This document shows positions 1 to 64,000 of a stretch of 64,000 nucleotides of DNA, one piece after another. Position 1 is the stretch's first letter, and each line of letters opens with the position of its first letter. Position numbers and translations under genes: made by a program. This DNA is from Negativicutes bacterium (lineage in GTDB: Bacteria; Bacillota; Negativicutes; UBA1444). The stretch covers positions 32,001-96,000 of the forward strand of contig CAXXIN010000003.1 of the NCBI GenBank assembly GCA_963665275.2, read 5' to 3'. The notes below the pieces were generated by a model. It saw only the letters and a program-made list of their open reading frames with translations, was not told where the DNA came from and did no database searches.

Positions 1-1
1 G

Positions 2-184
2 GTTCAGGAAGTTTTTGCACCGACAGAAAAAGAAATTGTCCATGCCCGTCGGGTGCTGGTCGCCTATCAAGACGCTCTCGACCGCAAATCCGGCGTTATC
101 GCTCTGGACGGGAAAATGATCGACACCCCCATCGTAACAAGAGCTGAGAGAGTTCTTGCCTACGCTGCGGCGGTCAGAAATTAG
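2..184 (+). CDS. citE: Citrate lyase beta subunit, C-terminal part (partial at window edge)
   Basis: Frame 2 reads VQEVFAPTEKEIVHARRV...GVIALDGKMIDTPIVTRAERVL*, the typical CitE C-terminus; lies directly before citF. Confidence 0.9.
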   Translation, partial: VQEVFAPTEKEIVHARRVLVAYQDALDRKSGVIALDGKMIDTPIVTRAERVLAYAAAVRN

Positions 185-197
185 GGAGGGCGGCACG

Positions 198-1736
198 ATG
201 ATAAACAAAGCAGGCAGACTGATTCCGGAGACTATCTCCGGCTATCCCGTGGTGCGCCCCTACGGCGGACCCTTCGCAGCACAGCCGGTAGGGAGAATGA
301 CTGGTCCCCGTATCCGCGCTCAACACCCCGCCACCGATAAGCTGCTGCCGTCTCTCGAACAGGCGATTGATGCCTCGGGCCTGAAAGACGGCATGACAAT
401 ATCCTTCCATCACCATTTCCGCAACGGTGATTTCGTTCTCAATCAGGTAGTAGAAGCCATCGCCCGCAAGAACATCCGGGGCCTGACTCTCGCTCCGAGT
501 TCCCTGAACGACATCAACGATACGATCTTACCGCATATCGAAAGCGGCGTCATCACCGCAATCGAAACCAGCGGCGCCCGGGGAAAGCTGGGAAAACTGA
601 TTTCCGCCGGCAAACTGTCCCGCCCGGCGATCATTCGCTCCCATGGCGGACGAGCAAGAGCCATCGAAAGCGGGGACCTGAAAATCGATGTTGCGTTCAT
701 CGGAGCACCCTGCTGTGACAGGTACGGCAATATCAACGGCGTGGACGGTCCTTCAGCCTGCGGTTCCATGGGATATGCCATGGTCGATGCCGCCTACGCG
801 GACAAAGTCATCGCCATCACCGACCACTTGGTTCCCCACCCGGCTTTTCCGATCAGCATTCCGCAAACCCAGGTCGATTTCATCGTCGCGCTCGGCAGCA
901 TTGGCGACCCGGCAGGCATCGCCTCCGGCGCGCTGCGAATTTCGCGCAACCCGCGTGAGCTCCTGATCGCGGAGTACGCAGCTGGGGTCATCGAGCATTC
1001 GGGATATTTTCAGGAAGGGTATTCGCTGCAGCTTGGCAGCGGCGGCGCTTCACTGGCGGCCGCACAATTCATCCGCGAAAAAATGAAAGCCCGCGGCATC
1101 ACAGGCAGCTTCGGGGTCGGCGGTGTCACAGCGCCTTTTGTGGATATGCTGAATGAAGGTCTGTTTTCGGTTCTCTTTGATACCCAGGATTTCGACTTAC
1201 CCTCCATCGAATCGTTAAGAAATAATCCGCGGCATCTGGAAATGTCCGCTTCGTATTACGCCAACCCCAACAGCGGCGGCCCCATTGTCAATAACCTCGA
1301 CGTAGTCATTCTGAGCGCCACCGAAGTGGATGTCGATTTCAACGTCAACGTCATCACTGATTCCAACGGCATCATCATGGGGGCTTCTGGCGGACATTCC
1401 GACACAGCCGCCGGCGCGAAGCTGGCAATCGTGGTTGCGCCTCTGCTGCGAGGTCGCCTGCCGATGGTTCTGGACCGAGTCAATACAATCGTCACCCCTG
1501 GCGAGACCGTAGACGTAATCATCACGGAACGCGGCATCGCCATCAATCCGAATCGAACTGACCTGCGCGACCGACTCAAGGATACCCGCCTGCCGATCCT
1601 GGATATTCACGAGCTGCAGGACATCGCGTACAAAATGTCCGGCAAGCCCGAAACTGTCGAGGTCAGCGATGAAGTAGTCGCCGTGATTGAATATCGCGAC
1701 GGCAGCATCATCGACGTAGTGAGAAAACCTTTATAA
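198..1736 (+). CDS. citF: Citrate lyase alpha subunit (citrate:acetyl-ACP transferase)
   Basis: GLKDGMTISFHHHFRNGD, SHGGRARAI and GASGGHSD motifs; GGGAGG RBS before ATG 198. Confidence 0.96.
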   Translation: MINKAGRLIPETISGYPVVRPYGGPFAAQPVGRMTGPRIRAQHPATDKLLPSLEQAIDASGLKDGMTISFHHHFRNGDFVLNQVVEAIARKNIRGLTLAPSSLNDINDTILPHIESGVITAIETSGARGKLGKLISAGKLSRPAIIRSHGGRARAIESGDLKIDVAFIGAPCCDRYGNINGVDGPSACGSMGYAMVDAAYADKVIAITDHLVPHPAFPISIPQTQVDFIVALGSIGDPAGIASGALRISRNPRELLIAEYAAGVIEHSGYFQEGYSLQLGSGGASLAAAQFIREKMKARGITGSFGVGGVTAPFVDMLNEGLFSVLFDTQDFDLPSIESLRNNPRHLEMSASYYANPNSGGPIVNNLDVVILSATEVDVDFNVNVITDSNGIIMGASGGHSDTAAGAKLAIVVAPLLRGRLPMVLDRVNTIVTPGETVDVIITERGIAINPNRTDLRDRLKDTRLPILDIHELQDIAYKMSGKPETVEVSDEVVAVIEYRDGSIIDVVRKPL

Positions 1737-1740
1737 GGAG

Positions 1741-3165
1741 TTGATTTTTTTGGCTCCTGTGACTCTGGAGGATATACTGGCGGCGAGGGAAACCCGCGCC
1801 GCGCTAAGGGAAGAATTAAGGCAGACCTCTGGTCTGCCTATTCTCACCTTTAGCATCAATTGTCCCGGCCCGACGAAAGACAGCGCTTCCATTCGTCGCT
1901 TACTCCGACATGCGGTAGATTGTTTCCGCGAGTTGGCCGCTGCCCGCGATCTTTTTTCTCACGAAGAGCGCTTTTTCTATCCGCCCACCGGCCCCTTCGT
2001 TCTTTTGGCAATTCCGGGAGACGCCACCCTATTCAAACGCCTGGCGGCCCAAATCGAAGATCTTCCCGAATACGGACGCCTGCTGGATATCGACGTCTAT
2101 GGTTCAGACGGGCAGCAACTGTCACGCACTCAGTTCGGCCTCCCTCTGCGCTCCTGTTTTTTATGCGAAGATGATGCGATTACCTGTATGCGACAAGGGC
2201 GTCATACCGCCGCTGACCTGCAGCAAGAATTCCAGCGGCGGCTTGCCACTCTCGCCAATCGGGGCGATGAGCCCTGGCCGCCCCAGGTCTGGGAAACCGG
2301 CCACTGGGCGATCGAAGCCATGCTGATGGAAGCAGCCTGCACTCCGGCGCCCGGCCTCGTCGATCGCGCAAATTCCGGCGCCCACAACGATATGAATTTT
2401 TTCACATTCATGACCAGCACGAGCGCCCTAGCCTCTACCATGACCCGCTGCGCGGCCGCAGGTTGGCACCATATCGGCCCCGCCACCGAGCTATTGCCGC
2501 AACTCCGTCATATCGGTTGCGAAGGGGAGCGTCGAATGTTCCAGGCCACTCGGGGAGTGAATACGCAAAAAGGCCTGGTCTTCCTGATGGGCCTATTATG
2601 TGCTTCCGCAGCCCTGGCACGAAAAAATTCCGCCGTATTGACGGCGGAAGCGATCTGCAGGGGAGTCGCCGGCATTTGCGACGGCATCGTGCAACGGGAA
2701 CTCGCCCCGCTGCTTGAGAAGCTTCCCTCCGGTCGACCTCTCACCGCCGGAGAACGCCTTTACCTCAAATACCAGACCACAGGCATCCGGGGCGAAGCGG
2801 AACGAGGCTTACCTGCAGTACTACAGCACGGGCTCCCCTGTCTGCGTCAGTCGCTGGCGGACGGGCTTTCACTCAACGACGCACTCGTTCATACCCTGGT
2901 TCAGCTGATGGCCGTTGTGGAAGATACCACTATATTGCACCGGCACAATCCGGCTACTTTGCACGAAGTACAAGAACAAGCCAAGCTCATCCTGGGGCTC
3001 GGCGGGATGTTCACCCCCAAAGGAATCGCCGCCATTGGACAACTGGATGTTGACTTTATCAGGCGCTGGATCAGTCCTGGCGGTTGCGCCGACCTGCTGG
3101 CCGCCGTTTATTTTCTGCATCTGGCTGAGACTGCGAACAGCAATATTCTTATTTCAATGCCGTGA
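1741..3165 (+). CDS. citXG: Fused CitX/CitG (holo-ACP synthase + triphosphoribosyl-dephospho-CoA synthase)
   Basis: N-terminal CitX motifs (LEDILAARE, GRLLDIDV); C-terminal CitG motifs (PAPGLVDR.NSGAH.DM, T.GVNTQKG, SPGGCADLLA). Confidence 0.9.
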   Translation: MIFLAPVTLEDILAARETRAALREELRQTSGLPILTFSINCPGPTKDSASIRRLLRHAVDCFRELAAARDLFSHEERFFYPPTGPFVLLAIPGDATLFKRLAAQIEDLPEYGRLLDIDVYGSDGQQLSRTQFGLPLRSCFLCEDDAITCMRQGRHTAADLQQEFQRRLATLANRGDEPWPPQVWETGHWAIEAMLMEAACTPAPGLVDRANSGAHNDMNFFTFMTSTSALASTMTRCAAAGWHHIGPATELLPQLRHIGCEGERRMFQATRGVNTQKGLVFLMGLLCASAALARKNSAVLTAEAICRGVAGICDGIVQRELAPLLEKLPSGRPLTAGERLYLKYQTTGIRGEAERGLPAVLQHGLPCLRQSLADGLSLNDALVHTLVQLMAVVEDTTILHRHNPATLHEVQEQAKLILGLGGMFTPKGIAAIGQLDVDFIRRWISPGGCADLLAAVYFLHLAETANSNILISMP

Positions 3166-4206
3166 GGCGGAAGTCCTGATCCTTTCCAACACAGAGGCAG
3201 CCGCCGGCGAACGCAGATATTCATAGGTGCTTGCTGGCACCATCTGAGATAAAGCCTCCCATTCGCCTGTCCGGATCATTTCCCGCACTTTGGAGGCGCT
3301 AATCACTTCCCCGCCGACTGACAGGCGGGGAATTATTTTTACGGCCACGCCCAGCGGCGGCAATATCTCTGCCAAGGCCGAATTATACTGCGCCGTTACT
3401 GGGCAGTACGGCTCTTCCCCGACATAACGGGCAACGATTCCCAGCGCTGGCGCTATATAACGGCCAAAGACGGTGGCATCGAGACGCGTCTGTGCGAATA
3501 CGGTATCTTCGCCCCGGGTGAAATATCCGGGAAAAGTGGCGCTGGAAATAATATAGTCGCCTCCTGGAACCACCGCAACATTTTTCAAGTCGACAGTCCC
3601 CTCGCGCACCAGCTGCAGCCTAACATCAAAAGGAAATAGCGAAAGGTCGGACGCCACCACGAACACAACGACTGCTTCATTCTCGGAGGCGGCACGGGCG
3701 ATCACTTCACGGTGCCCGTAGGTGAAGGGATTGCAGTTCACCACCAGCGCCGCCCGCCTTTGCCCCGGCAGTTGCGCGGTCTGTTGCTGCAAATCGCGGC
3801 AGTACTTCTGCACAGAATAGATCCCCATTTCCAGAAGCGCGGCATAAGGCTCCACCCGGGCTATTTCAGTAAAACCGATGCCGGTGAACAGGTTGGCTTT
3901 ATCCGGTTTGGTAAAAACAAAATAATGATTTCTTCCGCGTGCCGTCATCACCTGCATCAAGTGGCTGGCCACCTTGGCCAGCAGTCCTTCTCCCTGCAGT
4001 TTCGCCGACACCGCAACATTGCGAATCACTTTGCCGGCGAACGATCCGGTCGCCACCAGCTCATCATGGCTGTAGAAAGCGACCGTATACTCCACATCCG
4101 TGTCAAACCCCAGATCAAAGCCAGCTAAGAAATCAGCTATTGCTTTGACTTCAGATGAGTTCCCCAGATCAACGATCCTCTCTTCGAATTCAAGCCAACC
4201 GTTCAT
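3154..4206 (-). CDS. citC: [Citrate (pro-3S)-lyase] ligase
   Basis: GNAT-like N-terminus; VVNCNPFTYGH, YIISSATFP.YF, RYVGEEP and ISASKVR motifs; AGGAGG RBS before ATG 4206. Confidence 0.93.
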   Translation of the reverse strand: MNGWLEFEERIVDLGNSSEVKAIADFLAGFDLGFDTDVEYTVAFYSHDELVATGSFAGKVIRNVAVSAKLQGEGLLAKVASHLMQVMTARGRNHYFVFTKPDKANLFTGIGFTEIARVEPYAALLEMGIYSVQKYCRDLQQQTAQLPGQRRAALVVNCNPFTYGHREVIARAASENEAVVVFVVASDLSLFPFDVRLQLVREGTVDLKNVAVVPGGDYIISSATFPGYFTRGEDTVFAQTRLDATVFGRYIAPALGIVARYVGEEPYCPVTAQYNSALAEILPPLGVAVKIIPRLSVGGEVISASKVREMIRTGEWEALSQMVPASTYEYLRSPAAASVLERIRTSASRH

Positions 4207-4380
4207 AGTGTTCCTCCTGCATCCACTTTCCACTGTGCTCCGCAGCAATGCCCATCACCAATCTTCACTGATTGTTTTCATAATATCATTTTCCTCTGAA
4301 ATATGTATAGCCCCTTGCATAAGCTCCTCAAGCGTTAATCGTTAAACAAGCTATCGAATCGTCAACCTTCGTATTCCTCC

Positions 4381-4426
4381 AAAAACACAAGCTCCTCAGA
4401 TTTTGATCTGAGGAGCTTGTGTTTTT
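4381..4426. terminator. Family B hairpin (bidirectional terminator-like)
   Basis: aaaaacacaagctcctcaga-ttttga-tctgaggagcttgtgttttt perfect inverted repeat at the end of the GGDEF gene. Confidence 0.8.
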
Positions 4427-5327
4427 ATTGAAAACCATCGACCTGGTTTCTTCCCTTACTCTTTGCATCATGCAACCGATCGTCCGCGGTTTGGATCAGA
4501 TCGCCTGCCTTGTGTTTTTCACAAGTCGCGATACCCGCGCTGATGGTAATTTCTATGTTTGATTCCGTAAAGGGTGTCGATTCGATGAGCGAGCGAATTC
4601 GCTCCGCAAGGGTACAGGCGCCATCACAATCCGTGTTCGGCAAAATCAGCATAAGCGCTCCGCTGCCGAACCGTCCGGCGGTGTCCGACGGGCGCAGGAT
4701 CTGACACATGAGTTGCGCCGCTTCTTCCAGCACAGCATCTCCGATCCGGTATCCATGAATTTCGTTGATTTTTTTGAAATGGTCGATGTCCAGCATTACA
4801 ATGGATAAAGGCGTAACGTAGCGACGCGAACGCTCTATTTCATTTTCCAGCGTATTCATTAAAAAGGTATGATTGTACAGGCCCGTCAAGCTGTCTTTAT
4901 CGACACGGAGTTGAAGCATTTGATTAGCTTCCTCCAATTGTTTCTTCGCAACAAGTAACTGCTCCGTCACGGGGTTGATGGAAGAAACAATTTTGCTTAT
5001 GACTTCGAGCTTTGGAACCATATCGCTCTGTGAGCTTTCCTTGTTTTGCAGAGTAAGTTGTCGCAGATTGGCCTGCAGATATTTCAAAGCGTTTGCCATG
5101 GCCCCCGAATAACCCATATTCACTGTCAGATCCCCTTTTGCCAGGGCGAAGGTAAAGTTGCGGAACTCAAGCAGCATCTCATGCAACTCGGCCACGGCGG
5201 CATCCGAAGAATCAGCAGGCAATGGCGACGGCTGTTGATCAACCAGGGCACTTTTGAGCGCTTTCAGATCACCAGGCGCCATCTCGCTGCTGTGGCTTTG
5301 AAAAGTCATCTGTGATTCCTCCATCAT
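4425..5327 (-). CDS. GGDEF-domain protein with degenerate active site
   Basis: DSLTGLYN and DIDHFKKIN motifs; A-site reads GSGAL; RPSD I-site retained. Confidence 0.85.
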   Translation of the reverse strand: MMEESQMTFQSHSSEMAPGDLKALKSALVDQQPSPLPADSSDAAVAELHEMLLEFRNFTFALAKGDLTVNMGYSGAMANALKYLQANLRQLTLQNKESSQSDMVPKLEVISKIVSSINPVTEQLLVAKKQLEEANQMLQLRVDKDSLTGLYNHTFLMNTLENEIERSRRYVTPLSIVMLDIDHFKKINEIHGYRIGDAVLEEAAQLMCQILRPSDTAGRFGSGALMLILPNTDCDGACTLAERIRSLIESTPFTESNIEITISAGIATCEKHKAGDLIQTADDRLHDAKSKGRNQVDGFQ

Positions 5328-5490
5328 ACTGTTTGTCGGTACCCTCTCTGATCAATCCCGCAATGCTCTACAACAGAGGGATGATATCCATAGGATACAC
5401 TCAAATAAAGCCAATGGCATTATCACTATTGTTTAACAAACGCTCCTGAATCTTGTAAATTTATGTACAAACCGCTAGGTTCGCCAGCGG

Positions 5491-6378
5491 TCAATAAGGA
5501 GCCAATTTCGCGCCATAAGCGCCAAAATCGGTTCCCACGCCAACTTCGCCGGACAGAACTTCCCGCATGAATTTTCCTGTAACATAATTATCTATGCCAC
5601 TGCCGCCCACTCCTTCCAGGAAGAAGGCCGCAAATCCGACAATGAGAACATCATCTCTGCCTTGTGGATCGCCCTGCACAATAGGAATCACAATAATACG
5701 CGGCGAACCCGATCGAACTGTTTCAAAAGTCGCGGTGGGGTCCTGGTTGATTCGATAGGTAACTCCCTGTGAGGTTGGTCCTGAATTATTGCCGGGTTTC
5801 GTAGCAACCAGATCCCCAACCTTCAAAGGAGATTGATATCCCTCTTCGATATCCGTCCGATAAGCGCTAGCGCCGCTGCCGGACAAGGATAATGCACCGA
5901 AGTTTCCAGTGTTGCCGTCGCCTCCGCCGGCCTTTAAAATATAATCTACTCCATACGCCAGCGTTTTCTGTTGCAATCCAAACGGAACGATACCTGTATA
6001 CCCAATAATAACACCGACGTTGGCTCGCGCTTGTGCGCCAACGGTTGACATACCCGGTCCAAATATTTTGGCGAACAATAAATTGACATTGCGTGTGCCT
6101 TGAGCACGGATGCTATTATTGCTGTTGAGCACTTCAACGGCAACACCATCGCCGGCATTGCCGTTGATGGCTGCGTATTGTTTCGCCACTGCAATAGCGC
6201 CTGATGCGTCTGTCGGCAATTCCTGCGCGCCGGCCATGACTGCGACATCCACTGATTTTTGCAACTGCAATCGATTGACATACAAGATCCCCACATCGGT
6301 AACCAACGCGGTTATCCCGGTCATCACTGCCACCATGAGGGCAAAAAGAACCATCACCTGTCCCTTGTTATTCATCAC
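5491..6378 (-). CDS. TadG-like pilus assembly protein
   Basis: KGQ prepilin-like cleavage motif and hydrophobic helix; LQKSVD.A..AGA motif. Confidence 0.75.
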   Translation of the reverse strand: MMNNKGQVMVLFALMVAVMTGITALVTDVGILYVNRLQLQKSVDVAVMAGAQELPTDASGAIAVAKQYAAINGNAGDGVAVEVLNSNNSIRAQGTRNVNLLFAKIFGPGMSTVGAQARANVGVIIGYTGIVPFGLQQKTLAYGVDYILKAGGGDGNTGNFGALSLSGSGASAYRTDIEEGYQSPLKVGDLVATKPGNNSGPTSQGVTYRINQDPTATFETVRSGSPRIIVIPIVQGDPQGRDDVLIVGFAAFFLEGVGGSGIDNYVTGKFMREVLSGEVGVGTDFGAYGAKLAPY

Positions 6379-6761
6379 TCTGACCTCGCAGTCGTAGACG
6401 CTGAAATTGTGTATGGATTTGATGGCATCAACGAGGAAATAATTGGCGAACTAAAAGTGTGCTGCGTAGACACGGCTACCGCGACAGGCAACCCGGTCGT
6501 TCGAGGAGCCGGGGGCGTTATCGTCACCGCCAGATTTTTCATTGCGGGCATGGTTGCCTGAATTGAGGCTTCGATCGACGCCGTGGTTGCATTGGCATCC
6601 AATGACGCCAGCCTGGCGCCTTCTTTCGAAGCAAAGGTAATATTGATATATGAATTGAAAAAAAGTCCAAATTCGATAATCCCCATCACTAACAGTGCCA
6701 AGATGGGTAATATCAAAGCAAATTCAACAATTGCCTGTCCGCGATTATTCGTTTTCATCAT
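6375..6761 (-). CDS. TadE-like pseudopilin
   Basis: RGQAIVEFALILP...GIIEFG...ASKEGARLA. Confidence 0.85.
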   Translation of the reverse strand: MMKTNNRGQAIVEFALILPILALLVMGIIEFGLFFNSYINITFASKEGARLASLDANATTASIEASIQATMPAMKNLAVTITPPAPRTTGLPVAVAVSTQHTFSSPIISSLMPSNPYTISASTTARSE

Positions 6762-6948
6762 TTTATCCTTCCACAAGCTGGAGGTCGAGAATGACATTCT
6801 TTTCGCTTGATATTGGGGGCATTATCAGATTTTAGACAATTTTATTGTAGCACTTTCGCGAAAGTGTTCCATCGCCCGCAAGTCTTATTTCAAGTAGGAT
6901 TTTTGTCCTAATAAAGCTTGATTTGACTATGCGCAAAAAAAAGATGGC

Positions 6949-7611
6949 TTATTGCCAACCATCTTTGCCCTGGAGCGGCACAAACCGACACATGCCCTGC
7001 TCCTCGACCCGAAACCCCTTGTCCGTCCGATGGACCACCAACAATTTTTGCAGAGCTAGACTGCCTACTGGAATCACCAATCTGCCGCCTACGCGCAATT
7101 GTTGTTGCAGCGCCTCTGGTATCACTGGCGCACCCGCTGTCACGACAATGGCGTCATATGGCGCCACAGCGATCCACCCCAGCGATCCATCACCAACATG
7201 AACTTCCACATTTTCGAACCCGCTGCTGTGCAAACGCTCCCGCGCCGTTTCCGCCAACTCCCGCACCACTTCCATCGATATGACCCGGCGCGCCAAGCGG
7301 CTCAGAAGCGCTGCATTGTAGCCGCTTCCCGTCCCAACATCCAGAACCGTTTCCTCTCCAGACAACCGCATCTGCTGCAACATGTCCGCCACCATAAGGG
7401 GTTGGGAAATAGTCTGTCCATAGCCGATGGGTAGCGGATAATTGCCATAAGCGTCTTCGTCCTTCGTGCCCGGAAGGCAAAACCAGTGCCGCGGTACTGC
7501 CGCCATTACGGTTAGCACCCGTTGATCCACAATGTCTCTCTGTGCCAACTGCTCCTCGACCATACGTTCACGCAGCAACTTGGTCCTGGGCGTGTCAAGC
7601 AATTCTTTCAC
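6949..7611 (-). CDS. pcm: Protein-L-isoaspartate O-methyltransferase
   Basis: PIGYGQTISQP, VLDVGTGSGY, GDGSLGW...APYDAI and FVPL motifs. Confidence 0.93.
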   Translation of the reverse strand: MKELLDTPRTKLLRERMVEEQLAQRDIVDQRVLTVMAAVPRHWFCLPGTKDEDAYGNYPLPIGYGQTISQPLMVADMLQQMRLSGEETVLDVGTGSGYNAALLSRLARRVISMEVVRELAETARERLHSSGFENVEVHVGDGSLGWIAVAPYDAIVVTAGAPVIPEALQQQLRVGGRLVIPVGSLALQKLLVVHRTDKGFRVEEQGMCRFVPLQGKDGWQ

Positions 7612-7656
7612 TTTCAGCCCCTCCCTCAGATCAGCGAGAAAATGATCCGCTATGAG

Positions 7657-7926
7657 CTATGAGACCGTCCATTTCCTTATCTCGCCTTCACGCGTCCCCG
7701 CATCAGGTCCGCGGAGAATTCGACGCCCCTTACTCCGTGCGATTACCTCCTCCAGGTTTTTGGGGGGGCTCGCGTCCTCCTCCTCAATCAAGATAAAGAC
7801 GTCAACTTCTCTACAAACCCTATAAAGCAAAATCCAAACCACAGCAGCCAATCCTAACAAAAAAAATTGCACTATATTCAAAGCCTTCCTACTCCCTTCC
7901 TCGTTGAATTTTTGCAGGATAACCAT
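7657..7926 (-). CDS. Hypothetical single-TM protein
   Basis: ORF with one hydrophobic segment; start uncertain. Confidence 0.45.
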   Translation of the reverse strand: MVILQKFNEEGSRKALNIVQFFLLGLAAVVWILLYRVCREVDVFILIEEEDASPPKNLEEVIARSKGRRILRGPDAGTREGEIRKWTVS

Positions 7927-8170
7927 AATCGGCGCTCCACTTTATAATAGTAAGCTCCGGAAAAATCAAATGCATTCTCACGATTGTCTAATCTTGCGGA
8001 GTTTTCGTGCGTGATTTTTATAATTTTTGATGCGATTGCAGTTTTTCTTCACAGAAAAAAAGCTCCCGAGGCTGAAACCCCAGAAGCATCTATTTCATTG
8101 CAGGATATTGTCCATAATACGTGGAATGAATTCATGCTGCATCCGTAATGAATCCAAAAGGAGGAACTGC

Positions 8171-8722
8171 ATGTATCGCCGGGTCATTCGCACTTGTGCC
8201 AAAACAGGCGCACACACTTATAGATTTTACCGAAGTCTGCTCCAAAAGACAGGGCATTTAGTTTTTAGCCGGGTCTCCCTGATTGTGATCAGCATAATCA
8301 TTCTGTCCATCTCTGTGGATGTTTTGCGTCACCTTTATGACTGGGCGCTTTCTCAGTCCGACGATCTGGAAGAAATGTTGCGGGAAACCGAGGGGATTTC
8401 CACGCTTTTTCTCGGCATAGGCTTGATTTTGAAGGAGCGCCGCTTACTGGAAAAAATATTTGGCACAGGCCCGAGTCAGGCAGACTGGATCAATAACCTC
8501 TGTCTCCATACCGGTCTTGGACTGATTCTGACCGGGACGGCAATGCGGATCGCCGCGCAACTGATACGCATCCCCAATCGTCTCATTTCCACACATGGGA
8601 AAGAGCATTACATCTTCGCTGTCGGTTTGCTTTTTTGCGCGCTGGCATGCCTGCAATTGCTTTACCTTGTTATAAGACTCGGACTAAGAACTCGTTATTC
8701 CAAGCCGCCTGCGGCGCAATAA
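8171..8722 (+). CDS. Hypothetical membrane protein (about 4 TM)
   Basis: AGGAGG RBS before ATG 8171; several hydrophobic segments. Confidence 0.6.
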   Translation: MYRRVIRTCAKTGAHTYRFYRSLLQKTGHLVFSRVSLIVISIIILSISVDVLRHLYDWALSQSDDLEEMLRETEGISTLFLGIGLILKERRLLEKIFGTGPSQADWINNLCLHTGLGLILTGTAMRIAAQLIRIPNRLISTHGKEHYIFAVGLLFCALACLQLLYLVIRLGLRTRYSKPPAAQ

Positions 8723-8790
8723 CGAGTTGGCGCATCCGATTTCCCCGGATCGTAAAATTTGCACCAGATACGATTCAGCAGTATTTCCAG

Positions 8791-9894
8791 CTAGGGTTCC
8801 ATAGACACGATCGCAACCAGTCGCGCCCTGACCATTATCTGTCTTTCACCAATCGAATAATTATCTACAATGATTTTGACATGCGCTTTTTCCTTCGGCA
8901 GAGAAGGCGAATTGGGCTCCAGCATCAAAACCAAAGAGCGCTTTGTTTCAAAGCCTTTCAACCTCGGGAGACTGTCGGCATAAAAATCATCGACCAGGAA
9001 AACGTAGCCTGCCCCATCCCCCATATTGTCAACCCATTCGCTGACACCGACCAGCTCTTTTTCGCCCGTAAAATGGGCATCTATCAGCGACCCGTTCCTC
9101 AGATCAACGGCATCCACCGTCAACCCAGCATAGACATCTCCAACCTTCACAGCCGTTTTATCGATCACATTGTCAGCTGACACGACTATCGGCAACATTG
9201 GTCGGGCTTGAAGGGCTCGCCACAAACTGCCTTTTTGATCGATAATGTCGATCAGGTCGGCATAGGGTAACCCATATCCACTGATTGTCCCTGTTGCATA
9301 GCTGGGAATCGCATAAACCCGGACCGCTTTGTCCGATAATAAAAACGCTGCTTTAGCTCCTTGCCAGGAATGGAGGAAATCTTCATGCTTCCAGCCATCC
9401 CAGAGTCCTTCTACCTGCAAACGGTAACGCTCACGATTTTTATCACACTGCTCCTTGATCCGACCCGCAAAATCAGTTCCGGCGGTAAACAACTCCGCCA
9501 ATTGATAGATCTGCCCCGTAGTCAGGTCAATATGAACTCCCAGGTCAATCTTGTTGGGATGGGCGGTGCCTTTCGTAAAACTGTATCCGGTGAAATGAAT
9601 CCCCAATAAATTGGAATTATAAAAACTAACAATAAAATCTCCATTCAAGGAACTACCTGGTGTAGGGTTGTTCAGTGCGAGGATAGTATCTTTGATTTTG
9701 GCATTGAGCATCGCCTGCGTTTTTGCATCCGCCATTCCCTGAATTTGTGGGATGAAGACCTTGCCATTGCTATTGACATGCCGAACTTTTAAAATACTCA
9801 CCGTTTCCGCAGCAGATGCGCTCCCGACACACAAACCTGTTGACAGCAAAATCAGAACCATAGGAAAGAGCAGGATCCTTAGCCATTTTTTCAT
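8791..9894 (-). CDS. Secreted DUF4163/DUF3298-like (PdaC/RsiV-like) protein
   Basis: Signal peptide; IPQIQG...LN, GTAHPN and IDLTTGQIYQLAELF motifs. Confidence 0.65.
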   Translation of the reverse strand: MKKWLRILLFPMVLILLSTGLCVGSASAAETVSILKVRHVNSNGKVFIPQIQGMADAKTQAMLNAKIKDTILALNNPTPGSSLNGDFIVSFYNSNLLGIHFTGYSFTKGTAHPNKIDLGVHIDLTTGQIYQLAELFTAGTDFAGRIKEQCDKNRERYRLQVEGLWDGWKHEDFLHSWQGAKAAFLLSDKAVRVYAIPSYATGTISGYGLPYADLIDIIDQKGSLWRALQARPMLPIVVSADNVIDKTAVKVGDVYAGLTVDAVDLRNGSLIDAHFTGEKELVGVSEWVDNMGDGAGYVFLVDDFYADSLPRLKGFETKRSLVLMLEPNSPSLPKEKAHVKIIVDNYSIGERQIMVRARLVAIVSMEP

Positions 9895-9944
9895 TTGCTT
9901 TATCCCTCCGCCGTTAAGCATTTTATTCAAGCATATTTAACCAT

Positions 9945-10247
9945 TTACTGGATTTCAAACTGTTGATTCAAATGAGCCAGCTCAAACAAATCTTTTACGA
10001 GCCCCTGCAGACCCGTGATCTTTATGGTTCCACCCGCCTGGACAATTTGCTTGCGAACGAAAATCAGCATTCCCAGCCCCGTACTATCCATATAATCAAC
10101 TTGCGACAAATCAACCATAAACAGCTTATGACCTCGATTAATCAAATAAGTAAATGTCTCGCGCAACTCAGTCGCTTCCGCTATATAAATGCTACCTGAA
10201 ATATAAATGCACATTTGCCCGTTCATAAGTTTTGTCTCTCGGATCAT
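9945..10247 (-). CDS. STAS anti-sigma-factor antagonist (copy 1)
   Basis: VDLSQVDYMDSTGLGML; AAGGAGG RBS. Confidence 0.9.
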   Translation of the reverse strand: MIRETKLMNGQMCIYISGSIYIAEATELRETFTYLINRGHKLFMVDLSQVDYMDSTGLGMLIFVRKQIVQAGGTIKITGLQGLVKDLFELAHLNQQFEIQ

Positions 10248-10385
10248 TATAATCCTCCTTTTAATGAAGCTTGGGCTGTGAAAATATAATAGGATCTTCG
10301 ATGTAAAGGTATAGGGCTATCCTTCTCCATAATAATAGTTCAAATATTCAAGACTGTATACAGATTTTGGGATAAAAGGCACCAA

Positions 10386-10417
10386 ACAGCTCTTCGGACG
10401 AAAATCCGAAGAGCTGT
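10386..10417. terminator. Family B hairpin
   Basis: acagctcttcgga-cgaaaa-tccgaagagctgt. Confidence 0.75.
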
Positions 10418-10438
10418 AATTGATCAATGCGAGATATT

Positions 10439-10765
10439 TTATTGCGTGAGTAAAACGCCTTGCTGAAGTTGAAACTGTTTATCCAAATGGGTCATTTCAA
10501 ACAACTCTTTGACGAGTCCATGGAGTCCCTCCAGTTTGAGGCTTCCACCTTTTTGCACAACTTGCCTGCGAACAAAAACCAACATTCCCAAACCCGTACT
10601 ATCGATATAATCGACTTGCGATAAGTCAACAACAAACATTTTATGACCCTTATTAATCAAGTACATAAAGGTTTCACGGATATCAGTCGCATCCTCGACA
10701 TAGATGCTCCCGACTACAACAATGTGCATTTCCCCATCAATCAGCGTTGTCTTCTCAATCATCAT
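10439..10765 (-). CDS. STAS anti-sigma-factor antagonist (copy 2)
   Basis: VDLSQVDYIDSTGLGML; clear paralog of copy 1. Confidence 0.9.
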   Translation of the reverse strand: MMIEKTTLIDGEMHIVVVGSIYVEDATDIRETFMYLINKGHKMFVVDLSQVDYIDSTGLGMLVFVRRQVVQKGGSLKLEGLHGLVKELFEMTHLDKQFQLQQGVLLTQ

Positions 10766-11092
10766 TTCATCCTTTTGCCAATTTCAAATTTGTGGACATC
10801 AATACTGCGTTTTCACACTATTGTCTGTGGAAGCGGGATGAAAATTCAGCTATCGTGAAACAATGAATACAATCAATAGCGCCCAAAAGGCATTGCGAAA
10901 ATCCGCTCAATGTAAAATAATAGTAGTAACGATATGCGTTACACAGAGATAGAGAAAAAGTGCTTAGTCCTTCGCTGAGATCCGTAGAAAAGTTTGCGTA
11001 TTGCGGCAGTTCATATGTCGGCAATTGAAGATAAAAATAGCCAAAAATTAATTTCGGCCATAAATTACTCTGCTTAACCCAATGTTAAGAAA

Positions 11093-11175
11093 GGCAACCT
11101 GGCAATCATAGACCGTAATCCGTAGACCCATAGCTTTGCGTCCTTATCTTTCGATAAGTTTGCCGCGATTAAATT
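11093..11175 (-). ncRNA. Cyclic-di-GMP-I (GEMM) riboswitch
   Basis: Minus strand reads GGCAAACTTATC-GAAA-GATAAGGACGCAAAGCTATGGGTCTACGG...ATGATTGCCAGGTTGCC: GAAA tetraloop stem plus the GACGCAAAG/GGTCTA core. Confidence 0.88.
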
Positions 11176-11325
11176 ATCAACGGTCCAATCTCGTCCAGTA
11201 TTGGGTCCGGAAGCTTACAGTAATAATATATCGCAAAGTTTTGGGACTGTCTATGGGCGTATGGGATAACAAAATTGAATAATCGGGATAATTGCAAAAA
11301 CAATCTATTTCGAGGGGGAATAACG

Positions 11326-11742
11326 GTGTCACAGACAACGCTTAAAGTCACCGCGGCGCTGCTCAAGCATAATAACAAGATTTTAATTGCCCAACGGACC
11401 AATTCTGGACGCTTCGCCAACAAATGGGAGTTTCCCGGAGGAAAAATCGATCCCGGCGAAACGCCGCAAGAAGCTTTGATGCGTGAGTTGCAAGAAGAAC
11501 TCGGAATGGAAACAAAAATCGGTCCTCTTTACAGCGACACAATTTATCCCTACGAATATGGGGAGATTCGACAATTTACCTACTGGGTTGAATGGTCGAA
11601 CCTCCCTGACGACATCCATTTGTTCGAACATCAGGCTATTGCCTGGGTTACTCCTGCAGAAATGGCGCAATACGATTTTGCCGGGGCAGATTATGCCGTA
11701 GTCGAGAAATTGCAAAAAGAGGCAACTAGCTCCTCATTGTGA
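11326..11742 (+). CDS. MutT/NUDIX hydrolase
   Basis: WEFPGGKIDPGETPQEALMRELQEELG Nudix box. Confidence 0.9.
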   Translation: MSQTTLKVTAALLKHNNKILIAQRTNSGRFANKWEFPGGKIDPGETPQEALMRELQEELGMETKIGPLYSDTIYPYEYGEIRQFTYWVEWSNLPDDIHLFEHQAIAWVTPAEMAQYDFAGADYAVVEKLQKEATSSSL

Positions 11743-12342
11743 GGCGCCTAGCACTTTCGCGTTCATTACTGTTTCGAATTCAGCAAAGGTAAACGCCCCT
11801 TCAATAATTTTTTCTTCACCAAAGAAGACAGTCGGCACCCACTCAATTTTCTTGTCTATGCATTCGTGTTCGTGCTCCAGGAGCACTTTCTCATAACAAC
11901 CACTTCCCAACGCTTGCCGCAAGGCATTCTCATTCAGCCCGACTTGTCTGGCAATCGTCACAAGCACTTCCATGTCGCCAATATTCTTTTTATCAACAAA
12001 ACTGGCATGATACACAGCATCAATCCACGCATGCAGTTTTCGGTTTTTCCTGGCGACTTCCACGGCGGCAAGCGCCCAACGCGTATTGGGAACGAAAACT
12101 TTTTCGCCTGGGGCCAGCCCTACAGGTGCGCCAAGCGCATTGAGCTTTTGTCGCCTTTCCGCCAAATCCACCCCCTGCAAAACATCCTGAATATTGCGCC
12201 CTTCACGGGGGATTTCAGGATGGATTTCCCAGCTCACCCAGTCATCATTTAATTCGCCGCTTTCTCTGATCTTTTTGAAATACCCCCAGGCAAGATAGCA
12301 ATACGGACATGAAAAGTCAAAAAATATTCTCAATGGTTTCAA
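11734..12342 (-). CDS. DsbA/FrnE-family oxidoreductase
   Basis: FFDFSCPYCY and VPT motifs. Confidence 0.85.
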   Translation of the reverse strand: MKPLRIFFDFSCPYCYLAWGYFKKIRESGELNDDWVSWEIHPEIPREGRNIQDVLQGVDLAERRQKLNALGAPVGLAPGEKVFVPNTRWALAAVEVARKNRKLHAWIDAVYHASFVDKKNIGDMEVLVTIARQVGLNENALRQALGSGCYEKVLLEHEHECIDKKIEWVPTVFFGEEKIIEGAFTFAEFETVMNAKVLGASQ

Positions 12343-12364
12343 CGTTAAGTTCCCCCCTTATTTT

Positions 12365-12895
12365 CTATCGCTTTCGTACAACTTTAACTTTTTTTCGTAG
12401 AGCTGATACTTGCAATTGACTTTTTATAACACCATCAACAATATCAACAATATCAGCCTGAAAAAAGAAATACGGTGCAAACGAATGAATAACACCTATT
12501 TTATAATTACCCACAATTTGGATCAATAGAAAATAGTCAGCAGGAGAAATATTAAACCAGTAGCTTTTGCCTTGCTTTTCGCGGCAAAAGATACAAGACA
12601 TATCGTAGCCTAACCCCGATTCACTTTTCTTGATTGTCAATTGCATATAACAATCATCGAGTTCAGGCAGACACTCCTCAACAGCAAACGTATACCCGCT
12701 AACAATCTGCTTGAACAATTCTTTTTCGTCATCATCGCAGCTAAAATAGTCTTGTTTTTCTTTTAGTTCTGCCATTATAGGCATCTGTTCCTTTCTCTGC
12801 ACATTAATCAAAGCGCGTGCATACGTGGCGATCCCTTCCGGGGTCATCAGTTCATCTGCCGAAAACTGTTTCTCAACGTCGTCAATCTCAGACAT
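12365..12895 (-). CDS. Hypothetical protein
   Basis: 176-aa ORF; GAGGTG RBS. Confidence 0.6.
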   Translation of the reverse strand: MSEIDDVEKQFSADELMTPEGIATYARALINVQRKEQMPIMAELKEKQDYFSCDDDEKELFKQIVSGYTFAVEECLPELDDCYMQLTIKKSESGLGYDMSCIFCREKQGKSYWFNISPADYFLLIQIVGNYKIGVIHSFAPYFFFQADIVDIVDGVIKSQLQVSALRKKVKVVRKR

Positions 12896-13005
12896 CTTTT
12901 GCGCACCTCACGTTCCCATCATTTTTTTGTTTTGGGGGTAATTCAGTTATAGAAATTATAACACGGAAAAGCACCAGCCAGATCGCAACCCTCGTAGTCT
13001 TCACG

Positions 13006-13055
13006 CATGACAAGAGGCTCACCGTATCAAATGATCCGGTGAGCCTCTTGTCATG
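13006..13055. terminator. Long hairpin
   Basis: gcatgacaagaggctcaccg...cggtgagcctcttgtcatgc inverted repeat. Confidence 0.65.
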
Positions 13056-13097
13056 CACACGAAGAGAACACTAATACTTATTGGTGGGGTTACTCAT

Positions 13098-13205
13098 GGC
13101 GATTTTTCAAATCAAGTGCAACAGGCAACCGCAAAAACTTCAGCCGGGGTTTTCCATTGGAGTCGTTTACGTGGGCGATTATTCAGTAGCTCACCGGCTA
13201 TATTC
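13098..13205 (-). mobile_element. IS30-family remnant (transposase C-terminus and right end)
   Basis: Minus strand reads ..LLNNRPRKRLQWKTPAEVFAVACCT*, followed by a GTTGCACTTGATTTGAAAAATCGCC end typical of IS30. Confidence 0.75.
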
Positions 13206-13300
13206 ACAGCGCCGAACTGGCGCACCACCTCCATGGTTATTTTACCAACCATTCGCTGTGTCCGCAAAACTCAATACGGTTCAATAACAGCACGCTCGTC

Positions 13301-14422
13301 TTAATAATTTCCCATTTCTTTTTTTTGTTTGTCCTCGTACATTCGCCGATCACTGTGTTGAATCATTTCATCAACAGTATTATAAGTATTATCAAAAACC
13401 GTCAACCCATAACTGAAACTAATTCGATAGGGCAGGACATTGTTCGCGTTAAAAACACTGATTCTGTCAATCAGTGTTCCGATATACTGCTCAACCTTTT
13501 CTTTTCGATCCTCTCTCATCAAGACCATGAATTCATCGCCGCCCACACGAACCGGCACACCCTTGCCGTCGAATACTGTCTTCAATTCTGCTGCAAACAC
13601 CCGCAATACTTTATCGCCTTCGTGATGCCCATAAAGATCATTAATACTTTTAAAGTTATCCAGATCAATATTCACTACCGCTAAAACGATGTTGCTCTTC
13701 CGGCGATAACTTGCGAGACATTCATCATATGCCAACCGATTGCCCAGCCCCGTTAATGGATCGATTTTGGTCTGGCTGTGCAAAATAAATATGTAGTTAA
13801 CAACAATGGAAATCGCCATACTGTTCCAGATCGTCAAATACACAAAATATTTCAATTGGAAGATTGACATCACTATCGTAATGAGCGACAGCAAGCTCAA
13901 TATGAACAATTCTTCCTTATTGAGCTTCCGGCGGCTTTCATATAAAAACAACAAATTCAGTAAGTAATAAAAGGATAGCGTCAGGGGAGAGACGAAAAAT
14001 AACGGCCCCCGTTCGTACACATTTTCGCTGGTAATATGAAAGATCCAATTGAAATGAAAGCTGCCCAAAGACATAATGCCACATAGCACAACAGGGAAAC
14101 TCAGCCAAAAGAACTTATTCCGCGAAAGCTTGATATATTCATTCGTTCTTTTATATACGTACAACGCGGCCAGAATGGGCACTGCGGGCGCCAAAGCAAA
14201 CCCTAATGTGTCGACCAACTTATGGGCATTGATGAAGTTCGTATTGTGACTGGAGTTTAGCGCAACGCTTAAGATTTCCAGCACCAATATCAAGATCGTT
14301 GCCACAATCAATTCAAAAAACAATCTAAGAGCATGTTCTTTGCGATCGAATTTAAAGCAAGCATAAGCAAAAATTATTGATAATAACAGCACCATGAAAA
14401 TATTCAGCTGAATCGCCAGCAA
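13301..14422 (-). CDS. Membrane-bound diguanylate cyclase
   Basis: About 7 TM N-terminus; DPLTGLGNR, DLDNFKSIND..GH.EGD and RVGGDEF motifs. Confidence 0.9.
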   Translation of the reverse strand: MLAIQLNIFMVLLLSIIFAYACFKFDRKEHALRLFFELIVATILILVLEILSVALNSSHNTNFINAHKLVDTLGFALAPAVPILAALYVYKRTNEYIKLSRNKFFWLSFPVVLCGIMSLGSFHFNWIFHITSENVYERGPLFFVSPLTLSFYYLLNLLFLYESRRKLNKEELFILSLLSLITIVMSIFQLKYFVYLTIWNSMAISIVVNYIFILHSQTKIDPLTGLGNRLAYDECLASYRRKSNIVLAVVNIDLDNFKSINDLYGHHEGDKVLRVFAAELKTVFDGKGVPVRVGGDEFMVLMREDRKEKVEQYIGTLIDRISVFNANNVLPYRISFSYGLTVFDNTYNTVDEMIQHSDRRMYEDKQKKEMGNY

Positions 14423-14530
14423 TGCATTAATCGACCATCCCCTCCTATGCTGTTTTTTTTGCTTAGTAGTTTACAGTGGCATTATATCATTTTTTCTGTC
14501 TTGGCATTGTTTTCGGCTTCCTAAATTACC

Positions 14531-14568
14531 AGAAAGACTCTTCGGATAATCACCCGAAGAGTCTTTCT
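14531..14568. terminator. Family B hairpin
   Basis: agaaagactcttcgg-ataatcac-ccgaagagtctttct. Confidence 0.75.
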
Positions 14569-14595
14569 TTTTAAGCCTGATCAATTGCAATACGA

Positions 14596-15054
14596 TTATA
14601 AGAAAATACGAACGACTATCGCGCCTATCTCGGCATCAATTACCCCGAGTCTGTGCTGATATCTCTCATTTTCAAACCTTTGGCGTTCATGCCATTCACG
14701 CTCATTTTCCCAGGCGCGTCGACGCATTTCCCATTCGTGTTGCGCTAATTCGCGGCGCTGCCATTCTTCACGCTCGTGGCGTTCCCATTCGGCTCGCTCG
14801 CTCCAATGCCAATTCTGTCTCGGTTGTTCATTCCGGTATCGATCCATCCGCTGCTGCTCCTGATGTTGCCATTCATTACGCCGACGTTCGTCCCGTTGCC
14901 GATGTTCTTGGTACCGATCGTGATTTTGACGTTGTTCCTGCTGTTGCCTGTTATCGTGATTGTTCGGCGCGGCCTGTACCACCGATGCGCCTAGGCCGCT
15001 CATCATAATTCCCGCTAGAGTATATACGATTAGTTTTTGTGCTTGTTTTGCCAC
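14596..15054 (-). CDS. Signal-peptide, Q/R/E/H/W-rich low-complexity protein (paralog 1)
   Basis: AAGGAG RBS before GTG 15054; signal ends VQA-A; homologous to 22751-23185. Confidence 0.7.
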   Translation of the reverse strand: MAKQAQKLIVYTLAGIMMSGLGASVVQAAPNNHDNRQQQEQRQNHDRYQEHRQRDERRRNEWQHQEQQRMDRYRNEQPRQNWHWSERAEWERHEREEWQRRELAQHEWEMRRRAWENEREWHERQRFENERYQHRLGVIDAEIGAIVVRIFL

Positions 15055-15151
15055 GAATTCCAACTCCTTTACTCGATGTATTCCGTTGCGTTTAGGGCGC
15101 AAATCCTTACCTCACAGTTTCCCTTTGCTTTCTTTTATTATGCACCTCAAA

Positions 15152-15179
15152 TGTGTCCGAAATGTGTCATAGATGTGTC
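15152..15179 (-). promoter_or_regulatory. Three TGTGTC direct repeats with 11-bp period (OmpR/PhoB-type boxes)
   Basis: tgtgtc at 15152, 15163 and 15174; same phasing upstream of the paralog. Confidence 0.55.
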
Positions 15180-15238
15180 TATTCTATGTTTTTAGCATAA
15201 TGGGCGGTCGCTATACCCATTTCTTAAACTTAACCCGA

Positions 15239-15284
15239 AAATATCAAGGCTCCTCGGAAGCAAATCCGAGGAGCCTTGATATTT
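15239..15284. terminator. Family B hairpin
   Basis: aaatatcaaggctcctcgga-agcaaa-tccgaggagccttgatattt. Confidence 0.75.
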
Positions 15285-15358
15285 TTCTGCACACTCTCGA
15301 TAGTTTACACCTGTCATTTCGCGAAAAGATGATATAGTAGTAGGGGAGCTGATTTTAA

Positions 15359-15631
15359 ATGTCTAGCCAAGTTGAACTGTTCAAAACTTTGTGTCAGCGT
15401 TATCTCGATGGGCAACTGGGTGCGAGTGATTATCTTTTCGCGTATGAAGAACTCTATATCTCATCTGAGGTAACTTTGTCTGAAAGAGAGTTCGTGGTTT
15501 TCGATGGTATCTACATCATTAATGCCCGTTTCGAACCAAATGGCAAAATTCGCAAAGGGGATAAGTACCTTATTGACGAAAGCGAATTGCAGCGACTAAT
15601 ACAAAAGAGTGTTAGCGGTTTAGTCTCATGA
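15359..15631 (+). CDS. Colicin D immunity-like protein
   Basis: 90 aa; pattern L..RYLDGQLGASDY..AY..LY...F....D...IDESELQR resembles the ImmD family. Confidence 0.55.
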   Translation: MSSQVELFKTLCQRYLDGQLGASDYLFAYEELYISSEVTLSEREFVVFDGIYIINARFEPNGKIRKGDKYLIDESELQRLIQKSVSGLVS

Positions 15632-15718
15632 AGTGTTTGCGATCTACGTCAGCACAGAAGGAATCGTTTCTTATACGTCGAAAAAAAACAATAATAAATT
15701 GTGATTGGAGATATTGTT

Positions 15719-16288
15719 ATGAAGAAAAACCTGTTTTCTGGGCTGAAGATTGGAATAGGCTTATTAGCAATGATTCTTGTGGCTTTTTCACCTGCTACAC
15801 TTTCTGGAATAGCGTTAGCCCAGCAACTTAGTAGCCAAGATTCCAAAACAAATTATACGAAAATTGGGTATGCTCTTATGAAGGAAAACATGGGATTTTT
15901 GTCCATCGGTATTCCCGATAGTGTCGTTGTGAAAAATCTCGGCGAACCAGAGAAAAAATCCACAGCGCGAATTTGGGGCGCCGATGGAATGGAACACCAG
16001 AGTTGGCATTATCAAAGCCAGGGCATTGAGTTGGATATGATCCTAAAGGGAAGTACACAGATCGTTGACAGAATCTCTATCCAAAGTCCTTGTGATTATA
16101 AAACCCAAAGGGGTATTCAAATCGGCAGCAAAGAGATAGAAGTCCAAACTGCTTATAAAGCTGAGATTAATCCTCATGACAGCAAGCCCGACTCAACGCT
16201 CGTCGCTGGCACCATTTATGGAGGTATCATATTTGGCTTAAGAGAGGGTATTGTAACCTCGATCTTCATCGGTGCTGCTGCGGAATAG
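15719..16288 (+). CDS. Hypothetical secreted protein
   Basis: Signal peptide; LGEPEKK and KTQRGIQIGS...V..AY repeats (BLIP/SmpA-like). Confidence 0.65.
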   Translation: MKKNLFSGLKIGIGLLAMILVAFSPATLSGIALAQQLSSQDSKTNYTKIGYALMKENMGFLSIGIPDSVVVKNLGEPEKKSTARIWGADGMEHQSWHYQSQGIELDMILKGSTQIVDRISIQSPCDYKTQRGIQIGSKEIEVQTAYKAEINPHDSKPDSTLVAGTIYGGIIFGLREGIVTSIFIGAAAE

Positions 16289-16302
16289 ATTTGTATTCAC
16301 TT

Positions 16303-16842
16303 TCACCGCTTGCCTAACACACTTCCCAGGCAATGATCCAACGGAATGCTGCCCAGTCGTCGACTATCCAGACTATTGTTTCGGTTATCGCCCATCACGA
16401 AAATATGTCCCGGTGGAACAATCACTGTTTTGTCTTCGTAAGAACTTGCTTGCTCCTTCAAGTATGTTTCTGCAAGTCGATTCTGGTTCCGATACACCAC
16501 CCCATTTCTGAATTCAAGTGTATCGCCCGGTTTGCCAATCACTCTTTTGACATAAACATACTCTGGCTGGCTCAGCCATTTTTCAATCGGATCAACCAAG
16601 TCATCTTTGACGCTGCGTTCACGATGGATTCGACTGTCAATCACGACAACATCGCCATAATCCGGTAGTTGAGCAAAAGTGTGCACCACTTTTTGGACAA
16701 AAAGGTTTTCGCCATCATGCAAGGTTGGTTCCATTGAGGGGCCAGCGACCACCATCCGTTGAAAAACAAAAGCATTAATAAACAGTGCGAGCGCCAAAGC
16801 AATGACTATACTCGATATCCAATCCCAAATCGTTTTAACCAC
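16303..16842 (-). CDS. lepB: Signal peptidase I
   Basis: GPSMEPTL, YVKRVIGKPGD and FVMGDNRNNSLDSR motifs. Confidence 0.92.
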   Translation of the reverse strand: MVKTIWDWISSIVIALALALFINAFVFQRMVVAGPSMEPTLHDGENLFVQKVVHTFAQLPDYGDVVVIDSRIHRERSVKDDLVDPIEKWLSQPEYVYVKRVIGKPGDTLEFRNGVVYRNQNRLAETYLKEQASSYEDKTVIVPPGHIFVMGDNRNNSLDSRRLGSIPLDHCLGSVLGKR

Positions 16843-17160
16843 AGATATCCATCCTCCCGAACATTGATCATTCTTAATTATGCCATTTCACGTATAGTTT
16901 TATAGTACCATTTTTCTCCGAATTTGAAAGCCCCTCAATTAGACCTTGCGACCAATTCGTGAAGTCTATTTTTTAGCAAATCAAAAACATAGGGGCCGGT
17001 AATGATACCGCCCCCCCCTTATCATATGCGACAGGTTGCTGCAGATTTCTTCCGCAACGCACTGTCTATGCATTCTGCAAATGGTTAGCAGCCTGAGTTC
17101 AATTCACGGGTACTCTTCAAAGAAGAGTACCCGTTCTGTTGCCGCCAACCAAAAATGGAT

Positions 17161-17454
17161 CTATTTTTTCTGTTCGGTAAATGTGTGCCAGTGCCCGCAA
17201 CTCTCATAGCCATGCTCTCCATTATTTGGCATGCCTAGTCCGGTTGCCATATCGCCGGTGTAGTCAACTTTTTGAAAAAACTGATCACTTACCGCTGGAT
17301 CGGTTGTCGAATAGTCAATTCCGGAAGATGAAACTGCAACAAGTTCGGCGAACTGCTGCCCTTTCGGTGCATCATTATATTTTCGATGATAAGTTCCCAT
17401 TTCATCGCGGCCCTGGGATATCTCCTGTAGCAGCTTCGTTAATGGTTCAGACAT
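17161..17454 (-). CDS. Hypothetical protein
   Basis: GGGAGG RBS; followed by a hairpin at 17106-17134. Confidence 0.5.
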   Translation of the reverse strand: MSEPLTKLLQEISQGRDEMGTYHRKYNDAPKGQQFAELVAVSSSGIDYSTTDPAVSDQFFQKVDYTGDMATGLGMPNNGEHGYESCGHWHTFTEQKK

Positions 17455-17585
17455 GATTGTTTCCTCCCTTATTCTGCTTATGCTTTCTATATTGAACGAA
17501 GTGGAGAAGTTTTTCCGTAATCATTCCCGTTCCTTGGCTTAACTTCATCTTCGATGAATCAGCTAAATTGTTATGCTTTCTATAT

Positions 17586-18143
17586 TCACCGCTTATTACC
17601 CCCACCCACTTTATTACTTGGGTTAGCTTCATCCTCAATGACCTTCCACTCATCCTTGAGTGAGATCTGGCAGCTTCTCGCAAAGGCTGTAATAACGCTC
17701 ATAAGTTCTTTATAGTGAGCTTCGTCGACTTTTTTCATCAATATTAAATCGCCGAGATTATGATTCAACGCATCCATCTCTATCAGCAATTTCTCATGTT
17801 TCGGTTCATTCAAAAGCAAGGTAATCAGGTAGCTCGCTTTTAGAAAATCGCTATAGAGACTATCCTTGCCGTCTTCATTCGAGCCGGCTTTTTTTGCCAC
17901 AAAGAAGGCTTTTGCCAAATACTCGGCCATAGACTCCCTTGATAAATTGAGCAGCTTGATTTTTTCAGACGTAATCAACTCTTTGTAGGTCATCGAAAAC
18001 CGTGAAATTTGGTCATTACGGTTTTTCTTGACTAACGCCTGGTTGGTAAAATACCAGACTGCGATAGCGACCAGACCAGAGATCATCACCGGTACCACTA
18101 CAACAAACAAGCCAATATAGTCGTTTACGAATGCCGCCATCAA
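17586..18143 (-). CDS. Hypothetical N-terminal TM protein
   Basis: 185-aa ORF with one TM and a helical cytoplasmic part. Confidence 0.6.
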   Translation of the reverse strand: MMAAFVNDYIGLFVVVVPVMISGLVAIAVWYFTNQALVKKNRNDQISRFSMTYKELITSEKIKLLNLSRESMAEYLAKAFFVAKKAGSNEDGKDSLYSDFLKASYLITLLLNEPKHEKLLIEMDALNHNLGDLILMKKVDEAHYKELMSVITAFARSCQISLKDEWKVIEDEANPSNKVGGGNKR

Positions 18144-18371
18144 AAACCACCCCGTTTGAATACGCTCCGCGAAGTCTCAGAAATATTGCACCGAATAGCT
18201 TCAAGTGCATGTCTTTAGACTACGCTCAATTCACTCAGAGTACATTAGAACGACGATATAGCTTTGCATATGAAAGTCCGAATTGTTTTATAACGCTAGC
18301 ACAATTTATCATTGACCCCTGTGCTCGAGTTGAACAAACGTACAGGTCTGGAGACCCTACCTCATTGGCGC

Positions 18372-19802
18372 TCAAAAAGGCAACCTCAGGAATATTTTGG
18401 CATATCCCATCACTCGCTTAACTGTAATTAGTTTCTTTTCATTATAGGGTGGAAATAATATATTGATCGTAATTTTACTACTTCGCTTCAATACGCTTTT
18501 TCGATGCGAAAATGTCAAAAAGCTATCATAACCATGATAGGAGCCCATACCGGAATTTCCTACACCACCAAACGGAAGCCGAGGGTTGGCTAAATGGGTA
18601 ATCGTGTCATTAATGCAAACGCCACCGGACGACACTTCATTTAGCACTTTTACTTCTACATCCTTATTGGTAGTAAATAAATACAGTGCAAGAGGCTTGG
18701 GTAACTTTTTAATATCTTCCATTGCTCTATCGAGGTTGTTATACGTCATGAAGGGAAGAACGGGCCCAAAGATTTCGTCCTCCATACTCGCCGTGTTCCA
18801 TGACTCAACTTCAATAAGCGTCGGTTCAATATACTTCGTTTCCTCATCATAGCGTCCACCATAAACGATACCGGCACTGTCGCGCTCAATTATATTTTTT
18901 ATACGATTGAAGTGTTTATTGTTAATAATACGTCCAAAGCAATCGCTTTTTTGGGGATCTGCTCCAAAAAACTCTTGAATGACTTTTTTCATCTCACCAA
19001 CTAATTCTTCCTTGATGGCTTCATGAACCAAAAGATAGTCGGGCGCTACACAAGTCTGCCCTGCATTGAGCGTTTTTCCCCAAATAATTCTTTGAGCAGC
19101 GATTTTAATATTTGCACTTTCATCAACGATTACCGGGCTTTTCCCACCAAGTTCCAATGTAACCGGAACCAGGTTTTTGGCGGCAGCTGCCATGACAATT
19201 TTGCCAACCCCAACACTTCCGGTGAAAAACATATAATCAAATGTTGCATTGATTAAGGCAGTAGTGGTTTCAACATTCCCCTCTACAGAACGTACGTAGT
19301 TCGAATCAAACCCCGTTGAAATCATCTCTGTAACGATTGCCGAAACAGTGGGTGACACTTCGGAGGGTTTCAACACCGCACAGTTCCCGGCAGAAATTAC
19401 GCCAACCAACGGTTCCATTAATAGCTGAAATGGATAATTGTAAGGCCCAATTACCAAAACGGTTCCATAGGGTTCGTTCATAACAACGCTTTTAGCAGGA
19501 AATAAATAAATTGGAGTTCTTACTTTCGTAGGATTGGCCCATTTTTTCAGATTTCTAATTGCATCTTCAATGCTATAATATACAAATCCAATTTCCGTAG
19601 TATAGGATTCGAATTCAGGTTTACCCAAGTCCATCTTTAAAGCTGCGAGAATCTTACTTTCATATTTTTCTATCCCTGCCCGTAATTTCTTCAATTGTTC
19701 AATACGAAAATCCAAACTTTTTGTTTTTTGTGTTTTAAAAAAGCCATTATGTGACTTCAAAATATTCTCTGCATCTTGCGACGTTAATTCTATAGACTTC
19801 AT
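18372..19802 (-). CDS. Aldehyde dehydrogenase (class 3 / YwdH-like)
   Basis: GPYNYP, FFTGS, TLELGGKSP, NAGQTCVAPD, EIFGP and PFGGVGNSG motifs. Confidence 0.93.
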   Translation of the reverse strand: MKSIELTSQDAENILKSHNGFFKTQKTKSLDFRIEQLKKLRAGIEKYESKILAALKMDLGKPEFESYTTEIGFVYYSIEDAIRNLKKWANPTKVRTPIYLFPAKSVVMNEPYGTVLVIGPYNYPFQLLMEPLVGVISAGNCAVLKPSEVSPTVSAIVTEMISTGFDSNYVRSVEGNVETTTALINATFDYMFFTGSVGVGKIVMAAAAKNLVPVTLELGGKSPVIVDESANIKIAAQRIIWGKTLNAGQTCVAPDYLLVHEAIKEELVGEMKKVIQEFFGADPQKSDCFGRIINNKHFNRIKNIIERDSAGIVYGGRYDEETKYIEPTLIEVESWNTASMEDEIFGPVLPFMTYNNLDRAMEDIKKLPKPLALYLFTTNKDVEVKVLNEVSSGGVCINDTITHLANPRLPFGGVGNSGMGSYHGYDSFLTFSHRKSVLKRSSKITINILFPPYNEKKLITVKRVMGYAKIFLRLPF

Positions 19803-19859
19803 CAAACAACACCTCATCTTACATTTTCGCCACAGCTGCAAGAAGTCTTTCTGAGTATG

Positions 19860-20117
19860 TCATTCGAAGGAGAAAAACTCCTTCCAGGTTGGATGCGCTA
19901 AATGATATTCTTTCCTGGCTTCCCGATTTATTGCTTCAATGCGAGGATCGGAATCCGGAGAAGGCGCCTCATCGTTCTTTTTAATATCCCTGTCAAATAA
20001 TTGATTGCTCACAAACGGAATCGGAATTACTATTTCTCCCTCAATCGCCTTTCCCTCAGCATCAAAAGGAAATAGCGATAACAGCACGCCTGCGATAATC
20101 ACTATTTTCCATAGCAT
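19860..20117 (-). CDS. Small hypothetical secreted protein
   Basis: 85-aa ORF with signal-peptide-like N-terminus. Confidence 0.5.
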   Translation of the reverse strand: MLWKIVIIAGVLLSLFPFDAEGKAIEGEIVIPIPFVSNQLFDRDIKKNDEAPSPDSDPRIEAINREARKEYHLAHPTWKEFFSFE

Positions 20118-20252
20118 GGCATTAGTCTCTATCTTTCATTGCAATATGCCCATTATAAAGCGTGGTTTCAGTTTTGTGCAGAATTCAATCATAACCATGG
20201 TCACCTAATCCTTAGAAGTATTTGAATTTTTTAATGCTACCTTAAGTCTACG

Positions 20253-21590
20253 GATAGCGTACAATAAAGTTCGCAAAAGAGAATAGGAAAAACCATCGGC
20301 AACTCCGAAAAGGTAAGTGTCCAGCAAACCAAGAAGGAGTGTAGCGCCGATGGTTTACCAAAATTCTACCGTACCTTTTGAAAAAATGCTAATGAAATTT
20401 GTGGCAGACGACGATCCCATGCAGGAAATGCTCAAGTGGCTCTGCGAACGACTCATGGCAGCCGAAGTGGACGGCAAGCTGGAAGCCCAAAAATCAGAGC
20501 GAACCCAAACTCGCCAGGGATATCGCTCAGGTTATCGAGTCAGGCGATTTGACACGCGAATGGGGACAATGTATCTGATGGTGCCCAAGATCCGAAATGG
20601 CGGGTATATCCCATTCTTCCTGGAAGCCAGAAAACGATCCGAAGCCGCTTTGATGAACGTCATTCAGGAAGCCTATGTAAACGGCGTATCGACACGGAAA
20701 ATCGACAAACTCACCAAAAGTTTGGGGATCGACTCCATCTCCCGCAGTCAGGTTTCGGCCATCACCAAAGAATTAAATGAACAAGTTGAAGCCTTCCGCA
20801 ATCGCCAGTTGGAAGAGATCTATCCGGTTCTATGGGTGGATGCCTTGTATGAACGTATCCGCGATCACCATAGTGTTAAAAACATGGCGGTCCTGGTAGT
20901 TACAGGCATTAATTGCGACGGCAAACGCGATATCCTGGCGATTGAACCGATGGTTGAGGAATCCGCCGCCACGTATACCCAACTGTTCGACAATCTCAAA
21001 GCCCGGGGAGTAAAAAAGGTCTGGTTGGTTGTATCGGATGCGCATAAGGGGCTGGTCAAAGCCGTGAGGGAATCCTTCGTTGGTTGCGCCTGGCAACGCT
21101 GCAAAGTCCATTTCATGCGAAATATCTTGGCCCATATATCCAGCCGGGAAAAGAAAACCTTTGCGGAAAAACTCAAGCAAATCTGGCTCCAGCCTGACTA
21201 TGACAGCGCCAAAAAATATGCGGCGTCTCTGATGGACGATTATGAAACAAGATATCCGGAAGCGATTGCCACACTGGAAGACGGTCTGGAAGAATCGCTG
21301 CAGTTTTTCAGTTTCAATGAAATCGACTCGCGAAAAATCTCATCCACTAATCTGTTGGAACGGCTAAACAAGGAAATCCGGCGTCGAACAAAGGTGGTCG
21401 GTATCTTCCCGAGTATGGATTCCTATGTTCGCCTAGTAACCAGTTACTTGATTGAATACAGCGAGGATTGGTCTAGCGGGCGATCTTATATTCATCCCAT
21501 GATCATTACAGAGATCCAGCAAAAACTCGATGCGGCTGCTTAACCAAGCTGGAGTGCCGATGGTTTTTGCGAACATTATTTGACACTATC
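20253..21590 (+). mobile_element. IS256-family element with 8-bp target duplication
   Basis: Imperfect IRs GATAGCGTACAATAAAGTTCGCAAAA / TTTTGCGAACATTATTTGACACTATC; TSD AGTCTACG at 20245-20252 and 21591-21598. Confidence 0.93.
20350..21543 (+). CDS. IS256-family transposase
   Basis: YRSGYR, GVSTRK, DALY, SDAHKGL, WQRCKVHF.RN and STNLLERLNKEIRRRT motifs. Confidence 0.95.
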   Translation: MVYQNSTVPFEKMLMKFVADDDPMQEMLKWLCERLMAAEVDGKLEAQKSERTQTRQGYRSGYRVRRFDTRMGTMYLMVPKIRNGGYIPFFLEARKRSEAALMNVIQEAYVNGVSTRKIDKLTKSLGIDSISRSQVSAITKELNEQVEAFRNRQLEEIYPVLWVDALYERIRDHHSVKNMAVLVVTGINCDGKRDILAIEPMVEESAATYTQLFDNLKARGVKKVWLVVSDAHKGLVKAVRESFVGCAWQRCKVHFMRNILAHISSREKKTFAEKLKQIWLQPDYDSAKKYAASLMDDYETRYPEAIATLEDGLEESLQFFSFNEIDSRKISSTNLLERLNKEIRRRTKVVGIFPSMDSYVRLVTSYLIEYSEDWSSGRSYIHPMIITEIQQKLDAAA

Positions 21591-21708
21591 AGTCTACGCC
21601 TCATTCAAGCATTTTACATTAGAACAATAGAATACGATTTGCATGAAAACTCCTGGATCGTTTATAACGATGGAGTTAAATCTTACGGACTTATCCTGAC
21701 GGCCACAC

Positions 21709-21754
21709 ACAACAAAGGGCAGCCAACCACGAATGATTGACTGCCCTTTGTTGT
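21709..21754. repeat. Family A hairpin (A1, variant outer stem)
   Basis: acaacaaagggcag-ccaaccacgaatgattg-actgccctttgttgt. Confidence 0.7.
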
Positions 21755-21870
21755 ATTACAACAGATTTAATTCGTTGCTATCGCGCTCAACCCTTCGGCT
21801 TAAATCGAGGTTGCTTGTTTCATTTTCAGGGCTTCTTTCAGTCAAAAGCGATTCAATCTATGTGCAAAAA

Positions 21871-22101
21871 TTATCGATCAAGTCCGATGGTCCTCACATA
21901 CATCGTGTCTCCCGACCAATACTTTAGTCCATTTTTCCCATCGCCCCTTGCTTCTTTAGCATCTTTCGAGGAAAACTCATAACCTTCGCTTTCTTCGAAC
22001 GCGCGTCTTGCATAGGGATCCCTACATTCCAAAAATCTTTTAGCAAATTTTTCATCAGCCTTCATTCTGTCAATAAATCGCTTTGCGACTTCAACACTCA
22101 T
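21871..22101 (-). CDS. Nif11-like leader peptide protein
   Basis: MSVEVAKRFIDRMKADEKFAKR...R.AF...EGYEFS pattern; AGGAGGG RBS. Confidence 0.7.
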   Translation of the reverse strand: MSVEVAKRFIDRMKADEKFAKRFLECRDPYARRAFEESEGYEFSSKDAKEARGDGKNGLKYWSGDTMYVRTIGLDR

Positions 22102-22237
22102 TTGTATCCCTCCTGTTTTTCCTCTCCAGTTCCACTTGAGAATCGCTCAGTGTTAAACTAGCGATTTCAAGACAAATCAGATTATTCATATTACTAGTAT
22201 ACCACCTTTTCAGCCACAGTGTATTCGGCGCGTTCTC

Positions 22238-22301
22238 CTGCCCACAAGCAAAAAAGCTCTGCGAATAAAATTTCGCAAAGCTTTTTTTTGCTTGTGGGCA
22301 G
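22238..22301. terminator. Long (about 27 bp) hairpin after STAS copy 3
   Basis: ctgcccacaagcaaaaaagctctgcgaa...ttcgcaaagcttttttttgcttgtgggcag. Confidence 0.7.
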
Positions 22302-22337
22302 CCTTTTTCTATCGCACAGCCCGATCTCCCATTGCCA

Positions 22338-22640
22338 TTATTGGATTTCAAACGCTTTCATCATGTAGGTTAATTCAAACTGTTTTTTCAAAAGCCGTTG
22401 AATTCCTTTTATCTTAATGCCGCCACCACTCTGCAAGGCTTTCTTTTGGGCGGAAACGATCATTCCCATGCCCACACATTCGATGTAATCGACTTGCGAC
22501 AAATCAAGCAAAATGGATGTTTGACCTTGGATAATCAATTCAGTAAGAGCGTCTCTAATTCTTTTTGCTTCTTCCACAAAAATGTTTCCTGTCAAAATAA
22601 CTTGCATCTGATTATTTATCATTTCCATTTTCTGATTCAA
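22338..22640 (-). CDS. STAS anti-sigma-factor antagonist (copy 3, lacks phospho-Ser)
   Basis: LDLSQVDYIECVGMG; paralog of copies 1 and 2. Confidence 0.85.
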   Translation of the reverse strand: MNQKMEMINNQMQVILTGNIFVEEAKRIRDALTELIIQGQTSILLDLSQVDYIECVGMGMIVSAQKKALQSGGGIKIKGIQRLLKKQFELTYMMKAFEIQ

Positions 22641-22750
22641 TGTGATTCTCCTCTTACGCCTTTCAGGTGTTACTACTTATTGTAGCACAGGTTGGCGCAT
22701 TCCAGTATTGTCCAGAACCGATACGCCCTGCAGTCTGCAAATCAATTGGC

Positions 22751-23185
22751 TCATTGTCCAAATAGAGCGAGTCCCACAAAGGCGCCAAGCAAGATCCCAA
22801 GACCTTCCTGTTCCTGTTCATGTCGTTGATTTTCCAACCACTGACGGTCATGCCATGCACGATCATTTTCCATGGCACGCCTGCGCATTTCTCTTTCATG
22901 CCGCTCGTTTTCCCAGCGTTGACGATCCATCTGCCCCTGCCGTTCTCTATCCATACGCTCCCGTTCCATCCGTTGGTGTTCGGCACGTTGGTGTTCCATC
23001 CGTTGCTGCTCAGCTCGCTGTTGTTCCATACGCTGTTGGTTGGGAGGTTGCTGGCGGGACCGATGTTCCTGTTGCTGCCTGTCATCACGATTTTGCGGTG
23101 CCGCCTGTACTACAGTCGCACCAATCCCACTCATCAAAACCCCAACCAAAGAATATACGATTACTTTTCGTGCTTGCTTTAACAT
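22751..23185 (-). CDS. Signal-peptide, Q/R/E-rich pentapeptide-repeat protein (paralog 2)
   Basis: AAGGAG RBS; QQRME/QQRAE/HQRAE repeats; hydrophobic C-terminal tail. Confidence 0.75.
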   Translation of the reverse strand: MLKQARKVIVYSLVGVLMSGIGATVVQAAPQNRDDRQQQEHRSRQQPPNQQRMEQQRAEQQRMEHQRAEHQRMERERMDRERQGQMDRQRWENERHEREMRRRAMENDRAWHDRQWLENQRHEQEQEGLGILLGAFVGLALFGQ

Positions 23186-23342
23186 TCTTGTTCATCTCCT
23201 TCATTCTTCGCCTTTAATTGATGACTGGAATCGCAAATCCCGACTAGCTTTTCTCTTACCTTCATTATGAGCCGCAAATATGTCAAGATTGTGTCAAAAG
23301 CTTGTCAAATATAAGTAGTTTTCCATCTGGTTGTAAAATATA

Positions 23343-23381
23343 AAAAGCCAAGGCACCCGCTTAAGAGGCTCCTTGGCTTTT
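23343..23381. repeat. Family C hairpin
   Basis: aaaagccaaggcacc...ggctccttggctttt; related copies at 37524 and 40383. Confidence 0.65.
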
Positions 23382-23434
23382 TTTCGAGAACAATCCGAGC
23401 AATTATCTGCTTGATTGACTCTTTGCTATTGATA

Positions 23435-24634
23435 TCAGATAATCTGTTTTTTGCGTCTCCTGGCATGCACACCAGCCAGACGACGTTTGCTTTTATGAAA
23501 ATCCACAACTAAAGAAGTTACAACAACCAAAGCTACACCTAGGAGAATCTTAAAATAATATTCCCGCTCTATGGCTTCGGTCGCAATCAAGTCAATTTTC
23601 CCAATTTCGTTCCCCTTATATAGAACTCGCGCTACGCCCAGTTTTTGCCCTACTTCGATGGGCGCCTCCACACTGTTGGGCACTTCGGCAACTACTTGAA
23701 ATTGATCCAGGTCTCCATCAGAAACTGGTACAAGCATATTGGAAACAGCGGCAAGTTTCACGTTGCCGATTTTTCCATCGGCGACCGAGGCTGTTTTCAA
23801 AATGGTTCCCTGTTTGAATAATTCTACCGTTTGAAGTTTGCTAAAGCCAAAATCCAGAAGTGCTCTGGAATCAACCCACATCTGATCTGCATCCAAAACC
23901 ACCGCAATCAAATGAACATTATTGCGGGTAGCACTAGACACCAAACATGGCCCAGCCGCTTCAGTGTAACCCGTTTTTACGCCGTTGGCGCCATTATACG
24001 TCCAAAGTAATTTGTTTTCGTTATACAAATCCCGGTCATAGCCTTTGTTGTTCCATGGAATATTTTTGTGTCGTGTGCTAACGATATTGCGAAACAAGGA
24101 GTTTTTGTAGCCATAAGCGGTGATAATCGCCAAATCATGGGCTGTTGTATAGTGCTTCGGATCAGGCAACCCATTGGGATTTGTAAAATTGGTGTGAACA
24201 GCGCCGATGGCATGGGCTTTCTGCGTCATGAGCTGAGAGAATTTTTCCATGGAGCCTGAAATATGCTCGGCGACTGCCACCGTTGCGTCGTTGCCGGAAT
24301 GTAGCATGACACCATAAAGTATATCCAGAAGCTTCAGTCGCTCGCCAACCTCCAGATATATTGAAGAGCCATCAGTCATGGCAGCATTGGGACTGGCCGT
24401 TACAACATCTTCCAGGTTCCCATGTTCCAAAGCAGTTATCAAGGTCATTATTTTGGTCGTACTGGCTGGATACCGTATCGCTTCCGCATTTTTTTCATAT
24501 AGAATCTTGCCTGTGGTCGCTTCAATCACGATCGCCGACTTGGCCGTGATTTTCGGTAGGTTCGGCGCGGCAATCGCTATTTGCGATATTAAAATCAAAT
24601 AGACAAAGCATATTAAAAATATACGTTTTACCAA
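23435..24634 (-). CDS. D-alanyl-D-alanine carboxypeptidase (peptidase S11)
   Basis: PASTTK (SxxK), SGN and KTG motifs; PBP5 C-domain; C-terminal anchor. Confidence 0.92.
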   Translation of the reverse strand: MVKRIFLICFVYLILISQIAIAAPNLPKITAKSAIVIEATTGKILYEKNAEAIRYPASTTKIMTLITALEHGNLEDVVTASPNAAMTDGSSIYLEVGERLKLLDILYGVMLHSGNDATVAVAEHISGSMEKFSQLMTQKAHAIGAVHTNFTNPNGLPDPKHYTTAHDLAIITAYGYKNSLFRNIVSTRHKNIPWNNKGYDRDLYNENKLLWTYNGANGVKTGYTEAAGPCLVSSATRNNVHLIAVVLDADQMWVDSRALLDFGFSKLQTVELFKQGTILKTASVADGKIGNVKLAAVSNMLVPVSDGDLDQFQVVAEVPNSVEAPIEVGQKLGVARVLYKGNEIGKIDLIATEAIEREYYFKILLGVALVVVTSLVVDFHKSKRRLAGVHARRRKKQII

Positions 24635-24856
24635 CGAGGTTCTTCCTTTCAATCCAACATTTTTATCTTCGCCAAAACACAATATATCATCAGTACGAAA
24701 AAATCTCCAGTCTGGTCGTACATCCTTTGCCCTCTTTATACTTCGCAACTCCATGATTGGCGCGTATTTCATGGCATTATCACAAACTTAAGCCGGTCGC
24801 AACAAAAATACTCCCCGGACAAACAGTCCGAGGAGCGTTAATAGGATTACGTTAAG

Positions 24857-25522
24857 TTAAAAAACTATTTTTTGCAATTCCACTTCTGCCTTGGGAGCAA
24901 AAAGTTTTATATCGCTATATATATCGGAAAGATGCTGAAAAACAAAGTCGTGCGGAATACCTGACGGTGCATAGACCACAAACATAACTTTGGTTGTTTC
25001 TGATGTAATGCGAGTTCGACTATCGGGTCCGTGAATGATACTGGATATAATCCCTGCTTCATCGCTAATGCTCATATCCCCTGGTTTTGCTATTTGCGTC
25101 TTTCCATTCATCAATATATATTGCTCTCCGTCGTTGACCACATTAAGTTTCAAGGGCAACTGCAATGCATAATAATCGTGCCCGGCGGTTAGTAAGCCGT
25201 TTTTCAATTCAGCCATAAACATGGTTTCGACTAACCCTGCAACACTCGGAATACTCTTGCTTTTGAAAATCACCGACTCCATTTGCTGTTGCACATGGTA
25301 GGTCTTTACAAATTTTTTATAATAGGCAATGTACGCACTTATGATAGGATTTTCGACCAATTCGTTCCGATTGGAAAATTTGAGTCTAAGTTCGTTTTCA
25401 ATCATTCGCTTTTGTTCATCCAGCACTCCACTGTGCTCAGGGTTAGTCACTTGGTCAACTACCAAGATGCCTACACTAGCTCCCGGGAATGAGTTTTTCC
25501 ATTGTTCGGCAATTTTCAACAT
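24857..25522 (-). CDS. B3/4 domain (PheRS beta editing-like) protein
   Basis: Overall pattern with LLTAGHD and GPDSRT motifs of stand-alone B3/4 proteins. Confidence 0.7.
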   Translation of the reverse strand: MLKIAEQWKNSFPGASVGILVVDQVTNPEHSGVLDEQKRMIENELRLKFSNRNELVENPIISAYIAYYKKFVKTYHVQQQMESVIFKSKSIPSVAGLVETMFMAELKNGLLTAGHDYYALQLPLKLNVVNDGEQYILMNGKTQIAKPGDMSISDEAGIISSIIHGPDSRTRITSETTKVMFVVYAPSGIPHDFVFQHLSDIYSDIKLFAPKAEVELQKIVF

Positions 25523-25562
25523 GTGAATCAGCTCCTCAACAATAACGATTAACCTTCCACCT

Positions 25563-26438
25563 TCATATTACATCGTTTGGGTGAAACCGCTCTTGTATGA
25601 AATTGCTGTATTGGCTTGGAGTAATCCCAGTAATTTGTTTGAACTGTTTTGAAAAATGGCTTTGATCCACAAACCCCATTTCGTGGGCAACAAATGCAGG
25701 CAAAAACCCTTTAGCGAGAAACTCTTTGGCTCTTTTGATCCGAACTTGTTTCTGGTAAATGTGTGGTGGAACTCCGATGTGATTTTTAAATACGCGGATT
25801 AGGTGAAACGAACTCAAATGGCATGTTGTGGAAAGGTCTTGCAGCGAAATGTTTTCCGAATAATGCTCTTCAATATAGTCCTTAACTAATTTTACGCCTT
25901 GGTCCTCTTTTCCCCAATAGCACAAATCTGTTCGTTGGTCAGAATGGCGGGCAACAAATGCTGTCAGCATTGAAAAAACAAGTGACTCTTGTTCAAGTGT
26001 AGGTGAATTTCGTTCCTCCAAAAATCGGTGTGTTATACTGATTTGATTCGCTAAGTTACGATCTTGAATGACTCCTGTTGCAAAATAAGGGCTTCGAGCC
26101 TTCCCATATAGATTATATGCAACTTGTTCAATCAAATCCCGCGAAAGATAAAACATTCGATAAGTCCAGCCCTCTGGAGTTGCTGCATAACCATCATGCG
26201 CCTCTCCTGGAATCACCAAATTGACAGAGCCGGAAGGCGCTATCACGCGCTCTCCTCTATACGAAAAAGCAAGCGCGCCTTGCTCGATTACTCCAATCGC
26301 ATATCCTTCGTGAATGTGACGGGGAAAAACTTGCGTAGTATATGTTGCACAAAGCAATTCAAGATTCTGCAGCTGAGGAATAATCCAGTAATTTACTGAT
26401 TCAGGTAAGCCTAATTTATGTGTCATAATGAAATCCAA
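25563..26438 (-). CDS. AraC-family transcriptional regulator
   Basis: FPRHIHE cupin domain; C-terminal GFVDQSHFSKQFKQITGITPSQY. Confidence 0.92.
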   Translation of the reverse strand: MDFIMTHKLGLPESVNYWIIPQLQNLELLCATYTTQVFPRHIHEGYAIGVIEQGALAFSYRGERVIAPSGSVNLVIPGEAHDGYAATPEGWTYRMFYLSRDLIEQVAYNLYGKARSPYFATGVIQDRNLANQISITHRFLEERNSPTLEQESLVFSMLTAFVARHSDQRTDLCYWGKEDQGVKLVKDYIEEHYSENISLQDLSTTCHLSSFHLIRVFKNHIGVPPHIYQKQVRIKRAKEFLAKGFLPAFVAHEMGFVDQSHFSKQFKQITGITPSQYSNFIQERFHPNDVI

Positions 26439-26452
26439 ACACCTTTTCTATG

Positions 26453-26881
26453 TCACGCACTAAATGTGCCAATTTCTTCTGCGATAAAATTCGCAGAAAA
26501 GCAGATGGCAGTTTTTGTTTTCTCTTCGCAGAGATGCGGTGGATTATCCTGTTTAAATCCTTGCGGTCGTAAGTCTTTGCACTGCAAACTAGCGAATCGT
26601 TGTTGAAATGCGCTGGCGAAGCTATGACAAACAGTGACAATTTGTTCATGTTCAAATCCTTTTGCTTTTCCATAGATTCCAATGAACATCAAGCTACCCT
26701 CTACAAGGCCACACTGAGCACCGAACCTACCTGCTCCCGGCATCCCAATCGCGGCTTCCAGCACTTGAGGTTGAAGCTCGATGCAGAAGATTTCCCCTAA
26801 TATTTTCAATGTAGTCACTGCACAATTTAGATCCTGGTCCCAGTAATAGGTATGAACCCGTAAGTCAATTAGGTCTTTCAA
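26453..26881 (-). CDS. C_GCAxxG_C_C family putative redox protein
   Basis: NCA...QCGLVEG...SLQCKDL...C pattern. Confidence 0.8.
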   Translation of the reverse strand: MKDLIDLRVHTYYWDQDLNCAVTTLKILGEIFCIELQPQVLEAAIGMPGAGRFGAQCGLVEGSLMFIGIYGKAKGFEHEQIVTVCHSFASAFQQRFASLQCKDLRPQGFKQDNPPHLCEEKTKTAICFSANFIAEEIGTFSA

Positions 26882-26927
26882 CTTCTAATCTCTCCTCAAT
26901 ACATCAATCTGCAAAAGTTAATATGAA

Positions 26928-27305
26928 CTAATTATATACCTGAATATATTTGCCTTTGAAGACAACATTCATTCCGCTATAAAAGGTGCATCCGTCCGTC
27001 TGTTGCACGAGGATGGCTCCATCAACAGCCTGGAATGTTAATTGGCAATTATTTTTTCCATTAAATATGGCTACGTGTTCCGAAGAAATTTCAGCCGCAC
27101 CTTCAATTCCACCTGTGTGATTTTTCCACCTGGCATCGATCTTGAAATTAAATAATTTCTCATTCGCGCCACTAATGATCAGCTGAGAGCCACGCTCCGA
27201 GGAGTTGGAGTCTCTTGACCAGTTCCCATCCCATGCGGATACCACGCCAGAAAAAAACACTGATAGGGTCGCAAAAACCGTTAATATTGCACCGATTCTC
27301 TTCAT
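26928..27305 (-). CDS. Hypothetical secreted beta-rich protein
   Basis: Signal peptide; W.G.W...HTGGIEG.A...C.LTF...C...G..V.F.G.Y. Confidence 0.65.
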   Translation of the reverse strand: MKRIGAILTVFATLSVFFSGVVSAWDGNWSRDSNSSERGSQLIISGANEKLFNFKIDARWKNHTGGIEGAAEISSEHVAIFNGKNNCQLTFQAVDGAILVQQTDGCTFYSGMNVVFKGKYIQVYN

Positions 27306-27462
27306 TGTTTATTGCTCCTTTCGAAATCCTCAGCATCAACCATTGCCCAATCATCATCGACATCGTTTCCTTTGGATGATATCAGTTTAACACAACAGGA
27401 TTTGCATCATATAGCAGTTAAACGTTGCCGGGATTTAATCCATATCTATTGGCACGCAGCAA

Positions 27463-27493
27463 AAGGCTCCTCGGAGAAAATCCGAAGAGCCTT
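27463..27493. terminator. Family B hairpin
   Basis: aaggctcctcgga-gaaaa-tccgaagagcctt. Confidence 0.7.
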
Positions 27494-27525
27494 GATTTTT
27501 CTACGTTAATAGTCAAATAGTCCAA

Positions 27526-27780
27526 TTATGCTTGCTGTCCGCTTCGTTGTTGAAAGACAGTAGCGATGAGGTTTTGACTGCTGTCGTAGACGGCATGAAT
27601 ATTGAAGTTATTTAATAGATTGCCAAAAGAAAACTCTTTAGGCGCTACATAGTAGCTCCTTGAATTGGGGCGACGCGACAATTCCAATATTTTCGGAGCT
27701 AATCTGCCCACTACCATTATTTCACGGGCACTTTCTCTGACTGCTTCCATCAGTTGTGAACTCGTCTTGACCACATACAT
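27526..27780 (-). CDS. Hypothetical protein
   Basis: 84-aa ORF; GAGGG RBS. Confidence 0.55.
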   Translation of the reverse strand: MYVVKTSSQLMEAVRESAREIMVVGRLAPKILELSRRPNSRSYYVAPKEFSFGNLLNNFNIHAVYDSSQNLIATVFQQRSGQQA

Positions 27781-27973
27781 TTGCCAAACCCTCTTTCGTA
27801 AATCTTTGAACCATTATCTTGAACCGAAATCTCAGACTCAATTACCAATCCTGATTCAGGGGTAAAAACAGACAGGGCCTCCCTCAGCAAATGCCCGGAA
27901 GCCCCGTTTTAATGTTGGAGGTTTCTAGCCCCTGCAAAAAACAATCACCCTATTGATATATTACGCTCCATGG

Positions 27974-28402
27974 TTATTCGATGTTTATTGCATTTCCCTT
28001 TTCAGGTTTCGCCGCTTTGGGAACAGTAACAGTCAGCACTCCCTCATCGAATTTAGCTTTTGCCTTGCTGGAGTCCACCATCGCAGGCAAGGGTAAAGTC
28101 CGACAAAAACTTCCGTAGAAGCGCTCCGAAAAGAAATAGTCTTCTTTCTTGGTTTCCGTGCTGGACTTTGCTTCGCCTCGCACTGTAATTGTGTCTTCCG
28201 TAACCGTTACCTGAAGGTCTTCCTTCTTGACACCAGGAACATCCGCTTTCATTACAACTTCTTTGTCTGTTTGAATGATGTCAACCTTAGGTTCGCCGCC
28301 CTTAAACAGTACGGGTATATTGGGGAAATCAAGCAATCTGGGGAATTTCTCAAAATCTCGAACAATCTCATTCATTGGTTCCCACAGGCGAATGTTTGAC
28401 AT
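27974..28402 (-). CDS. Hsp20/alpha-crystallin small heat-shock protein
   Basis: PKVDI.QT...ADVPG, ERFYGSF.R.LPLP and AKFDEGVLTVTVPK motifs. Confidence 0.92.
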   Translation of the reverse strand: MSNIRLWEPMNEIVRDFEKFPRLLDFPNIPVLFKGGEPKVDIIQTDKEVVMKADVPGVKKEDLQVTVTEDTITVRGEAKSSTETKKEDYFFSERFYGSFCRTLPLPAMVDSSKAKAKFDEGVLTVTVPKAAKPEKGNAINIE

Positions 28403-28760
28403 ACATGTCCCTCCTTGCATTCTACTTAATATTTTTTAGCGTTATCATGTATCAATGTGCAAATTCTACCCCAAACTATTGATAACTGCATTATCACGTC
28501 CAAATAACAAAATTCTCATAAACAGAGTAAAAATTATACACTCTGTGCTTGAATTCATTGATGGATTCCTTCAGGGCAACCGCAATCTTACTCATTCACC
28601 GATTCCAGCCCCAATCAGAAAATCTGCCGAATATTTGTTATTCCTCTGTCGAAAAAGATATATCGCCATAAACTTGTCATAAACTCGACATACTATCTAC
28701 ACAATTAAATGTTATCGTTTAGATAGAGTCAAACTCATTATTAAAGGAGATGAACAACTT

Positions 28761-28940
28761 ATGTATCCTGGACGATCTGGCATCGGAATCGTTTTTGTGG
28801 TTTTCCACCTGCTAACTGCTGGAGCTTTTCTGTACTTCATGTACTGCATCTCAAAATCATTAAAAAAGATCGCGAAAAGTTTAGAAAAAAAAGTCCCTCC
28901 GACAATCGAAGGGAATCCGCCAAAGCAGATTATAGAGTAG
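28761..28940 (+). CDS. Small membrane protein (59 aa, not in the ORF track)
   Basis: AAGGAG RBS; MYPGRSGIGIVFVVFHLLTAGAFLYFMYCISKSLKKIAKSLEKK...; terminator tgagccgcaaggctca-tttttt follows. Confidence 0.6.
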   Translation: MYPGRSGIGIVFVVFHLLTAGAFLYFMYCISKSLKKIAKSLEKKVPPTIEGNPPKQIIE

Positions 28941-29080
28941 TATGATACCAACTTGAGCCGCAAGGCTCATTTTTTTATATTATATTGTTATTCAATCATC
29001 CATATCCTTCCTTTGCATTCTCTATGAACGCTTCTATTCGACGAAAGAAAGGATTCAGCTGAAAAATTACAGGATATTGC

Positions 29081-29112
29081 TTGACTATAACATAAGTGTC
29101 ATACTTTAAAAT
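29081..29112 (+). promoter_or_regulatory. MerR-type promoter with long spacer and dyad
   Basis: TTGACT-20 bp-TAAAAT with imperfect dyad tataacat/gtgtcata in the spacer, upstream of a MerR gene. Confidence 0.6.
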
Positions 29113-29143
29113 AAAATCATGATCGGCTGGAGGAACACCCATT

Positions 29144-29530
29144 ATGCTAATTAAAGAGTTGTCATGTAAAACAGGTGCCAGTATTCGCTCCATAAGACAC
29201 TATGAATCAAGAGGGTTGATCAACTCAGAACGATCGCCGAATGGTTACCGAAATTATGAAAACGATGCAATTACCAGAGTGAAAACAATTCAACTGTACC
29301 TAAGCTTAGGACTCAACACAGCAGCTATAGGGAAAATCATTGACTGCCCCATTCTTCCACACAATAATCACCCAATATGCCAGGAAGCCTATATACTCTA
29401 TAAAACAAAATATGCACAAGTGAAAGCGCAGATACAAATATTGCAACAGATTCAATCGCATCTTGAAAGCAAAATGAAAGAGTTTGAACAGTCCACTGCG
29501 GAAACTTCAAATAATGAAATGAGGCGATAA
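29144..29530 (+). CDS. MerR-family regulator
   Basis: IKELSCKTGASIRSIRHYE..GLI.S.R..NGYRNY. Confidence 0.9.
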   Translation: MLIKELSCKTGASIRSIRHYESRGLINSERSPNGYRNYENDAITRVKTIQLYLSLGLNTAAIGKIIDCPILPHNNHPICQEAYILYKTKYAQVKAQIQILQQIQSHLESKMKEFEQSTAETSNNEMRR

Positions 29531-29531
29531 T

Positions 29532-30317
29532 ATGATTATTGACAGCCACGCGCACGTTATGCTGCCCCCCGAAAAACAAATCCAGGGGATGGATAAAGCT
29601 AACGTCGATTTGACCGTTCTTTTCACATCCACTATTCATCCTGAGATTGCAAATAATCTTTCCGAATTGGAAAAAGAGATGAATACTCTATATGACATAT
29701 TGAATGGAACCAAAAACCCTCTAACGGAACGAATTCATGCCATCGAACAGCTCGTTGCAGTTATAAAAGCTGCCCCTGAAAGATATATCGGCTTTGGTTC
29801 CATTCCCTTTGGCTTATCCTATAATGAAAATCTAACTTGGATTGAGAAATACATCCTGGCGAATGACTTTCGGGGAATTGGCGAACTAGCACCTCAATCT
29901 GGGCAAATACCGCAGATGGAAGACCTCTTTCGCGCATCGCAAGAAGCAGGCGGATTGCCCCTATGGGTACATGCGTTTTTTCCGTTGAATTTTGGTGACA
30001 TAAAGGACTTGCTGAATTTAGCTAAACGCTATCCCTCTGTGCCAACAATCATTGGACATTTAGGGGGTATGCATTGGTTAGCAACGTTACAAGAAATTTA
30101 TGCGATTCCCAATATCTATCTGGACTTATCCGCTACTTTTACAACAATGGCGCCGACTTATGCCATCAAAGAATTCCCCACGAGAAGTTTATTCAGCTCG
30201 GATGCTCCCTATTCATCACCATTAGTCGCAAGGTTAGTTCTCGAACAGCTTATTGACGATCCAGGTGTTTTGAGCCAAGTGCTTGGCGGAAATATAGCTG
30301 AACTATTAAAGTTATAA
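29532..30317 (+). CDS. Amidohydrolase family protein
   Basis: IIDSHAH, GIGEL, WVH, GHLGG and LFSSDAPY motifs. Confidence 0.85.
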   Translation: MIIDSHAHVMLPPEKQIQGMDKANVDLTVLFTSTIHPEIANNLSELEKEMNTLYDILNGTKNPLTERIHAIEQLVAVIKAAPERYIGFGSIPFGLSYNENLTWIEKYILANDFRGIGELAPQSGQIPQMEDLFRASQEAGGLPLWVHAFFPLNFGDIKDLLNLAKRYPSVPTIIGHLGGMHWLATLQEIYAIPNIYLDLSATFTTMAPTYAIKEFPTRSLFSSDAPYSSPLVARLVLEQLIDDPGVLSQVLGGNIAELLKL

Positions 30318-30429
30318 CAGTCCAGTTACACCAAACACCAGCAGCTTATCCTTCTCACGCGTCGGCACTCAGACTGCTGTAATTTTTTAAATCGATTATC
30401 AAATCATCGAAATTCAATCACCCAATACA

Positions 30430-30463
30430 AGAGGCTTCCAACTATGAATGGCTGGAAGCCTCT
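30430..30463. repeat. Family A hairpin (A2)
   Basis: agaggcttccaactatgaatggctggaagcctct. Confidence 0.75.
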
Positions 30464-30494
30464 GACTTTGATTATATGTTTTTATGACGTCACT

Positions 30495-30923
30495 TTATTT
30501 TTTGCGTGTCACAATCGCTGCCGCAACAACGGAGTCTTTGTCACCCACATGTCGGTAAATACAGGTCATTTTATTGTTGTTGACAATAGTTCCGTCTGTG
30601 AATCCATCTTGATCGACAAGATAGAAAGATTTGTTGTCCCACCCAATAACTCCCGCCAAGTTTTCAGTTGCGTTCTTGGACGTGAAGGTTCCATAGAAGA
30701 CTCTGCCTTCTTGCTTGGTCACAATGAGTTCTGCAGTTATGGAGTTGGCGCCTTCTCGGAAGTGAGTCCAAGTTCCAGGCGCTTCCCCTTTGCTTACAAA
30801 TGCTCCTTCAGATTGCACTGCCCATGTTCCGACGAGGTTAGGAATGTCCGATTCAGCAAAACAGACGCCTGTACTAAGTAGAATCACCAATAGAAGCACA
30901 CCGAAAATCCTTTTCACAGTCAA
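30495..30923 (-). CDS. Hypothetical secreted protein
   Basis: Signal peptide; IPNLVGTW beta-barrel-like start. Confidence 0.65.
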   Translation of the reverse strand: MTVKRIFGVLLLVILLSTGVCFAESDIPNLVGTWAVQSEGAFVSKGEAPGTWTHFREGANSITAELIVTKQEGRVFYGTFTSKNATENLAGVIGWDNKSFYLVDQDGFTDGTIVNNNKMTCIYRHVGDKDSVVAAAIVTRKK

Positions 30924-31014
30924 TTCCCTCCTACATTATTGATTTATGCCTCAGCCCTGTTGCTAACAAATTACTCTTTCATCTCAATCTTATGAAAAAG
31001 CACATTGTTTACAG

Positions 31015-31473
31015 TCAATCCAAAGCCAATCCCCTAGGTTTCGTAACCATTCTGTTATTGTCCTTTAGCATATTTCTCTGCGCGTTTAATGACGTCACCA
31101 ATAACCCCTTCTCCAGCATAGATGATAATTGATCTTGGTTCATTTCCAGCATCTTCGTGTGAATTGATAGTATCAGTTGTTCCTTCGTTTCCTGCGTCGT
31201 CTGGGTTTTTAGAAAACTTTGAGCCGTTGTCTTCATTTGGTCCGGAGTCATCACCATCAGCAGTTGATCTATTGATCTAATATACATCATTAGAATCATC
31301 TGGTCTTTGAAAGCTGTTGTTATTTCAGCTTCATTGGTAAGCATCTGTTCTCCCTTGATCAAATCGTTCATTGTTTTATCACCGCGTGAAACGACAATAG
31401 AAGAAGCAAATACCGTGCTCAAACTTGTCACCACCATCAGACAAACAAGAATAACTGTGAGTCGCTTTAACAT
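31015..31473 (-). CDS. Secreted Met/Gln-rich helical protein (paralog 1)
   Basis: GGAGG RBS; signal peptide; close paralog of 47453-47917. Confidence 0.75.
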   Translation of the reverse strand: MLKRLTVILVCLMVVTSLSTVFASSIVVSRGDKTMNDLIKGEQMLTNEAEITTAFKDQMILMMYIRSIDQLLMVMTPDQMKTTAQSFLKTQTTQETKEQLILSIHTKMLEMNQDQLSSMLEKGLLVTSLNAQRNMLKDNNRMVTKPRGLALD

Positions 31474-31489
31474 TAATAACACTCCTCCG

Positions 31490-32599
31490 TTATAAATTCC
31501 CTCCGTTAGCATTCCAATCACTCATAAATGTTTTATATATCGAAGCCATAATGGGTTGCTCTTTAATGACGATCCCAGTTTCCCGATTTTTATCGAGCGA
31601 TGTGGTTGAAAAATTTATTGACCCAATATATGCTGCCGCTGTTGCAGGAACACGAATTGGATTATTATAATCGACCAGAATCATTTTTGCGTGTACATAA
31701 AGTTTGTTCGCAGCCTGAGAAGGCACTTCGATATAGCGTCCGCCTGCTTGTTTTATTTGATTCAACCCTGCCAAGTTTCCATCGGTACCATTTGATCCGG
31801 ACAGTTGGGGCGCAATAATGCGCACATCCAGCTTAGGATTTGCCTTTATGGCATTACAAATCACATTGATCATGGCTTGGTCTTCCACGAGTTCCTGATA
31901 AATGAATATGCTACTTTTAGCGCTTTGAATCAGAGCGCTAAGTTTCGTGCGGGAATTTCCCTGGTTATAATTACTCCAGGCTAATTCCGGGGTGGTTAAT
32001 TGATTGCCAGGGAATGCAGTGCCATTTTGATTATAGTTGTTGTCAATGAAATCAGCCGCTGCAACCTTTGCCACTTCATTCACTTCGGCTGGAATGGTTG
32101 TAAAAATTCCAAAGTCACGAGTGCCGCTGAAATAGTTGGCAAGAAAATTAAAGCTGCAAATGAAAGCTGCTTTCCCATCAATGACAATTCCTTTTTGGTG
32201 CGTGACCTCATATACATTACTGGCGGGATGAGTTTGAATATTGCTTGATTGCTGAGTTAACGATTGCATGAAACTTGTAACAGTTTGTTGTTTTCCACTG
32301 GTGCTTGCAAAGGAACTATAATTGTAAGTAATATCAACCTTTACGCCTCTTTGCGCTGCAGCTAGAATAGCTCCGTATAACGGGGTTGAATTATCGAATT
32401 CATAAATGGTAATAGCAATAGTGCTTTGTGCTGAATTGATTTGATTAACCAAAAATGTTGTGCCATCATCTGGCTCAGTAATTAAAGTGTGCCCGTTGAT
32501 AGGACCGATAGTGGCGCTGGCAATGGGAGTCGCGATTACCGAAATGGCAAAAATAAAGGTAATCAGAATAACCGCTTGCATTGCTTTCCTCATATTCAT
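31490..32599 (-). CDS. Secreted phospholipase D-family protein (two HKD motifs)
   Basis: THQKGIVID and VHAKMILVD...GSINFS; signal peptide. Confidence 0.85.
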   Translation of the reverse strand: MNMRKAMQAVILITFIFAISVIATPIASATIGPINGHTLITEPDDGTTFLVNQINSAQSTIAITIYEFDNSTPLYGAILAAAQRGVKVDITYNYSSFASTSGKQQTVTSFMQSLTQQSSNIQTHPASNVYEVTHQKGIVIDGKAAFICSFNFLANYFSGTRDFGIFTTIPAEVNEVAKVAAADFIDNNYNQNGTAFPGNQLTTPELAWSNYNQGNSRTKLSALIQSAKSSIFIYQELVEDQAMINVICNAIKANPKLDVRIIAPQLSGSNGTDGNLAGLNQIKQAGGRYIEVPSQAANKLYVHAKMILVDYNNPIRVPATAAAYIGSINFSTTSLDKNRETGIVIKEQPIMASIYKTFMSDWNANGGNL

Positions 32600-32942
32600 C
32601 TCTCCTTCTTTTGCTTTACTTCAGTATGTCGACTAATCCACAGTTCATCAGGATAAGCCCTTCTTTGTCCATATTATACGGTTTCCGGTTTGTTTAAAAT
32701 ACAAAAAGGAAAACTAGCAAGTTTTCGAGTAAAATTGGCGGGTTCCTATTGCCGATGGGACATCCCCCCTCTCGGCTCAATGGAATATGAAGCATATTGC
32801 TTCACGCGGAGCCCAAACGATGATTTCTCTTAATTTCGTGCATTAGCGACGAAATGCACCTATGTCAGGCGATGCTTTTTGCTCGACATTCTCTTACAAG
32901 GAAATCCAATTGGGGGAACTGCATTGCCCTTTCTAAACATCG

Positions 32943-33686
32943 CTAATTTTTCGTAAGTGGAAGCAATTTTGTAAGAGGCGTTAATAGATCTATTAATTCA
33001 TTATTTCCTGATTTTATTGCTAAATCCAGCGGTTTTTCCGCTATTAAATTGGCTTGATTTGGGTTTGCGCCATTTGCTAATAAAATTTTAACGCTTTCTA
33101 ATTTGCCTCGTTCACAGGCTTCTAGCAACGGAGTATTTCCCATACTATCTGCTTTATTTACGTTCGCACCTTTTTCGATTAATAATTTTAATATATCTAA
33201 ATCAATAAGTTTATCTGATCGTACTGCCCAAAAAGCAATAGTGACTCCATGAATATCATAAATTTTATGGTCTTTTAGAATTTCTCCATCGAAGCTTAAA
33301 TTGGGATCTGCTCCAGCATTAAGTAACATTTTAATTATATCCAAGCGTCTTTCACTAAATGCCCATGCAAGAGCGGACGGATAAGTACCGTTACCCTCTG
33401 CTTTGAAATTAACATCAACACCATTATCAATAAAACATTGAACAATAGCAGTGGATTTAGAGTTCCGTATGGCTCTGGTGAATGGTGCATCAGAGCGACT
33501 TTGTAAATAATTAGGATCGGCTCCCATAACAAAGGCTTGTTTTACTTGCTCCAAGTCATCATTTTTTACAGCGTTTAGAAGAAGTTGGCTGGCGGTTTCG
33601 TTGTAGTCTTTAGCTGAAACTGATGCTTGTCCTACTCCAATTCCAGCCAAACAAAGCATTATCATCACTAATAGCAGTTTTTTCAC
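32943..33686 (-). CDS. Secreted ankyrin-repeat protein
   Basis: GADPN, GVDVN and GANVNKAD..GNTPL repeats; signal peptide. Confidence 0.88.
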   Translation of the reverse strand: MKKLLLVMIMLCLAGIGVGQASVSAKDYNETASQLLLNAVKNDDLEQVKQAFVMGADPNYLQSRSDAPFTRAIRNSKSTAIVQCFIDNGVDVNFKAEGNGTYPSALAWAFSERRLDIIKMLLNAGADPNLSFDGEILKDHKIYDIHGVTIAFWAVRSDKLIDLDILKLLIEKGANVNKADSMGNTPLLEACERGKLESVKILLANGANPNQANLIAEKPLDLAIKSGNNELIDLLTPLTKLLPLTKN

Positions 33687-34269
33687 AAATACGACTCCTC
33701 TTTTTTACAGACTCCATTTTTACTACTTCTCTGTTAAAATTATTAAACCTTCATTAGTTGGTTACGTACTCCATTCCCAAATTATTCACACCAGCTGAGC
33801 CAAGCGAGCAAATATTACGGAATTATCTCACAGACCAAGGCTTCCTGGATGACAAAACAGCCTCTCATTCTCCTGAAAATTTTCTTATTCAGTTTTCTTG
33901 TTGTGCCCAACTGCCCCAATTTAATCTGGAAACACATAGGGCTTCCGCTGCAATTGCCGCCTCTGCAATGTCTTTCTCAGAAAAGGGGCAGTCCCGAATA
34001 TTATCTCAGCTTGGCATTTGCGCCCGCTCGGTTTAATTTGATAAAAAATCAGCGTTGGTTATGTTATCGGTGATCCGGTTAAGGCAGTGATAGAGAAATT
34101 ACTAACACCTGTGACGAGTTGCTGGATGAACTTGCGCTTAATTGACAGGCTCAAGTCAATTCGCTAGTATTGATGCATGGCTAAAGAATCATTTCACGAT
34201 CGCCATTTGGATCGCCAAACTTAAATGCGTTATCATTAATCACCCACAGAAAGGGTTGAAATCTTTAGT

Positions 34270-34920
34270 ATGATTAGTAATGAATCATATGGACCCTGTC
34301 CGAATACTCCCCACCCGATGCCAGGGCATCCTCGAGTATGTTACATAAAAAATGTCGTCAAAAACCCTAACATCATAATTGGTGACTATACCTATTATGA
34401 TGATCCGCAAAATCCCGAAGGATTTGAAAAAAACGTCTTGTATCACTACGATTTCATTGGAGACAAACTAATCATCGGGAAATTTTGTGCCATAGCCGCT
34501 GGCGTCAACTTTATCATGAACGGCGCCAATCATAAAATGGAGGCTTTGACAACATATCCATTTGGTATATTTGGCTCAGGATGGGAAGCAGGGCGACCTG
34601 CGTTGACCAACCTACCAATCAAAGGAGATACAGTAATCGGCAACGATTTTTGGCTTGGTTATGAATCAGTTGTGATACCAGGTGTCAGAATTGGCGATGG
34701 AGCAATTATCGCTGCAAAATCGATTGTAACAAAAGATGTGCCCCCATACACAATTGTTGGTGGCAATCCTGCCAAGATCATCAAACAAAGATTTGACGAT
34801 CAAGTTGTAGCAAAGTGATTAGCTGTAAAATGGTGGGATTGGTCTGTCGAAAAAATTACTCACAATATACCTTTCTTGGCTAGCAATGACATTGAACAAC
34901 TTATAAAAATGAAAGAATAG
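34270..34920 (+). pseudogene. Vat/CatB-like O-acetyltransferase with premature stop
   Basis: Near copy of 45610-46260; TTA>TGA at 34816-34818, and homology continues to the true stop at 34920. Confidence 0.85.
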
Positions 34921-34956
34921 GTTGACCAAACAATCAAAATAATCCCCCAATAGCAA

Positions 34957-34990
34957 AGGGCTCCTCGGACGAAAATCTGAAAAGCCTTTT
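34957..34990. terminator. Family B hairpin (degenerate)
   Basis: agggctcctcgga-cgaaaa-tctgaaaagcctttt; copy of 46294. Confidence 0.65.
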
Positions 34991-35010
34991 ACCTTCTATG
35001 CATATGGGCA

Positions 35011-35109
35011 TTATTTCAACAAAGATTCAGCCAAATTCATTTTATAAATCGATAAAGCTCAAACTTGGATTATCGGCATCATTGGAATTAACGCGAATAA
35101 GCATTTCAT
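35011..35109 (-). pseudogene. Internally deleted remnant of the choloylglycine hydrolase gene
   Basis: Matches the 3' end (46351-46480) and the start region (47408-47424) of the intact gene, joined within about 100 bp. Confidence 0.65.
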
Positions 35110-35328
35110 ATTACCCTTCCCTCGTAATATTTTCTCAATGCATTGACTCCGTCTCATATTCCAATAGCACATTGTTTCAACGGTATGGTTGTTCCTCTTT
35201 GGTTCAGTATTTTGGGTTTTATCTTGCCCGGTTGATCGCGTTCATGCTTTGGCGAGAAATGAAACAAACATAATAAATTCTTATGCATTTATATCGTACT
35301 TTAATTCTATCGCAGGAGGCTTCAAACA

Positions 35329-36021
35329 ATGATCGGAATTCTTGCTGGCATGGGACCGAAATCAACAGCCCCGTTTGTAGATAAAGTAGTTCAACTCTGT
35401 CAAGAAAAGTATGCCGCAAAATATGATATTGATTTTCCTCCAATGATGATCTATTCATGCCCTACTCCTTTTTATATAGACCGTCCATTGGATCATGAGG
35501 CTTTGGAATTTGCTATTATCAGCGGTGCCCAAAAAATCGCCTCCACAGGAGTTGATTTTATTGCTATTCCATGCAATACTGCTCATCGCTATTTTGAAAA
35601 CATTAAAAAATCCGTAGATACCCCCCTCTTGAACATGGTTGAGGAAGCGATAAAACACATCCCTCGCAACAAAGGGCGGGTTGCCCTCCTGTCCACTCCC
35701 TCAACCCTTGAGTCAGGAATCTATCAAGACGGACTAGCAACACTAGGGTGTCAGTTCGTATGGCAAGAATCTTGGCAACATCTGGTCAATCAAGTGATCT
35801 CGGGAGTGAAAGAACCTAACGGATTGGATCAAGCCCATTCAAATTGGCAGGAATTGCTTAACGAACTTGGAGAGCAAGCCGATTCACTGATATTAGCTTG
35901 CACCGATTTAAATATTGTTGCAGCTCATCACCCCACTGATATTCCAATAATTGATGCCGGCCTTTGCCTTGCAAGTGCAGTCGTGAATCGCTATTATGAA
36001 GGTCTTAAAAAAGAACAATAA
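35329..36021 (+). CDS. Aspartate/amino-acid racemase
   Basis: IGILAGMGP.ST, IPCNTAH and ILACTDL motifs. Confidence 0.88.
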   Translation: MIGILAGMGPKSTAPFVDKVVQLCQEKYAAKYDIDFPPMMIYSCPTPFYIDRPLDHEALEFAIISGAQKIASTGVDFIAIPCNTAHRYFENIKKSVDTPLLNMVEEAIKHIPRNKGRVALLSTPSTLESGIYQDGLATLGCQFVWQESWQHLVNQVISGVKEPNGLDQAHSNWQELLNELGEQADSLILACTDLNIVAAHHPTDIPIIDAGLCLASAVVNRYYEGLKKEQ

Positions 36022-36162
36022 TGTTCGCGTTTTTAGAATGACTTTCTCAAATCGCTCTCACTGCCAACCATCATCAAGAATAATCTTATTCATTGCCACC
36101 CAGACTGGCACTCGCTCACCAAACTGATCACCAACACCCCAAAAACTCTATCATCCAACACA

Positions 36163-36196
36163 AAAAGCTTCCGACCACGAGTGGCTGGAAGCTTTT
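36163..36196. repeat. Family A hairpin (A3)
   Basis: aaaagcttccgaccacgagtggctggaagctttt. Confidence 0.75.
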
Positions 36197-36199
36197 AAA

Positions 36200-36384
36200 A
36201 TTTGAAATGAATCCAAGATGAGAATTCTTTTCTCTTCCGGAGAGTTTGCAGCTTCTGCATAACTATAATGACCACTTATCAAGAAAACAGTTAGCGCAAG
36301 AATAATAAAGTTTGAAAATATATCATTTGTCTTTTTGCCAGGTTGCCGCAACATTTTCTTCAACCTCTTCTTATAAACGCACAT
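36200..36384 (-). pseudogene. 5' fragment of a signal/TM protein with an ABC substrate-binding-like sensor domain
   Basis: TM helix then AANSPEEKRILILDSF, similar to the K.VLILNSY start of such domains; runs into hairpin A3. Confidence 0.45.
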
Positions 36385-36456
36385 TCCATAACAACAACGA
36401 GTAAAAAGCTCAAAGGAATTATTCAGCTATAAATATTTTGCGGATTCGCAATTTGC

Positions 36457-36849
36457 CTATTTATTGATTAAGTCCGTGCCATATGAATTATCAATCGCGC
36501 AGAGCCATTTACCTTGTGCATCTTTCCTAAATACATAGGTTGCCCTTCTATCCATTGAATACTCCGAATCCTTTTTGTTGTTTGCTTCAAGAAGCGTTTG
36601 AGAAAGAACCAATGCGATATCTCCAGCTTCCAAAATTATCATTTCCCCTTGTGTTGGCACAATGCTATTATTGAAATATTTGGAAATTGCAATAAATGCT
36701 TTTTTGATTTCCTCTTTTCCACGCGCTATCATTTCAGGCTTTACAACCAAGATCGCATCATCAGTATAGTAATTCATCAATGTATCGAAGTCTTCTTGTT
36801 TGATTGCGCGGTCACATTTTTTGATAAACTCTTTTAGCTCGTGTTCCAT
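36457..36849 (-). CDS. SnoaL/DUF4440 (YybH-like) NTF2-fold protein
   Basis: [13 protein letters not shown]...ARGKEEI...ATYVFRK...GKWLCAIDN. Confidence 0.85.
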
Positions 36850-36981
36850 TCTATTTCCCTCCGATAATCAATTTTAGGCTATAGCCTGTGTTTCGGATAG
36901 GCACTGGACTTGAAAAAGTCGAGTCATGTTATTTTTTTGTCGTTGTCTATAACAAAAAAGCTAATGTGCCACGGCTACCAT

Positions 36982-37407
36982 TTACTCAATAAATCTTTTT
37001 TCACGCATACTCGATTCATTATTAAATTTTGCCATTCCAGTAATCATTTTACTATAGCCGAGTTTACAATAGAATTCTTCTTTTCCAGGGCTTGCATACA
37101 AAATGACATTGAATCCCTGCAAATTCCTGTGAAGCTCATCGACAATCAATTTGCCAAGTTTTTTACCTTGATATGCTGGCAATACAGCAATATCATAAAT
37201 TGCCGCTTGATAAGCACCGTCAGAAATCGCTCTACCAGCTCCCACAAGCAAAGCATTATCAAAGACAAATGCTACACAATAACTGTTTGTAAAAGCCTTT
37301 TTGATTAACGCGACAGTCCGGGTTGCTAATCCGGCTTCCTTCAATAAACAGCAAACTGTATCCCAATTAACATTCTCACAATTATTTTGAACACGGTATT
37401 GCATCAA
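36982..37407 (-). CDS. GNAT N-acetyltransferase
   Basis: GAGRAISDG...IYDIAVLPAYQGKKLG. Confidence 0.88.
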   Translation of the reverse strand: MMQYRVQNNCENVNWDTVCCLLKEAGLATRTVALIKKAFTNSYCVAFVFDNALLVGAGRAISDGAYQAAIYDIAVLPAYQGKKLGKLIVDELHRNLQGFNVILYASPGKEEFYCKLGYSKMITGMAKFNNESSMREKRFIE

Positions 37408-37602
37408 ATTCTCTCCTTTACATATAGCGCCAGTAAATAGTTATTAACTCTTTACTGCAAAGGCACCTGCAATTTCTAATAATTGTATGTTGCCCCTCTG
37501 CCCCCTACTGATTCATCAACAATAAAAGCCAAGGCACCTTGTGATGAAGGCGCCTTGATTGGTTAATAATAATTTAAAAACTGTGAAGCTAAAAAAACGT
37601 CA

Positions 37603-37809
37603 TTAATTCTTGTTTAGAAGAATCAGCCCTATGGCGCAAAATACAACTCCCAGTGTTCTATTAAGAGCAAATCCCTCTTGGTAAAATAGAATACCTACTG
37701 GAATAAGCATAATGGCAAGCAGAATATTTGCAACTAAAGACCCTACACTTATATCCCATCCTGCCCTATACGCCATCAGCGTCCCAAACTCAAGTCCAAC
37801 AATTGCGAT
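37603..37809 (-). pseudogene. 3' half copy of the EamA gene at 40463-40900
   Basis: Near-identical to 40463-40668, including the downstream family C hairpin (37524-37560); 5' half missing. Confidence 0.85.
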
Positions 37810-37830
37810 ACTTCTCGCGCACAAAACATA

Positions 37831-37860
37831 AGGCTTCCAACCGCAAATGGCTGGAAGACT
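37831..37860. repeat. Family A hairpin (A4)
   Basis: aggcttccaaccgcaaatggctggaagact. Confidence 0.7.
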
Positions 37861-37928
37861 GTCCTCAATCTTAAACTGATGCAGTTCTCATATTAAAATC
37901 AAACAAATCAATTACCAACCTCACAACT

Positions 37929-38306
37929 TTATTTATAGTCAATTGCGCCGCCTGCATTATTATAATAGTATGTAAGTTCAGCGATTACTTTTAAGTTGTA
38001 CTTTTTCTTTGTCCAGTTCCACACTTTCCCGCTGCTGTCCTTGATTCGAAAGTTCCACCACGTGACATTATTTGAATTATCAAAAGTGATGTCTATGCTT
38101 TCGCCTTTTCCTAAGGATGTTCCTGCCAAAACGTTTTCTTCCCAATTATCACTATCAGCCGGTGCTACCCAAAAACCTACAATCGCGTAGGGCGAATTAT
38201 TCACCAAAGTAAAATCTTGGCTCCCAGCCAATCCCACGCCTGGCAATGCCACAATCATCATCATTAATAGCAATCCGGCTAACAACCTTATTTTCAATAA
38301 GCTCAA
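37929..38306 (-). CDS. Hypothetical secreted protein
   Basis: Signal peptide; QDFTLVNNS...VAPADSDNWEENVL motif; GGGAGG RBS. Confidence 0.7.
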   Translation of the reverse strand: MSLLKIRLLAGLLLMMMIVALPGVGLAGSQDFTLVNNSPYAIVGFWVAPADSDNWEENVLAGTSLGKGESIDITFDNSNNVTWWNFRIKDSSGKVWNWTKKKYNLKVIAELTYYYNNAGGAIDYK

Positions 38307-38618
38307 AATACAATCCTCCCTTAATGTTTTGATCATTGACTTCGTTAGGTTTGATTGGATTCTTCTATGACAACTGTGCCTCAAAAGCAATAAGGGTATA
38401 TCACCTCCACAAGCTGTGCAATTTAATGAACAATTAGCTATTTTCAATTATGTACTTCTCCATTTATATGCAAATTTTCCTGCAATGAGAAGAATTTTTT
38501 GTTCAAATCGCATAATTTTCACCAATCCTATTCAGGCTCAATATAATTGCCTTTGAACACAACGTTCATTCCGCCATCATATGTACATCTTTCCGTCTGT
38601 TGCACGAGGATTTGATGC

Positions 38619-39119
38619 TCAAGTTTTCCTTCGTGCCAGTTCGTTTTTATACAAACCTCTGTACCAATATATTGGCAATGCAAAAACGAAGATCAAAGAT
38701 GCCGTATCGATTACTGCAACTAGAACGGACCTTGTGCGACCAGTTCTTATAAGAAGTTCAAGGGTAAAGGAAATCAGTGTAATAGAAATCCCCGTGACAG
38801 TTATCCATTTCCAAAAGTATTTAACTCTCACGAAGCAAGTAACCGTTATAATGGATAGAATCCCAAAGCCACCCACTCCATCAGCTGAAAGCAGCAGTGC
38901 ATAAAATAGACAAACGGGTTTGGAAAATATCCATTGCAGATTCCTTAACCACATAGCCCCTCCAAGTCTAGTATGGGGGTACGTCGCCAAAAACCATTCC
39001 TTCACAAATCCATATGTTATCAACAAGGTCAGGATGACAAGTCCTTCTTTAACCCATGGTTTCATTTTCCTTAGAAGTTCGGTTGTCCCCAATGCTATTT
39101 TCCACTTGGTTATCGTCAT
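38619..39119 (-). CDS. Hypothetical membrane protein
   Basis: About 4 hydrophobic segments; GGAGG RBS. Confidence 0.6.
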   Translation of the reverse strand: MTITKWKIALGTTELLRKMKPWVKEGLVILTLLITYGFVKEWFLATYPHTRLGGAMWLRNLQWIFSKPVCLFYALLLSADGVGGFGILSIITVTCFVRVKYFWKWITVTGISITLISFTLELLIRTGRTRSVLVAVIDTASLIFVFALPIYWYRGLYKNELARRKT

Positions 39120-39446
39120 GCCTTTCCTCCGAGTTTATGTAGTCATTCACGAACAGTCGGTACAGACCTTATATTACTAATATTGAGTCCATTTACATTC
39201 CATTAAAACTCTTCGGATGCTCCGTAGCGCATTGAATTGTTCGGTACGGGTATTGTTAATGGTCTGGTTGTGATGAAATTAGTTTAACAAACCGACTCCA
39301 TCACTAAGCTTTTGCCTTGAGTCTTTTTTCATATATCTATTACCCTTCCTCATTTTCCTTTTTCTTCCTTGAGTCTATAGTCCTATTTCAATGGACTAAA
39401 TGGCTCAACCTGTCACTGTCCAAGGAATATTGCCCTCGGACATAAG

Positions 39447-39480
39447 AAAGACTCTTCGGAATTACATCCAAAGAGCCTTT
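39447..39480. terminator. Family B hairpin
   Basis: aaagactcttcgga-attaca-tccaaagagccttt. Confidence 0.65.
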
Positions 39481-39508
39481 TTTTGAGCAGCGCGTACCAC
39501 AGTTCGAC

Positions 39509-40192
39509 CTATTCTTTCAGAGCCGCCCATTTTGATAAATCTTTTACACCATATCGTTTTTCAGCTGAGCTCATTTTGGCGAAGACCTCATTGAAATACT
39601 TCACATCTCCTTCTCGACCCTTTTCTCCCGTTATCTGAACCCAAGACTTAATAACCCAAACATCTCCTTCTTTAATCAATTCGACATTTGACATATAAGG
39701 GGCAAGATTCTTGCCAATGGTATTGGGTATGTTCATGTCGGCGGTGTATAGAATTAAACCCATAAGCGTGTTGCCCTTTTGGGAGACATGCTCCATCCCT
39801 TGGAGAGTATAGCTATTGATAGAAGACAATCTGGTCGAAAGCTCGGATTCTGAAATACTTCTCATCCCCAAATGCAATTTTTTCATGCTTTGGAAGTCTT
39901 TTGTATTGATTGCAGAAAAGAATGGAAGGAGTCCACGAACCATCTCTTTTTCCGCTGGTTGGATTAAAGTAGTGTTTCGGGGTGATGATGTTTGCTCGGA
40001 AACTTGATTTTGGGATGTTATTTTTGATGGTATACTGCTGTTTTCTGAGGACGATAACAACATTTTGGGTTGACCGAGACCATTTGTAGTTCCGATTGAA
40101 GGTTTTAATATTAGAAACGAGAGTGTGCCTATAGTTATGGCAAGTATAGCTATAATACCAATTATCACTTTTCTTCCTGTAATCGATATCAT
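39509..40192 (-). CDS. Hypothetical membrane-anchored protein
   Basis: N-terminal TM, S/T-rich linker, NTF2-like C-terminal pattern. Confidence 0.65.
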   Translation of the reverse strand: MISITGRKVIIGIIAILAITIGTLSFLILKPSIGTTNGLGQPKMLLSSSENSSIPSKITSQNQVSEQTSSPRNTTLIQPAEKEMVRGLLPFFSAINTKDFQSMKKLHLGMRSISESELSTRLSSINSYTLQGMEHVSQKGNTLMGLILYTADMNIPNTIGKNLAPYMSNVELIKEGDVWVIKSWVQITGEKGREGDVKYFNEVFAKMSSAEKRYGVKDLSKWAALKE

Positions 40193-40462
40193 AGTTGAAC
40201 TTCCTCCGATATTATATTTATTAACAATCTAGTATTTTTTAGCATTTGCTATTTGATTTCCTTATTGTATCTATCTGTTCCTTGAGTCTATAGTCCTATT
40301 TCAATGAACCGAAGGACTCAACATTTCCAAACTGTACCCTTTACTTCTGCACCGCACGCCCCAAACATCATCATTAACAATAAAAAGCCAAGGCACCTTG
40401 TGATGAAGGTGCCTTGGTTGGTTAATAATAATTTAAGAAACTGTGAAACTAAAAAAATATCA

Positions 40463-40900
40463 TTAATTCTTGTTTAGAAGAATCAGCCCTATGGCGCAAA
40501 ATACAACTCCCAGTGTTCTGTTAAGAGCAAATCCCTCTTGGTAAAAGAGAATACCTACGGGAATAAGCATAATGGCAAGCAGAATATTTGCAACTAAAGA
40601 CCCTACACTTATATCCCATCCTGCCCTATACGCCATTAGCGTCCCAAACTCAAGTCCAACAATTGCGATCCCTAGCGCAGCGCTTGTCCAATTTAGTTCT
40701 TTTAATGAATGAACAAAATTTTTGTCAGAGTGAAAAAGCAGGAAGGCAGAAAGAGTTATCATTGATGCAGACAAATATGTTACGAGTAGAGATACCATTG
40801 AATTGGCACTTTCTGGAGTCGATTTCTGACAAACATGATACATAATATTCGATGCAACAATCAACGCAATGGAAAACACGTACATAAGATTGATCTTCAC
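40463..40900 (-). CDS. EamA/DMT-family small transporter
   Basis: Five TM; YHVCQK...P, GLEFG...AYRAGW motifs; family C hairpin at 40383-40419. Confidence 0.8.
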   Translation of the reverse strand: MKINLMYVFSIALIVASNIMYHVCQKSTPESANSMVSLLVTYLSASMITLSAFLLFHSDKNFVHSLKELNWTSAALGIAIVGLEFGTLMAYRAGWDISVGSLVANILLAIMLIPVGILFYQEGFALNRTLGVVFCAIGLILLNKN

Positions 40901-41077
40901 CTCATTGACTTTATTCTAGTGTCGAAACCTCAAAGGTCGTATGAAATTACTGCATCGAGCAGAACTCCTACAGATAATTATTTTACCACACTAAATGTAT
41001 CCTGTAGATACGAACACCTTGCCTTTATGCCCCAAACCCACTTGCCCCTCTGTCCCAAACAATAAATCCATCCACCA

Positions 41078-42955
41078 ATCGAGTAGGAGGGGGCGGCGAG
41101 CCCCCGACCTCTCACACCACCGGACATGCGGGTCCGCATCCGGCGGTTCCCAAGGATTGACGAAGTTTTCCATAGTGTGCAAGCAAACTCAACAGCCCTT
41201 GACGTTCCCAATAGGTAACGTCGAGGGCATTATTTGTGTTGCGGGCCATGGCCCAGGGTCCCTTGCTGGATTTGGCCATCATCCACGCCGCCCACTCCGG
41301 TACGCCCAGCGCCCGGAGGTTTCGGAAACGTGTCCACGCCCTCTTCCATTGTTTCCAGAGGCACATGCGCAGTCGCCGCCGTAACCATTGGTCCAGTTCC
41401 CCGCAATGCTTCTTGGCCGATGCCACATGGAAATATCCAATCCAGCCCCGCAGATACTGGTTAACCTGCCGGATTCTTTCTTCCATCGCCACGGACCATG
41501 TTCGGTTCGTGAGTTGTCGGATTCTCTCCTTGCAACGCTCCAGCGTCTTTGGCGCTAACCGGATGGTTCCCGCTTTGTCGTTCAAGAAACTAAAGCCAAG
41601 AAACTTTCGCTTCCACGGTCGGTCTACTGCACTCTTCTCCCGGTTTACCTTGAGTTTGAGCTTGCCTTCCACAAACCGGACCACCGATTCCATCACCCGA
41701 ACTCCTGCCCGCCTGCTTCGCACGAACAAGTTGCAGTCGTCCGCGTAGCGGACGAACCGATGCCCGCGCCGCGCCAGTTCCCGGTCCAAGTCATCGAGCA
41801 GAATGTTCGACAATAGCGGACTCAACGGACCGCCCTGCGGCGTTCCCTCTGTTGTCCTACTTACTACGCCACATTCCATGACTCCGGCGCTTAAGTAACT
41901 GCGGATGAGTTTCAGAACTCGTTTGTCTCCCACTCTTCGCGCCACCCGCGCCATCAACATGTCGTGGTTGACCCGGTCGAAGAATTTCTCTAGGTCCATG
42001 TCCACGACAAACCGATAGCCTTCCCGGATGTGTTCCTGCGCCCGCCGGATTGCGTCATGCGACCGTTTCCCCGGCCGGAAGCCGTAGCTTTCCGGGCTGA
42101 AGTAAGGATCGAATATCTGGGTCAGTGTCTGCAGAAGGGCCTGCTGGATCAGGCGATCCAATACGGTTGGGATACCCAGCGCCCGCGTCCCGCCTCCGGG
42201 TTTTGGAATGTCCACCCGTTTCACGGGTTGCGGCCGGTAAGTTCCCGTTCGGAGCTGTTCTTTAGTTGTTTCCCAGTTGGTCTGGAGATATCCCGCCAGT
42301 GTGGCGGTATCCATCCCGTCGACGCCGGGAGCTCCTCCGTTTTGTTTCACCCGCTGGTAGGCGCGTTTCATGTTTTCCCGCTCCAGCGTTTTCTCCAGCA
42401 GTTCACCAGGGTCTTCGCGAGAGGGCAGGTCCACTTGTGCCGGTGATGGGCTCAGCGCTCCGGCATACTTTTGCGGCTTCACCGCTACTTTTTGCCGTAA
42501 GCCTTCTTCTGAAGTTGGCTGCTGTAATTGCTCATCACGCGAACGCATAGTTTCCCTCTCTTTCTTTGGGTTCGGCCCTTCCGGCGCGGCGTCCCGCTCT
42601 CCGTACTATGGCCTCGGCTGACTCCTGCGATTTCAGCGCCGCCTCACGGCGGCGGTTGCCGACTCAGTCGGCGTGACCGCAGGCCTCCCCGGATAAGAAC
42701 GTCATCTTTCCACTCATGCACCTGCCCAAGTTTACTGCTTCAGCCCTTGGCGGCTTCGGACTTCGTCTTCTCGTGCAGACTCGTCCGGCTGAAACAGCCT
42801 CAAATTGGGTTCGTATACCTCAGGTCGAGCATTTGCCTCCAGCTTCCTTCAGATTCCGTCTCGCGACGGACACCCTTGCTCTTGGCTAACGGTAGGCGCT
42901 CGCCAGCCCCCGCTCGGGACTTTCACCCTATAGACGACGCCCATGCCGGGCGTAC
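41078..42955 (-). mobile_element. Group IIC intron
   Basis: 5' GTACGCCCGGCATGGGCG..CTATAGGGTGAAAGTCCCG; DV GAACCGCCGGATGCGGACCCGCATGTCCGGTGGTGTGAGAGG; DVI ends CTCGAT; inserted just after a terminator-like hairpin. Confidence 0.93.
41112..42548 (-). CDS. ltrA: Group II intron reverse transcriptase/maturase (no En domain)
   Basis: GAPGVDG, R.LGIPT..DR..Q, GTPQGGPLSPLL and RYADD motifs; X domain GWIGYF. Confidence 0.95.
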   Translation of the reverse strand: MRSRDEQLQQPTSEEGLRQKVAVKPQKYAGALSPSPAQVDLPSREDPGELLEKTLERENMKRAYQRVKQNGGAPGVDGMDTATLAGYLQTNWETTKEQLRTGTYRPQPVKRVDIPKPGGGTRALGIPTVLDRLIQQALLQTLTQIFDPYFSPESYGFRPGKRSHDAIRRAQEHIREGYRFVVDMDLEKFFDRVNHDMLMARVARRVGDKRVLKLIRSYLSAGVMECGVVSRTTEGTPQGGPLSPLLSNILLDDLDRELARRGHRFVRYADDCNLFVRSRRAGVRVMESVVRFVEGKLKLKVNREKSAVDRPWKRKFLGFSFLNDKAGTIRLAPKTLERCKERIRQLTNRTWSVAMEERIRQVNQYLRGWIGYFHVASAKKHCGELDQWLRRRLRMCLWKQWKRAWTRFRNLRALGVPEWAAWMMAKSSKGPWAMARNTNNALDVTYWERQGLLSLLAHYGKLRQSLGTAGCGPACPVV

Positions 42956-42960
42956 ACACA

Positions 42961-42994
42961 AAAAGCTTCCAACCACGAATGGCTGGAAGCTTTT
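42961..42994. repeat. Family A hairpin (A5), intron target stem-loop
   Basis: aaaagcttccaaccacgaatggctggaagctttt, 5 nt from the intron 5' end. Confidence 0.8.
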
Positions 42995-43018
42995 ATATTT
43001 TGATCAATTCTGGTGATT

Positions 43019-43954
43019 TCATGTAATCACCATATATACAGGAATAGCAAACACTGCGAAAAGTGTTGTAATTGCCACCATTAAAGCTGCATATTCCGCG
43101 TCTGCTCCATATACCTTGGCAAGCACTGTATTATGACTCATGGCAGGCAAAGCGGCTTGAATAACAAAGACTTTTTTCATAAGTTCCGGAATTGGAAAAA
43201 AGAATACAACGATTAGAATGACTATAGGGGAGATCACAAATCTTCCGAGCAATATGGCCAGCAACTCATTGCTAAATTTTATTTTGTTTATTTGAATTCC
43301 AAATATTGTAATTCCAATAAACAGCATTGATAAAGGTGTGGTCATGCTTCCCAAATACTTGGTTGTGTTAATTGCAAAATCCGGCAAATGAATTCCGCAA
43401 AGTATCATGAATACTGCAACTGCAAAACCAACAAGTGGCGGAGAGCATACTCTCTTTACTGTTTTAAGACTCAGGATTTTCGCCGGAACCGCAGTTCCGT
43501 CCAAACTGATTGAATAATTGCCAATTGTCCAAAACAGAATAGCATTTGCGAGAAAGTATACCAAGACATAAGGAATGCTCTTTTCACCGAATAATGCCAA
43601 ATTAACCGGCACACCAACAAATACCGAGCTGGAGCAAAAGAAAATTGATCTGAAAGTTCCTGCTCTATTGGCAGGCAATTGTAGAGCCTTTGAAAGCAGA
43701 AAAGCTATGGCGAAACTGATAAGCATTGATATTATTGGAACGGCGATTCCATTAAGCATAAGTAAAAAGGCTGATTTATCAAAGGTGGTCAATAAATTCC
43801 AAATCATATATGTCGGCAATGCAACGTAATTTATCAATTGGGGTAGCAATTTTGAATTTTCTTGATTAAACCATCCTTTTGCAGCCAGGATATACCCTAT
43901 TGAAACCATTATGATAATGCTGACCAGCCCTTCCATCGCATGAAAAAATACCAA
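43019..43954 (-). CDS. AEC-family (auxin efflux/malate permease) transporter
   Basis: About 10 TM; VALP, F.GVPV..ALFG, SPP, MTTPLSM..IG and AALP motifs. Confidence 0.88.
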   Translation of the reverse strand: MVFFHAMEGLVSIIIMVSIGYILAAKGWFNQENSKLLPQLINYVALPTYMIWNLLTTFDKSAFLLMLNGIAVPIISMLISFAIAFLLSKALQLPANRAGTFRSIFFCSSSVFVGVPVNLALFGEKSIPYVLVYFLANAILFWTIGNYSISLDGTAVPAKILSLKTVKRVCSPPLVGFAVAVFMILCGIHLPDFAINTTKYLGSMTTPLSMLFIGITIFGIQINKIKFSNELLAILLGRFVISPIVILIVVFFFPIPELMKKVFVIQAALPAMSHNTVLAKVYGADAEYAALMVAITTLFAVFAIPVYMVIT

Positions 43955-44025
43955 TTTTCCCCCTCCTGCATTGTCAATGAAACATCTTCATTCCGCCTAA
44001 TAATTTATTACTGGCAAAAAGAAAC

Positions 44026-44418
44026 TCAATCCTTATAGTTTGGATAATAACACCCATTGATCATTTTCAATTCATCTGTATAGTTTTTGGCTTCCGTTGA
44101 ACTTACTGTTAGCTTGTCCTGAATCAGGTCTAAAATGCACTTTTTGCCTTCATTGTCGTACCCATCTACAAAAGCTAATGAAAGCAAATTGGAAAATACA
44201 ATCTGCCGGGTTCGACGGTCAGAGAAATTATTACAAAGCTGATCCAGGGATATTGGTTGTAACGAAACCTGAATTGGATTTATTGCCATTTCTTCAAGAT
44301 ACAAATTTATCAATTCTCGCTCAGTATATCCCAAGCAGCCATCAGATTTCGCGACTAAAAATGCCAGGTTTACAAAAGCATCTTTCTCGTGTTGTGTTTT
44401 TAAATCTGTCAAAAGCAT
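44026..44418 (-). CDS. TerB-like protein
   Basis: EKDAFVNLAFLVAKSDG....E and LAFVDG.D..E-like duplicated helical motifs. Confidence 0.6.
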   Translation of the reverse strand: MLLTDLKTQHEKDAFVNLAFLVAKSDGCLGYTERELINLYLEEMAINPIQVSLQPISLDQLCNNFSDRRTRQIVFSNLLSLAFVDGYDNEGKKCILDLIQDKLTVSSTEAKNYTDELKMINGCYYPNYKD

Positions 44419-44561
44419 TCTAATCCCTCCCTGATATTTTTGTTGACGTTAATTACTTCTGTGTGTATCATAATATCAAAGTTATAGTCATACATATAAT
44501 ACTAAATTACTTTATGATTCATAGGAAAAACTTATGTTAAGAAATATGGTGGGTAACGTTT

Positions 44562-45443
44562 ATGGATATAAAGCAGCTTAAATATTTTAGAGCCATTGTT
44601 GCAGAAGGCAATATTACCGGAGCAGCCACACGTTTATTTATGACGCAACCATCGCTAAGTCAACAACTGCATCTTCTTGAAAACGAGCTGGGTGTGAAGC
44701 TGGTTCAGAGAGGCAGCAGAAGGATTACCGTTACTGAAGCAGGTCGTTTATTAAATGACAGAGCTGGACAAATTTTAGACTTACTAAACGCCACCGCTTT
44801 GGAAGTAAAAGAGTTTCACGAAGGATATAAAGGCACATTGTCTATAGGAACAATTGCATCTTCCGGCGTGACACTATTGCCAAGCCTGATTCGGGACTAT
44901 CATCAACAATATCCTAATATCAATTTTCAATTATTGGAAGGTGATACCCCACGAATTTTGGATTTGTTGAAAAACGGTATAATTGAAATAGGCATTGTCC
45001 GAGCCGCTTTTGATGCAGAGCTTTATGATTGGGTGGACTTACCAACTGAACCAATGATTGCAGCCACTTCCCAAAAATGGAGTGGCGGAGATCACTCCCA
45101 ATATATTTCCATCAAGGATCTTGCAAACAAGCCATTACTGCTACATCGCAGCAATGAAACAATGATAATAGAATGCTGTCAGCGCGCTGGATTCCAACCC
45201 AACATTATCTGCAAGGGTGATGATGTCCGGTCTTTATTAGTTCTTGCCAATGAAGCGATTGGGCTTGCGATTGTGCCAAAATCCGCATTAGGTTTAGTCC
45301 CAGGCAATAATATAAAATATAGAGAGATTATTGATTCACCTTTAGAAATAAAGAAAGCAGCAGTCTGGTTGCGACAAAGATTCCTTTCCATTGCTGCAAA
45401 ACATTTTATTGATATGCTGCTATTACTCAAATCGAATTCTTAA
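44562..45443 (+). CDS. LysR-family regulator
   Basis: GNITGAATRLFMTQPSLSQQL..LE.ELG; divergent from the TerB-like/AEC genes. Confidence 0.93.
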   Translation: MDIKQLKYFRAIVAEGNITGAATRLFMTQPSLSQQLHLLENELGVKLVQRGSRRITVTEAGRLLNDRAGQILDLLNATALEVKEFHEGYKGTLSIGTIASSGVTLLPSLIRDYHQQYPNINFQLLEGDTPRILDLLKNGIIEIGIVRAAFDAELYDWVDLPTEPMIAATSQKWSGGDHSQYISIKDLANKPLLLHRSNETMIIECCQRAGFQPNIICKGDDVRSLLVLANEAIGLAIVPKSALGLVPGNNIKYREIIDSPLEIKKAAVWLRQRFLSIAAKHFIDMLLLLKSNS

Positions 45444-45609
45444 ACAAAGAAAATGTCTACTCGTCCTTCCCCTGCCCCTTCCTCCCCAAATATCATCAGT
45501 AAATACCGTCATTTACCGGCACCCAGACTGGCACTTGATCACCAACCCAAGTCAAAACCTTCAATGCATTATTCACCAATCGTTCGCAGAAAGGATTGAG
45601 AAGTTTAGT

Positions 45610-46260
45610 ATGAGTAGTAATCAATCATATGGACCCTGTCCAAAGACTCCCCACCCGATGCCAGGGCATCCCCGAGTATGCTACATAAAGAATGTCGTCA
45701 AAAACCCTAATATCATAATTGGTGACTATACCTATTATGATGATCCGGAAAATCCCGAAGAATTCGAAAACAATGTCTTATACCACTACGACTTCATAGG
45801 CGACAAATTAATCATCGGAAAGTTTTGTGCCATAGCCACTGGTGTCAACTTCATTATGAACGGCGCCAATCACCAAATGGATGCTTTGACAACGTATCCA
45901 TTTGGTATATTTGGCTCAGGATGGGAAGTAGGACAACCTGCGTTGGCCGACCTACCAATCAAAGGGGATACAGTAATCGGCAACGATGTTTGGATTGGCT
46001 ACCAATCAGTTGTGATGCCCGGTGTCAAGATTGGCGACGGAGCAATTATCGCTGCAAAATCGATCGTAACAAAAGATGTTCCCCCATACACAATTGTTGG
46101 CGGCAATCCTGCCAAGTTCATCAAACAAAGGTTTGACGATCAAGTTGTTGCAAAGTTATTAGCTATCAAATGGTGGGATTGGTCTGTCGAAAAAATTACT
46201 CACAATATACCTTTCTTGGTTAGCAATGACATTGAACAACTTATGAAAATAGAAGAATAG
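45610..46260 (+). CDS. Vat/CatB-like xenobiotic O-acetyltransferase
   Basis: IGDYTYYDD, LIIGKFCAIA, MNGANH, KGDTVIGNDVWIG and GGNPA..IK.RF motifs. Confidence 0.9.
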   Translation: MSSNQSYGPCPKTPHPMPGHPRVCYIKNVVKNPNIIIGDYTYYDDPENPEEFENNVLYHYDFIGDKLIIGKFCAIATGVNFIMNGANHQMDALTTYPFGIFGSGWEVGQPALADLPIKGDTVIGNDVWIGYQSVVMPGVKIGDGAIIAAKSIVTKDVPPYTIVGGNPAKFIKQRFDDQVVAKLLAIKWWDWSVEKITHNIPFLVSNDIEQLMKIEE

Positions 46261-46293
46261 GTTAAGCAAACAATCAAAATAATCCCCCAACAC

Positions 46294-46329
46294 AAAAGGC
46301 TCCTCGGACGAAAATCCGAAGAGCCTTTT
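46294..46329. terminator. Family B hairpin between convergent genes
   Basis: aaaaggctcctcgga-cgaaaa-tccgaagagcctttt. Confidence 0.8.
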
Positions 46330-46350
46330 ATCAACTATGCATATTGATTA

Positions 46351-47412
46351 CTATTTCAACAAATATTCAGCAGGACTATGAAATTCTCCTCCAGCCAGTT
46401 TCATCCGCACCACAGGAGCAGATTCAGCCAAATTCAATTTCTTTAAATCGATAGAGCGCAAACTCGGATTGTCTGCATCATAAAAATATATGACTTTGTT
46501 TTTGTGATCTCTTATGATCGTCCACAACGTGTAGTTATACGAACCCAAACCAGCGTATGCACTGGCTTCGACTCTTGCCTCCCCACGAACCACAGCCACC
46601 TTATTCATAATGGCGGTTGCGGTGGCAATCGCGGAGGGTAAACTCTGCGGTTCGTTCACGTATTTGTTAATCAAATACGCTTGCACGAAACGACGATCTT
46701 CATATATCACCACATCGTCATTAGACATCGCATTGGTATAATTGTTATATTTTTTCAAATTATTAATGTGCCAGTCATACGGGGGATCGTTTGTAACTAC
46801 TTTAATCGCGGAAATATCGTGGATTTTCATTTGACCATCGACAAATTCGATAACAATGCTCTCGCCGGTCTCGTCGCCGATGATTAAATGCTGCGGTGGA
46901 ATCATTTTGAGTTCTCCCGCATAATTGCCAGTAATGATTGTTTTTTGCAGCGCCTGTCGCAATTCAGCGATGTTAGAAAAATTCCCCAATACCCACTCAC
47001 TTGCGTATGTCAAAGGAATCACTTCACGGCTAGGATAACGTGCGGGCTCTGGATATTCTGCCCCTTCCATCCACTGCATCGCCACTGAGAGGCCCTTTTC
47101 ATTCAAACCATCACTAAAAACATCTCGTCCAAGCAGGTTAACGCCAACAAAACCATATTTTGTTTTCTTGTCGATTAAAATCCCTTCGGGATATTTCATC
47201 ATGGTCACGACGTGACCGGCAGGAACAACAACAATATCGGAATTCATCTCAATATCAAAATCCATATTGCGACCACTTACTACGTAGTTCCGCGAGTTTA
47301 GAAATACGCTTGTACAAGCTTCAGCCGGGAGCGCGGCGCCCCAGAAACTCAGAGTTAACGCAACCAGGCTATAAATGAAAAAATCCCGACGCTTGCTGAA
47401 TAAACAATTCAT
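46351..47412 (-). CDS. Secreted choloylglycine hydrolase / penicillin V acylase family protein
   Basis: Signal peptide AEA-CT (Ntn nucleophile Cys); GRNMDF, DGLNEKGL and TNDP motifs. Confidence 0.88.
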   Translation of the reverse strand: MNCLFSKRRDFFIYSLVALTLSFWGAALPAEACTSVFLNSRNYVVSGRNMDFDIEMNSDIVVVPAGHVVTMMKYPEGILIDKKTKYGFVGVNLLGRDVFSDGLNEKGLSVAMQWMEGAEYPEPARYPSREVIPLTYASEWVLGNFSNIAELRQALQKTIITGNYAGELKMIPPQHLIIGDETGESIVIEFVDGQMKIHDISAIKVVTNDPPYDWHINNLKKYNNYTNAMSNDDVVIYEDRRFVQAYLINKYVNEPQSLPSAIATATAIMNKVAVVRGEARVEASAYAGLGSYNYTLWTIIRDHKNKVIYFYDADNPSLRSIDLKKLNLAESAPVVRMKLAGGEFHSPAEYLLK

Positions 47413-47452
47413 ATTACCCTTCCCCCGCAACATTGCCTCAATGCAGATTATT

Positions 47453-47917
47453 CTACTGGAGTACATTCCATTTTGTCTCAACAGCCTTTGTCACTTCGTT
47501 ATTATTGTCCTTTAGCATATTCCGCTGCGCGTTTAGTGACGTCACTAATAGCCCCTTATCCAGCATAGACGATAATTGATCTTGGTTCATTTGCAGCATC
47601 TGCTGTCGGGTGTATGTCATCAGTTGCTCTTTCGTTTCCTGCTTCGTCTGGGTTTTAAGAAAGCTTTGACCCATCGTCTTCACCTGCTCAGGAGTCATCA
47701 CCACCATCATTTTATCGATTGCCCTAATGTACATCATTAAAACCATCTGATCTTTAAGCGCCGTTATCGCATCTTTCTCATTCGTAATCATCTGTTCGCC
47801 TTTAATCAAATCATTCATTGTTTTCTCACCGCTTGTCATGACCGGAGCCGCCAATACTGTTCCCATACTTGTAACCACCATCAGGATAACAAGAACAACT
47901 GTGAATCGCTTTAACAT
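47453..47917 (-). CDS. Secreted Met/Gln-rich helical protein (paralog 2)
   Basis: Close paralog of 31015-31473. Confidence 0.75.
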   Translation of the reverse strand: MLKRFTVVLVILMVVTSMGTVLAAPVMTSGEKTMNDLIKGEQMITNEKDAITALKDQMVLMMYIRAIDKMMVVMTPEQVKTMGQSFLKTQTKQETKEQLMTYTRQQMLQMNQDQLSSMLDKGLLVTSLNAQRNMLKDNNNEVTKAVETKWNVLQ

Positions 47918-48114
47918 AAGTAACACCCCTTATTTATTATTGTATTATTGATTTACGCTCTTTACCAAACGTTTTGGCAAAGCCTTTCTTTGTCCATGTT
48001 ATACGGTATCCGCTTAATTGAAAAGACATAAAGGAAAATCCGCAGGCTTTCGAGTAAAATTGGCAGGCTCGTCTGGACGATGGGAAAGCCTAAAACCATT
48101 CTTCTCCCAACAGA

Positions 48115-48150
48115 AAAAGGCTTCCACCCACGAATGGCTGGAAGTCTTTT
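48115..48150. repeat. Family A hairpin (A6)
   Basis: aaaaggcttccacccacgaatggctggaagtctttt. Confidence 0.75.
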
Positions 48151-48201
48151 ATATTTTAATCTTATTCAACTGCGTTAGTATTTCATATTCTGCCTGACGA
48201 T

Positions 48202-48657
48202 TTATTTTATCCTTCTAACCACTTCGTTATACAAGATTTTTGCAAGATCGCCATCGAGTGCAGCCCAATGTGCATCGGCAGGAAGGGTCTCTTTTAGGAT
48301 AACCTTATCGTTTTTATCGAAAAAGCTGAATTCTGTGGCTCTGAATGTCCGATCATTGATTTTCATTTCCTGGACAATCAAAAGGTACTCCACGTCAACA
48401 AAAGGATTCACGCCGCCTTTGCTCCACGCTGCGGCTCGAGTCTTTTTCGAATTTTCATCAAATGTTGTTTTTATCTTGTAATTGGCGATGTCTTTATCCT
48501 TATTATATACAACTGTCGCCACGTCAAGGTTGAGTGTCGTCCCGCCTAGTTCGCCGATTTTAACATATTGGGGCTGACTACAGCCCGTCATAACTAACGC
48601 AACAATAATTAGAACAAACAACGAAACCAAAGAACACGCCTTTTTCATTTGTGACAC
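48202..48657 (-). CDS. Hypothetical lipoprotein
   Basis: Lipobox MTGC. Confidence 0.7.
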   Translation of the reverse strand: MSQMKKACSLVSLFVLIIVALVMTGCSQPQYVKIGELGGTTLNLDVATVVYNKDKDIANYKIKTTFDENSKKTRAAAWSKGGVNPFVDVEYLLIVQEMKINDRTFRATEFSFFDKNDKVILKETLPADAHWAALDGDLAKILYNEVVRRIK

Positions 48658-48740
48658 CCCTTACCCTTCGATTGTTGAAACAGATACTCCTCCAGCCGCA
48701 AATGGTTGAAGGTCCTTGTTATTTTCACGACCCAAGATGT

Positions 48741-49247
48741 TCATTGCCGTATTAAGGCATAAATAAAAGAATCTGATACTATCCCATTTTTGTATATGCT
48801 ATTTTTCAACTTACCCTCCAATTGGAAGCCCGCCTTCTCAAGCACTCTAATAGACCCTGCATTATAGGAAAATATTTCTGCAAAAATCCTGACCACATCA
48901 TAAGATTGAAAGATTTCTCGGCACATTCGATTTACGGCTTCTGTCATAATTCCTTTGCCCCAGAAGTCTTCACCCAGCCAATACCCTATCTCGCAACATT
49001 TGCAGTGCACATCATCTTTGATAAAACACCCTATAACTCCAGCCGCTTCTTGATTTACAACAATGGCTCGAATGTATTGATTCTTTTCTTCGTTGTTCAT
49101 AGACTCATTTATAAAGCTTCTGGCATCCTCAACCGTATATGGATGCGGAAATATATTACGCAAGTTATTCGCTATATTATTGTTATTGGCATATTTCGCT
49201 ATGCTTATCGCATCAGAACTTTGCAGTTCTCTTAATTCAAAATCCAT
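48741..49247 (-). CDS. RimJ/RimL-type GNAT acetyltransferase
   Basis: FPHPYT, EIGYWLGEDFWGKG and N.GS.RVLEKAGF motifs. Confidence 0.9.
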   Translation of the reverse strand: MDFELRELQSSDAISIAKYANNNNIANNLRNIFPHPYTVEDARSFINESMNNEEKNQYIRAIVVNQEAAGVIGCFIKDDVHCKCCEIGYWLGEDFWGKGIMTEAVNRMCREIFQSYDVVRIFAEIFSYNAGSIRVLEKAGFQLEGKLKNSIYKNGIVSDSFIYALIRQ

Positions 49248-49381
49248 GCATTCGCCCTTCGCTTCTTTCGGAAAGTTTATGAAAGCATTTTATCATATCT
49301 GCGTTATCCGTCTCTACAATAGTCCTTTACAATCGCTCACCAAATCGATCGCCAAAAACCTTAAACTGCATCAACAAATAC

Positions 49382-49416
49382 AAAAGGCTTTCAGCCACGA
49401 ATGGCTGGAAGCCCTT
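49382..49416. terminator. Family A hairpin (A8) directly behind the selC 3' copy
   Basis: aaaaggctttcagccacgaatggctggaagccctt, 10 nt from the tRNA CCA. Confidence 0.8.
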
Positions 49417-49426
49417 ATATTTATTA

Positions 49427-49492
49427 TGGCGGGAGCGTGTAGGAATCGAACCCACCCAGGACGGGGTCACCGCCCCACACACGGTTTTGAAG
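49427..49492 (-). repeat. att site: duplicated 3' 66 bp of tRNA-Sec
   Basis: Identical to 55574-55639, from the anticodon loop to CCA. Confidence 0.93.
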
Positions 49493-49636
49493 TGTGAATC
49501 CGGTCATTTGGATAAAATTGGTATAGTGTAGAAGTGGCGAAACAAAGCCATTTTATCGATTTTTCTTTTTTGTGTATCCTAGCACGTTTTGGTACATTTT
49601 GCAAGATAGTGGCACACGAAATGGCACACGATTTTT

Positions 49637-49670
49637 GCCGGGATCGAACCGGCGACCTCTTGAATGCCAT
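49637..49670 (-). other. tRNA-Ala(GGC) fragment (anticodon loop to T-arm)
   Basis: ATGGCATTCAAGAGGTCGCCGGTTCGATCCCGGC with a perfect T-stem. Confidence 0.7.
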
Positions 49671-49683
49671 GAATGCAGCATTC

Positions 49684-50826
49684 TTATATATTGAATGGAG
49701 GCAAAACTGTGTGAAGGTTCATCTCATCTTCTAATAATTTCAATTCATAATCGACATAGTCACTTACTAACTTATGCGCTACAAACTGTTCAAACTTCTT
49801 TGGACCCACATACTTGCGTAGTCCTGGAGCTATTACATAGATTAGCCCTTCACCGCTGATTCCTTCCCAATATCTTGGCTCATTCGAAATCTCTATAACC
49901 GCATTTTGAACTTCATAAAAAGATGCATATAAAACTAACTTGTTACTTGTTCTGCGGATATGCAACAGATGTCCTCCTGGCCAAGTAAGAATACCTTTTA
50001 AATGCGAATCGGATATTTGAAAGAAGTTCGATCCATGAATCGGGATAGTTGCTCTGATTGCAGCATCTCTTGTCCACATTGCCTTTCTTAACATATTTGC
50101 AGAATTACTTGTTTCATATCCGCTCTTCAGAAGGATACTTCCAAGGCCCAAAGCAATTTTTGCCAAAAACCTATCACCGTAAGAAATACCTATTGCTGCC
50201 TCGACTTCATGGTGCTCCCCGAGCAAACTTATTAGATCCTGGTGAAGAGCGTTCAAACTATGAGGAATATCAGAAAAATCACCGCCCGGAGGAGTTGGTC
50301 CATTTCCTAAGAATAACTCGGATTTCCTAAATTGCTCCCGAAAAGATAATAATATTGTCGGGTGCCATTCAGGGTTATTTGAACGAACAAATATAAATGC
50401 AAACCCTCTGTCAATATTAATATTTCTCGCATATGTTGGTACTCCTACCATAGGAGTAGTATTAGGCTCCGCCGGATAAGGTTCATGGAAGTGATAAATC
50501 GTATCACCCGTTGGTCCGATCCACAATTCACAGATTTTCCCTTCGTAATCCATTTTTTTGATAATTCCCATATACGACAAAGGAAGGATGAGATTACTAT
50601 CGATATTCGCATATTTCATTATAGCGCTCGAACGATAATTCTGGTTCATCCAACTTTTTATAAAAGGACCATCAATATACGTACCGGCTAAATTATTGCA
50701 ACGTGTGCACACGTTCCTGATTGCAAATGGATTCTGTGGCGTAAGATTTCCACCTAGAGCCTGAGGAATTACATGTTCTTTAGAAAACAGTTCATTTTCC
50801 AATCCGCAATACAAACAAATTGACAT
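49684..50826 (-). CDS. HNH endonuclease-domain protein
   Basis: CLYC...SKEHVIPQALGG...VCTRCNN N-terminal zinc/HNH module; AGGAG RBS. Confidence 0.8.
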   Translation of the reverse strand: MSICLYCGLENELFSKEHVIPQALGGNLTPQNPFAIRNVCTRCNNLAGTYIDGPFIKSWMNQNYRSSAIMKYANIDSNLILPLSYMGIIKKMDYEGKICELWIGPTGDTIYHFHEPYPAEPNTTPMVGVPTYARNINIDRGFAFIFVRSNNPEWHPTILLSFREQFRKSELFLGNGPTPPGGDFSDIPHSLNALHQDLISLLGEHHEVEAAIGISYGDRFLAKIALGLGSILLKSGYETSNSANMLRKAMWTRDAAIRATIPIHGSNFFQISDSHLKGILTWPGGHLLHIRRTSNKLVLYASFYEVQNAVIEISNEPRYWEGISGEGLIYVIAPGLRKYVGPKKFEQFVAHKLVSDYVDYELKLLEDEMNLHTVLPPFNI

Positions 50827-50889
50827 ATCAAACTCCTACGCAAGCTTCTTGCCTTACGGTCGCACTCAAGATCGTGATAAGCTTGCTTT

Positions 50890-52497
50890 TCAACCAGATA
50901 GATATTCGTATACTGCCGCCATTGCAGAATTATGCATCATTCGGGCGCGTTTTTCGCCGATTAAAGCTACCGTCTGCAGTTGATTCTCGGAAGCGTTAAT
51001 TACATCACCAATGGAGTTAAGGTGCAATTCTCGCAGCTTTCCCTTCAAAAACGGAGTCAAATCTAAAACATCAGCGGATGTTTCGAGCCTAGACCGAAGC
51101 ACTGCGTTCATGTCTGGATCATTAATTTCAGAAGCACTCAGTGGTAAATCAGAATAAGCACTATTGTTCATTCCATATTCAGACATACGTCGAGGATCGA
51201 GTCCTTTTGCAATGTCAAAGCCAGATGATGCGGCCGCTTTTTCGAGTGATATCAAGCATCCCAAATTGACAATATACCTAGTCCCTATCTCTGATCTTGT
51301 GGCTTTAATGCCTGTTCCATTTTCATTAACTATGCCAGTATAAGCAAGCAAACGAATCGCTTCATGCACTGATTGCGGAGCCTTTCTATGAATCCAGAAG
51401 AAGCAGGTGGTCTTTTTATCACTTGCTAAATATTCATTGTTTTTCTTCTGTAACTCAGGCAATATGTCTTCTTCAATGAATTTGCGCCCCCAATTTATTA
51501 ATTCTTCATGTCCGGTGTATTTCCCACCTAACGTAGAATGTTCACTCCAAATATCCGTTCGGAAATACTCACGGATAACCTCATTAACTTGTTGACTATT
51601 TATTTTTTGAGCTTTAGAAACAATTTTGATCAATATTCTCGGGTTTCCTGTTGACGCATAGGCTAATACCGCAAAATTCTTCCCGTTTTTCGCAATATTT
51701 GTAGCGAGGTTGCTATCAGCGCGTTTCATGATGATTTCTTTCATGTTCTCAATATAATTTGGTAATAGAACATTTCTATCAACAGATATCATTGTTGCAT
51801 CATGCGCCGGCTGGAAAACATCACCGTAGTAAGTAACTCCAGGGTAAACAGCTGCATTACATGTTATTCTCGGACCCCGCATGTCTCTAAATAGAGTAAA
51901 AAATTGTCGTTGTTGTTCAGGTATAAATATATGGGCTGCCTCGTCGATAAATAAAGCAAATCGTTTTATTTTTATCAAACCGCACATATCATCAATAGCG
52001 CATTTAAATTCTTCAATGGATGGAATGCTTGAAGTATCGATGTTGCTTGAAAAATTTTTCCACGAGTCTTCAAGCTTCTTTGTGATTTTCTCCATAGGCG
52101 TATCCCCTGAAATATCTCTTAGCCCTCCAGTTAAGACTGACGTAGTCGCACATGTGGGCAATATGATTCCTTGAATACTCAGACTCCTAACTATTTGAGA
52201 ACATATGCGAGCCAACATCCAATATTGAAAGCGTTTAGGATCTGAAGTCTGGATAAGCGAAGACTTAGTAAAGGTCAAATATACCGGAAATATCCTGTCT
52301 TGAGCAAAAGACGCTAATAATTCTGCTTCCGCGACGCGAAGCAAAAACGTTTTCCCTGCCCCTCGGCTCGCGATCAAAATGGTTGGATTAATCGACTTGA
52401 GTTGATTTACCAACAGTCTATCTTGTTCTGTTTCAACAAAATACTCCATTATTTCATCAAGGGTCAAATCTTCGGTCCTATATGACATATTGCTCAT
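50890..52497 (-). CDS. P-loop ATPase with C-terminal HhH / RNAP alpha-CTD-like domain
   Basis: Walker A ASRGAGKT, Walker B ALFIDEA, GNPR; tail LDLTPFLKGKLRELHLNSIGDVINASENQLQTVALIGEKRARM. Confidence 0.75.
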   Translation of the reverse strand: MSNMSYRTEDLTLDEIMEYFVETEQDRLLVNQLKSINPTILIASRGAGKTFLLRVAEAELLASFAQDRIFPVYLTFTKSSLIQTSDPKRFQYWMLARICSQIVRSLSIQGIILPTCATTSVLTGGLRDISGDTPMEKITKKLEDSWKNFSSNIDTSSIPSIEEFKCAIDDMCGLIKIKRFALFIDEAAHIFIPEQQRQFFTLFRDMRGPRITCNAAVYPGVTYYGDVFQPAHDATMISVDRNVLLPNYIENMKEIIMKRADSNLATNIAKNGKNFAVLAYASTGNPRILIKIVSKAQKINSQQVNEVIREYFRTDIWSEHSTLGGKYTGHEELINWGRKFIEEDILPELQKKNNEYLASDKKTTCFFWIHRKAPQSVHEAIRLLAYTGIVNENGTGIKATRSEIGTRYIVNLGCLISLEKAAASSGFDIAKGLDPRRMSEYGMNNSAYSDLPLSASEINDPDMNAVLRSRLETSADVLDLTPFLKGKLRELHLNSIGDVINASENQLQTVALIGEKRARMMHNSAMAAVYEYLSG

Positions 52498-52502
52498 TTT
52501 GT

Positions 52503-53258
52503 CTATCCTCCTATAGTCCCGCCGAATAATGCCCTTACCGGTGGTAGATGGTTTAACTCTCTACAGATAACATCTTGTATTTTCCCGAGTTTATCTTTTT
52601 CCATAAGAGACAAATAACGAACTGAATAAGCATAGAAAACAACAAGTGTTATACTTCTGACCTTATCATGCCATTCGTCAAAAATTTCTTGGGAAAAATT
52701 GGTCTCGCGCGGCAATTTATTTGAGGCAATATAATTTCCATGAATGTATTCCGAGCATTCTCGATAGATTTTTTCCGCTATTGGGCAAATACCTTTGGAT
52801 TCCGATTCTAATGATTCAAAAAATGCTCTGGCAAATTTTTTAGAAAATACACCATTATCCAAATCAATAATCTCTTTCCAGAAAATATCCCGTTGCTCCA
52901 CCATCCATGTGCGCAATTCGATTTCTCTTGCGGAAAACAATATGCCGGCAAGCGTTAGTTCTAAGAAAAATCGCAACCCAGTAAATGCATAACGATATTG
53001 ACCACAGCCTAGAGACAAAAGCGCATTGTAATATTCGTCTTGCGCTTGTTGAAATATCACTATTTCCGGTTTGTCCGACAAACAATCAATCAACCGTCCG
53101 TAATCAAGCAATACAAGAAATGATTTGTTCATTTTTAATAGATTTTCATCTGTAACAGATACTTGAATATTTTCTTTTGCTTTATCCATAAATATTTCAT
53201 AAATATCTTTACATTCTATTGTCATAATTTCTCCAGATTTTCTATCATAGAATCTCAT
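52503..53258 (-). CDS. Hypothetical protein with HEPN-like motifs
   Basis: GQYRYAFTGLRFFLE and IYRECSEYIHG; 5 bp from the ATPase start. Confidence 0.6.
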   Translation of the reverse strand: MRFYDRKSGEIMTIECKDIYEIFMDKAKENIQVSVTDENLLKMNKSFLVLLDYGRLIDCLSDKPEIVIFQQAQDEYYNALLSLGCGQYRYAFTGLRFFLELTLAGILFSAREIELRTWMVEQRDIFWKEIIDLDNGVFSKKFARAFFESLESESKGICPIAEKIYRECSEYIHGNYIASNKLPRETNFSQEIFDEWHDKVRSITLVVFYAYSVRYLSLMEKDKLGKIQDVICRELNHLPPVRALFGGTIGG

Positions 53259-53701
53259 ATTTCAGCCTCTCAACCCAACTCATTATGTAAGCTTGGCTTT
53301 CTTTCATGGAATGAAAATTCAACGTCACCGCTCTATTTCCTTTACCTGCCTATCAAAAGTTCTACCTTATGGCATGCTGATTTATTCTTTAACAAGAACA
53401 GTCTCTCTCCTCCACAAACCATTTTCCTCGTCATCGAACAAACATACTTCTTTCCCCAGAAGCTGGAACCAATACCGCATCCCCTCCGGTGCCCTACAGT
53501 GACGGTGTCATCCTCGCGTCCATCACCCGGTTGAGCTCCTACTGTTTGCCGCTGACCCACCACCAGGGCCAGCGGCTTTGTTTTTCCATCTGGATATTGG
53601 AGGGCAATGAATTGCTCTTTATACCATAGGGGCACCTTCAACATGCAAGTTGACCCATCCGTTACAACTCTTTTCCCAAACGCAACTTTAGGATACGTTA
53701 T

Positions 53702-54271
53702 CTATTCTCCAGCGTGCTTCAAAGGGATTATCCCCAATTTTACGCGATACTCTTTATCTTTATAGTCCTTCGCAACGAGCCAGACATCCTGCTCTATAAT
53801 GGGGAAATCATTTACATCCAAACAGCTCTCTAAGTCAAAATGATACATCGTTCTTGGCATAAAATTCAATACCTTGAGACTATCATAAAACATCACGGGC
53901 CCAACCTTCCGCCCCGTATCCAAGTCCTTTACATCGGCACGTTTTCTTCGATTATCTGTATTGTATTCAATTACAATATCGCGAAGGCTATTAGGTACCT
54001 CGGTACAGTTGAATACATCCAATGAAATTTTTATAGATCCGTGTGAAATATCATCGTCTAAATCAGCCGGTACCAACCCACCCATCTCATCTGACTTAAA
54101 ACACGGCATTTCAAAATTGGATACGTAAAAAACCAGGTCGCCGCGTTTCAAAAAACATTGGATAATTATGGCACCAAACGCTGCCGCTAAAGTGAAAAAT
54201 CCCGTTATAATATTGGGCCAGACATCTTTAGGTATCACAAGTTCTCCTTTATCGTCTCTTGACTGCAGCAT
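53702..54271 (-). CDS. Hypothetical N-terminal TM protein
   Basis: 189-aa ORF with one TM and a beta-rich remainder. Confidence 0.55.
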   Translation of the reverse strand: MLQSRDDKGELVIPKDVWPNIITGFFTLAAAFGAIIIQCFLKRGDLVFYVSNFEMPCFKSDEMGGLVPADLDDDISHGSIKISLDVFNCTEVPNSLRDIVIEYNTDNRRKRADVKDLDTGRKVGPVMFYDSLKVLNFMPRTMYHFDLESCLDVNDFPIIEQDVWLVAKDYKDKEYRVKLGIIPLKHAGE

Positions 54272-54461
54272 TTCCTATACATTATTGCTAACTAATCATT
54301 TTTGTACCTCCCTTGACCACTGTTGCAATTTCCACTTAACCATGTGCGCATATAAATAAGCCAGTTTTCAATTGATTAATTGATCTAAAACAGGATATAT
54401 TTGTTTGAGGGGTTCATAAGAGATACTCTGCTTTCTATCTTCTACATCAAAGTTTATATTC

Positions 54462-55226
54462 TTAATAGTGGCGTTGTTTTTTTTGCCAATACATCTTGAG
54501 TCGCTCCTGATTCAATACTATCGTAAACACATTAATAGGAGGCTGATTACGATAATCCATCTCGAACACATTAATCCAAGAAGCAATATCAACAGGCCGT
54601 TTACCATCAATTGGACACATTTGAGGGACCTTGGGAACAATATCTATTGCATACTTTTTATTATGATGCTGAATGTAAATCACTACGCGACCAAAGTTCT
54701 CAGAATACCACTGTCTTAAATCATCAGTTGAATATCTTTCAAAATCATTTAGGCTTTGCCCTAATGAATAAATTATCCAGTTAATTATTGTAGATTTTCC
54801 AGTGCCTCTTGCACCAATTAAGCAATTCAAAGATCCGTTAAAACGCAAGTAGTACCAGATATTATCAGCCATCCCCATTGGCGAATCCCAAAACGCCATC
54901 CCCACTATATATGGATACTCTATTCCCTCTGGTTTGCCTTTTAATACTCGCAAATCAGGATCTCTCAGCGCATATTTCACTCCAAAGAAATCGGGCTTTG
55001 TCATCTTAAGCCATATGGTGTTCTTCCCAATTTTTTCAGGGCAATGCGCATCTGAATCATGAACAAAAGCCATCATATTCGTACGCTTATATGTTCCATT
55101 TTGAATTTCTTTGAATAACTCTTTTTCTTTCTCTGGATCCATCACTGCCAATGCCGAAACCTTATCATCTGTAATTATCCGTCGTATATCAGGTTTACTA
55201 AAAGCAGAGTTCCGCTTCTCTTTCAA
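54462..55226 (-). pseudogene. Internal fragment of a PHP + SMC-like ATPase (TrlF/Ppl-like)
   Basis: DSDAH, WLKM..PDF.G..YAL.DP..RV and LNCLIGARGTGKSTII motifs; both ends missing. Confidence 0.75.
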
Positions 55227-55289
55227 GCTGTTCAGCTACCTGCCGAACCTGGCCAATGTCCCCGCTCATGACCGCTGCCTGAAGCCTCG

Positions 55290-55511
55290 TGTAGAGTTCC
55301 GCGGCAAACGTTCGCCACACTTATGGACCGCTCAGAGATTTCCGACGTCGATCTATCCCGACTGCTCGGTCACACCAAGGTATGCACAACCAAAAACCTT
55401 TATACCCACGCGTTGCCCGGAGCCGATGACTTAGCGGCATCTACGATGCAGAACCTCATCAAACCCAACGGAACAGACGCTTTACCGCCTACTGGCACAC
55501 AGCCCTCCTAA
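55290..55511 (+). pseudogene. Tyrosine integrase C-terminal remnant
   Basis: RQTFATL...SRLLGH...TT.NLYTH (box II and catalytic Tyr), next to the att site. Confidence 0.8.
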
Positions 55512-55532
55512 AAATGAAAAATGGCACATAAA

Positions 55533-55564
55533 AAAGACCGCTGGCGATCATGCCAGCGGTCTTG
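55533..55564 (-). terminator. Terminator behind intact tRNA-Sec
   Basis: aagaccgctggc-gatcat-gccagcggtctt with a T-tract on the minus strand. Confidence 0.75.
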
Positions 55565-55573
55565 ATTTATAAG

Positions 55574-55671
55574 TGGCGGGAGCGTGTAGGAATCGAACCC
55601 ACCCAGGACGGGGTCACCGCCCCACACACGGTTTTGAAGACCGGGGAGACCACCAGGCCCCATGCGCCCCC
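55574..55671 (-). tRNA. selC: tRNA-Sec (anticodon UCA)
   Basis: 98 nt; 6-bp D-stem GGGGCC/GGTCTC, CT-TCA-AA loop, long variable arm, 8/5 fold, GCCA end. Confidence 0.93.
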
Positions 55672-55722
55672 ACATACTATTACATTTTACATGAATTACG
55701 AGCGTTCGACAAGATTTCTCCG

Positions 55723-55941
55723 TTATTCGCCGACAAATTCAAATCGAGCGAATACCCTGCCGTCCCGCTCAACGGTTTCCAGAAACATTGCTGCCGAGCG
55801 AACCCATAATCCGCCTTCGCCATACAGTGCCCGGTATACGACCATCGGTTCACAAGTTTCGCTATGCTTCGCGATTCCGACCACTTCGTATTCACCGCCC
55901 TTGAAGTGCCGATAGCGGCCGAGCTTTATCTCGTTCATCAT
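55723..55941 (-). CDS. DUF1653 protein
   Basis: GRYRHFKG..Y.V.GIAKHSET.E.MVVYRALYGE..LWVR...MF. Confidence 0.88.
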   Translation of the reverse strand: MMNEIKLGRYRHFKGGEYEVVGIAKHSETCEPMVVYRALYGEGGLWVRSAAMFLETVERDGRVFARFEFVGE

Positions 55942-56699
55942 CTGCACCCCCGTACGACGCCATGACCTGTGGGCCGCGCGAATCCCAGCTCCGCATGATC
56001 CTCTCGGAGCAGCACTTCCGCCGGTGTTCCGCAGGCGGCCACCCTCCCGTCACATATTGCCACCACCAGATCGGCCCATTCCAGCACCCAGTCCATGTCG
56101 TGTGTCGAAATAACCAGCGTTTTACCGGACTTGTGCAGTCGGTCGAGAATGCCACAAAGGTTGAGAGTGCCCGCATAATCGAGACCCGCTGTTGGCTCAT
56201 CCATGACCAGAACTTCGGGTTCCATCGCCAGCACACCAGCGAGCGCCACCCGTTTCTTTTGCCCTGGACTGAGAAAGTGCACTGGATCTTCCAGATATTC
56301 CATCATCTCGACCGTTTCCACCGCTTTCCGGGCAGCCCGCTCCGCTTCCTCCAGCGTCAGTCCCATGTTCATCGGGCCGAACAGCACATCATCGAGCACT
56401 GTGGGTGCGAACAATTGCATGTCCTGGTCCTGAAAAACCAGGCCAATTTTTTGCCGCAGCCGGTTCACCGACTTTCGTGAATAATCATAGGGTGTACCCT
56501 GAAAATAGAGAGCACCAGATGTCGGTTGTAAAATTGCGTTGAAATGCAGGAACAGCGTCGATTTCCCGGCGCCATTCGGGCCGACGAGCGCGACTCGGGC
56601 TCCGGACGGAATAGCGATATTCAGATCTTTCAGTACCGGCTTGCCGGACTGGTAGTTAAAACAGACGGATTTGGCTTCCAGAATGGGAACTGACGACAT
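55938..56699 (-). CDS. cbiO: Cobalt ECF transporter ATPase
   Basis: GPNGAGKSTLF, LS.GQKKRV and DEPTAGLD motifs; operon context. Confidence 0.9.
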   Translation of the reverse strand: MSSVPILEAKSVCFNYQSGKPVLKDLNIAIPSGARVALVGPNGAGKSTLFLHFNAILQPTSGALYFQGTPYDYSRKSVNRLRQKIGLVFQDQDMQLFAPTVLDDVLFGPMNMGLTLEEAERAARKAVETVEMMEYLEDPVHFLSPGQKKRVALAGVLAMEPEVLVMDEPTAGLDYAGTLNLCGILDRLHKSGKTLVISTHDMDWVLEWADLVVAICDGRVAACGTPAEVLLREDHAELGFARPTGHGVVRGCR

Positions 56700-56716
56700 G
56701 AGATTTTTTCCTCCGA

Positions 56717-57475
56717 TCAATGTGAAAGCCAGATGGACACAACAAAAAAAGCCACGATGAAGGTGAAGCGCACCGGCGCCAGACGTTGCGGCGGATAGCG
56801 AAAAACCAGCCGCTCCGTATAGTTGCGCGAGGATAACCCGATGAACAGGTCCCGGGCCGTGATGAACGATTTTCGACCCAGATTGGCGGCTAAAATGCCG
56901 ATCGACCGCAAGGACCGTGACAGGTTCGAGTACCCCAGCCGGGATTGTTGGGCTGTGTAAATCTGCGCCGCCGTGTTCAGGATCACGAAGATAAAGCGGT
57001 AGGCCAGTAATGCAACCTCCAGGACCGGACGCAAAAACGGGATGCGTGAGGCCCAGGCCGTCAGGTAGCTAACCGGAGTCGTACCAGCCAGCAACAACAG
57101 ACAGGCCGACGCAGCAACCGAGCGCAACAGGGTTGCCTCCATCGCCGATCGCCCCGCCTCCGTCACTCCGACGTAAACAGCCCCCATGTGCAGGCTCCAT
57201 ATCGCAGGAAACGGTTCCAGCGAAAAACTGAACAAAACTGTGGCAACCGCCATCAACAAAAACGGCAGCAATGTGCCCCACAACCTCAGCCAATAAACGA
57301 TAGGCATGCCTGCCCGCCAGAGAAGGGCGGACATAAACAGGAACACCGCCAGATTCACCGCCTGCAGGCCGGAACTGACGGCCAGCAGTAACCCACCCAA
57401 GCCCACAGCCAGTTTTTCCAGAATGCTGATGTGGGAAAACCGATTATGGTACGACAAAAAATCCAAATACAGCAT
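56717..57475 (-). CDS. cbiQ: Cobalt ECF transporter T component
   Basis: YRFIF, AQQSRLGY and SR motifs; operon context. Confidence 0.9.
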   Translation of the reverse strand: MLYLDFLSYHNRFSHISILEKLAVGLGGLLLAVSSGLQAVNLAVFLFMSALLWRAGMPIVYWLRLWGTLLPFLLMAVATVLFSFSLEPFPAIWSLHMGAVYVGVTEAGRSAMEATLLRSVAASACLLLLAGTTPVSYLTAWASRIPFLRPVLEVALLAYRFIFVILNTAAQIYTAQQSRLGYSNLSRSLRSIGILAANLGRKSFITARDLFIGLSSRNYTERLVFRYPPQRLAPVRFTFIVAFFVVSIWLSH

Positions 57476-57481
57476 GAAAAC

Positions 57482-57766
57482 TCAAGCGGACCGGGAGGAC
57501 CGGCGACCACGCTGAAAACCAATCCAGTAGCCGATGAACCCAGCGCCGATTCCAGCCTGCACAGCGAACAGGAAGGACTCGACCTCAGCCGAAGGCGGCT
57601 TCCAGATGGAACTAAACCACGGTTGATAGCCCGGATTGATTTCGGCGACGACTCCCTGCACTTGATCATCCGCTCCACCGAAATCCGCACCGGCTTTCCA
57701 GATGAGGGGAAAGGCCACCAGGGCCACGACCAACAAAATCAGAATCAGGTTCTCGTGTTTTTTCAT
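57482..57766 (-). CDS. cbiN: Cobalt transport protein
   Basis: FGGADD...YQPWF..IW.PPS.EVESFLFA.QA motif. Confidence 0.92.
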   Translation of the reverse strand: MKKHENLILILLVVALVAFPLIWKAGADFGGADDQVQGVVAEINPGYQPWFSSIWKPPSAEVESFLFAVQAGIGAGFIGYWIGFQRGRRSSRSA

Positions 57767-58509
57767 GTCTCGTGTTCGCTCCCCTTCCACCAAAGATGGA
57801 TCAAGCCCTGTTCATTGTATCGCAGCAGCGTGTTGTAAACCACCACGCTGAGCAGCCCTTCGCTGATCGCTAGTGGAACCTGCGTCAGCGCAAAGACGCC
57901 GGCAAACTTCAGGAACGAGGCAGCCATGCCGCCGACCGGGTCCGGAAATGCCGCGCTCAGTTGCCCTGCTGTCACCATGTAAGTCGCCAGATCGCCGAGT
58001 GCCGCCGCCGAAAAAACCGCCACCTTGTCAGGCAGTCCTGCCGCTCGCACGCCGTGGAAAACGAGATAGGCTGTCACACCGCCGGCGACTCCCATCGAAA
58101 AAGTGTTCGCTCCCCAGGTTGTCAATCCGCCATGCGCCAGCAGCAGTGCCTGAAAGGCCAGCACGATACCGGCCGTGATCCCCGCCACCCAAGGCCCGAA
58201 CAATATCGCCGCCAGGCCGATGCCTGTCGCATGGGAACTCGAACCGGTAACCGAAGGCATCTTCAGTGCCGACAAGACAAACACAAACGCCGTGACCAAC
58301 CCGAGCAGGAGTTTGCGATCCGGATGGTCTTTCATCAGGCGGTTAATCTTAATAATCCCCACCAACACAAACGGTGCAACCGCCGCAAACCAAAACAGTG
58401 CGTGCTGCTGCGGCAAAAAGCCTTCCATGATATGCATGGCCTGCGCTAGATTCGGCAATGCCAACCCAGCTGCCAAGATCGACAAACATGTGATGATTTT
58501 CAAATCCAA
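57763..58509 (-). CDS. cbiM: Cobalt ECF transporter S component
   Basis: Signal peptide then MHIMEGFL; GSSSH and LAHGGLTT motifs. Confidence 0.93.
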   Translation of the reverse strand: MDLKIITCLSILAAGLALPNLAQAMHIMEGFLPQQHALFWFAAVAPFVLVGIIKINRLMKDHPDRKLLLGLVTAFVFVLSALKMPSVTGSSSHATGIGLAAILFGPWVAGITAGIVLAFQALLLAHGGLTTWGANTFSMGVAGGVTAYLVFHGVRAAGLPDKVAVFSAAALGDLATYMVTAGQLSAAFPDPVGGMAASFLKFAGVFALTQVPLAISEGLLSVVVYNTLLRYNEQGLIHLWWKGSEHET

Positions 58510-58532
58510 CCCGACCTCCTTACGACCCCAGA

Positions 58533-59378
58533 TTATCTGTCAAACGAACGACGCAGGCCCGGGAACTCCGTTGCCTCCATCACGTGTTGACGATAAATTT
58601 TGCGGAAAGCCTGATTCTCGCCCAAGCCCCGCAGATACGACTCCACCTGATACCCGGCTTCCTTCAGCCTGTTCTGCCAGGAATCCTCTTCCTCGCCGGC
58701 CATGTCATTGATCGCATGATCACCTGCCACCAACATGAAGGGCATCAATACTACCTGACGGGCTTCTTCGCGCGCGAGCCATTGGAGCGCATCTTCCAAC
58801 GTCCGGCTGCCTTCCACCGTGGCAGTGAATACCGGCAGCCCCTCATTTTCCAGACGTTCCTGCAGCAGATCGTAACACCTGTCGGAAGTGTGCCCCGAAC
58901 CGTGTCCCATCAGAACTACCCGACCCCAGTGCGCCGGCGTGAAATCCGGCAGCTGCTGCCGGAGCGCTTGGACTGCGATCCGATAATCATCCGGGTATCC
59001 CGCCTCCGTTCCTTCATGGTACAGCAATGGCCGACCGATTTTCAGAGACGCAAAAACGCCAGCTCGCCGGAATGGTTCCATCGCTGCAACGAGTCGGTCA
59101 TATTCATCGCCGGGAATAATATGCGTCGGCTGCACGATGACTTCGCGGAATCCGTCCCGACCCAGACGTCCGAGTGCCGCAGCCGGCGGGTCGATCCAGA
59201 GACCCTCTTCCTCGGCGATTTTGGTGCGGACTATGCCTGAAGTAAAGGCGCGACGTACTTCCCAGCCGGGAAAGTGCTCCCGCAGGTCGTTTTCCAATCC
59301 ATCGATATTAGCAGTCCGGGTTTCCGGCACAGCCGTCCCGAAACTGACAACCAGAATCGCTCTTTTCTCTTGCATCAT
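58533..59378 (-). CDS. cbiK: Sirohydrochlorin cobaltochelatase
   Basis: VVSFGT, RAFTS, MGHG, TVEG and PFMLVAGDHA.NDM motifs. Confidence 0.92.
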   Translation of the reverse strand: MMQEKRAILVVSFGTAVPETRTANIDGLENDLREHFPGWEVRRAFTSGIVRTKIAEEEGLWIDPPAAALGRLGRDGFREVIVQPTHIIPGDEYDRLVAAMEPFRRAGVFASLKIGRPLLYHEGTEAGYPDDYRIAVQALRQQLPDFTPAHWGRVVLMGHGSGHTSDRCYDLLQERLENEGLPVFTATVEGSRTLEDALQWLAREEARQVVLMPFMLVAGDHAINDMAGEEEDSWQNRLKEAGYQVESYLRGLGENQAFRKIYRQHVMEATEFPGLRRSFDR

Positions 59379-59387
59379 TAACGCTCC

Positions 59388-60113
59388 TTATGCGGACGGC
59401 GCATCAGCAGGCTTGCGGCGCCGGGCCAAAATCGTCGATAGATAAGTCACATCCGCTGGATCGATAGTCATGAGATCCTCATGTACGACTTCCTCCGCAT
59501 GACCGCATTTGGAAACCATGAGCGCACTCTCGGCGAACCCGTGGTGTTGTAGGCGATCCCTCAGATCATTGAAATTTCGCGATATTTTCATGAGCACCAA
59601 CCGATCCGAGACCGCTAAAACTTGATCCAGTTTCTCCGGACTGATGGTGGCAGGCACTACACTGAGAACATCGTCCCCTTCCACGATCGGCGTCCCGTGA
59701 TGACTGGCGATGGCGCAGAACGCTGTCACGCCGGGAATGGTTTCGATGGGATGACCGCAGTTCGCCAGCAGCTCGAAAACATAAATGTAGGTGCTGTAGA
59801 ACATCGGATCGCCGAGCGTCAGGAATACCACATTCTGACCAGCATCCAGCCGCCCCTGGATGACATTGCGGTTCTCCAGCCATGCGTCACTGAGTTCGCC
59901 GGCATGGTACACCATCGGGAACACCAGTTCCAGCACTTCGCTATCACCACGCATATGTGGACGCGCAATTGACAATGCAATGCTGTCCGCGCGTTTTTCC
60001 GTCCGGGGTGCGATGACCACGTCCGCTTCGGACAAAGCCCGAACTGCTTTTAAAGTCAATAGTTCCGGGTCTCCGGGACCGATCCCGATCCCGGTGAATT
60101 TTCCAGTCGCCAC
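59388..60113 (-). CDS. cbiL: (Cobalt-)precorrin-2 C20-methyltransferase
   Basis: GIGPGDPELLTLKA, FPM, LTLGDP.FYST and LMK motifs. Confidence 0.9.
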   Translation of the reverse strand: MATGKFTGIGIGPGDPELLTLKAVRALSEADVVIAPRTEKRADSIALSIARPHMRGDSEVLELVFPMVYHAGELSDAWLENRNVIQGRLDAGQNVVFLTLGDPMFYSTYIYVFELLANCGHPIETIPGVTAFCAIASHHGTPIVEGDDVLSVVPATISPEKLDQVLAVSDRLVLMKISRNFNDLRDRLQHHGFAESALMVSKCGHAEEVVHEDLMTIDPADVTYLSTILARRRKPADAPSA

Positions 60114-60232
60114 GTCTGTCTCCTCCTCCATGCTGCAAAAAAAAGAAACCTCTACCCCGAAGAGTAGAGATCATGTCAGTAAAATGACATTTTAATCCCC
60201 TTCCCATCGCTCGTGGGTACAACGGTGATCGT

Positions 60233-60397
60233 CAAACAGGCAGTTCTTCTGACTCAGACTCATCGCAGGCCTGCGCCTTCCCAAAACCCATGGTTTCAGT
60301 GGCGTATCGCAGGCAGCTCCTCTTTACAGCGGCGGGACCGCGCCGGCTTTGCACCGGACTTCCCTATTAAGCCCAAACCGGGCACCTGTTTCATATA
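60233..60397 (-). ncRNA. Cobalamin riboswitch
   Basis: AGGTGC...AATAGGGAAGTCCGGTGCAAAGCCGGCGCGGTCCCGCCGCTGT...GCCACTG...GGGAAGGC...GAGTCAGAAGAACTGCCT, upstream of cbiL. Confidence 0.93.
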
Positions 60398-60448
60398 TAA
60401 TTGCGAATAGATTATACCCGAACGGAGCAAAAAAAACAAGGCAACTCT

Positions 60449-61699
60449 TTACCTTTTCCCTCCTGCCATCCGTTCACTTTCAGGCAGGTTTCGCAGCAGC
60501 TGCATGGCAATGCTGCCTACAAACGGGCCTACTGCGAGTAGCGAAAATGCCCAGCCCCAACCGGAGTAATCCAGAACAATCCCAAATAGTTTGGGAGAAA
60601 TGATTGTGATGCCAAAACCTATAACAGATTGCAAACTTAGCAAACTGCCCAAATTCTCCGGCGGGACCAGCTCGGTCAAACCCGCTTTGAAAATCGCCGA
60701 ATCGGCAACTATAAAAAAACTGTACATCAAACCCGACGGAATAAACAGCCATAGGGGCGCAACTGCCAACCAGCCAAACAGCAGCGAACCTATGCCACTG
60801 AGCAGCAAGGCCAGTGTGGCGGTAAAACAACGCCCATGGCCGTCAGAAAACCATCCGGCCAGCGCCGGTGAAACGACGCCCATGAGCAAACAAGCTGCGG
60901 CTATTGTGCCGCCATAAGCCAACGACAGTTCTGTATTGAAGCCTTGACCCCGCAGTGTATGCGTGGCAAAAGCACCAATCCAGCCATTAAATGCGTACAA
61001 TTCCCACATGTGTCCGACGTAGCCGAGTATGATCAGCCACAGGGCCCGTTTTCCCCACTTTGCTCCGCGCCTTATTGCCGCAGGCGCAGGCGCCGTCGTC
61101 ATATCAGCTCGCGGAGAGCACTCATCATGCGGGTCCGAAATGCACAAATAAACCAGAACTGCCGCCGGAAGCGCCCATACACTGGTCCACAAAACAGCCG
61201 ACTGCCAAGAAAATATGGCGGCCAGCGGGGCTGCCACCAGATACGCTGCCGCATAGGAAGCCATCAGCGACCCGGTATACACGCCGATAGCCATGCCGCG
61301 TTGCTTGGCGGGATACCAACGGCTTAGAATCTGGATTCCTGGTATATACAGTCCGCCTTGCCCGATCCCGGCCAAAATACGCCAAATCAACGCAGAAGAA
61401 TAGTCCGTCGCGAATATAGCAAAACCAATTCCAGCCAACCCGGTTTCCACTGCACACAGTGCAAAAGTCAGACGACCACCGATCTTGTCACTAAGCCACC
61501 CCGTCAACATTACCGAAGCGACATATCCCAGCTGAAAGGCGCTCAAGATGGTTCCGGCCTGATCGTTGCTCATTTCCCATTGTTGACGCAATACAGGCAG
61601 TACGGCGGAAAAATTGTACCAGACCAACATCGCGCCAAACTGGGCCAGGCAAAGAATCGCCAACACACGAGTCTTTGCCTCCGTGTGTATTCGCATCAC
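60449..61699 (-). CDS. MFS transporter
   Basis: 12 TM; GWLSDKIGGR motif A. Confidence 0.9.
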   Translation of the reverse strand: MMRIHTEAKTRVLAILCLAQFGAMLVWYNFSAVLPVLRQQWEMSNDQAGTILSAFQLGYVASVMLTGWLSDKIGGRLTFALCAVETGLAGIGFAIFATDYSSALIWRILAGIGQGGLYIPGIQILSRWYPAKQRGMAIGVYTGSLMASYAAAYLVAAPLAAIFSWQSAVLWTSVWALPAAVLVYLCISDPHDECSPRADMTTAPAPAAIRRGAKWGKRALWLIILGYVGHMWELYAFNGWIGAFATHTLRGQGFNTELSLAYGGTIAAACLLMGVVSPALAGWFSDGHGRCFTATLALLLSGIGSLLFGWLAVAPLWLFIPSGLMYSFFIVADSAIFKAGLTELVPPENLGSLLSLQSVIGFGITIISPKLFGIVLDYSGWGWAFSLLAVGPFVGSIAMQLLRNLPESERMAGGKR

Positions 61700-62905
61700 T
61701 CATTGCCCCATTTCAATTGCCAGAGCCATATTCCCCAGTAGCGCCTCTTGCATTTTGGAAATACTGACACTATCTTCATTGGTGTGGCAGTGTCTCTCCT
61801 CAGATGGCGCATAAACCATCACTTTGCTTCCCCGAGATCGAAAATGACCTCCATCCGTGGCAAATCCGCAAACTCCGATCTCCACCGGATGACCCACCGC
61901 AGCCTCCAAGACCCGGTGCGCCTGTTGAACTGTTTCATCGCTTGCGGGGGTAACGAAACTCGGCTCTCCCGCGGGAGCTTTGCCCATAAATCCGTTATAG
62001 CACAGCACATCACGCAGTTCTACAATGATTTTTGCACTCACGCCAGGCACCAGATTCTGACGAACCAGGCCTGTCAATTTGTCCAAAATGAAAGCTTCCG
62101 ACTCGTCGGGAATATTGCGGCAATCAATGGCCAAGTTGACTTTCCCTGGCGTGACGTTGCTGCTGGTTTGATCCGTCGAGTACAAGGTCGGTGCAAAAGA
62201 AGTGCTGCCAAAGAAAGGATCAGCGCCAAGTTTCAGTGATTCTACCGCCAATACCATCCGCGCCGCAGCATAATGGGGGTTGCTGCCGCGTTCCGGCACA
62301 CTGGCATGCGTAGATTTCCCCGTGTAGTAAACATTATACAGAATGCGTCCCCGGTGACCGATATTCAGCTGATTGTTGGATGCTTCACCCAGAATAACAC
62401 AGTCCGTTTTCAGGTGTTTGGATAGATGGGTGCTGCCAAATCCGGCGGTCTCTTCGCACACCACACCGGCCACCCATATATCTCCCGGCGGCAGCAAATC
62501 AGCTTTTTTCAAAGCCGCTACAGCAACGATCTGGCAGGCAAACGCGCCTTTGGTGTCACTGGCGCCCAAGCCCCATATTCGTTCATCTGCAATAATGCCG
62601 GCATAGGGCGGATATTTCCAGACGGACTCATCACCGGCCGCCACCGTGTCCAGATGGCAGTTGAACATTACCGAACGACCCTTCCCTTTCCCGCGCATCA
62701 GTCCCAGCACATTGCCGGCCTCATCTATCGTGACCTCATCATAGCCGAGTTCCCTCATATATTTCTGAGTCAACTCGGCCATTGCAGCTTCATCACCGGA
62801 CAGACTGGGAACACGGATCATTTCCTGCGTCATCTTTACTGCCAGGTTGAGCTCCTGTTCCGCCAACGTCCTCAACTCTGCCATATCCATGTTATCTGAC
62901 CACAA
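61700..62905 (-). CDS. M20 metallopeptidase/deacylase (ArgE/YgeY-like)
   Basis: HLDTV, G.GASDTKG, EET, THAS.P..G.N, TDG and CH motifs. Confidence 0.85.
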   Translation of the reverse strand: MWSDNMDMAELRTLAEQELNLAVKMTQEMIRVPSLSGDEAAMAELTQKYMRELGYDEVTIDEAGNVLGLMRGKGKGRSVMFNCHLDTVAAGDESVWKYPPYAGIIADERIWGLGASDTKGAFACQIVAVAALKKADLLPPGDIWVAGVVCEETAGFGSTHLSKHLKTDCVILGEASNNQLNIGHRGRILYNVYYTGKSTHASVPERGSNPHYAAARMVLAVESLKLGADPFFGSTSFAPTLYSTDQTSSNVTPGKVNLAIDCRNIPDESEAFILDKLTGLVRQNLVPGVSAKIIVELRDVLCYNGFMGKAPAGEPSFVTPASDETVQQAHRVLEAAVGHPVEIGVCGFATDGGHFRSRGSKVMVYAPSEERHCHTNEDSVSISKMQEALLGNMALAIEMGQ

Positions 62906-64000
62906 CTTCTTTCAATACCTGCTCGAAGTCAGCCAGGATATCCGCGCAGTTCTCGATACCCACCGAAACACGGATCAGATCATCCCCCACGCCGTATGCC
63001 TGTCTTTCAGCCAGAGGTATCGCCCGATGCGATGTTTTTCCGGGATGGGACACTGTAGTAGAAGGGCCTGCCAGACTGGGGACAAGTTCAGTCAGCTGAA
63101 GCCCGTTGATTACGGTTCGAGCTGACTCCATGCCGCCTGCCACAGCGAAGCTTAGCATACCGCCACAGCCGCCCTGCAGCAGCCGTTTCGCCACAGAATA
63201 AGTTTTGGAACCGCAGAGGCCTGGATAATGAACCTTCGTCACTTTGGGATGTTTTTCAAGGAACTCGGCCAACTTCAGAGCGTTCGCCGAATGTCTCTCC
63301 ATGCGCACAGCCATCGTCTTAATCCCGCGCAGCACCAACCAGGCATCAAAAGGACTCAGCGTAGGACCATAGGTTGTTCCGACCTTTTTCACCCTGTCGA
63401 TAAACTCCTTGCTGGAAGCAACCACGCCTCCGGTAATGTCACTGTGCCCATTCAGATATTTGGTGGCGCTGTGTATGACCACATCGGCCCCAGCAGCGCA
63501 CGGCTGAAAATGGACCGGTGAAGCAAAAGTATTATCCACATATACTTTGGCGCCAATTTTCCGCGCCAGTTCGACTACAGCAGGAATATCGATTACTTCC
63601 ATCAGCGGATTACAGATGGTTTCCACATACAGCACCTTGGTATTGGGACGTATCGCCCCGCGGACAGCCTCCATATCCGTAAAGTCGACAAAAGTCGCCT
63701 CCACCCCAAACCGGCTCATTTCGTTCGTAAACAAAGCGTAAGTGCCGCCATACAAAACCTGATGCGCCAAAACATGATCACCGGCCTGTAATTCCGCCAA
63801 CAAGGACATAGCTATCGCCGCCATACCGGATGAGTATGCCGCCGCCGCCTCTGTTCCCTCGAGCAGCGTTATTGCCTGTTCAAGTTGTTCCACGCCAGGG
63901 TTGCTGATACGGGAATAAACGTAGCCGGGAACTCGATGTTCATATACGTCGTCGATTTGTTCGAGCGAATCAAAGGCCCATACCGAGGATGCAAAAATGG
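62892..64000 (-). CDS. Cys/Met metabolism PLP enzyme (methionine gamma-lyase / cystathionine gamma-synthase family), 5' partial
   Basis: YSRISNP, SSGMAAI, VDNTF, HSATKYLNGHSD and R.SVGIE motifs; frame open to the window edge. Confidence 0.9.
   Translation of the reverse strand, partial: IFASSVWAFDSLEQIDDVYEHRVPGYVYSRISNPGVEQLEQAITLLEGTEAAAAYSSGMAAIAMSLLAELQAGDHVLAHQVLYGGTYALFTNEMSRFGVEATFVDFTDMEAVRGAIRPNTKVLYVETICNPLMEVIDIPAVVELARKIGAKVYVDNTFASPVHFQPCAAGADVVIHSATKYLNGHSDITGGVVASSKEFIDRVKKVGTTYGPTLSPFDAWLVLRGIKTMAVRMERHSANALKLAEFLEKHPKVTKVHYPGLCGSKTYSVAKRLLQGGCGGMLSFAVAGGMESARTVINGLQLTELVPSLAGPSTTVSHPGKTSHRAIPLAERQAYGVGDDLIRVSVGIENCADILADFEQVLKEVVVR

Follow-up and report, generated by a model that had tools for sequence, protein, structure and literature searches.

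Repeated hairpins behind selC in a Negativicutes bacterium: probable remains of a stack of integrative elements

The cassette-like zone behind selC (tRNA-Sec) in the window, by which we mean the whole 64,000-nucleotide stretch of Negativicutes DNA analysed here, is probably an old, polarized and eroded stack of integrative elements at the 3' end of that gene. Most of its repeated hairpins look like the left-over ends of mobile elements that were inserted serially and mostly deleted. The process that builds such islands, accretion of decayed elements at a tRNA gene, is known; the depth reached here seems unusual, and the zone does not seem to be an integron.

The zone has a GC content of 42.9%, against 55-57% in its flanks, and 43 of its 54 curated open reading frames (ORFs) lie on the minus strand. 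An earlier note on this DNA had named several cargo families from the sequence alone, correctly: Pfam finds GNAT, NUDIX, SnoaL, EamA and STAS domains among the window ORFs, and NCBIfam places a Vat-family gene above cut-off. Where that note counted at least five recurring modules, we find seven gene modules, plus two promoter blocks. STAS occurs three times; a Gln/Arg-rich secreted protein, Vat and a 157/168-aa hypothetical protein occur twice; and CBAH (full and deleted), EamA (full and truncated) and a 125-aa hypothetical protein (with a fragment) have a defective copy. The second Vat copy, ahead of the hairpin at 34938..34990, has a premature stop after 182 codons and is accompanied by the deleted CBAH copy. 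Many genes have promoters and regulators of their own, and several units are multigenic. No intact integrase, relaxase or T4SS domain was found among the 79 window ORFs, so that integration and transfer genes are lost, as in CIMEs. Cargo and passengers referred to below are:

45613..46260, plus: Vat-family acetyltransferase cargo (NCBIfam), 91.5% identical to that of locus L002
41078..42955, minus: group II intron with RT/maturase (Rfam; TIGR04416; ends mapped)
37513..37821, minus: truncated EamA copy with a C hairpin (37524-37560), 94.9% identical to 40371-40679
20253..21590, plus: IS256-family element, a passenger (domain matches)

The intron is presumably of class C, because it is inserted just after a terminator. 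Numbered loci such as L002 come from a scan of genomes for hairpin family A, which gave 10 loci, with three Negativicutes genomes carrying a hairpin by selC or selC pieces. L009 overlaps L008 and was counted once, and L004 and L007, single non-hairpin matches in unrelated phyla, were dropped as chance.

The island can be anchored at the selC gene itself, where the youngest layer is still delimited:

55574..55671, minus: intact selC, target gene of the stack (ARAGORN; Rfam RF01852)
49427..49492, minus: displaced 3' part of selC, 66 nt, from the anticodon loop (100% repeat)
49493..55573, no strand: youngest layer, a decayed 6081-bp element between the 66-nt direct repeats (GC 39.9%)
55493..55563, minus: terminator after selC (not A, B or C) with a GTGCCA direct repeat pair; putative near arm of the youngest element
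49610..49670, minus: far arm of the youngest element, a tRNA-Ala 3' relic (49637-49670) followed by a GTGCCA pair (49610-49627)
55302..55508, plus: C-terminal remnant of a tyrosine integrase, convergent with selC (tblastn)

An intact selC with a displaced 3' fragment in direct orientation, the signature of a tRNA island, is found in the window, in L002 and in L005/L008. The zone had been placed behind selC and ended at 49492; the position at selC stands, but 49427-49492 is the displaced copy, and the island therefore extends to 55573. The youngest layer carries genes for an HNH protein, a P-loop ATPase and a Ppl-like ATPase fragment, and is flanked by the GTGCCA pairs (49610-49627 and 55493-55527). 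The tRNA-Ala relic is 97% identical to an annotated tRNA-Ala (E 2e-7), and a homologous arm is present in L008. With 66-nt repeats and arms at both ends, 49427-55671 keeps both att sites. A selC piece is present at 1 of the 20 window hairpins; the other 19 lack one and would be post-CIME relics.

Inverted repeats are present at all 20 coordinates listed earlier for three hairpin families, 16 of which pass a strict stem filter (24811, 34957, 39447 and 48690 are degenerate). Family patterns match six (A), five (B) and three (C) sites, against 0.00 expected from 100 shuffles, a significance overstated because the patterns were written from these same sites. The 20 had been described as related, which holds for A and B, with spacer and tail in common, but only weakly for C. 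The full module, of about 94 nt, comprises a spacer, the terminator, a tail and two direct TGGYGATC repeats; conservation continues about 50 nt beyond the U-tract to the repeat pair, then ends. From selC outward, the window contains:

49335..49426, minus: complete module (11-nt spacer, A terminator hairpin, tail, TGGYGATC-type pair), directly after the displaced selC
48686..48721, minus: degenerate A hairpin, 25 nt past a GNAT stop (score 31 against a null maximum of 29; no tail)
48097..48155, minus: A module, spacer and tail partial (profile, score, tail comparison)
46282..46336, minus: B module, tail kept, flanked by the convergent Vat and CBAH genes (score 76; tail 36.0)
42956..43000, minus: A hairpin targeted by the intron, its tail resuming beyond it
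40383..40419, minus: C hairpin after the full EamA gene (score 30; weak tail similarity 28.0, p 0.004)
39447..39478, minus: B-like hairpin (score 26, not above background against module references)
37818..37860, minus: A hairpin, tail fused into the middle of the truncated EamA copy (alignment)
36114..36199, minus: A module, full tail and repeat pair, no selC piece (E 2.6e-14; tail 54.2)
34938..34990, minus: B module, tail kept, behind the second Vat copy and the deleted CBAH copy (score, tail)
34198..34255, minus: tail and repeat pair, hairpin absent, where the Vat duplication ends (profile, alignment)
30392..30469, minus: A module, tail eroded (profile, score, tail comparison)
27459..27503, minus: B hairpin with spacer, no tail (score 70; tail 17.6)
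24808..24837, minus: degenerate B hairpin (score 29, equal to the null maximum)
23342..23382, minus: C hairpin, no link to the module shown (score 18)
21709..21754, minus: divergent A-loop hairpin behind a Nif11-type precursor gene (profile E 0.0018 but score 24)
15238..15285, minus: B hairpin (score 50), not behind any minus-strand gene (1018 nt)
14531..14568, minus: B-like hairpin (score 26, not above background)
10386..10417, minus: B hairpin between tandem STAS genes (score 53)
4381..4426, minus: B-like perfect 21-bp hairpin at the GC boundary by citrate lyase genes (not above background)

Further relics lie at 22250, 27880, 33940, 34198-34255 and about 45540. Module likeness was judged by an nhmmer profile and by pairwise scores against references from other genomes. 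Thirteen of the 20 hairpins exceed the null maximum; seven (4381, 14531, 21709, 23343, 24811, 37524 and 39447) do not. Six keep a tail, all at 30.4 kb or beyond, on the selC-proximal side, by a null not conditioned on the T-tract and leaving tails with p 0.02-0.06 uncounted. The farther from selC, the lower the module similarity (rho -0.45, p 0.029, n=24). The corresponding trend in CAZFSM is -0.19 (p 0.57) for all 11 hairpins, reaching -0.83 only after dropping two.

Other genomes tie the module to the end of selC. The A hairpin begins 11 nt past intact selC in L002 and L005, just as it does past the displaced copy in the window, and the module at 49335..49426 recurs behind intact selC in L002 and, up to the first repeat, in L005. 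In L001 a B hairpin lies behind a variant selC 3' half, and, in total, four genomes have a hairpin directly behind selC or selC pieces; none of four C copies is next to one. The selC remnants ahead of modules fall into a graded series of 61-67, 23, 10, 4 and 0 nt. Five junctions lie 10 nt or less from the CCA end of the tRNA, tighter than random deletion would suggest. All three exact A matches in CAZFSM are within 28.2 kb of selC on one contig; two other MAGs carry family A on five small contigs. Searching phages and plasmids by blastn with selC plus module returned the tRNA part only (4 and 97 records, none covering 80%). L005 also contains one Y1 transposase, 8.6 kb from selC.

Evidence for the enzyme comes from decayed genes. 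The earlier note saw no integron integrase, and indeed Pfam detects no integrase domain in the 79 window ORFs, but a phage-type C-terminal remnant is present at 55302-55508. It matches P0004 by tblastn (E 7e-6) and the integrase of phage Abouo (6.5e-5); used as a query, it has no match in Pfam or among phages. Further remnants, likewise phage-type, occur in L008 (10770-11036; 98% identical to the 383-aa P0001, and adjoining a 23-nt selC piece and module), L001 (1968-2051; P0001 family, adjoining a B module) and L005 (9764-9877). No intact tyrosine integrase was found in the window, L001, L005 or L008, where only C-terminal remnants occur; the survey covered the CAZFSM island except contig positions 61044-68433 (7.4 kb). 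Searches of phages and plasmids gave no close relative of P0001 with context, the best being 35% identical in phages, the Abouo integrase among them, and 33% in plasmids. At L001 4472-4770, a repeat pair, about 115 nt, a selC piece, a B hairpin and a second repeat pair follow one another. Such direct-repeat pairs on either side of a core suggest a heterobivalent tyrosine-integrase attP, with the repeats as predicted binding sites.

From this layout we infer the following mechanism. In the attP of tyrosine-integrase elements, a selC 3' piece and a replacement terminator (A or B) would lie in that order between two repeat pairs. Integration, by an established mechanism, would restore selC and move the older selC piece, terminator and arm outward; as older pieces are pushed outward each time, the module would be repeated in one orientation. 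Later deletions may then have removed integrase, far arm and selC piece. Layers with both att sites could be re-excised, whereas layers without them would be stuck, and we propose that the hairpin is retained because it now terminates the last surviving gene. Local duplication, inter-module exchange, IS256 and the terminator-targeting group II intron, each seen in single cases, would scramble the stack further, so that the number of integrations is at most the hairpin count. Since no intact integrase was seen next to any module, the pairing of integrases with repeat types is putative. The hairpins had tentatively been attributed to an undescribed capture or shuffling process, the need for which is not supported; in its layout the module matches a known tyrosine-integrase att arm.

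Could the units instead be precise cassettes? Small integrase-less units (0.7-2.5 kb), bounded by modules, would then be cut out, inserted and swapped by an integrase in trans with crossover at the CCA end of selC, and the array would be active rather than fossil. Several junctions favour this. L002 has a 1.2-kb HxlR and FMN-reductase unit without integrase between two modules that share 96% identity across 104 nt; a 10-nt direct repeat is present, and L010 has the same junction. L008 carries tandem copies of a Nif11 unit (84%), the boundary falling on the base immediately past CCA, and two modules retain just the last 4 nt of selC. A GNAT unit lies behind A in the window and behind B in L001, its cargo 95% identical and the switch falling at the repeat pair, and Vat abuts a repeat pair in L002 but B in the window, at 91.5% identity against 73.4% for the core operon on the same L002 contig. 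However, gains and losses would be expected at hairpins, and only 5 of 32 cargo block ends lie within 30 nt of a listed one (gene-end null 8.7%, p 0.14). Including extra relics, one of them entered after the alignment was seen, gives 9 of 32, with p 0.02 at 30 nt but no significance when the distance is 60 or 100 nt. Breakpoints at hairpins no commoner than at gene ends argue against precise cassettes, as do selC remnants of 0-67 nt, tails eroded to differing extents, internal deletions of cargo and one junction inside an integrase gene. We consider precise cassettes rather unlikely; if small units do recombine precisely in trans, this would be a new capture system. Rather unlikely, too, is that Negativicutes maintain a selC-anchored capture platform, in which integrase-less units of one to three genes, headed by the 94-nt module of terminator and arm, would be moved in and out at CCA by a trans-acting phage-type integrase, duplicated in place and traded between species. 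If true, such an array would resemble an integron in a phylum with almost none.

An improbable reading gives the hairpins no part in integration: they would be ordinary terminators or REP-like repeats in multiple copies, from the host or from low-GC donors. They do behave as predicted terminators, with a GC-rich stem, short loop and U-tract after a stop codon or RNA gene. Stems span 30-46 nt and are 91% paired (both sides changed in 7 of 15 pairs), the selC sense folds better in 17 of 20, and a minus-strand stop lies within 70 nt of 15. The seven hairpins without module link and tail-less copies in L006 (an A hairpin on a 5.2-kb contig without selC) and at L005 9628 fit as well. Against this stand the position behind selC or its pieces in four genomes, the conserved repeats beyond the U-tract, the single-contig clustering of family A in CAZFSM, and the lack of any A, B or C hairpin in the 26.5 kb of core DNA on the flanks (in part one operon shared by three genomes). 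The earlier note's view of the hairpins as junctions rather than independent terminators holds in part: many are probably junction relics confined to the selC island, and they also behave as terminators. Ordinary terminators imported with cargo may account for family C and some distal B-like copies, not for the whole set. Rfam has no family for the hairpins at the gathering threshold. A sigma-70/terminator scan of 30001-50000 gave 22 terminator-like sites against 16.9 +/- 4.5 in shuffles, and is uninformative because it misses most of these long stems.

An integron cassette array minus its integrase (CALIN), with hairpins as attC sites, is scarcely credible: the short same-strand unrelated genes of cassette-like families, the CALINs reported in Firmicutes (PMC4889954) and the reported ability of class C introns to insert at attC are outweighed by R boxes bracketing 0 of 20 hairpins (without positive control), by the long U-tracted stems, own promoters and multigene units, by a P0001 score of 25 bits where TIGR02249, the integron integrase model, requires 265, and by the absence of complete integrons from Firmicutes in that survey. 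The integron analogy finds no support. We also set aside Tn7-like ends (the terminator would not be duplicated), IS200/IS605 or REP/RAYT ends (no terminal motifs noted) and tRNA-trailer retro-copies (the repeat pair lies beyond the terminator).

How does an eroded selC stack compare with known systems? Streptococcal ICE/IME and CIME/microCIME tandems at gene 3' ends (PMC5704250, PMC7563491) were reported to hold at most three elements per stack, with a similarity and decay trend in which the target gene is most distant from the most decayed units. In both, elements integrated site-specifically one after another at the end of a gene and decayed to integrase-less units, of 1-13 kb in the streptococci. 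Unlike those stacks, ours has 13 module-related hairpins (six with tails) over 39 kb and has lost the tRNA core in all but one; CIMEs by definition keep both att sites, unlike most layers here. Islander islands (PMC4383910) share the restored tRNA and displaced 3' fragment, with an anticodon-loop crossover for the 66-nt repeat and T-loop and junction subsites near our 23-nt and 10-nt pieces. Among its 3919 islands Islander lists 4 tandems with at least three members, but it requires an integrase and a fragment per layer, so this stack would escape it and its counts cannot be compared with ours; any such finder would miss stacks of this kind. The attP of Lactobacillus phage mv4 (bioRxiv 10.1101/2023.11.06.565760) has two pairs of adjacent direct-repeat arm sites, and in Brevibacillus phage Abouo (KC595517) repeat pairs and a hairpin lie next to the integrase. 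The resemblance lies in adjacent direct-repeat pairs at the ends of a 200-300 bp site round the core, as for a heterobivalent tyrosine integrase. Repeat sequence and target differ, the arm here also bears a replacement terminator that outlives the element, and integrase binding is predicted from layout. In integron and CALIN arrays (PMC4889954), as in the window, small unrelated genes follow one another in one polarity with related palindromes between them; here there are no attC boxes and no IntI, the palindromes are terminators linked to a tRNA end, and breakpoints fall mostly off the repeats.

If the stack reading is right, a tRNA hotspot can come to resemble a cassette array with no integron involved, because att arms that include their own terminator outlast the elements as punctuation, and the module could serve as a marker for counting layers and ordering them in time. 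Near-identical cargo across species (GNAT 95%, Vat-family 91%) shows that the pool still moves among Negativicutes.

The accretion zone that the earlier note placed at 4381-49492 is real, but it was made to end too early: what stands at its edge is a displaced copy of the 3' part of selC, and the intact gene lies further on.

55574-55671: intact selC
49427-49492: displaced selC 3' copy (66 nt)

Between the two is a decayed element of 6081 bp, with a GTGCCA repeat pair at each end and an integrase C-terminal remnant inside. GC content is 42.9% in the zone, against 56.8% and 54.8% in its flanks. Inverted repeats are present at all 20 positions listed for hairpin families A, B and C (16 pass a strict stem filter), and patterns derived from these very sites match six A, five B and three C sites, with 0.00 expected from 100 shuffles. 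The genes are also as previously described: 43 of the 54 curated ORFs in the zone lie on the minus strand, the cargo families agree, and seven gene modules occur more than once, with 73-95% identity between copies.

The zone is probably the product of repeated integration at the selC 3' end followed by decay, with hairpins left behind. Module anatomy, the place of modules behind selC, an attP-like symmetry, integrase remnants, polarity and a modest decay gradient are observed directly. An element that integrates at the 3' end of a tRNA gene rebuilds that gene and pushes a fragment of it aside (excerpts of PMC4383910); when this recurs and decay follows, tandems arise whose most decayed units are outermost (excerpts of PMC5704250 and PMC7563491). 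Here, TGGYGATC-type repeats would be the integrase arm sites; att-competent layers would be purged while att-dead ones remain, and hairpins would be kept as terminators of surviving genes.

A genome scan with the family A pattern only returned 13 rows, or 10 loci, the source genome not being among them. Eight loci come from three Negativicutes/Veillonellaceae metagenome-assembled genomes (CAZXCC, JBGSKE and CAZFSM); the other two, each an isolated match in an unrelated phylum, were not considered further. In two loci, L002 and L005, selC is intact and the window's cobalt operon recurs (73% identity), which makes a Negativicute the probable host of the window; the window's operon has a cobalamin riboswitch upstream (60222-60404, minus strand). 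In both loci, hairpin A starts 11 nt past selC, just as it does past the window's displaced selC copy. The module, of about 94 nt, comprises a spacer, the hairpin, a tail and two direct TGGYGATC repeats, beyond which similarity stops. All three exact A matches in CAZFSM share a single 85-kb contig with selC, none of them more than 28.2 kb away from it, and core flanks of 12.6, 7.2 and 6.8 kb (partly the same operon) hold no A, B or C hairpin.

In a further locus, L001, the hairpin-A slot behind a variant form of the selC 3' half is taken by a B hairpin, and repeat pairs stand on both sides (4472-4770); the attP of phage mv4 likewise has adjacent direct-repeat arm sites, two pairs, at its ends (bioRxiv 10.1101/2023.11.06.565760, in part). 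This selC half (4608-4675) does not match selC of the host type in its variable arm and anticodon loop, so it may have been acquired from a different species or be a copy carried by the element. Integrase remnants adjoin modules in L001 and in L008, the latter 98% identical to the 383-aa tyrosine integrase P0001; L005 has one at a distance of 160 nt from its selC. P0001 is 35% identical to the integrase of phage Abouo, where repeat pairs and a hairpin adjoin the integrase gene. In L002 (about 1905-1950), L005 (about 9945-9970) and L008 (about 15225-15270), one and the same hairpin is followed by a series of dissimilar repeat pairs, TGGYGATC first and then pairs that are GGGGCAGG-like or GTGCCA, which suggests that three or more types of integrase share or have captured a single arm.

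Scored with references from other genomes, 13 of the 20 window hairpins score higher than any of 304 random island positions and seven do not. The tail alone outscores all 1500 null positions in six of the 20, none of which lies short of 30.4 kb, and reaches p 0.004 in two more; none of the eight distal copies passes. A perfect 24-bp stem at 13005-13056, outside the three families, has a weak tail score (28.4). The farther a hairpin lies from selC, the lower its module score (rho -0.45, p 0.029; 20 listed and four extra hairpins, two unrelated ones excluded); in CAZFSM, rho is -0.19 with all 11 hairpins and -0.83 once two are dropped. The selC remnants before modules measure 61-67 nt (three cases), 23 (one), 10 (two, sharing one junction), 4 (two) and 0 (one); the remaining modules start inside the spacer or at the stem.

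Are these units rather precise cassettes, moved by an integrase in trans, than products of erosion? We think this unlikely. Five junctions do lie no more than 10 nt from CCA, and cargo is closer than core genes: Vat in L002 is 91.5% identical, as against 73.4% for core genes of that contig. In L008, the edge of a duplicated Nif11 unit is the first base past CCA; in L002, a 1.2-kb unit lacking an integrase sits between modules 96% identical to each other, and the Vat stop codon overlaps a repeat. A GNAT unit stands behind A in the window and behind B in L001, and a truncated EamA gene breaks 10 nt from hairpin 37831. Among 17 cargo homology blocks with 32 ends (two contig-edge ends excluded), only five have a listed hairpin no more than 30 nt away, above random positions (4.3%) but not above gene ends (8.7%, p 0.14); counting extra relics, partly circularly, gives nine of 32 (significant solely for the 30-nt limit, p 0.02). 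Ordinary deletions, or the borders of genes, account for the majority of block ends. A reading of the hairpins as attC sites was rejected, R boxes bracketing none of the 20.

Read in the selC sense, the hairpins consist of a stem, a short loop and a T-run; 17 of the 20 fold more stably in this sense, and 15 have a minus-strand stop within 70 nt. Over 24 aligned copies the A stem is 91.4% paired, both sides have changed in seven of 15 pairs and one pair is commonly G-U, a control that is inflated by the kinship of the sequences. A group II intron (41078-42955, minus strand; intact-looking 478-aa RT, 5' end GTACG) directly follows the hairpin at 42961, a putative att-arm terminator; stacks of this kind hold many targets for such introns. 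Class C introns insert at terminators, less often at attC sites (PMC4424553, in part).

Accretion and decay at a tRNA is a known process; depth and erosion are what differ in the serial integration proposed here. The window has 13 module-related hairpins across 39 kb, against three elements at most in a S. salivarius survey, and most window layers lack the two retained att sites that define a CIME. Since local duplication occurs, layers cannot be counted as one per hairpin. Titles and abstract openings, with few subscription papers among them, gave no account of such a stack in Negativicutes.

Several features of the cargo deserve mention. Genes resembling Nif11-leader RiPP precursors are met several times behind modules, each as a unit of one gene:

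window 21871-22101: Nif11-leader precursor-like gene
L008 1415-1777, 9412-9825 and 10111-10512: the same (no Pfam match for the ORF at 1415)
L001 11735-12139: the same

No modifying enzyme for such precursors was seen in the window or the relatives' loci examined. A Vat-family streptogramin A acetyltransferase (45613-46260, plus strand) scores above the NCBIfam cut-off; a second copy (34270-34925, plus strand) has a premature stop, and one in another genome (L002 4-636) is about 91% identical. A c-di-GMP-I riboswitch (11090-11174, minus strand) precedes tandem STAS genes. In two genomes a tRNA-Ala 3' relic running from the anticodon loop onward (window 49637-49670, minus strand; L008 about 15556-15590; 97% to annotated tRNA-Ala) borders the GTGCCA arm of the selC element on its outer side, which suggests that elements of this family formerly used a tRNA-Ala site or passed through one. 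Layers proximal to selC carry defence-like cargo (window 49684-55226, minus strand; L008 12013-15241; L005 4634-8707), including HNH and P-loop ATPase genes with a Ppl-like fragment, a helicase with DUF2290, and AAA/OLD-like, UDG-fold and FRG genes. In distal layers the cargo consists instead of single genes of metabolic and housekeeping type. An aldehyde dehydrogenase (window 18534-19790, L008 1-1257), located about equally far from selC in both (36-38 kb), shows 76.5% identity, near core-gene level, so that the distal zone may be old and vertically inherited.
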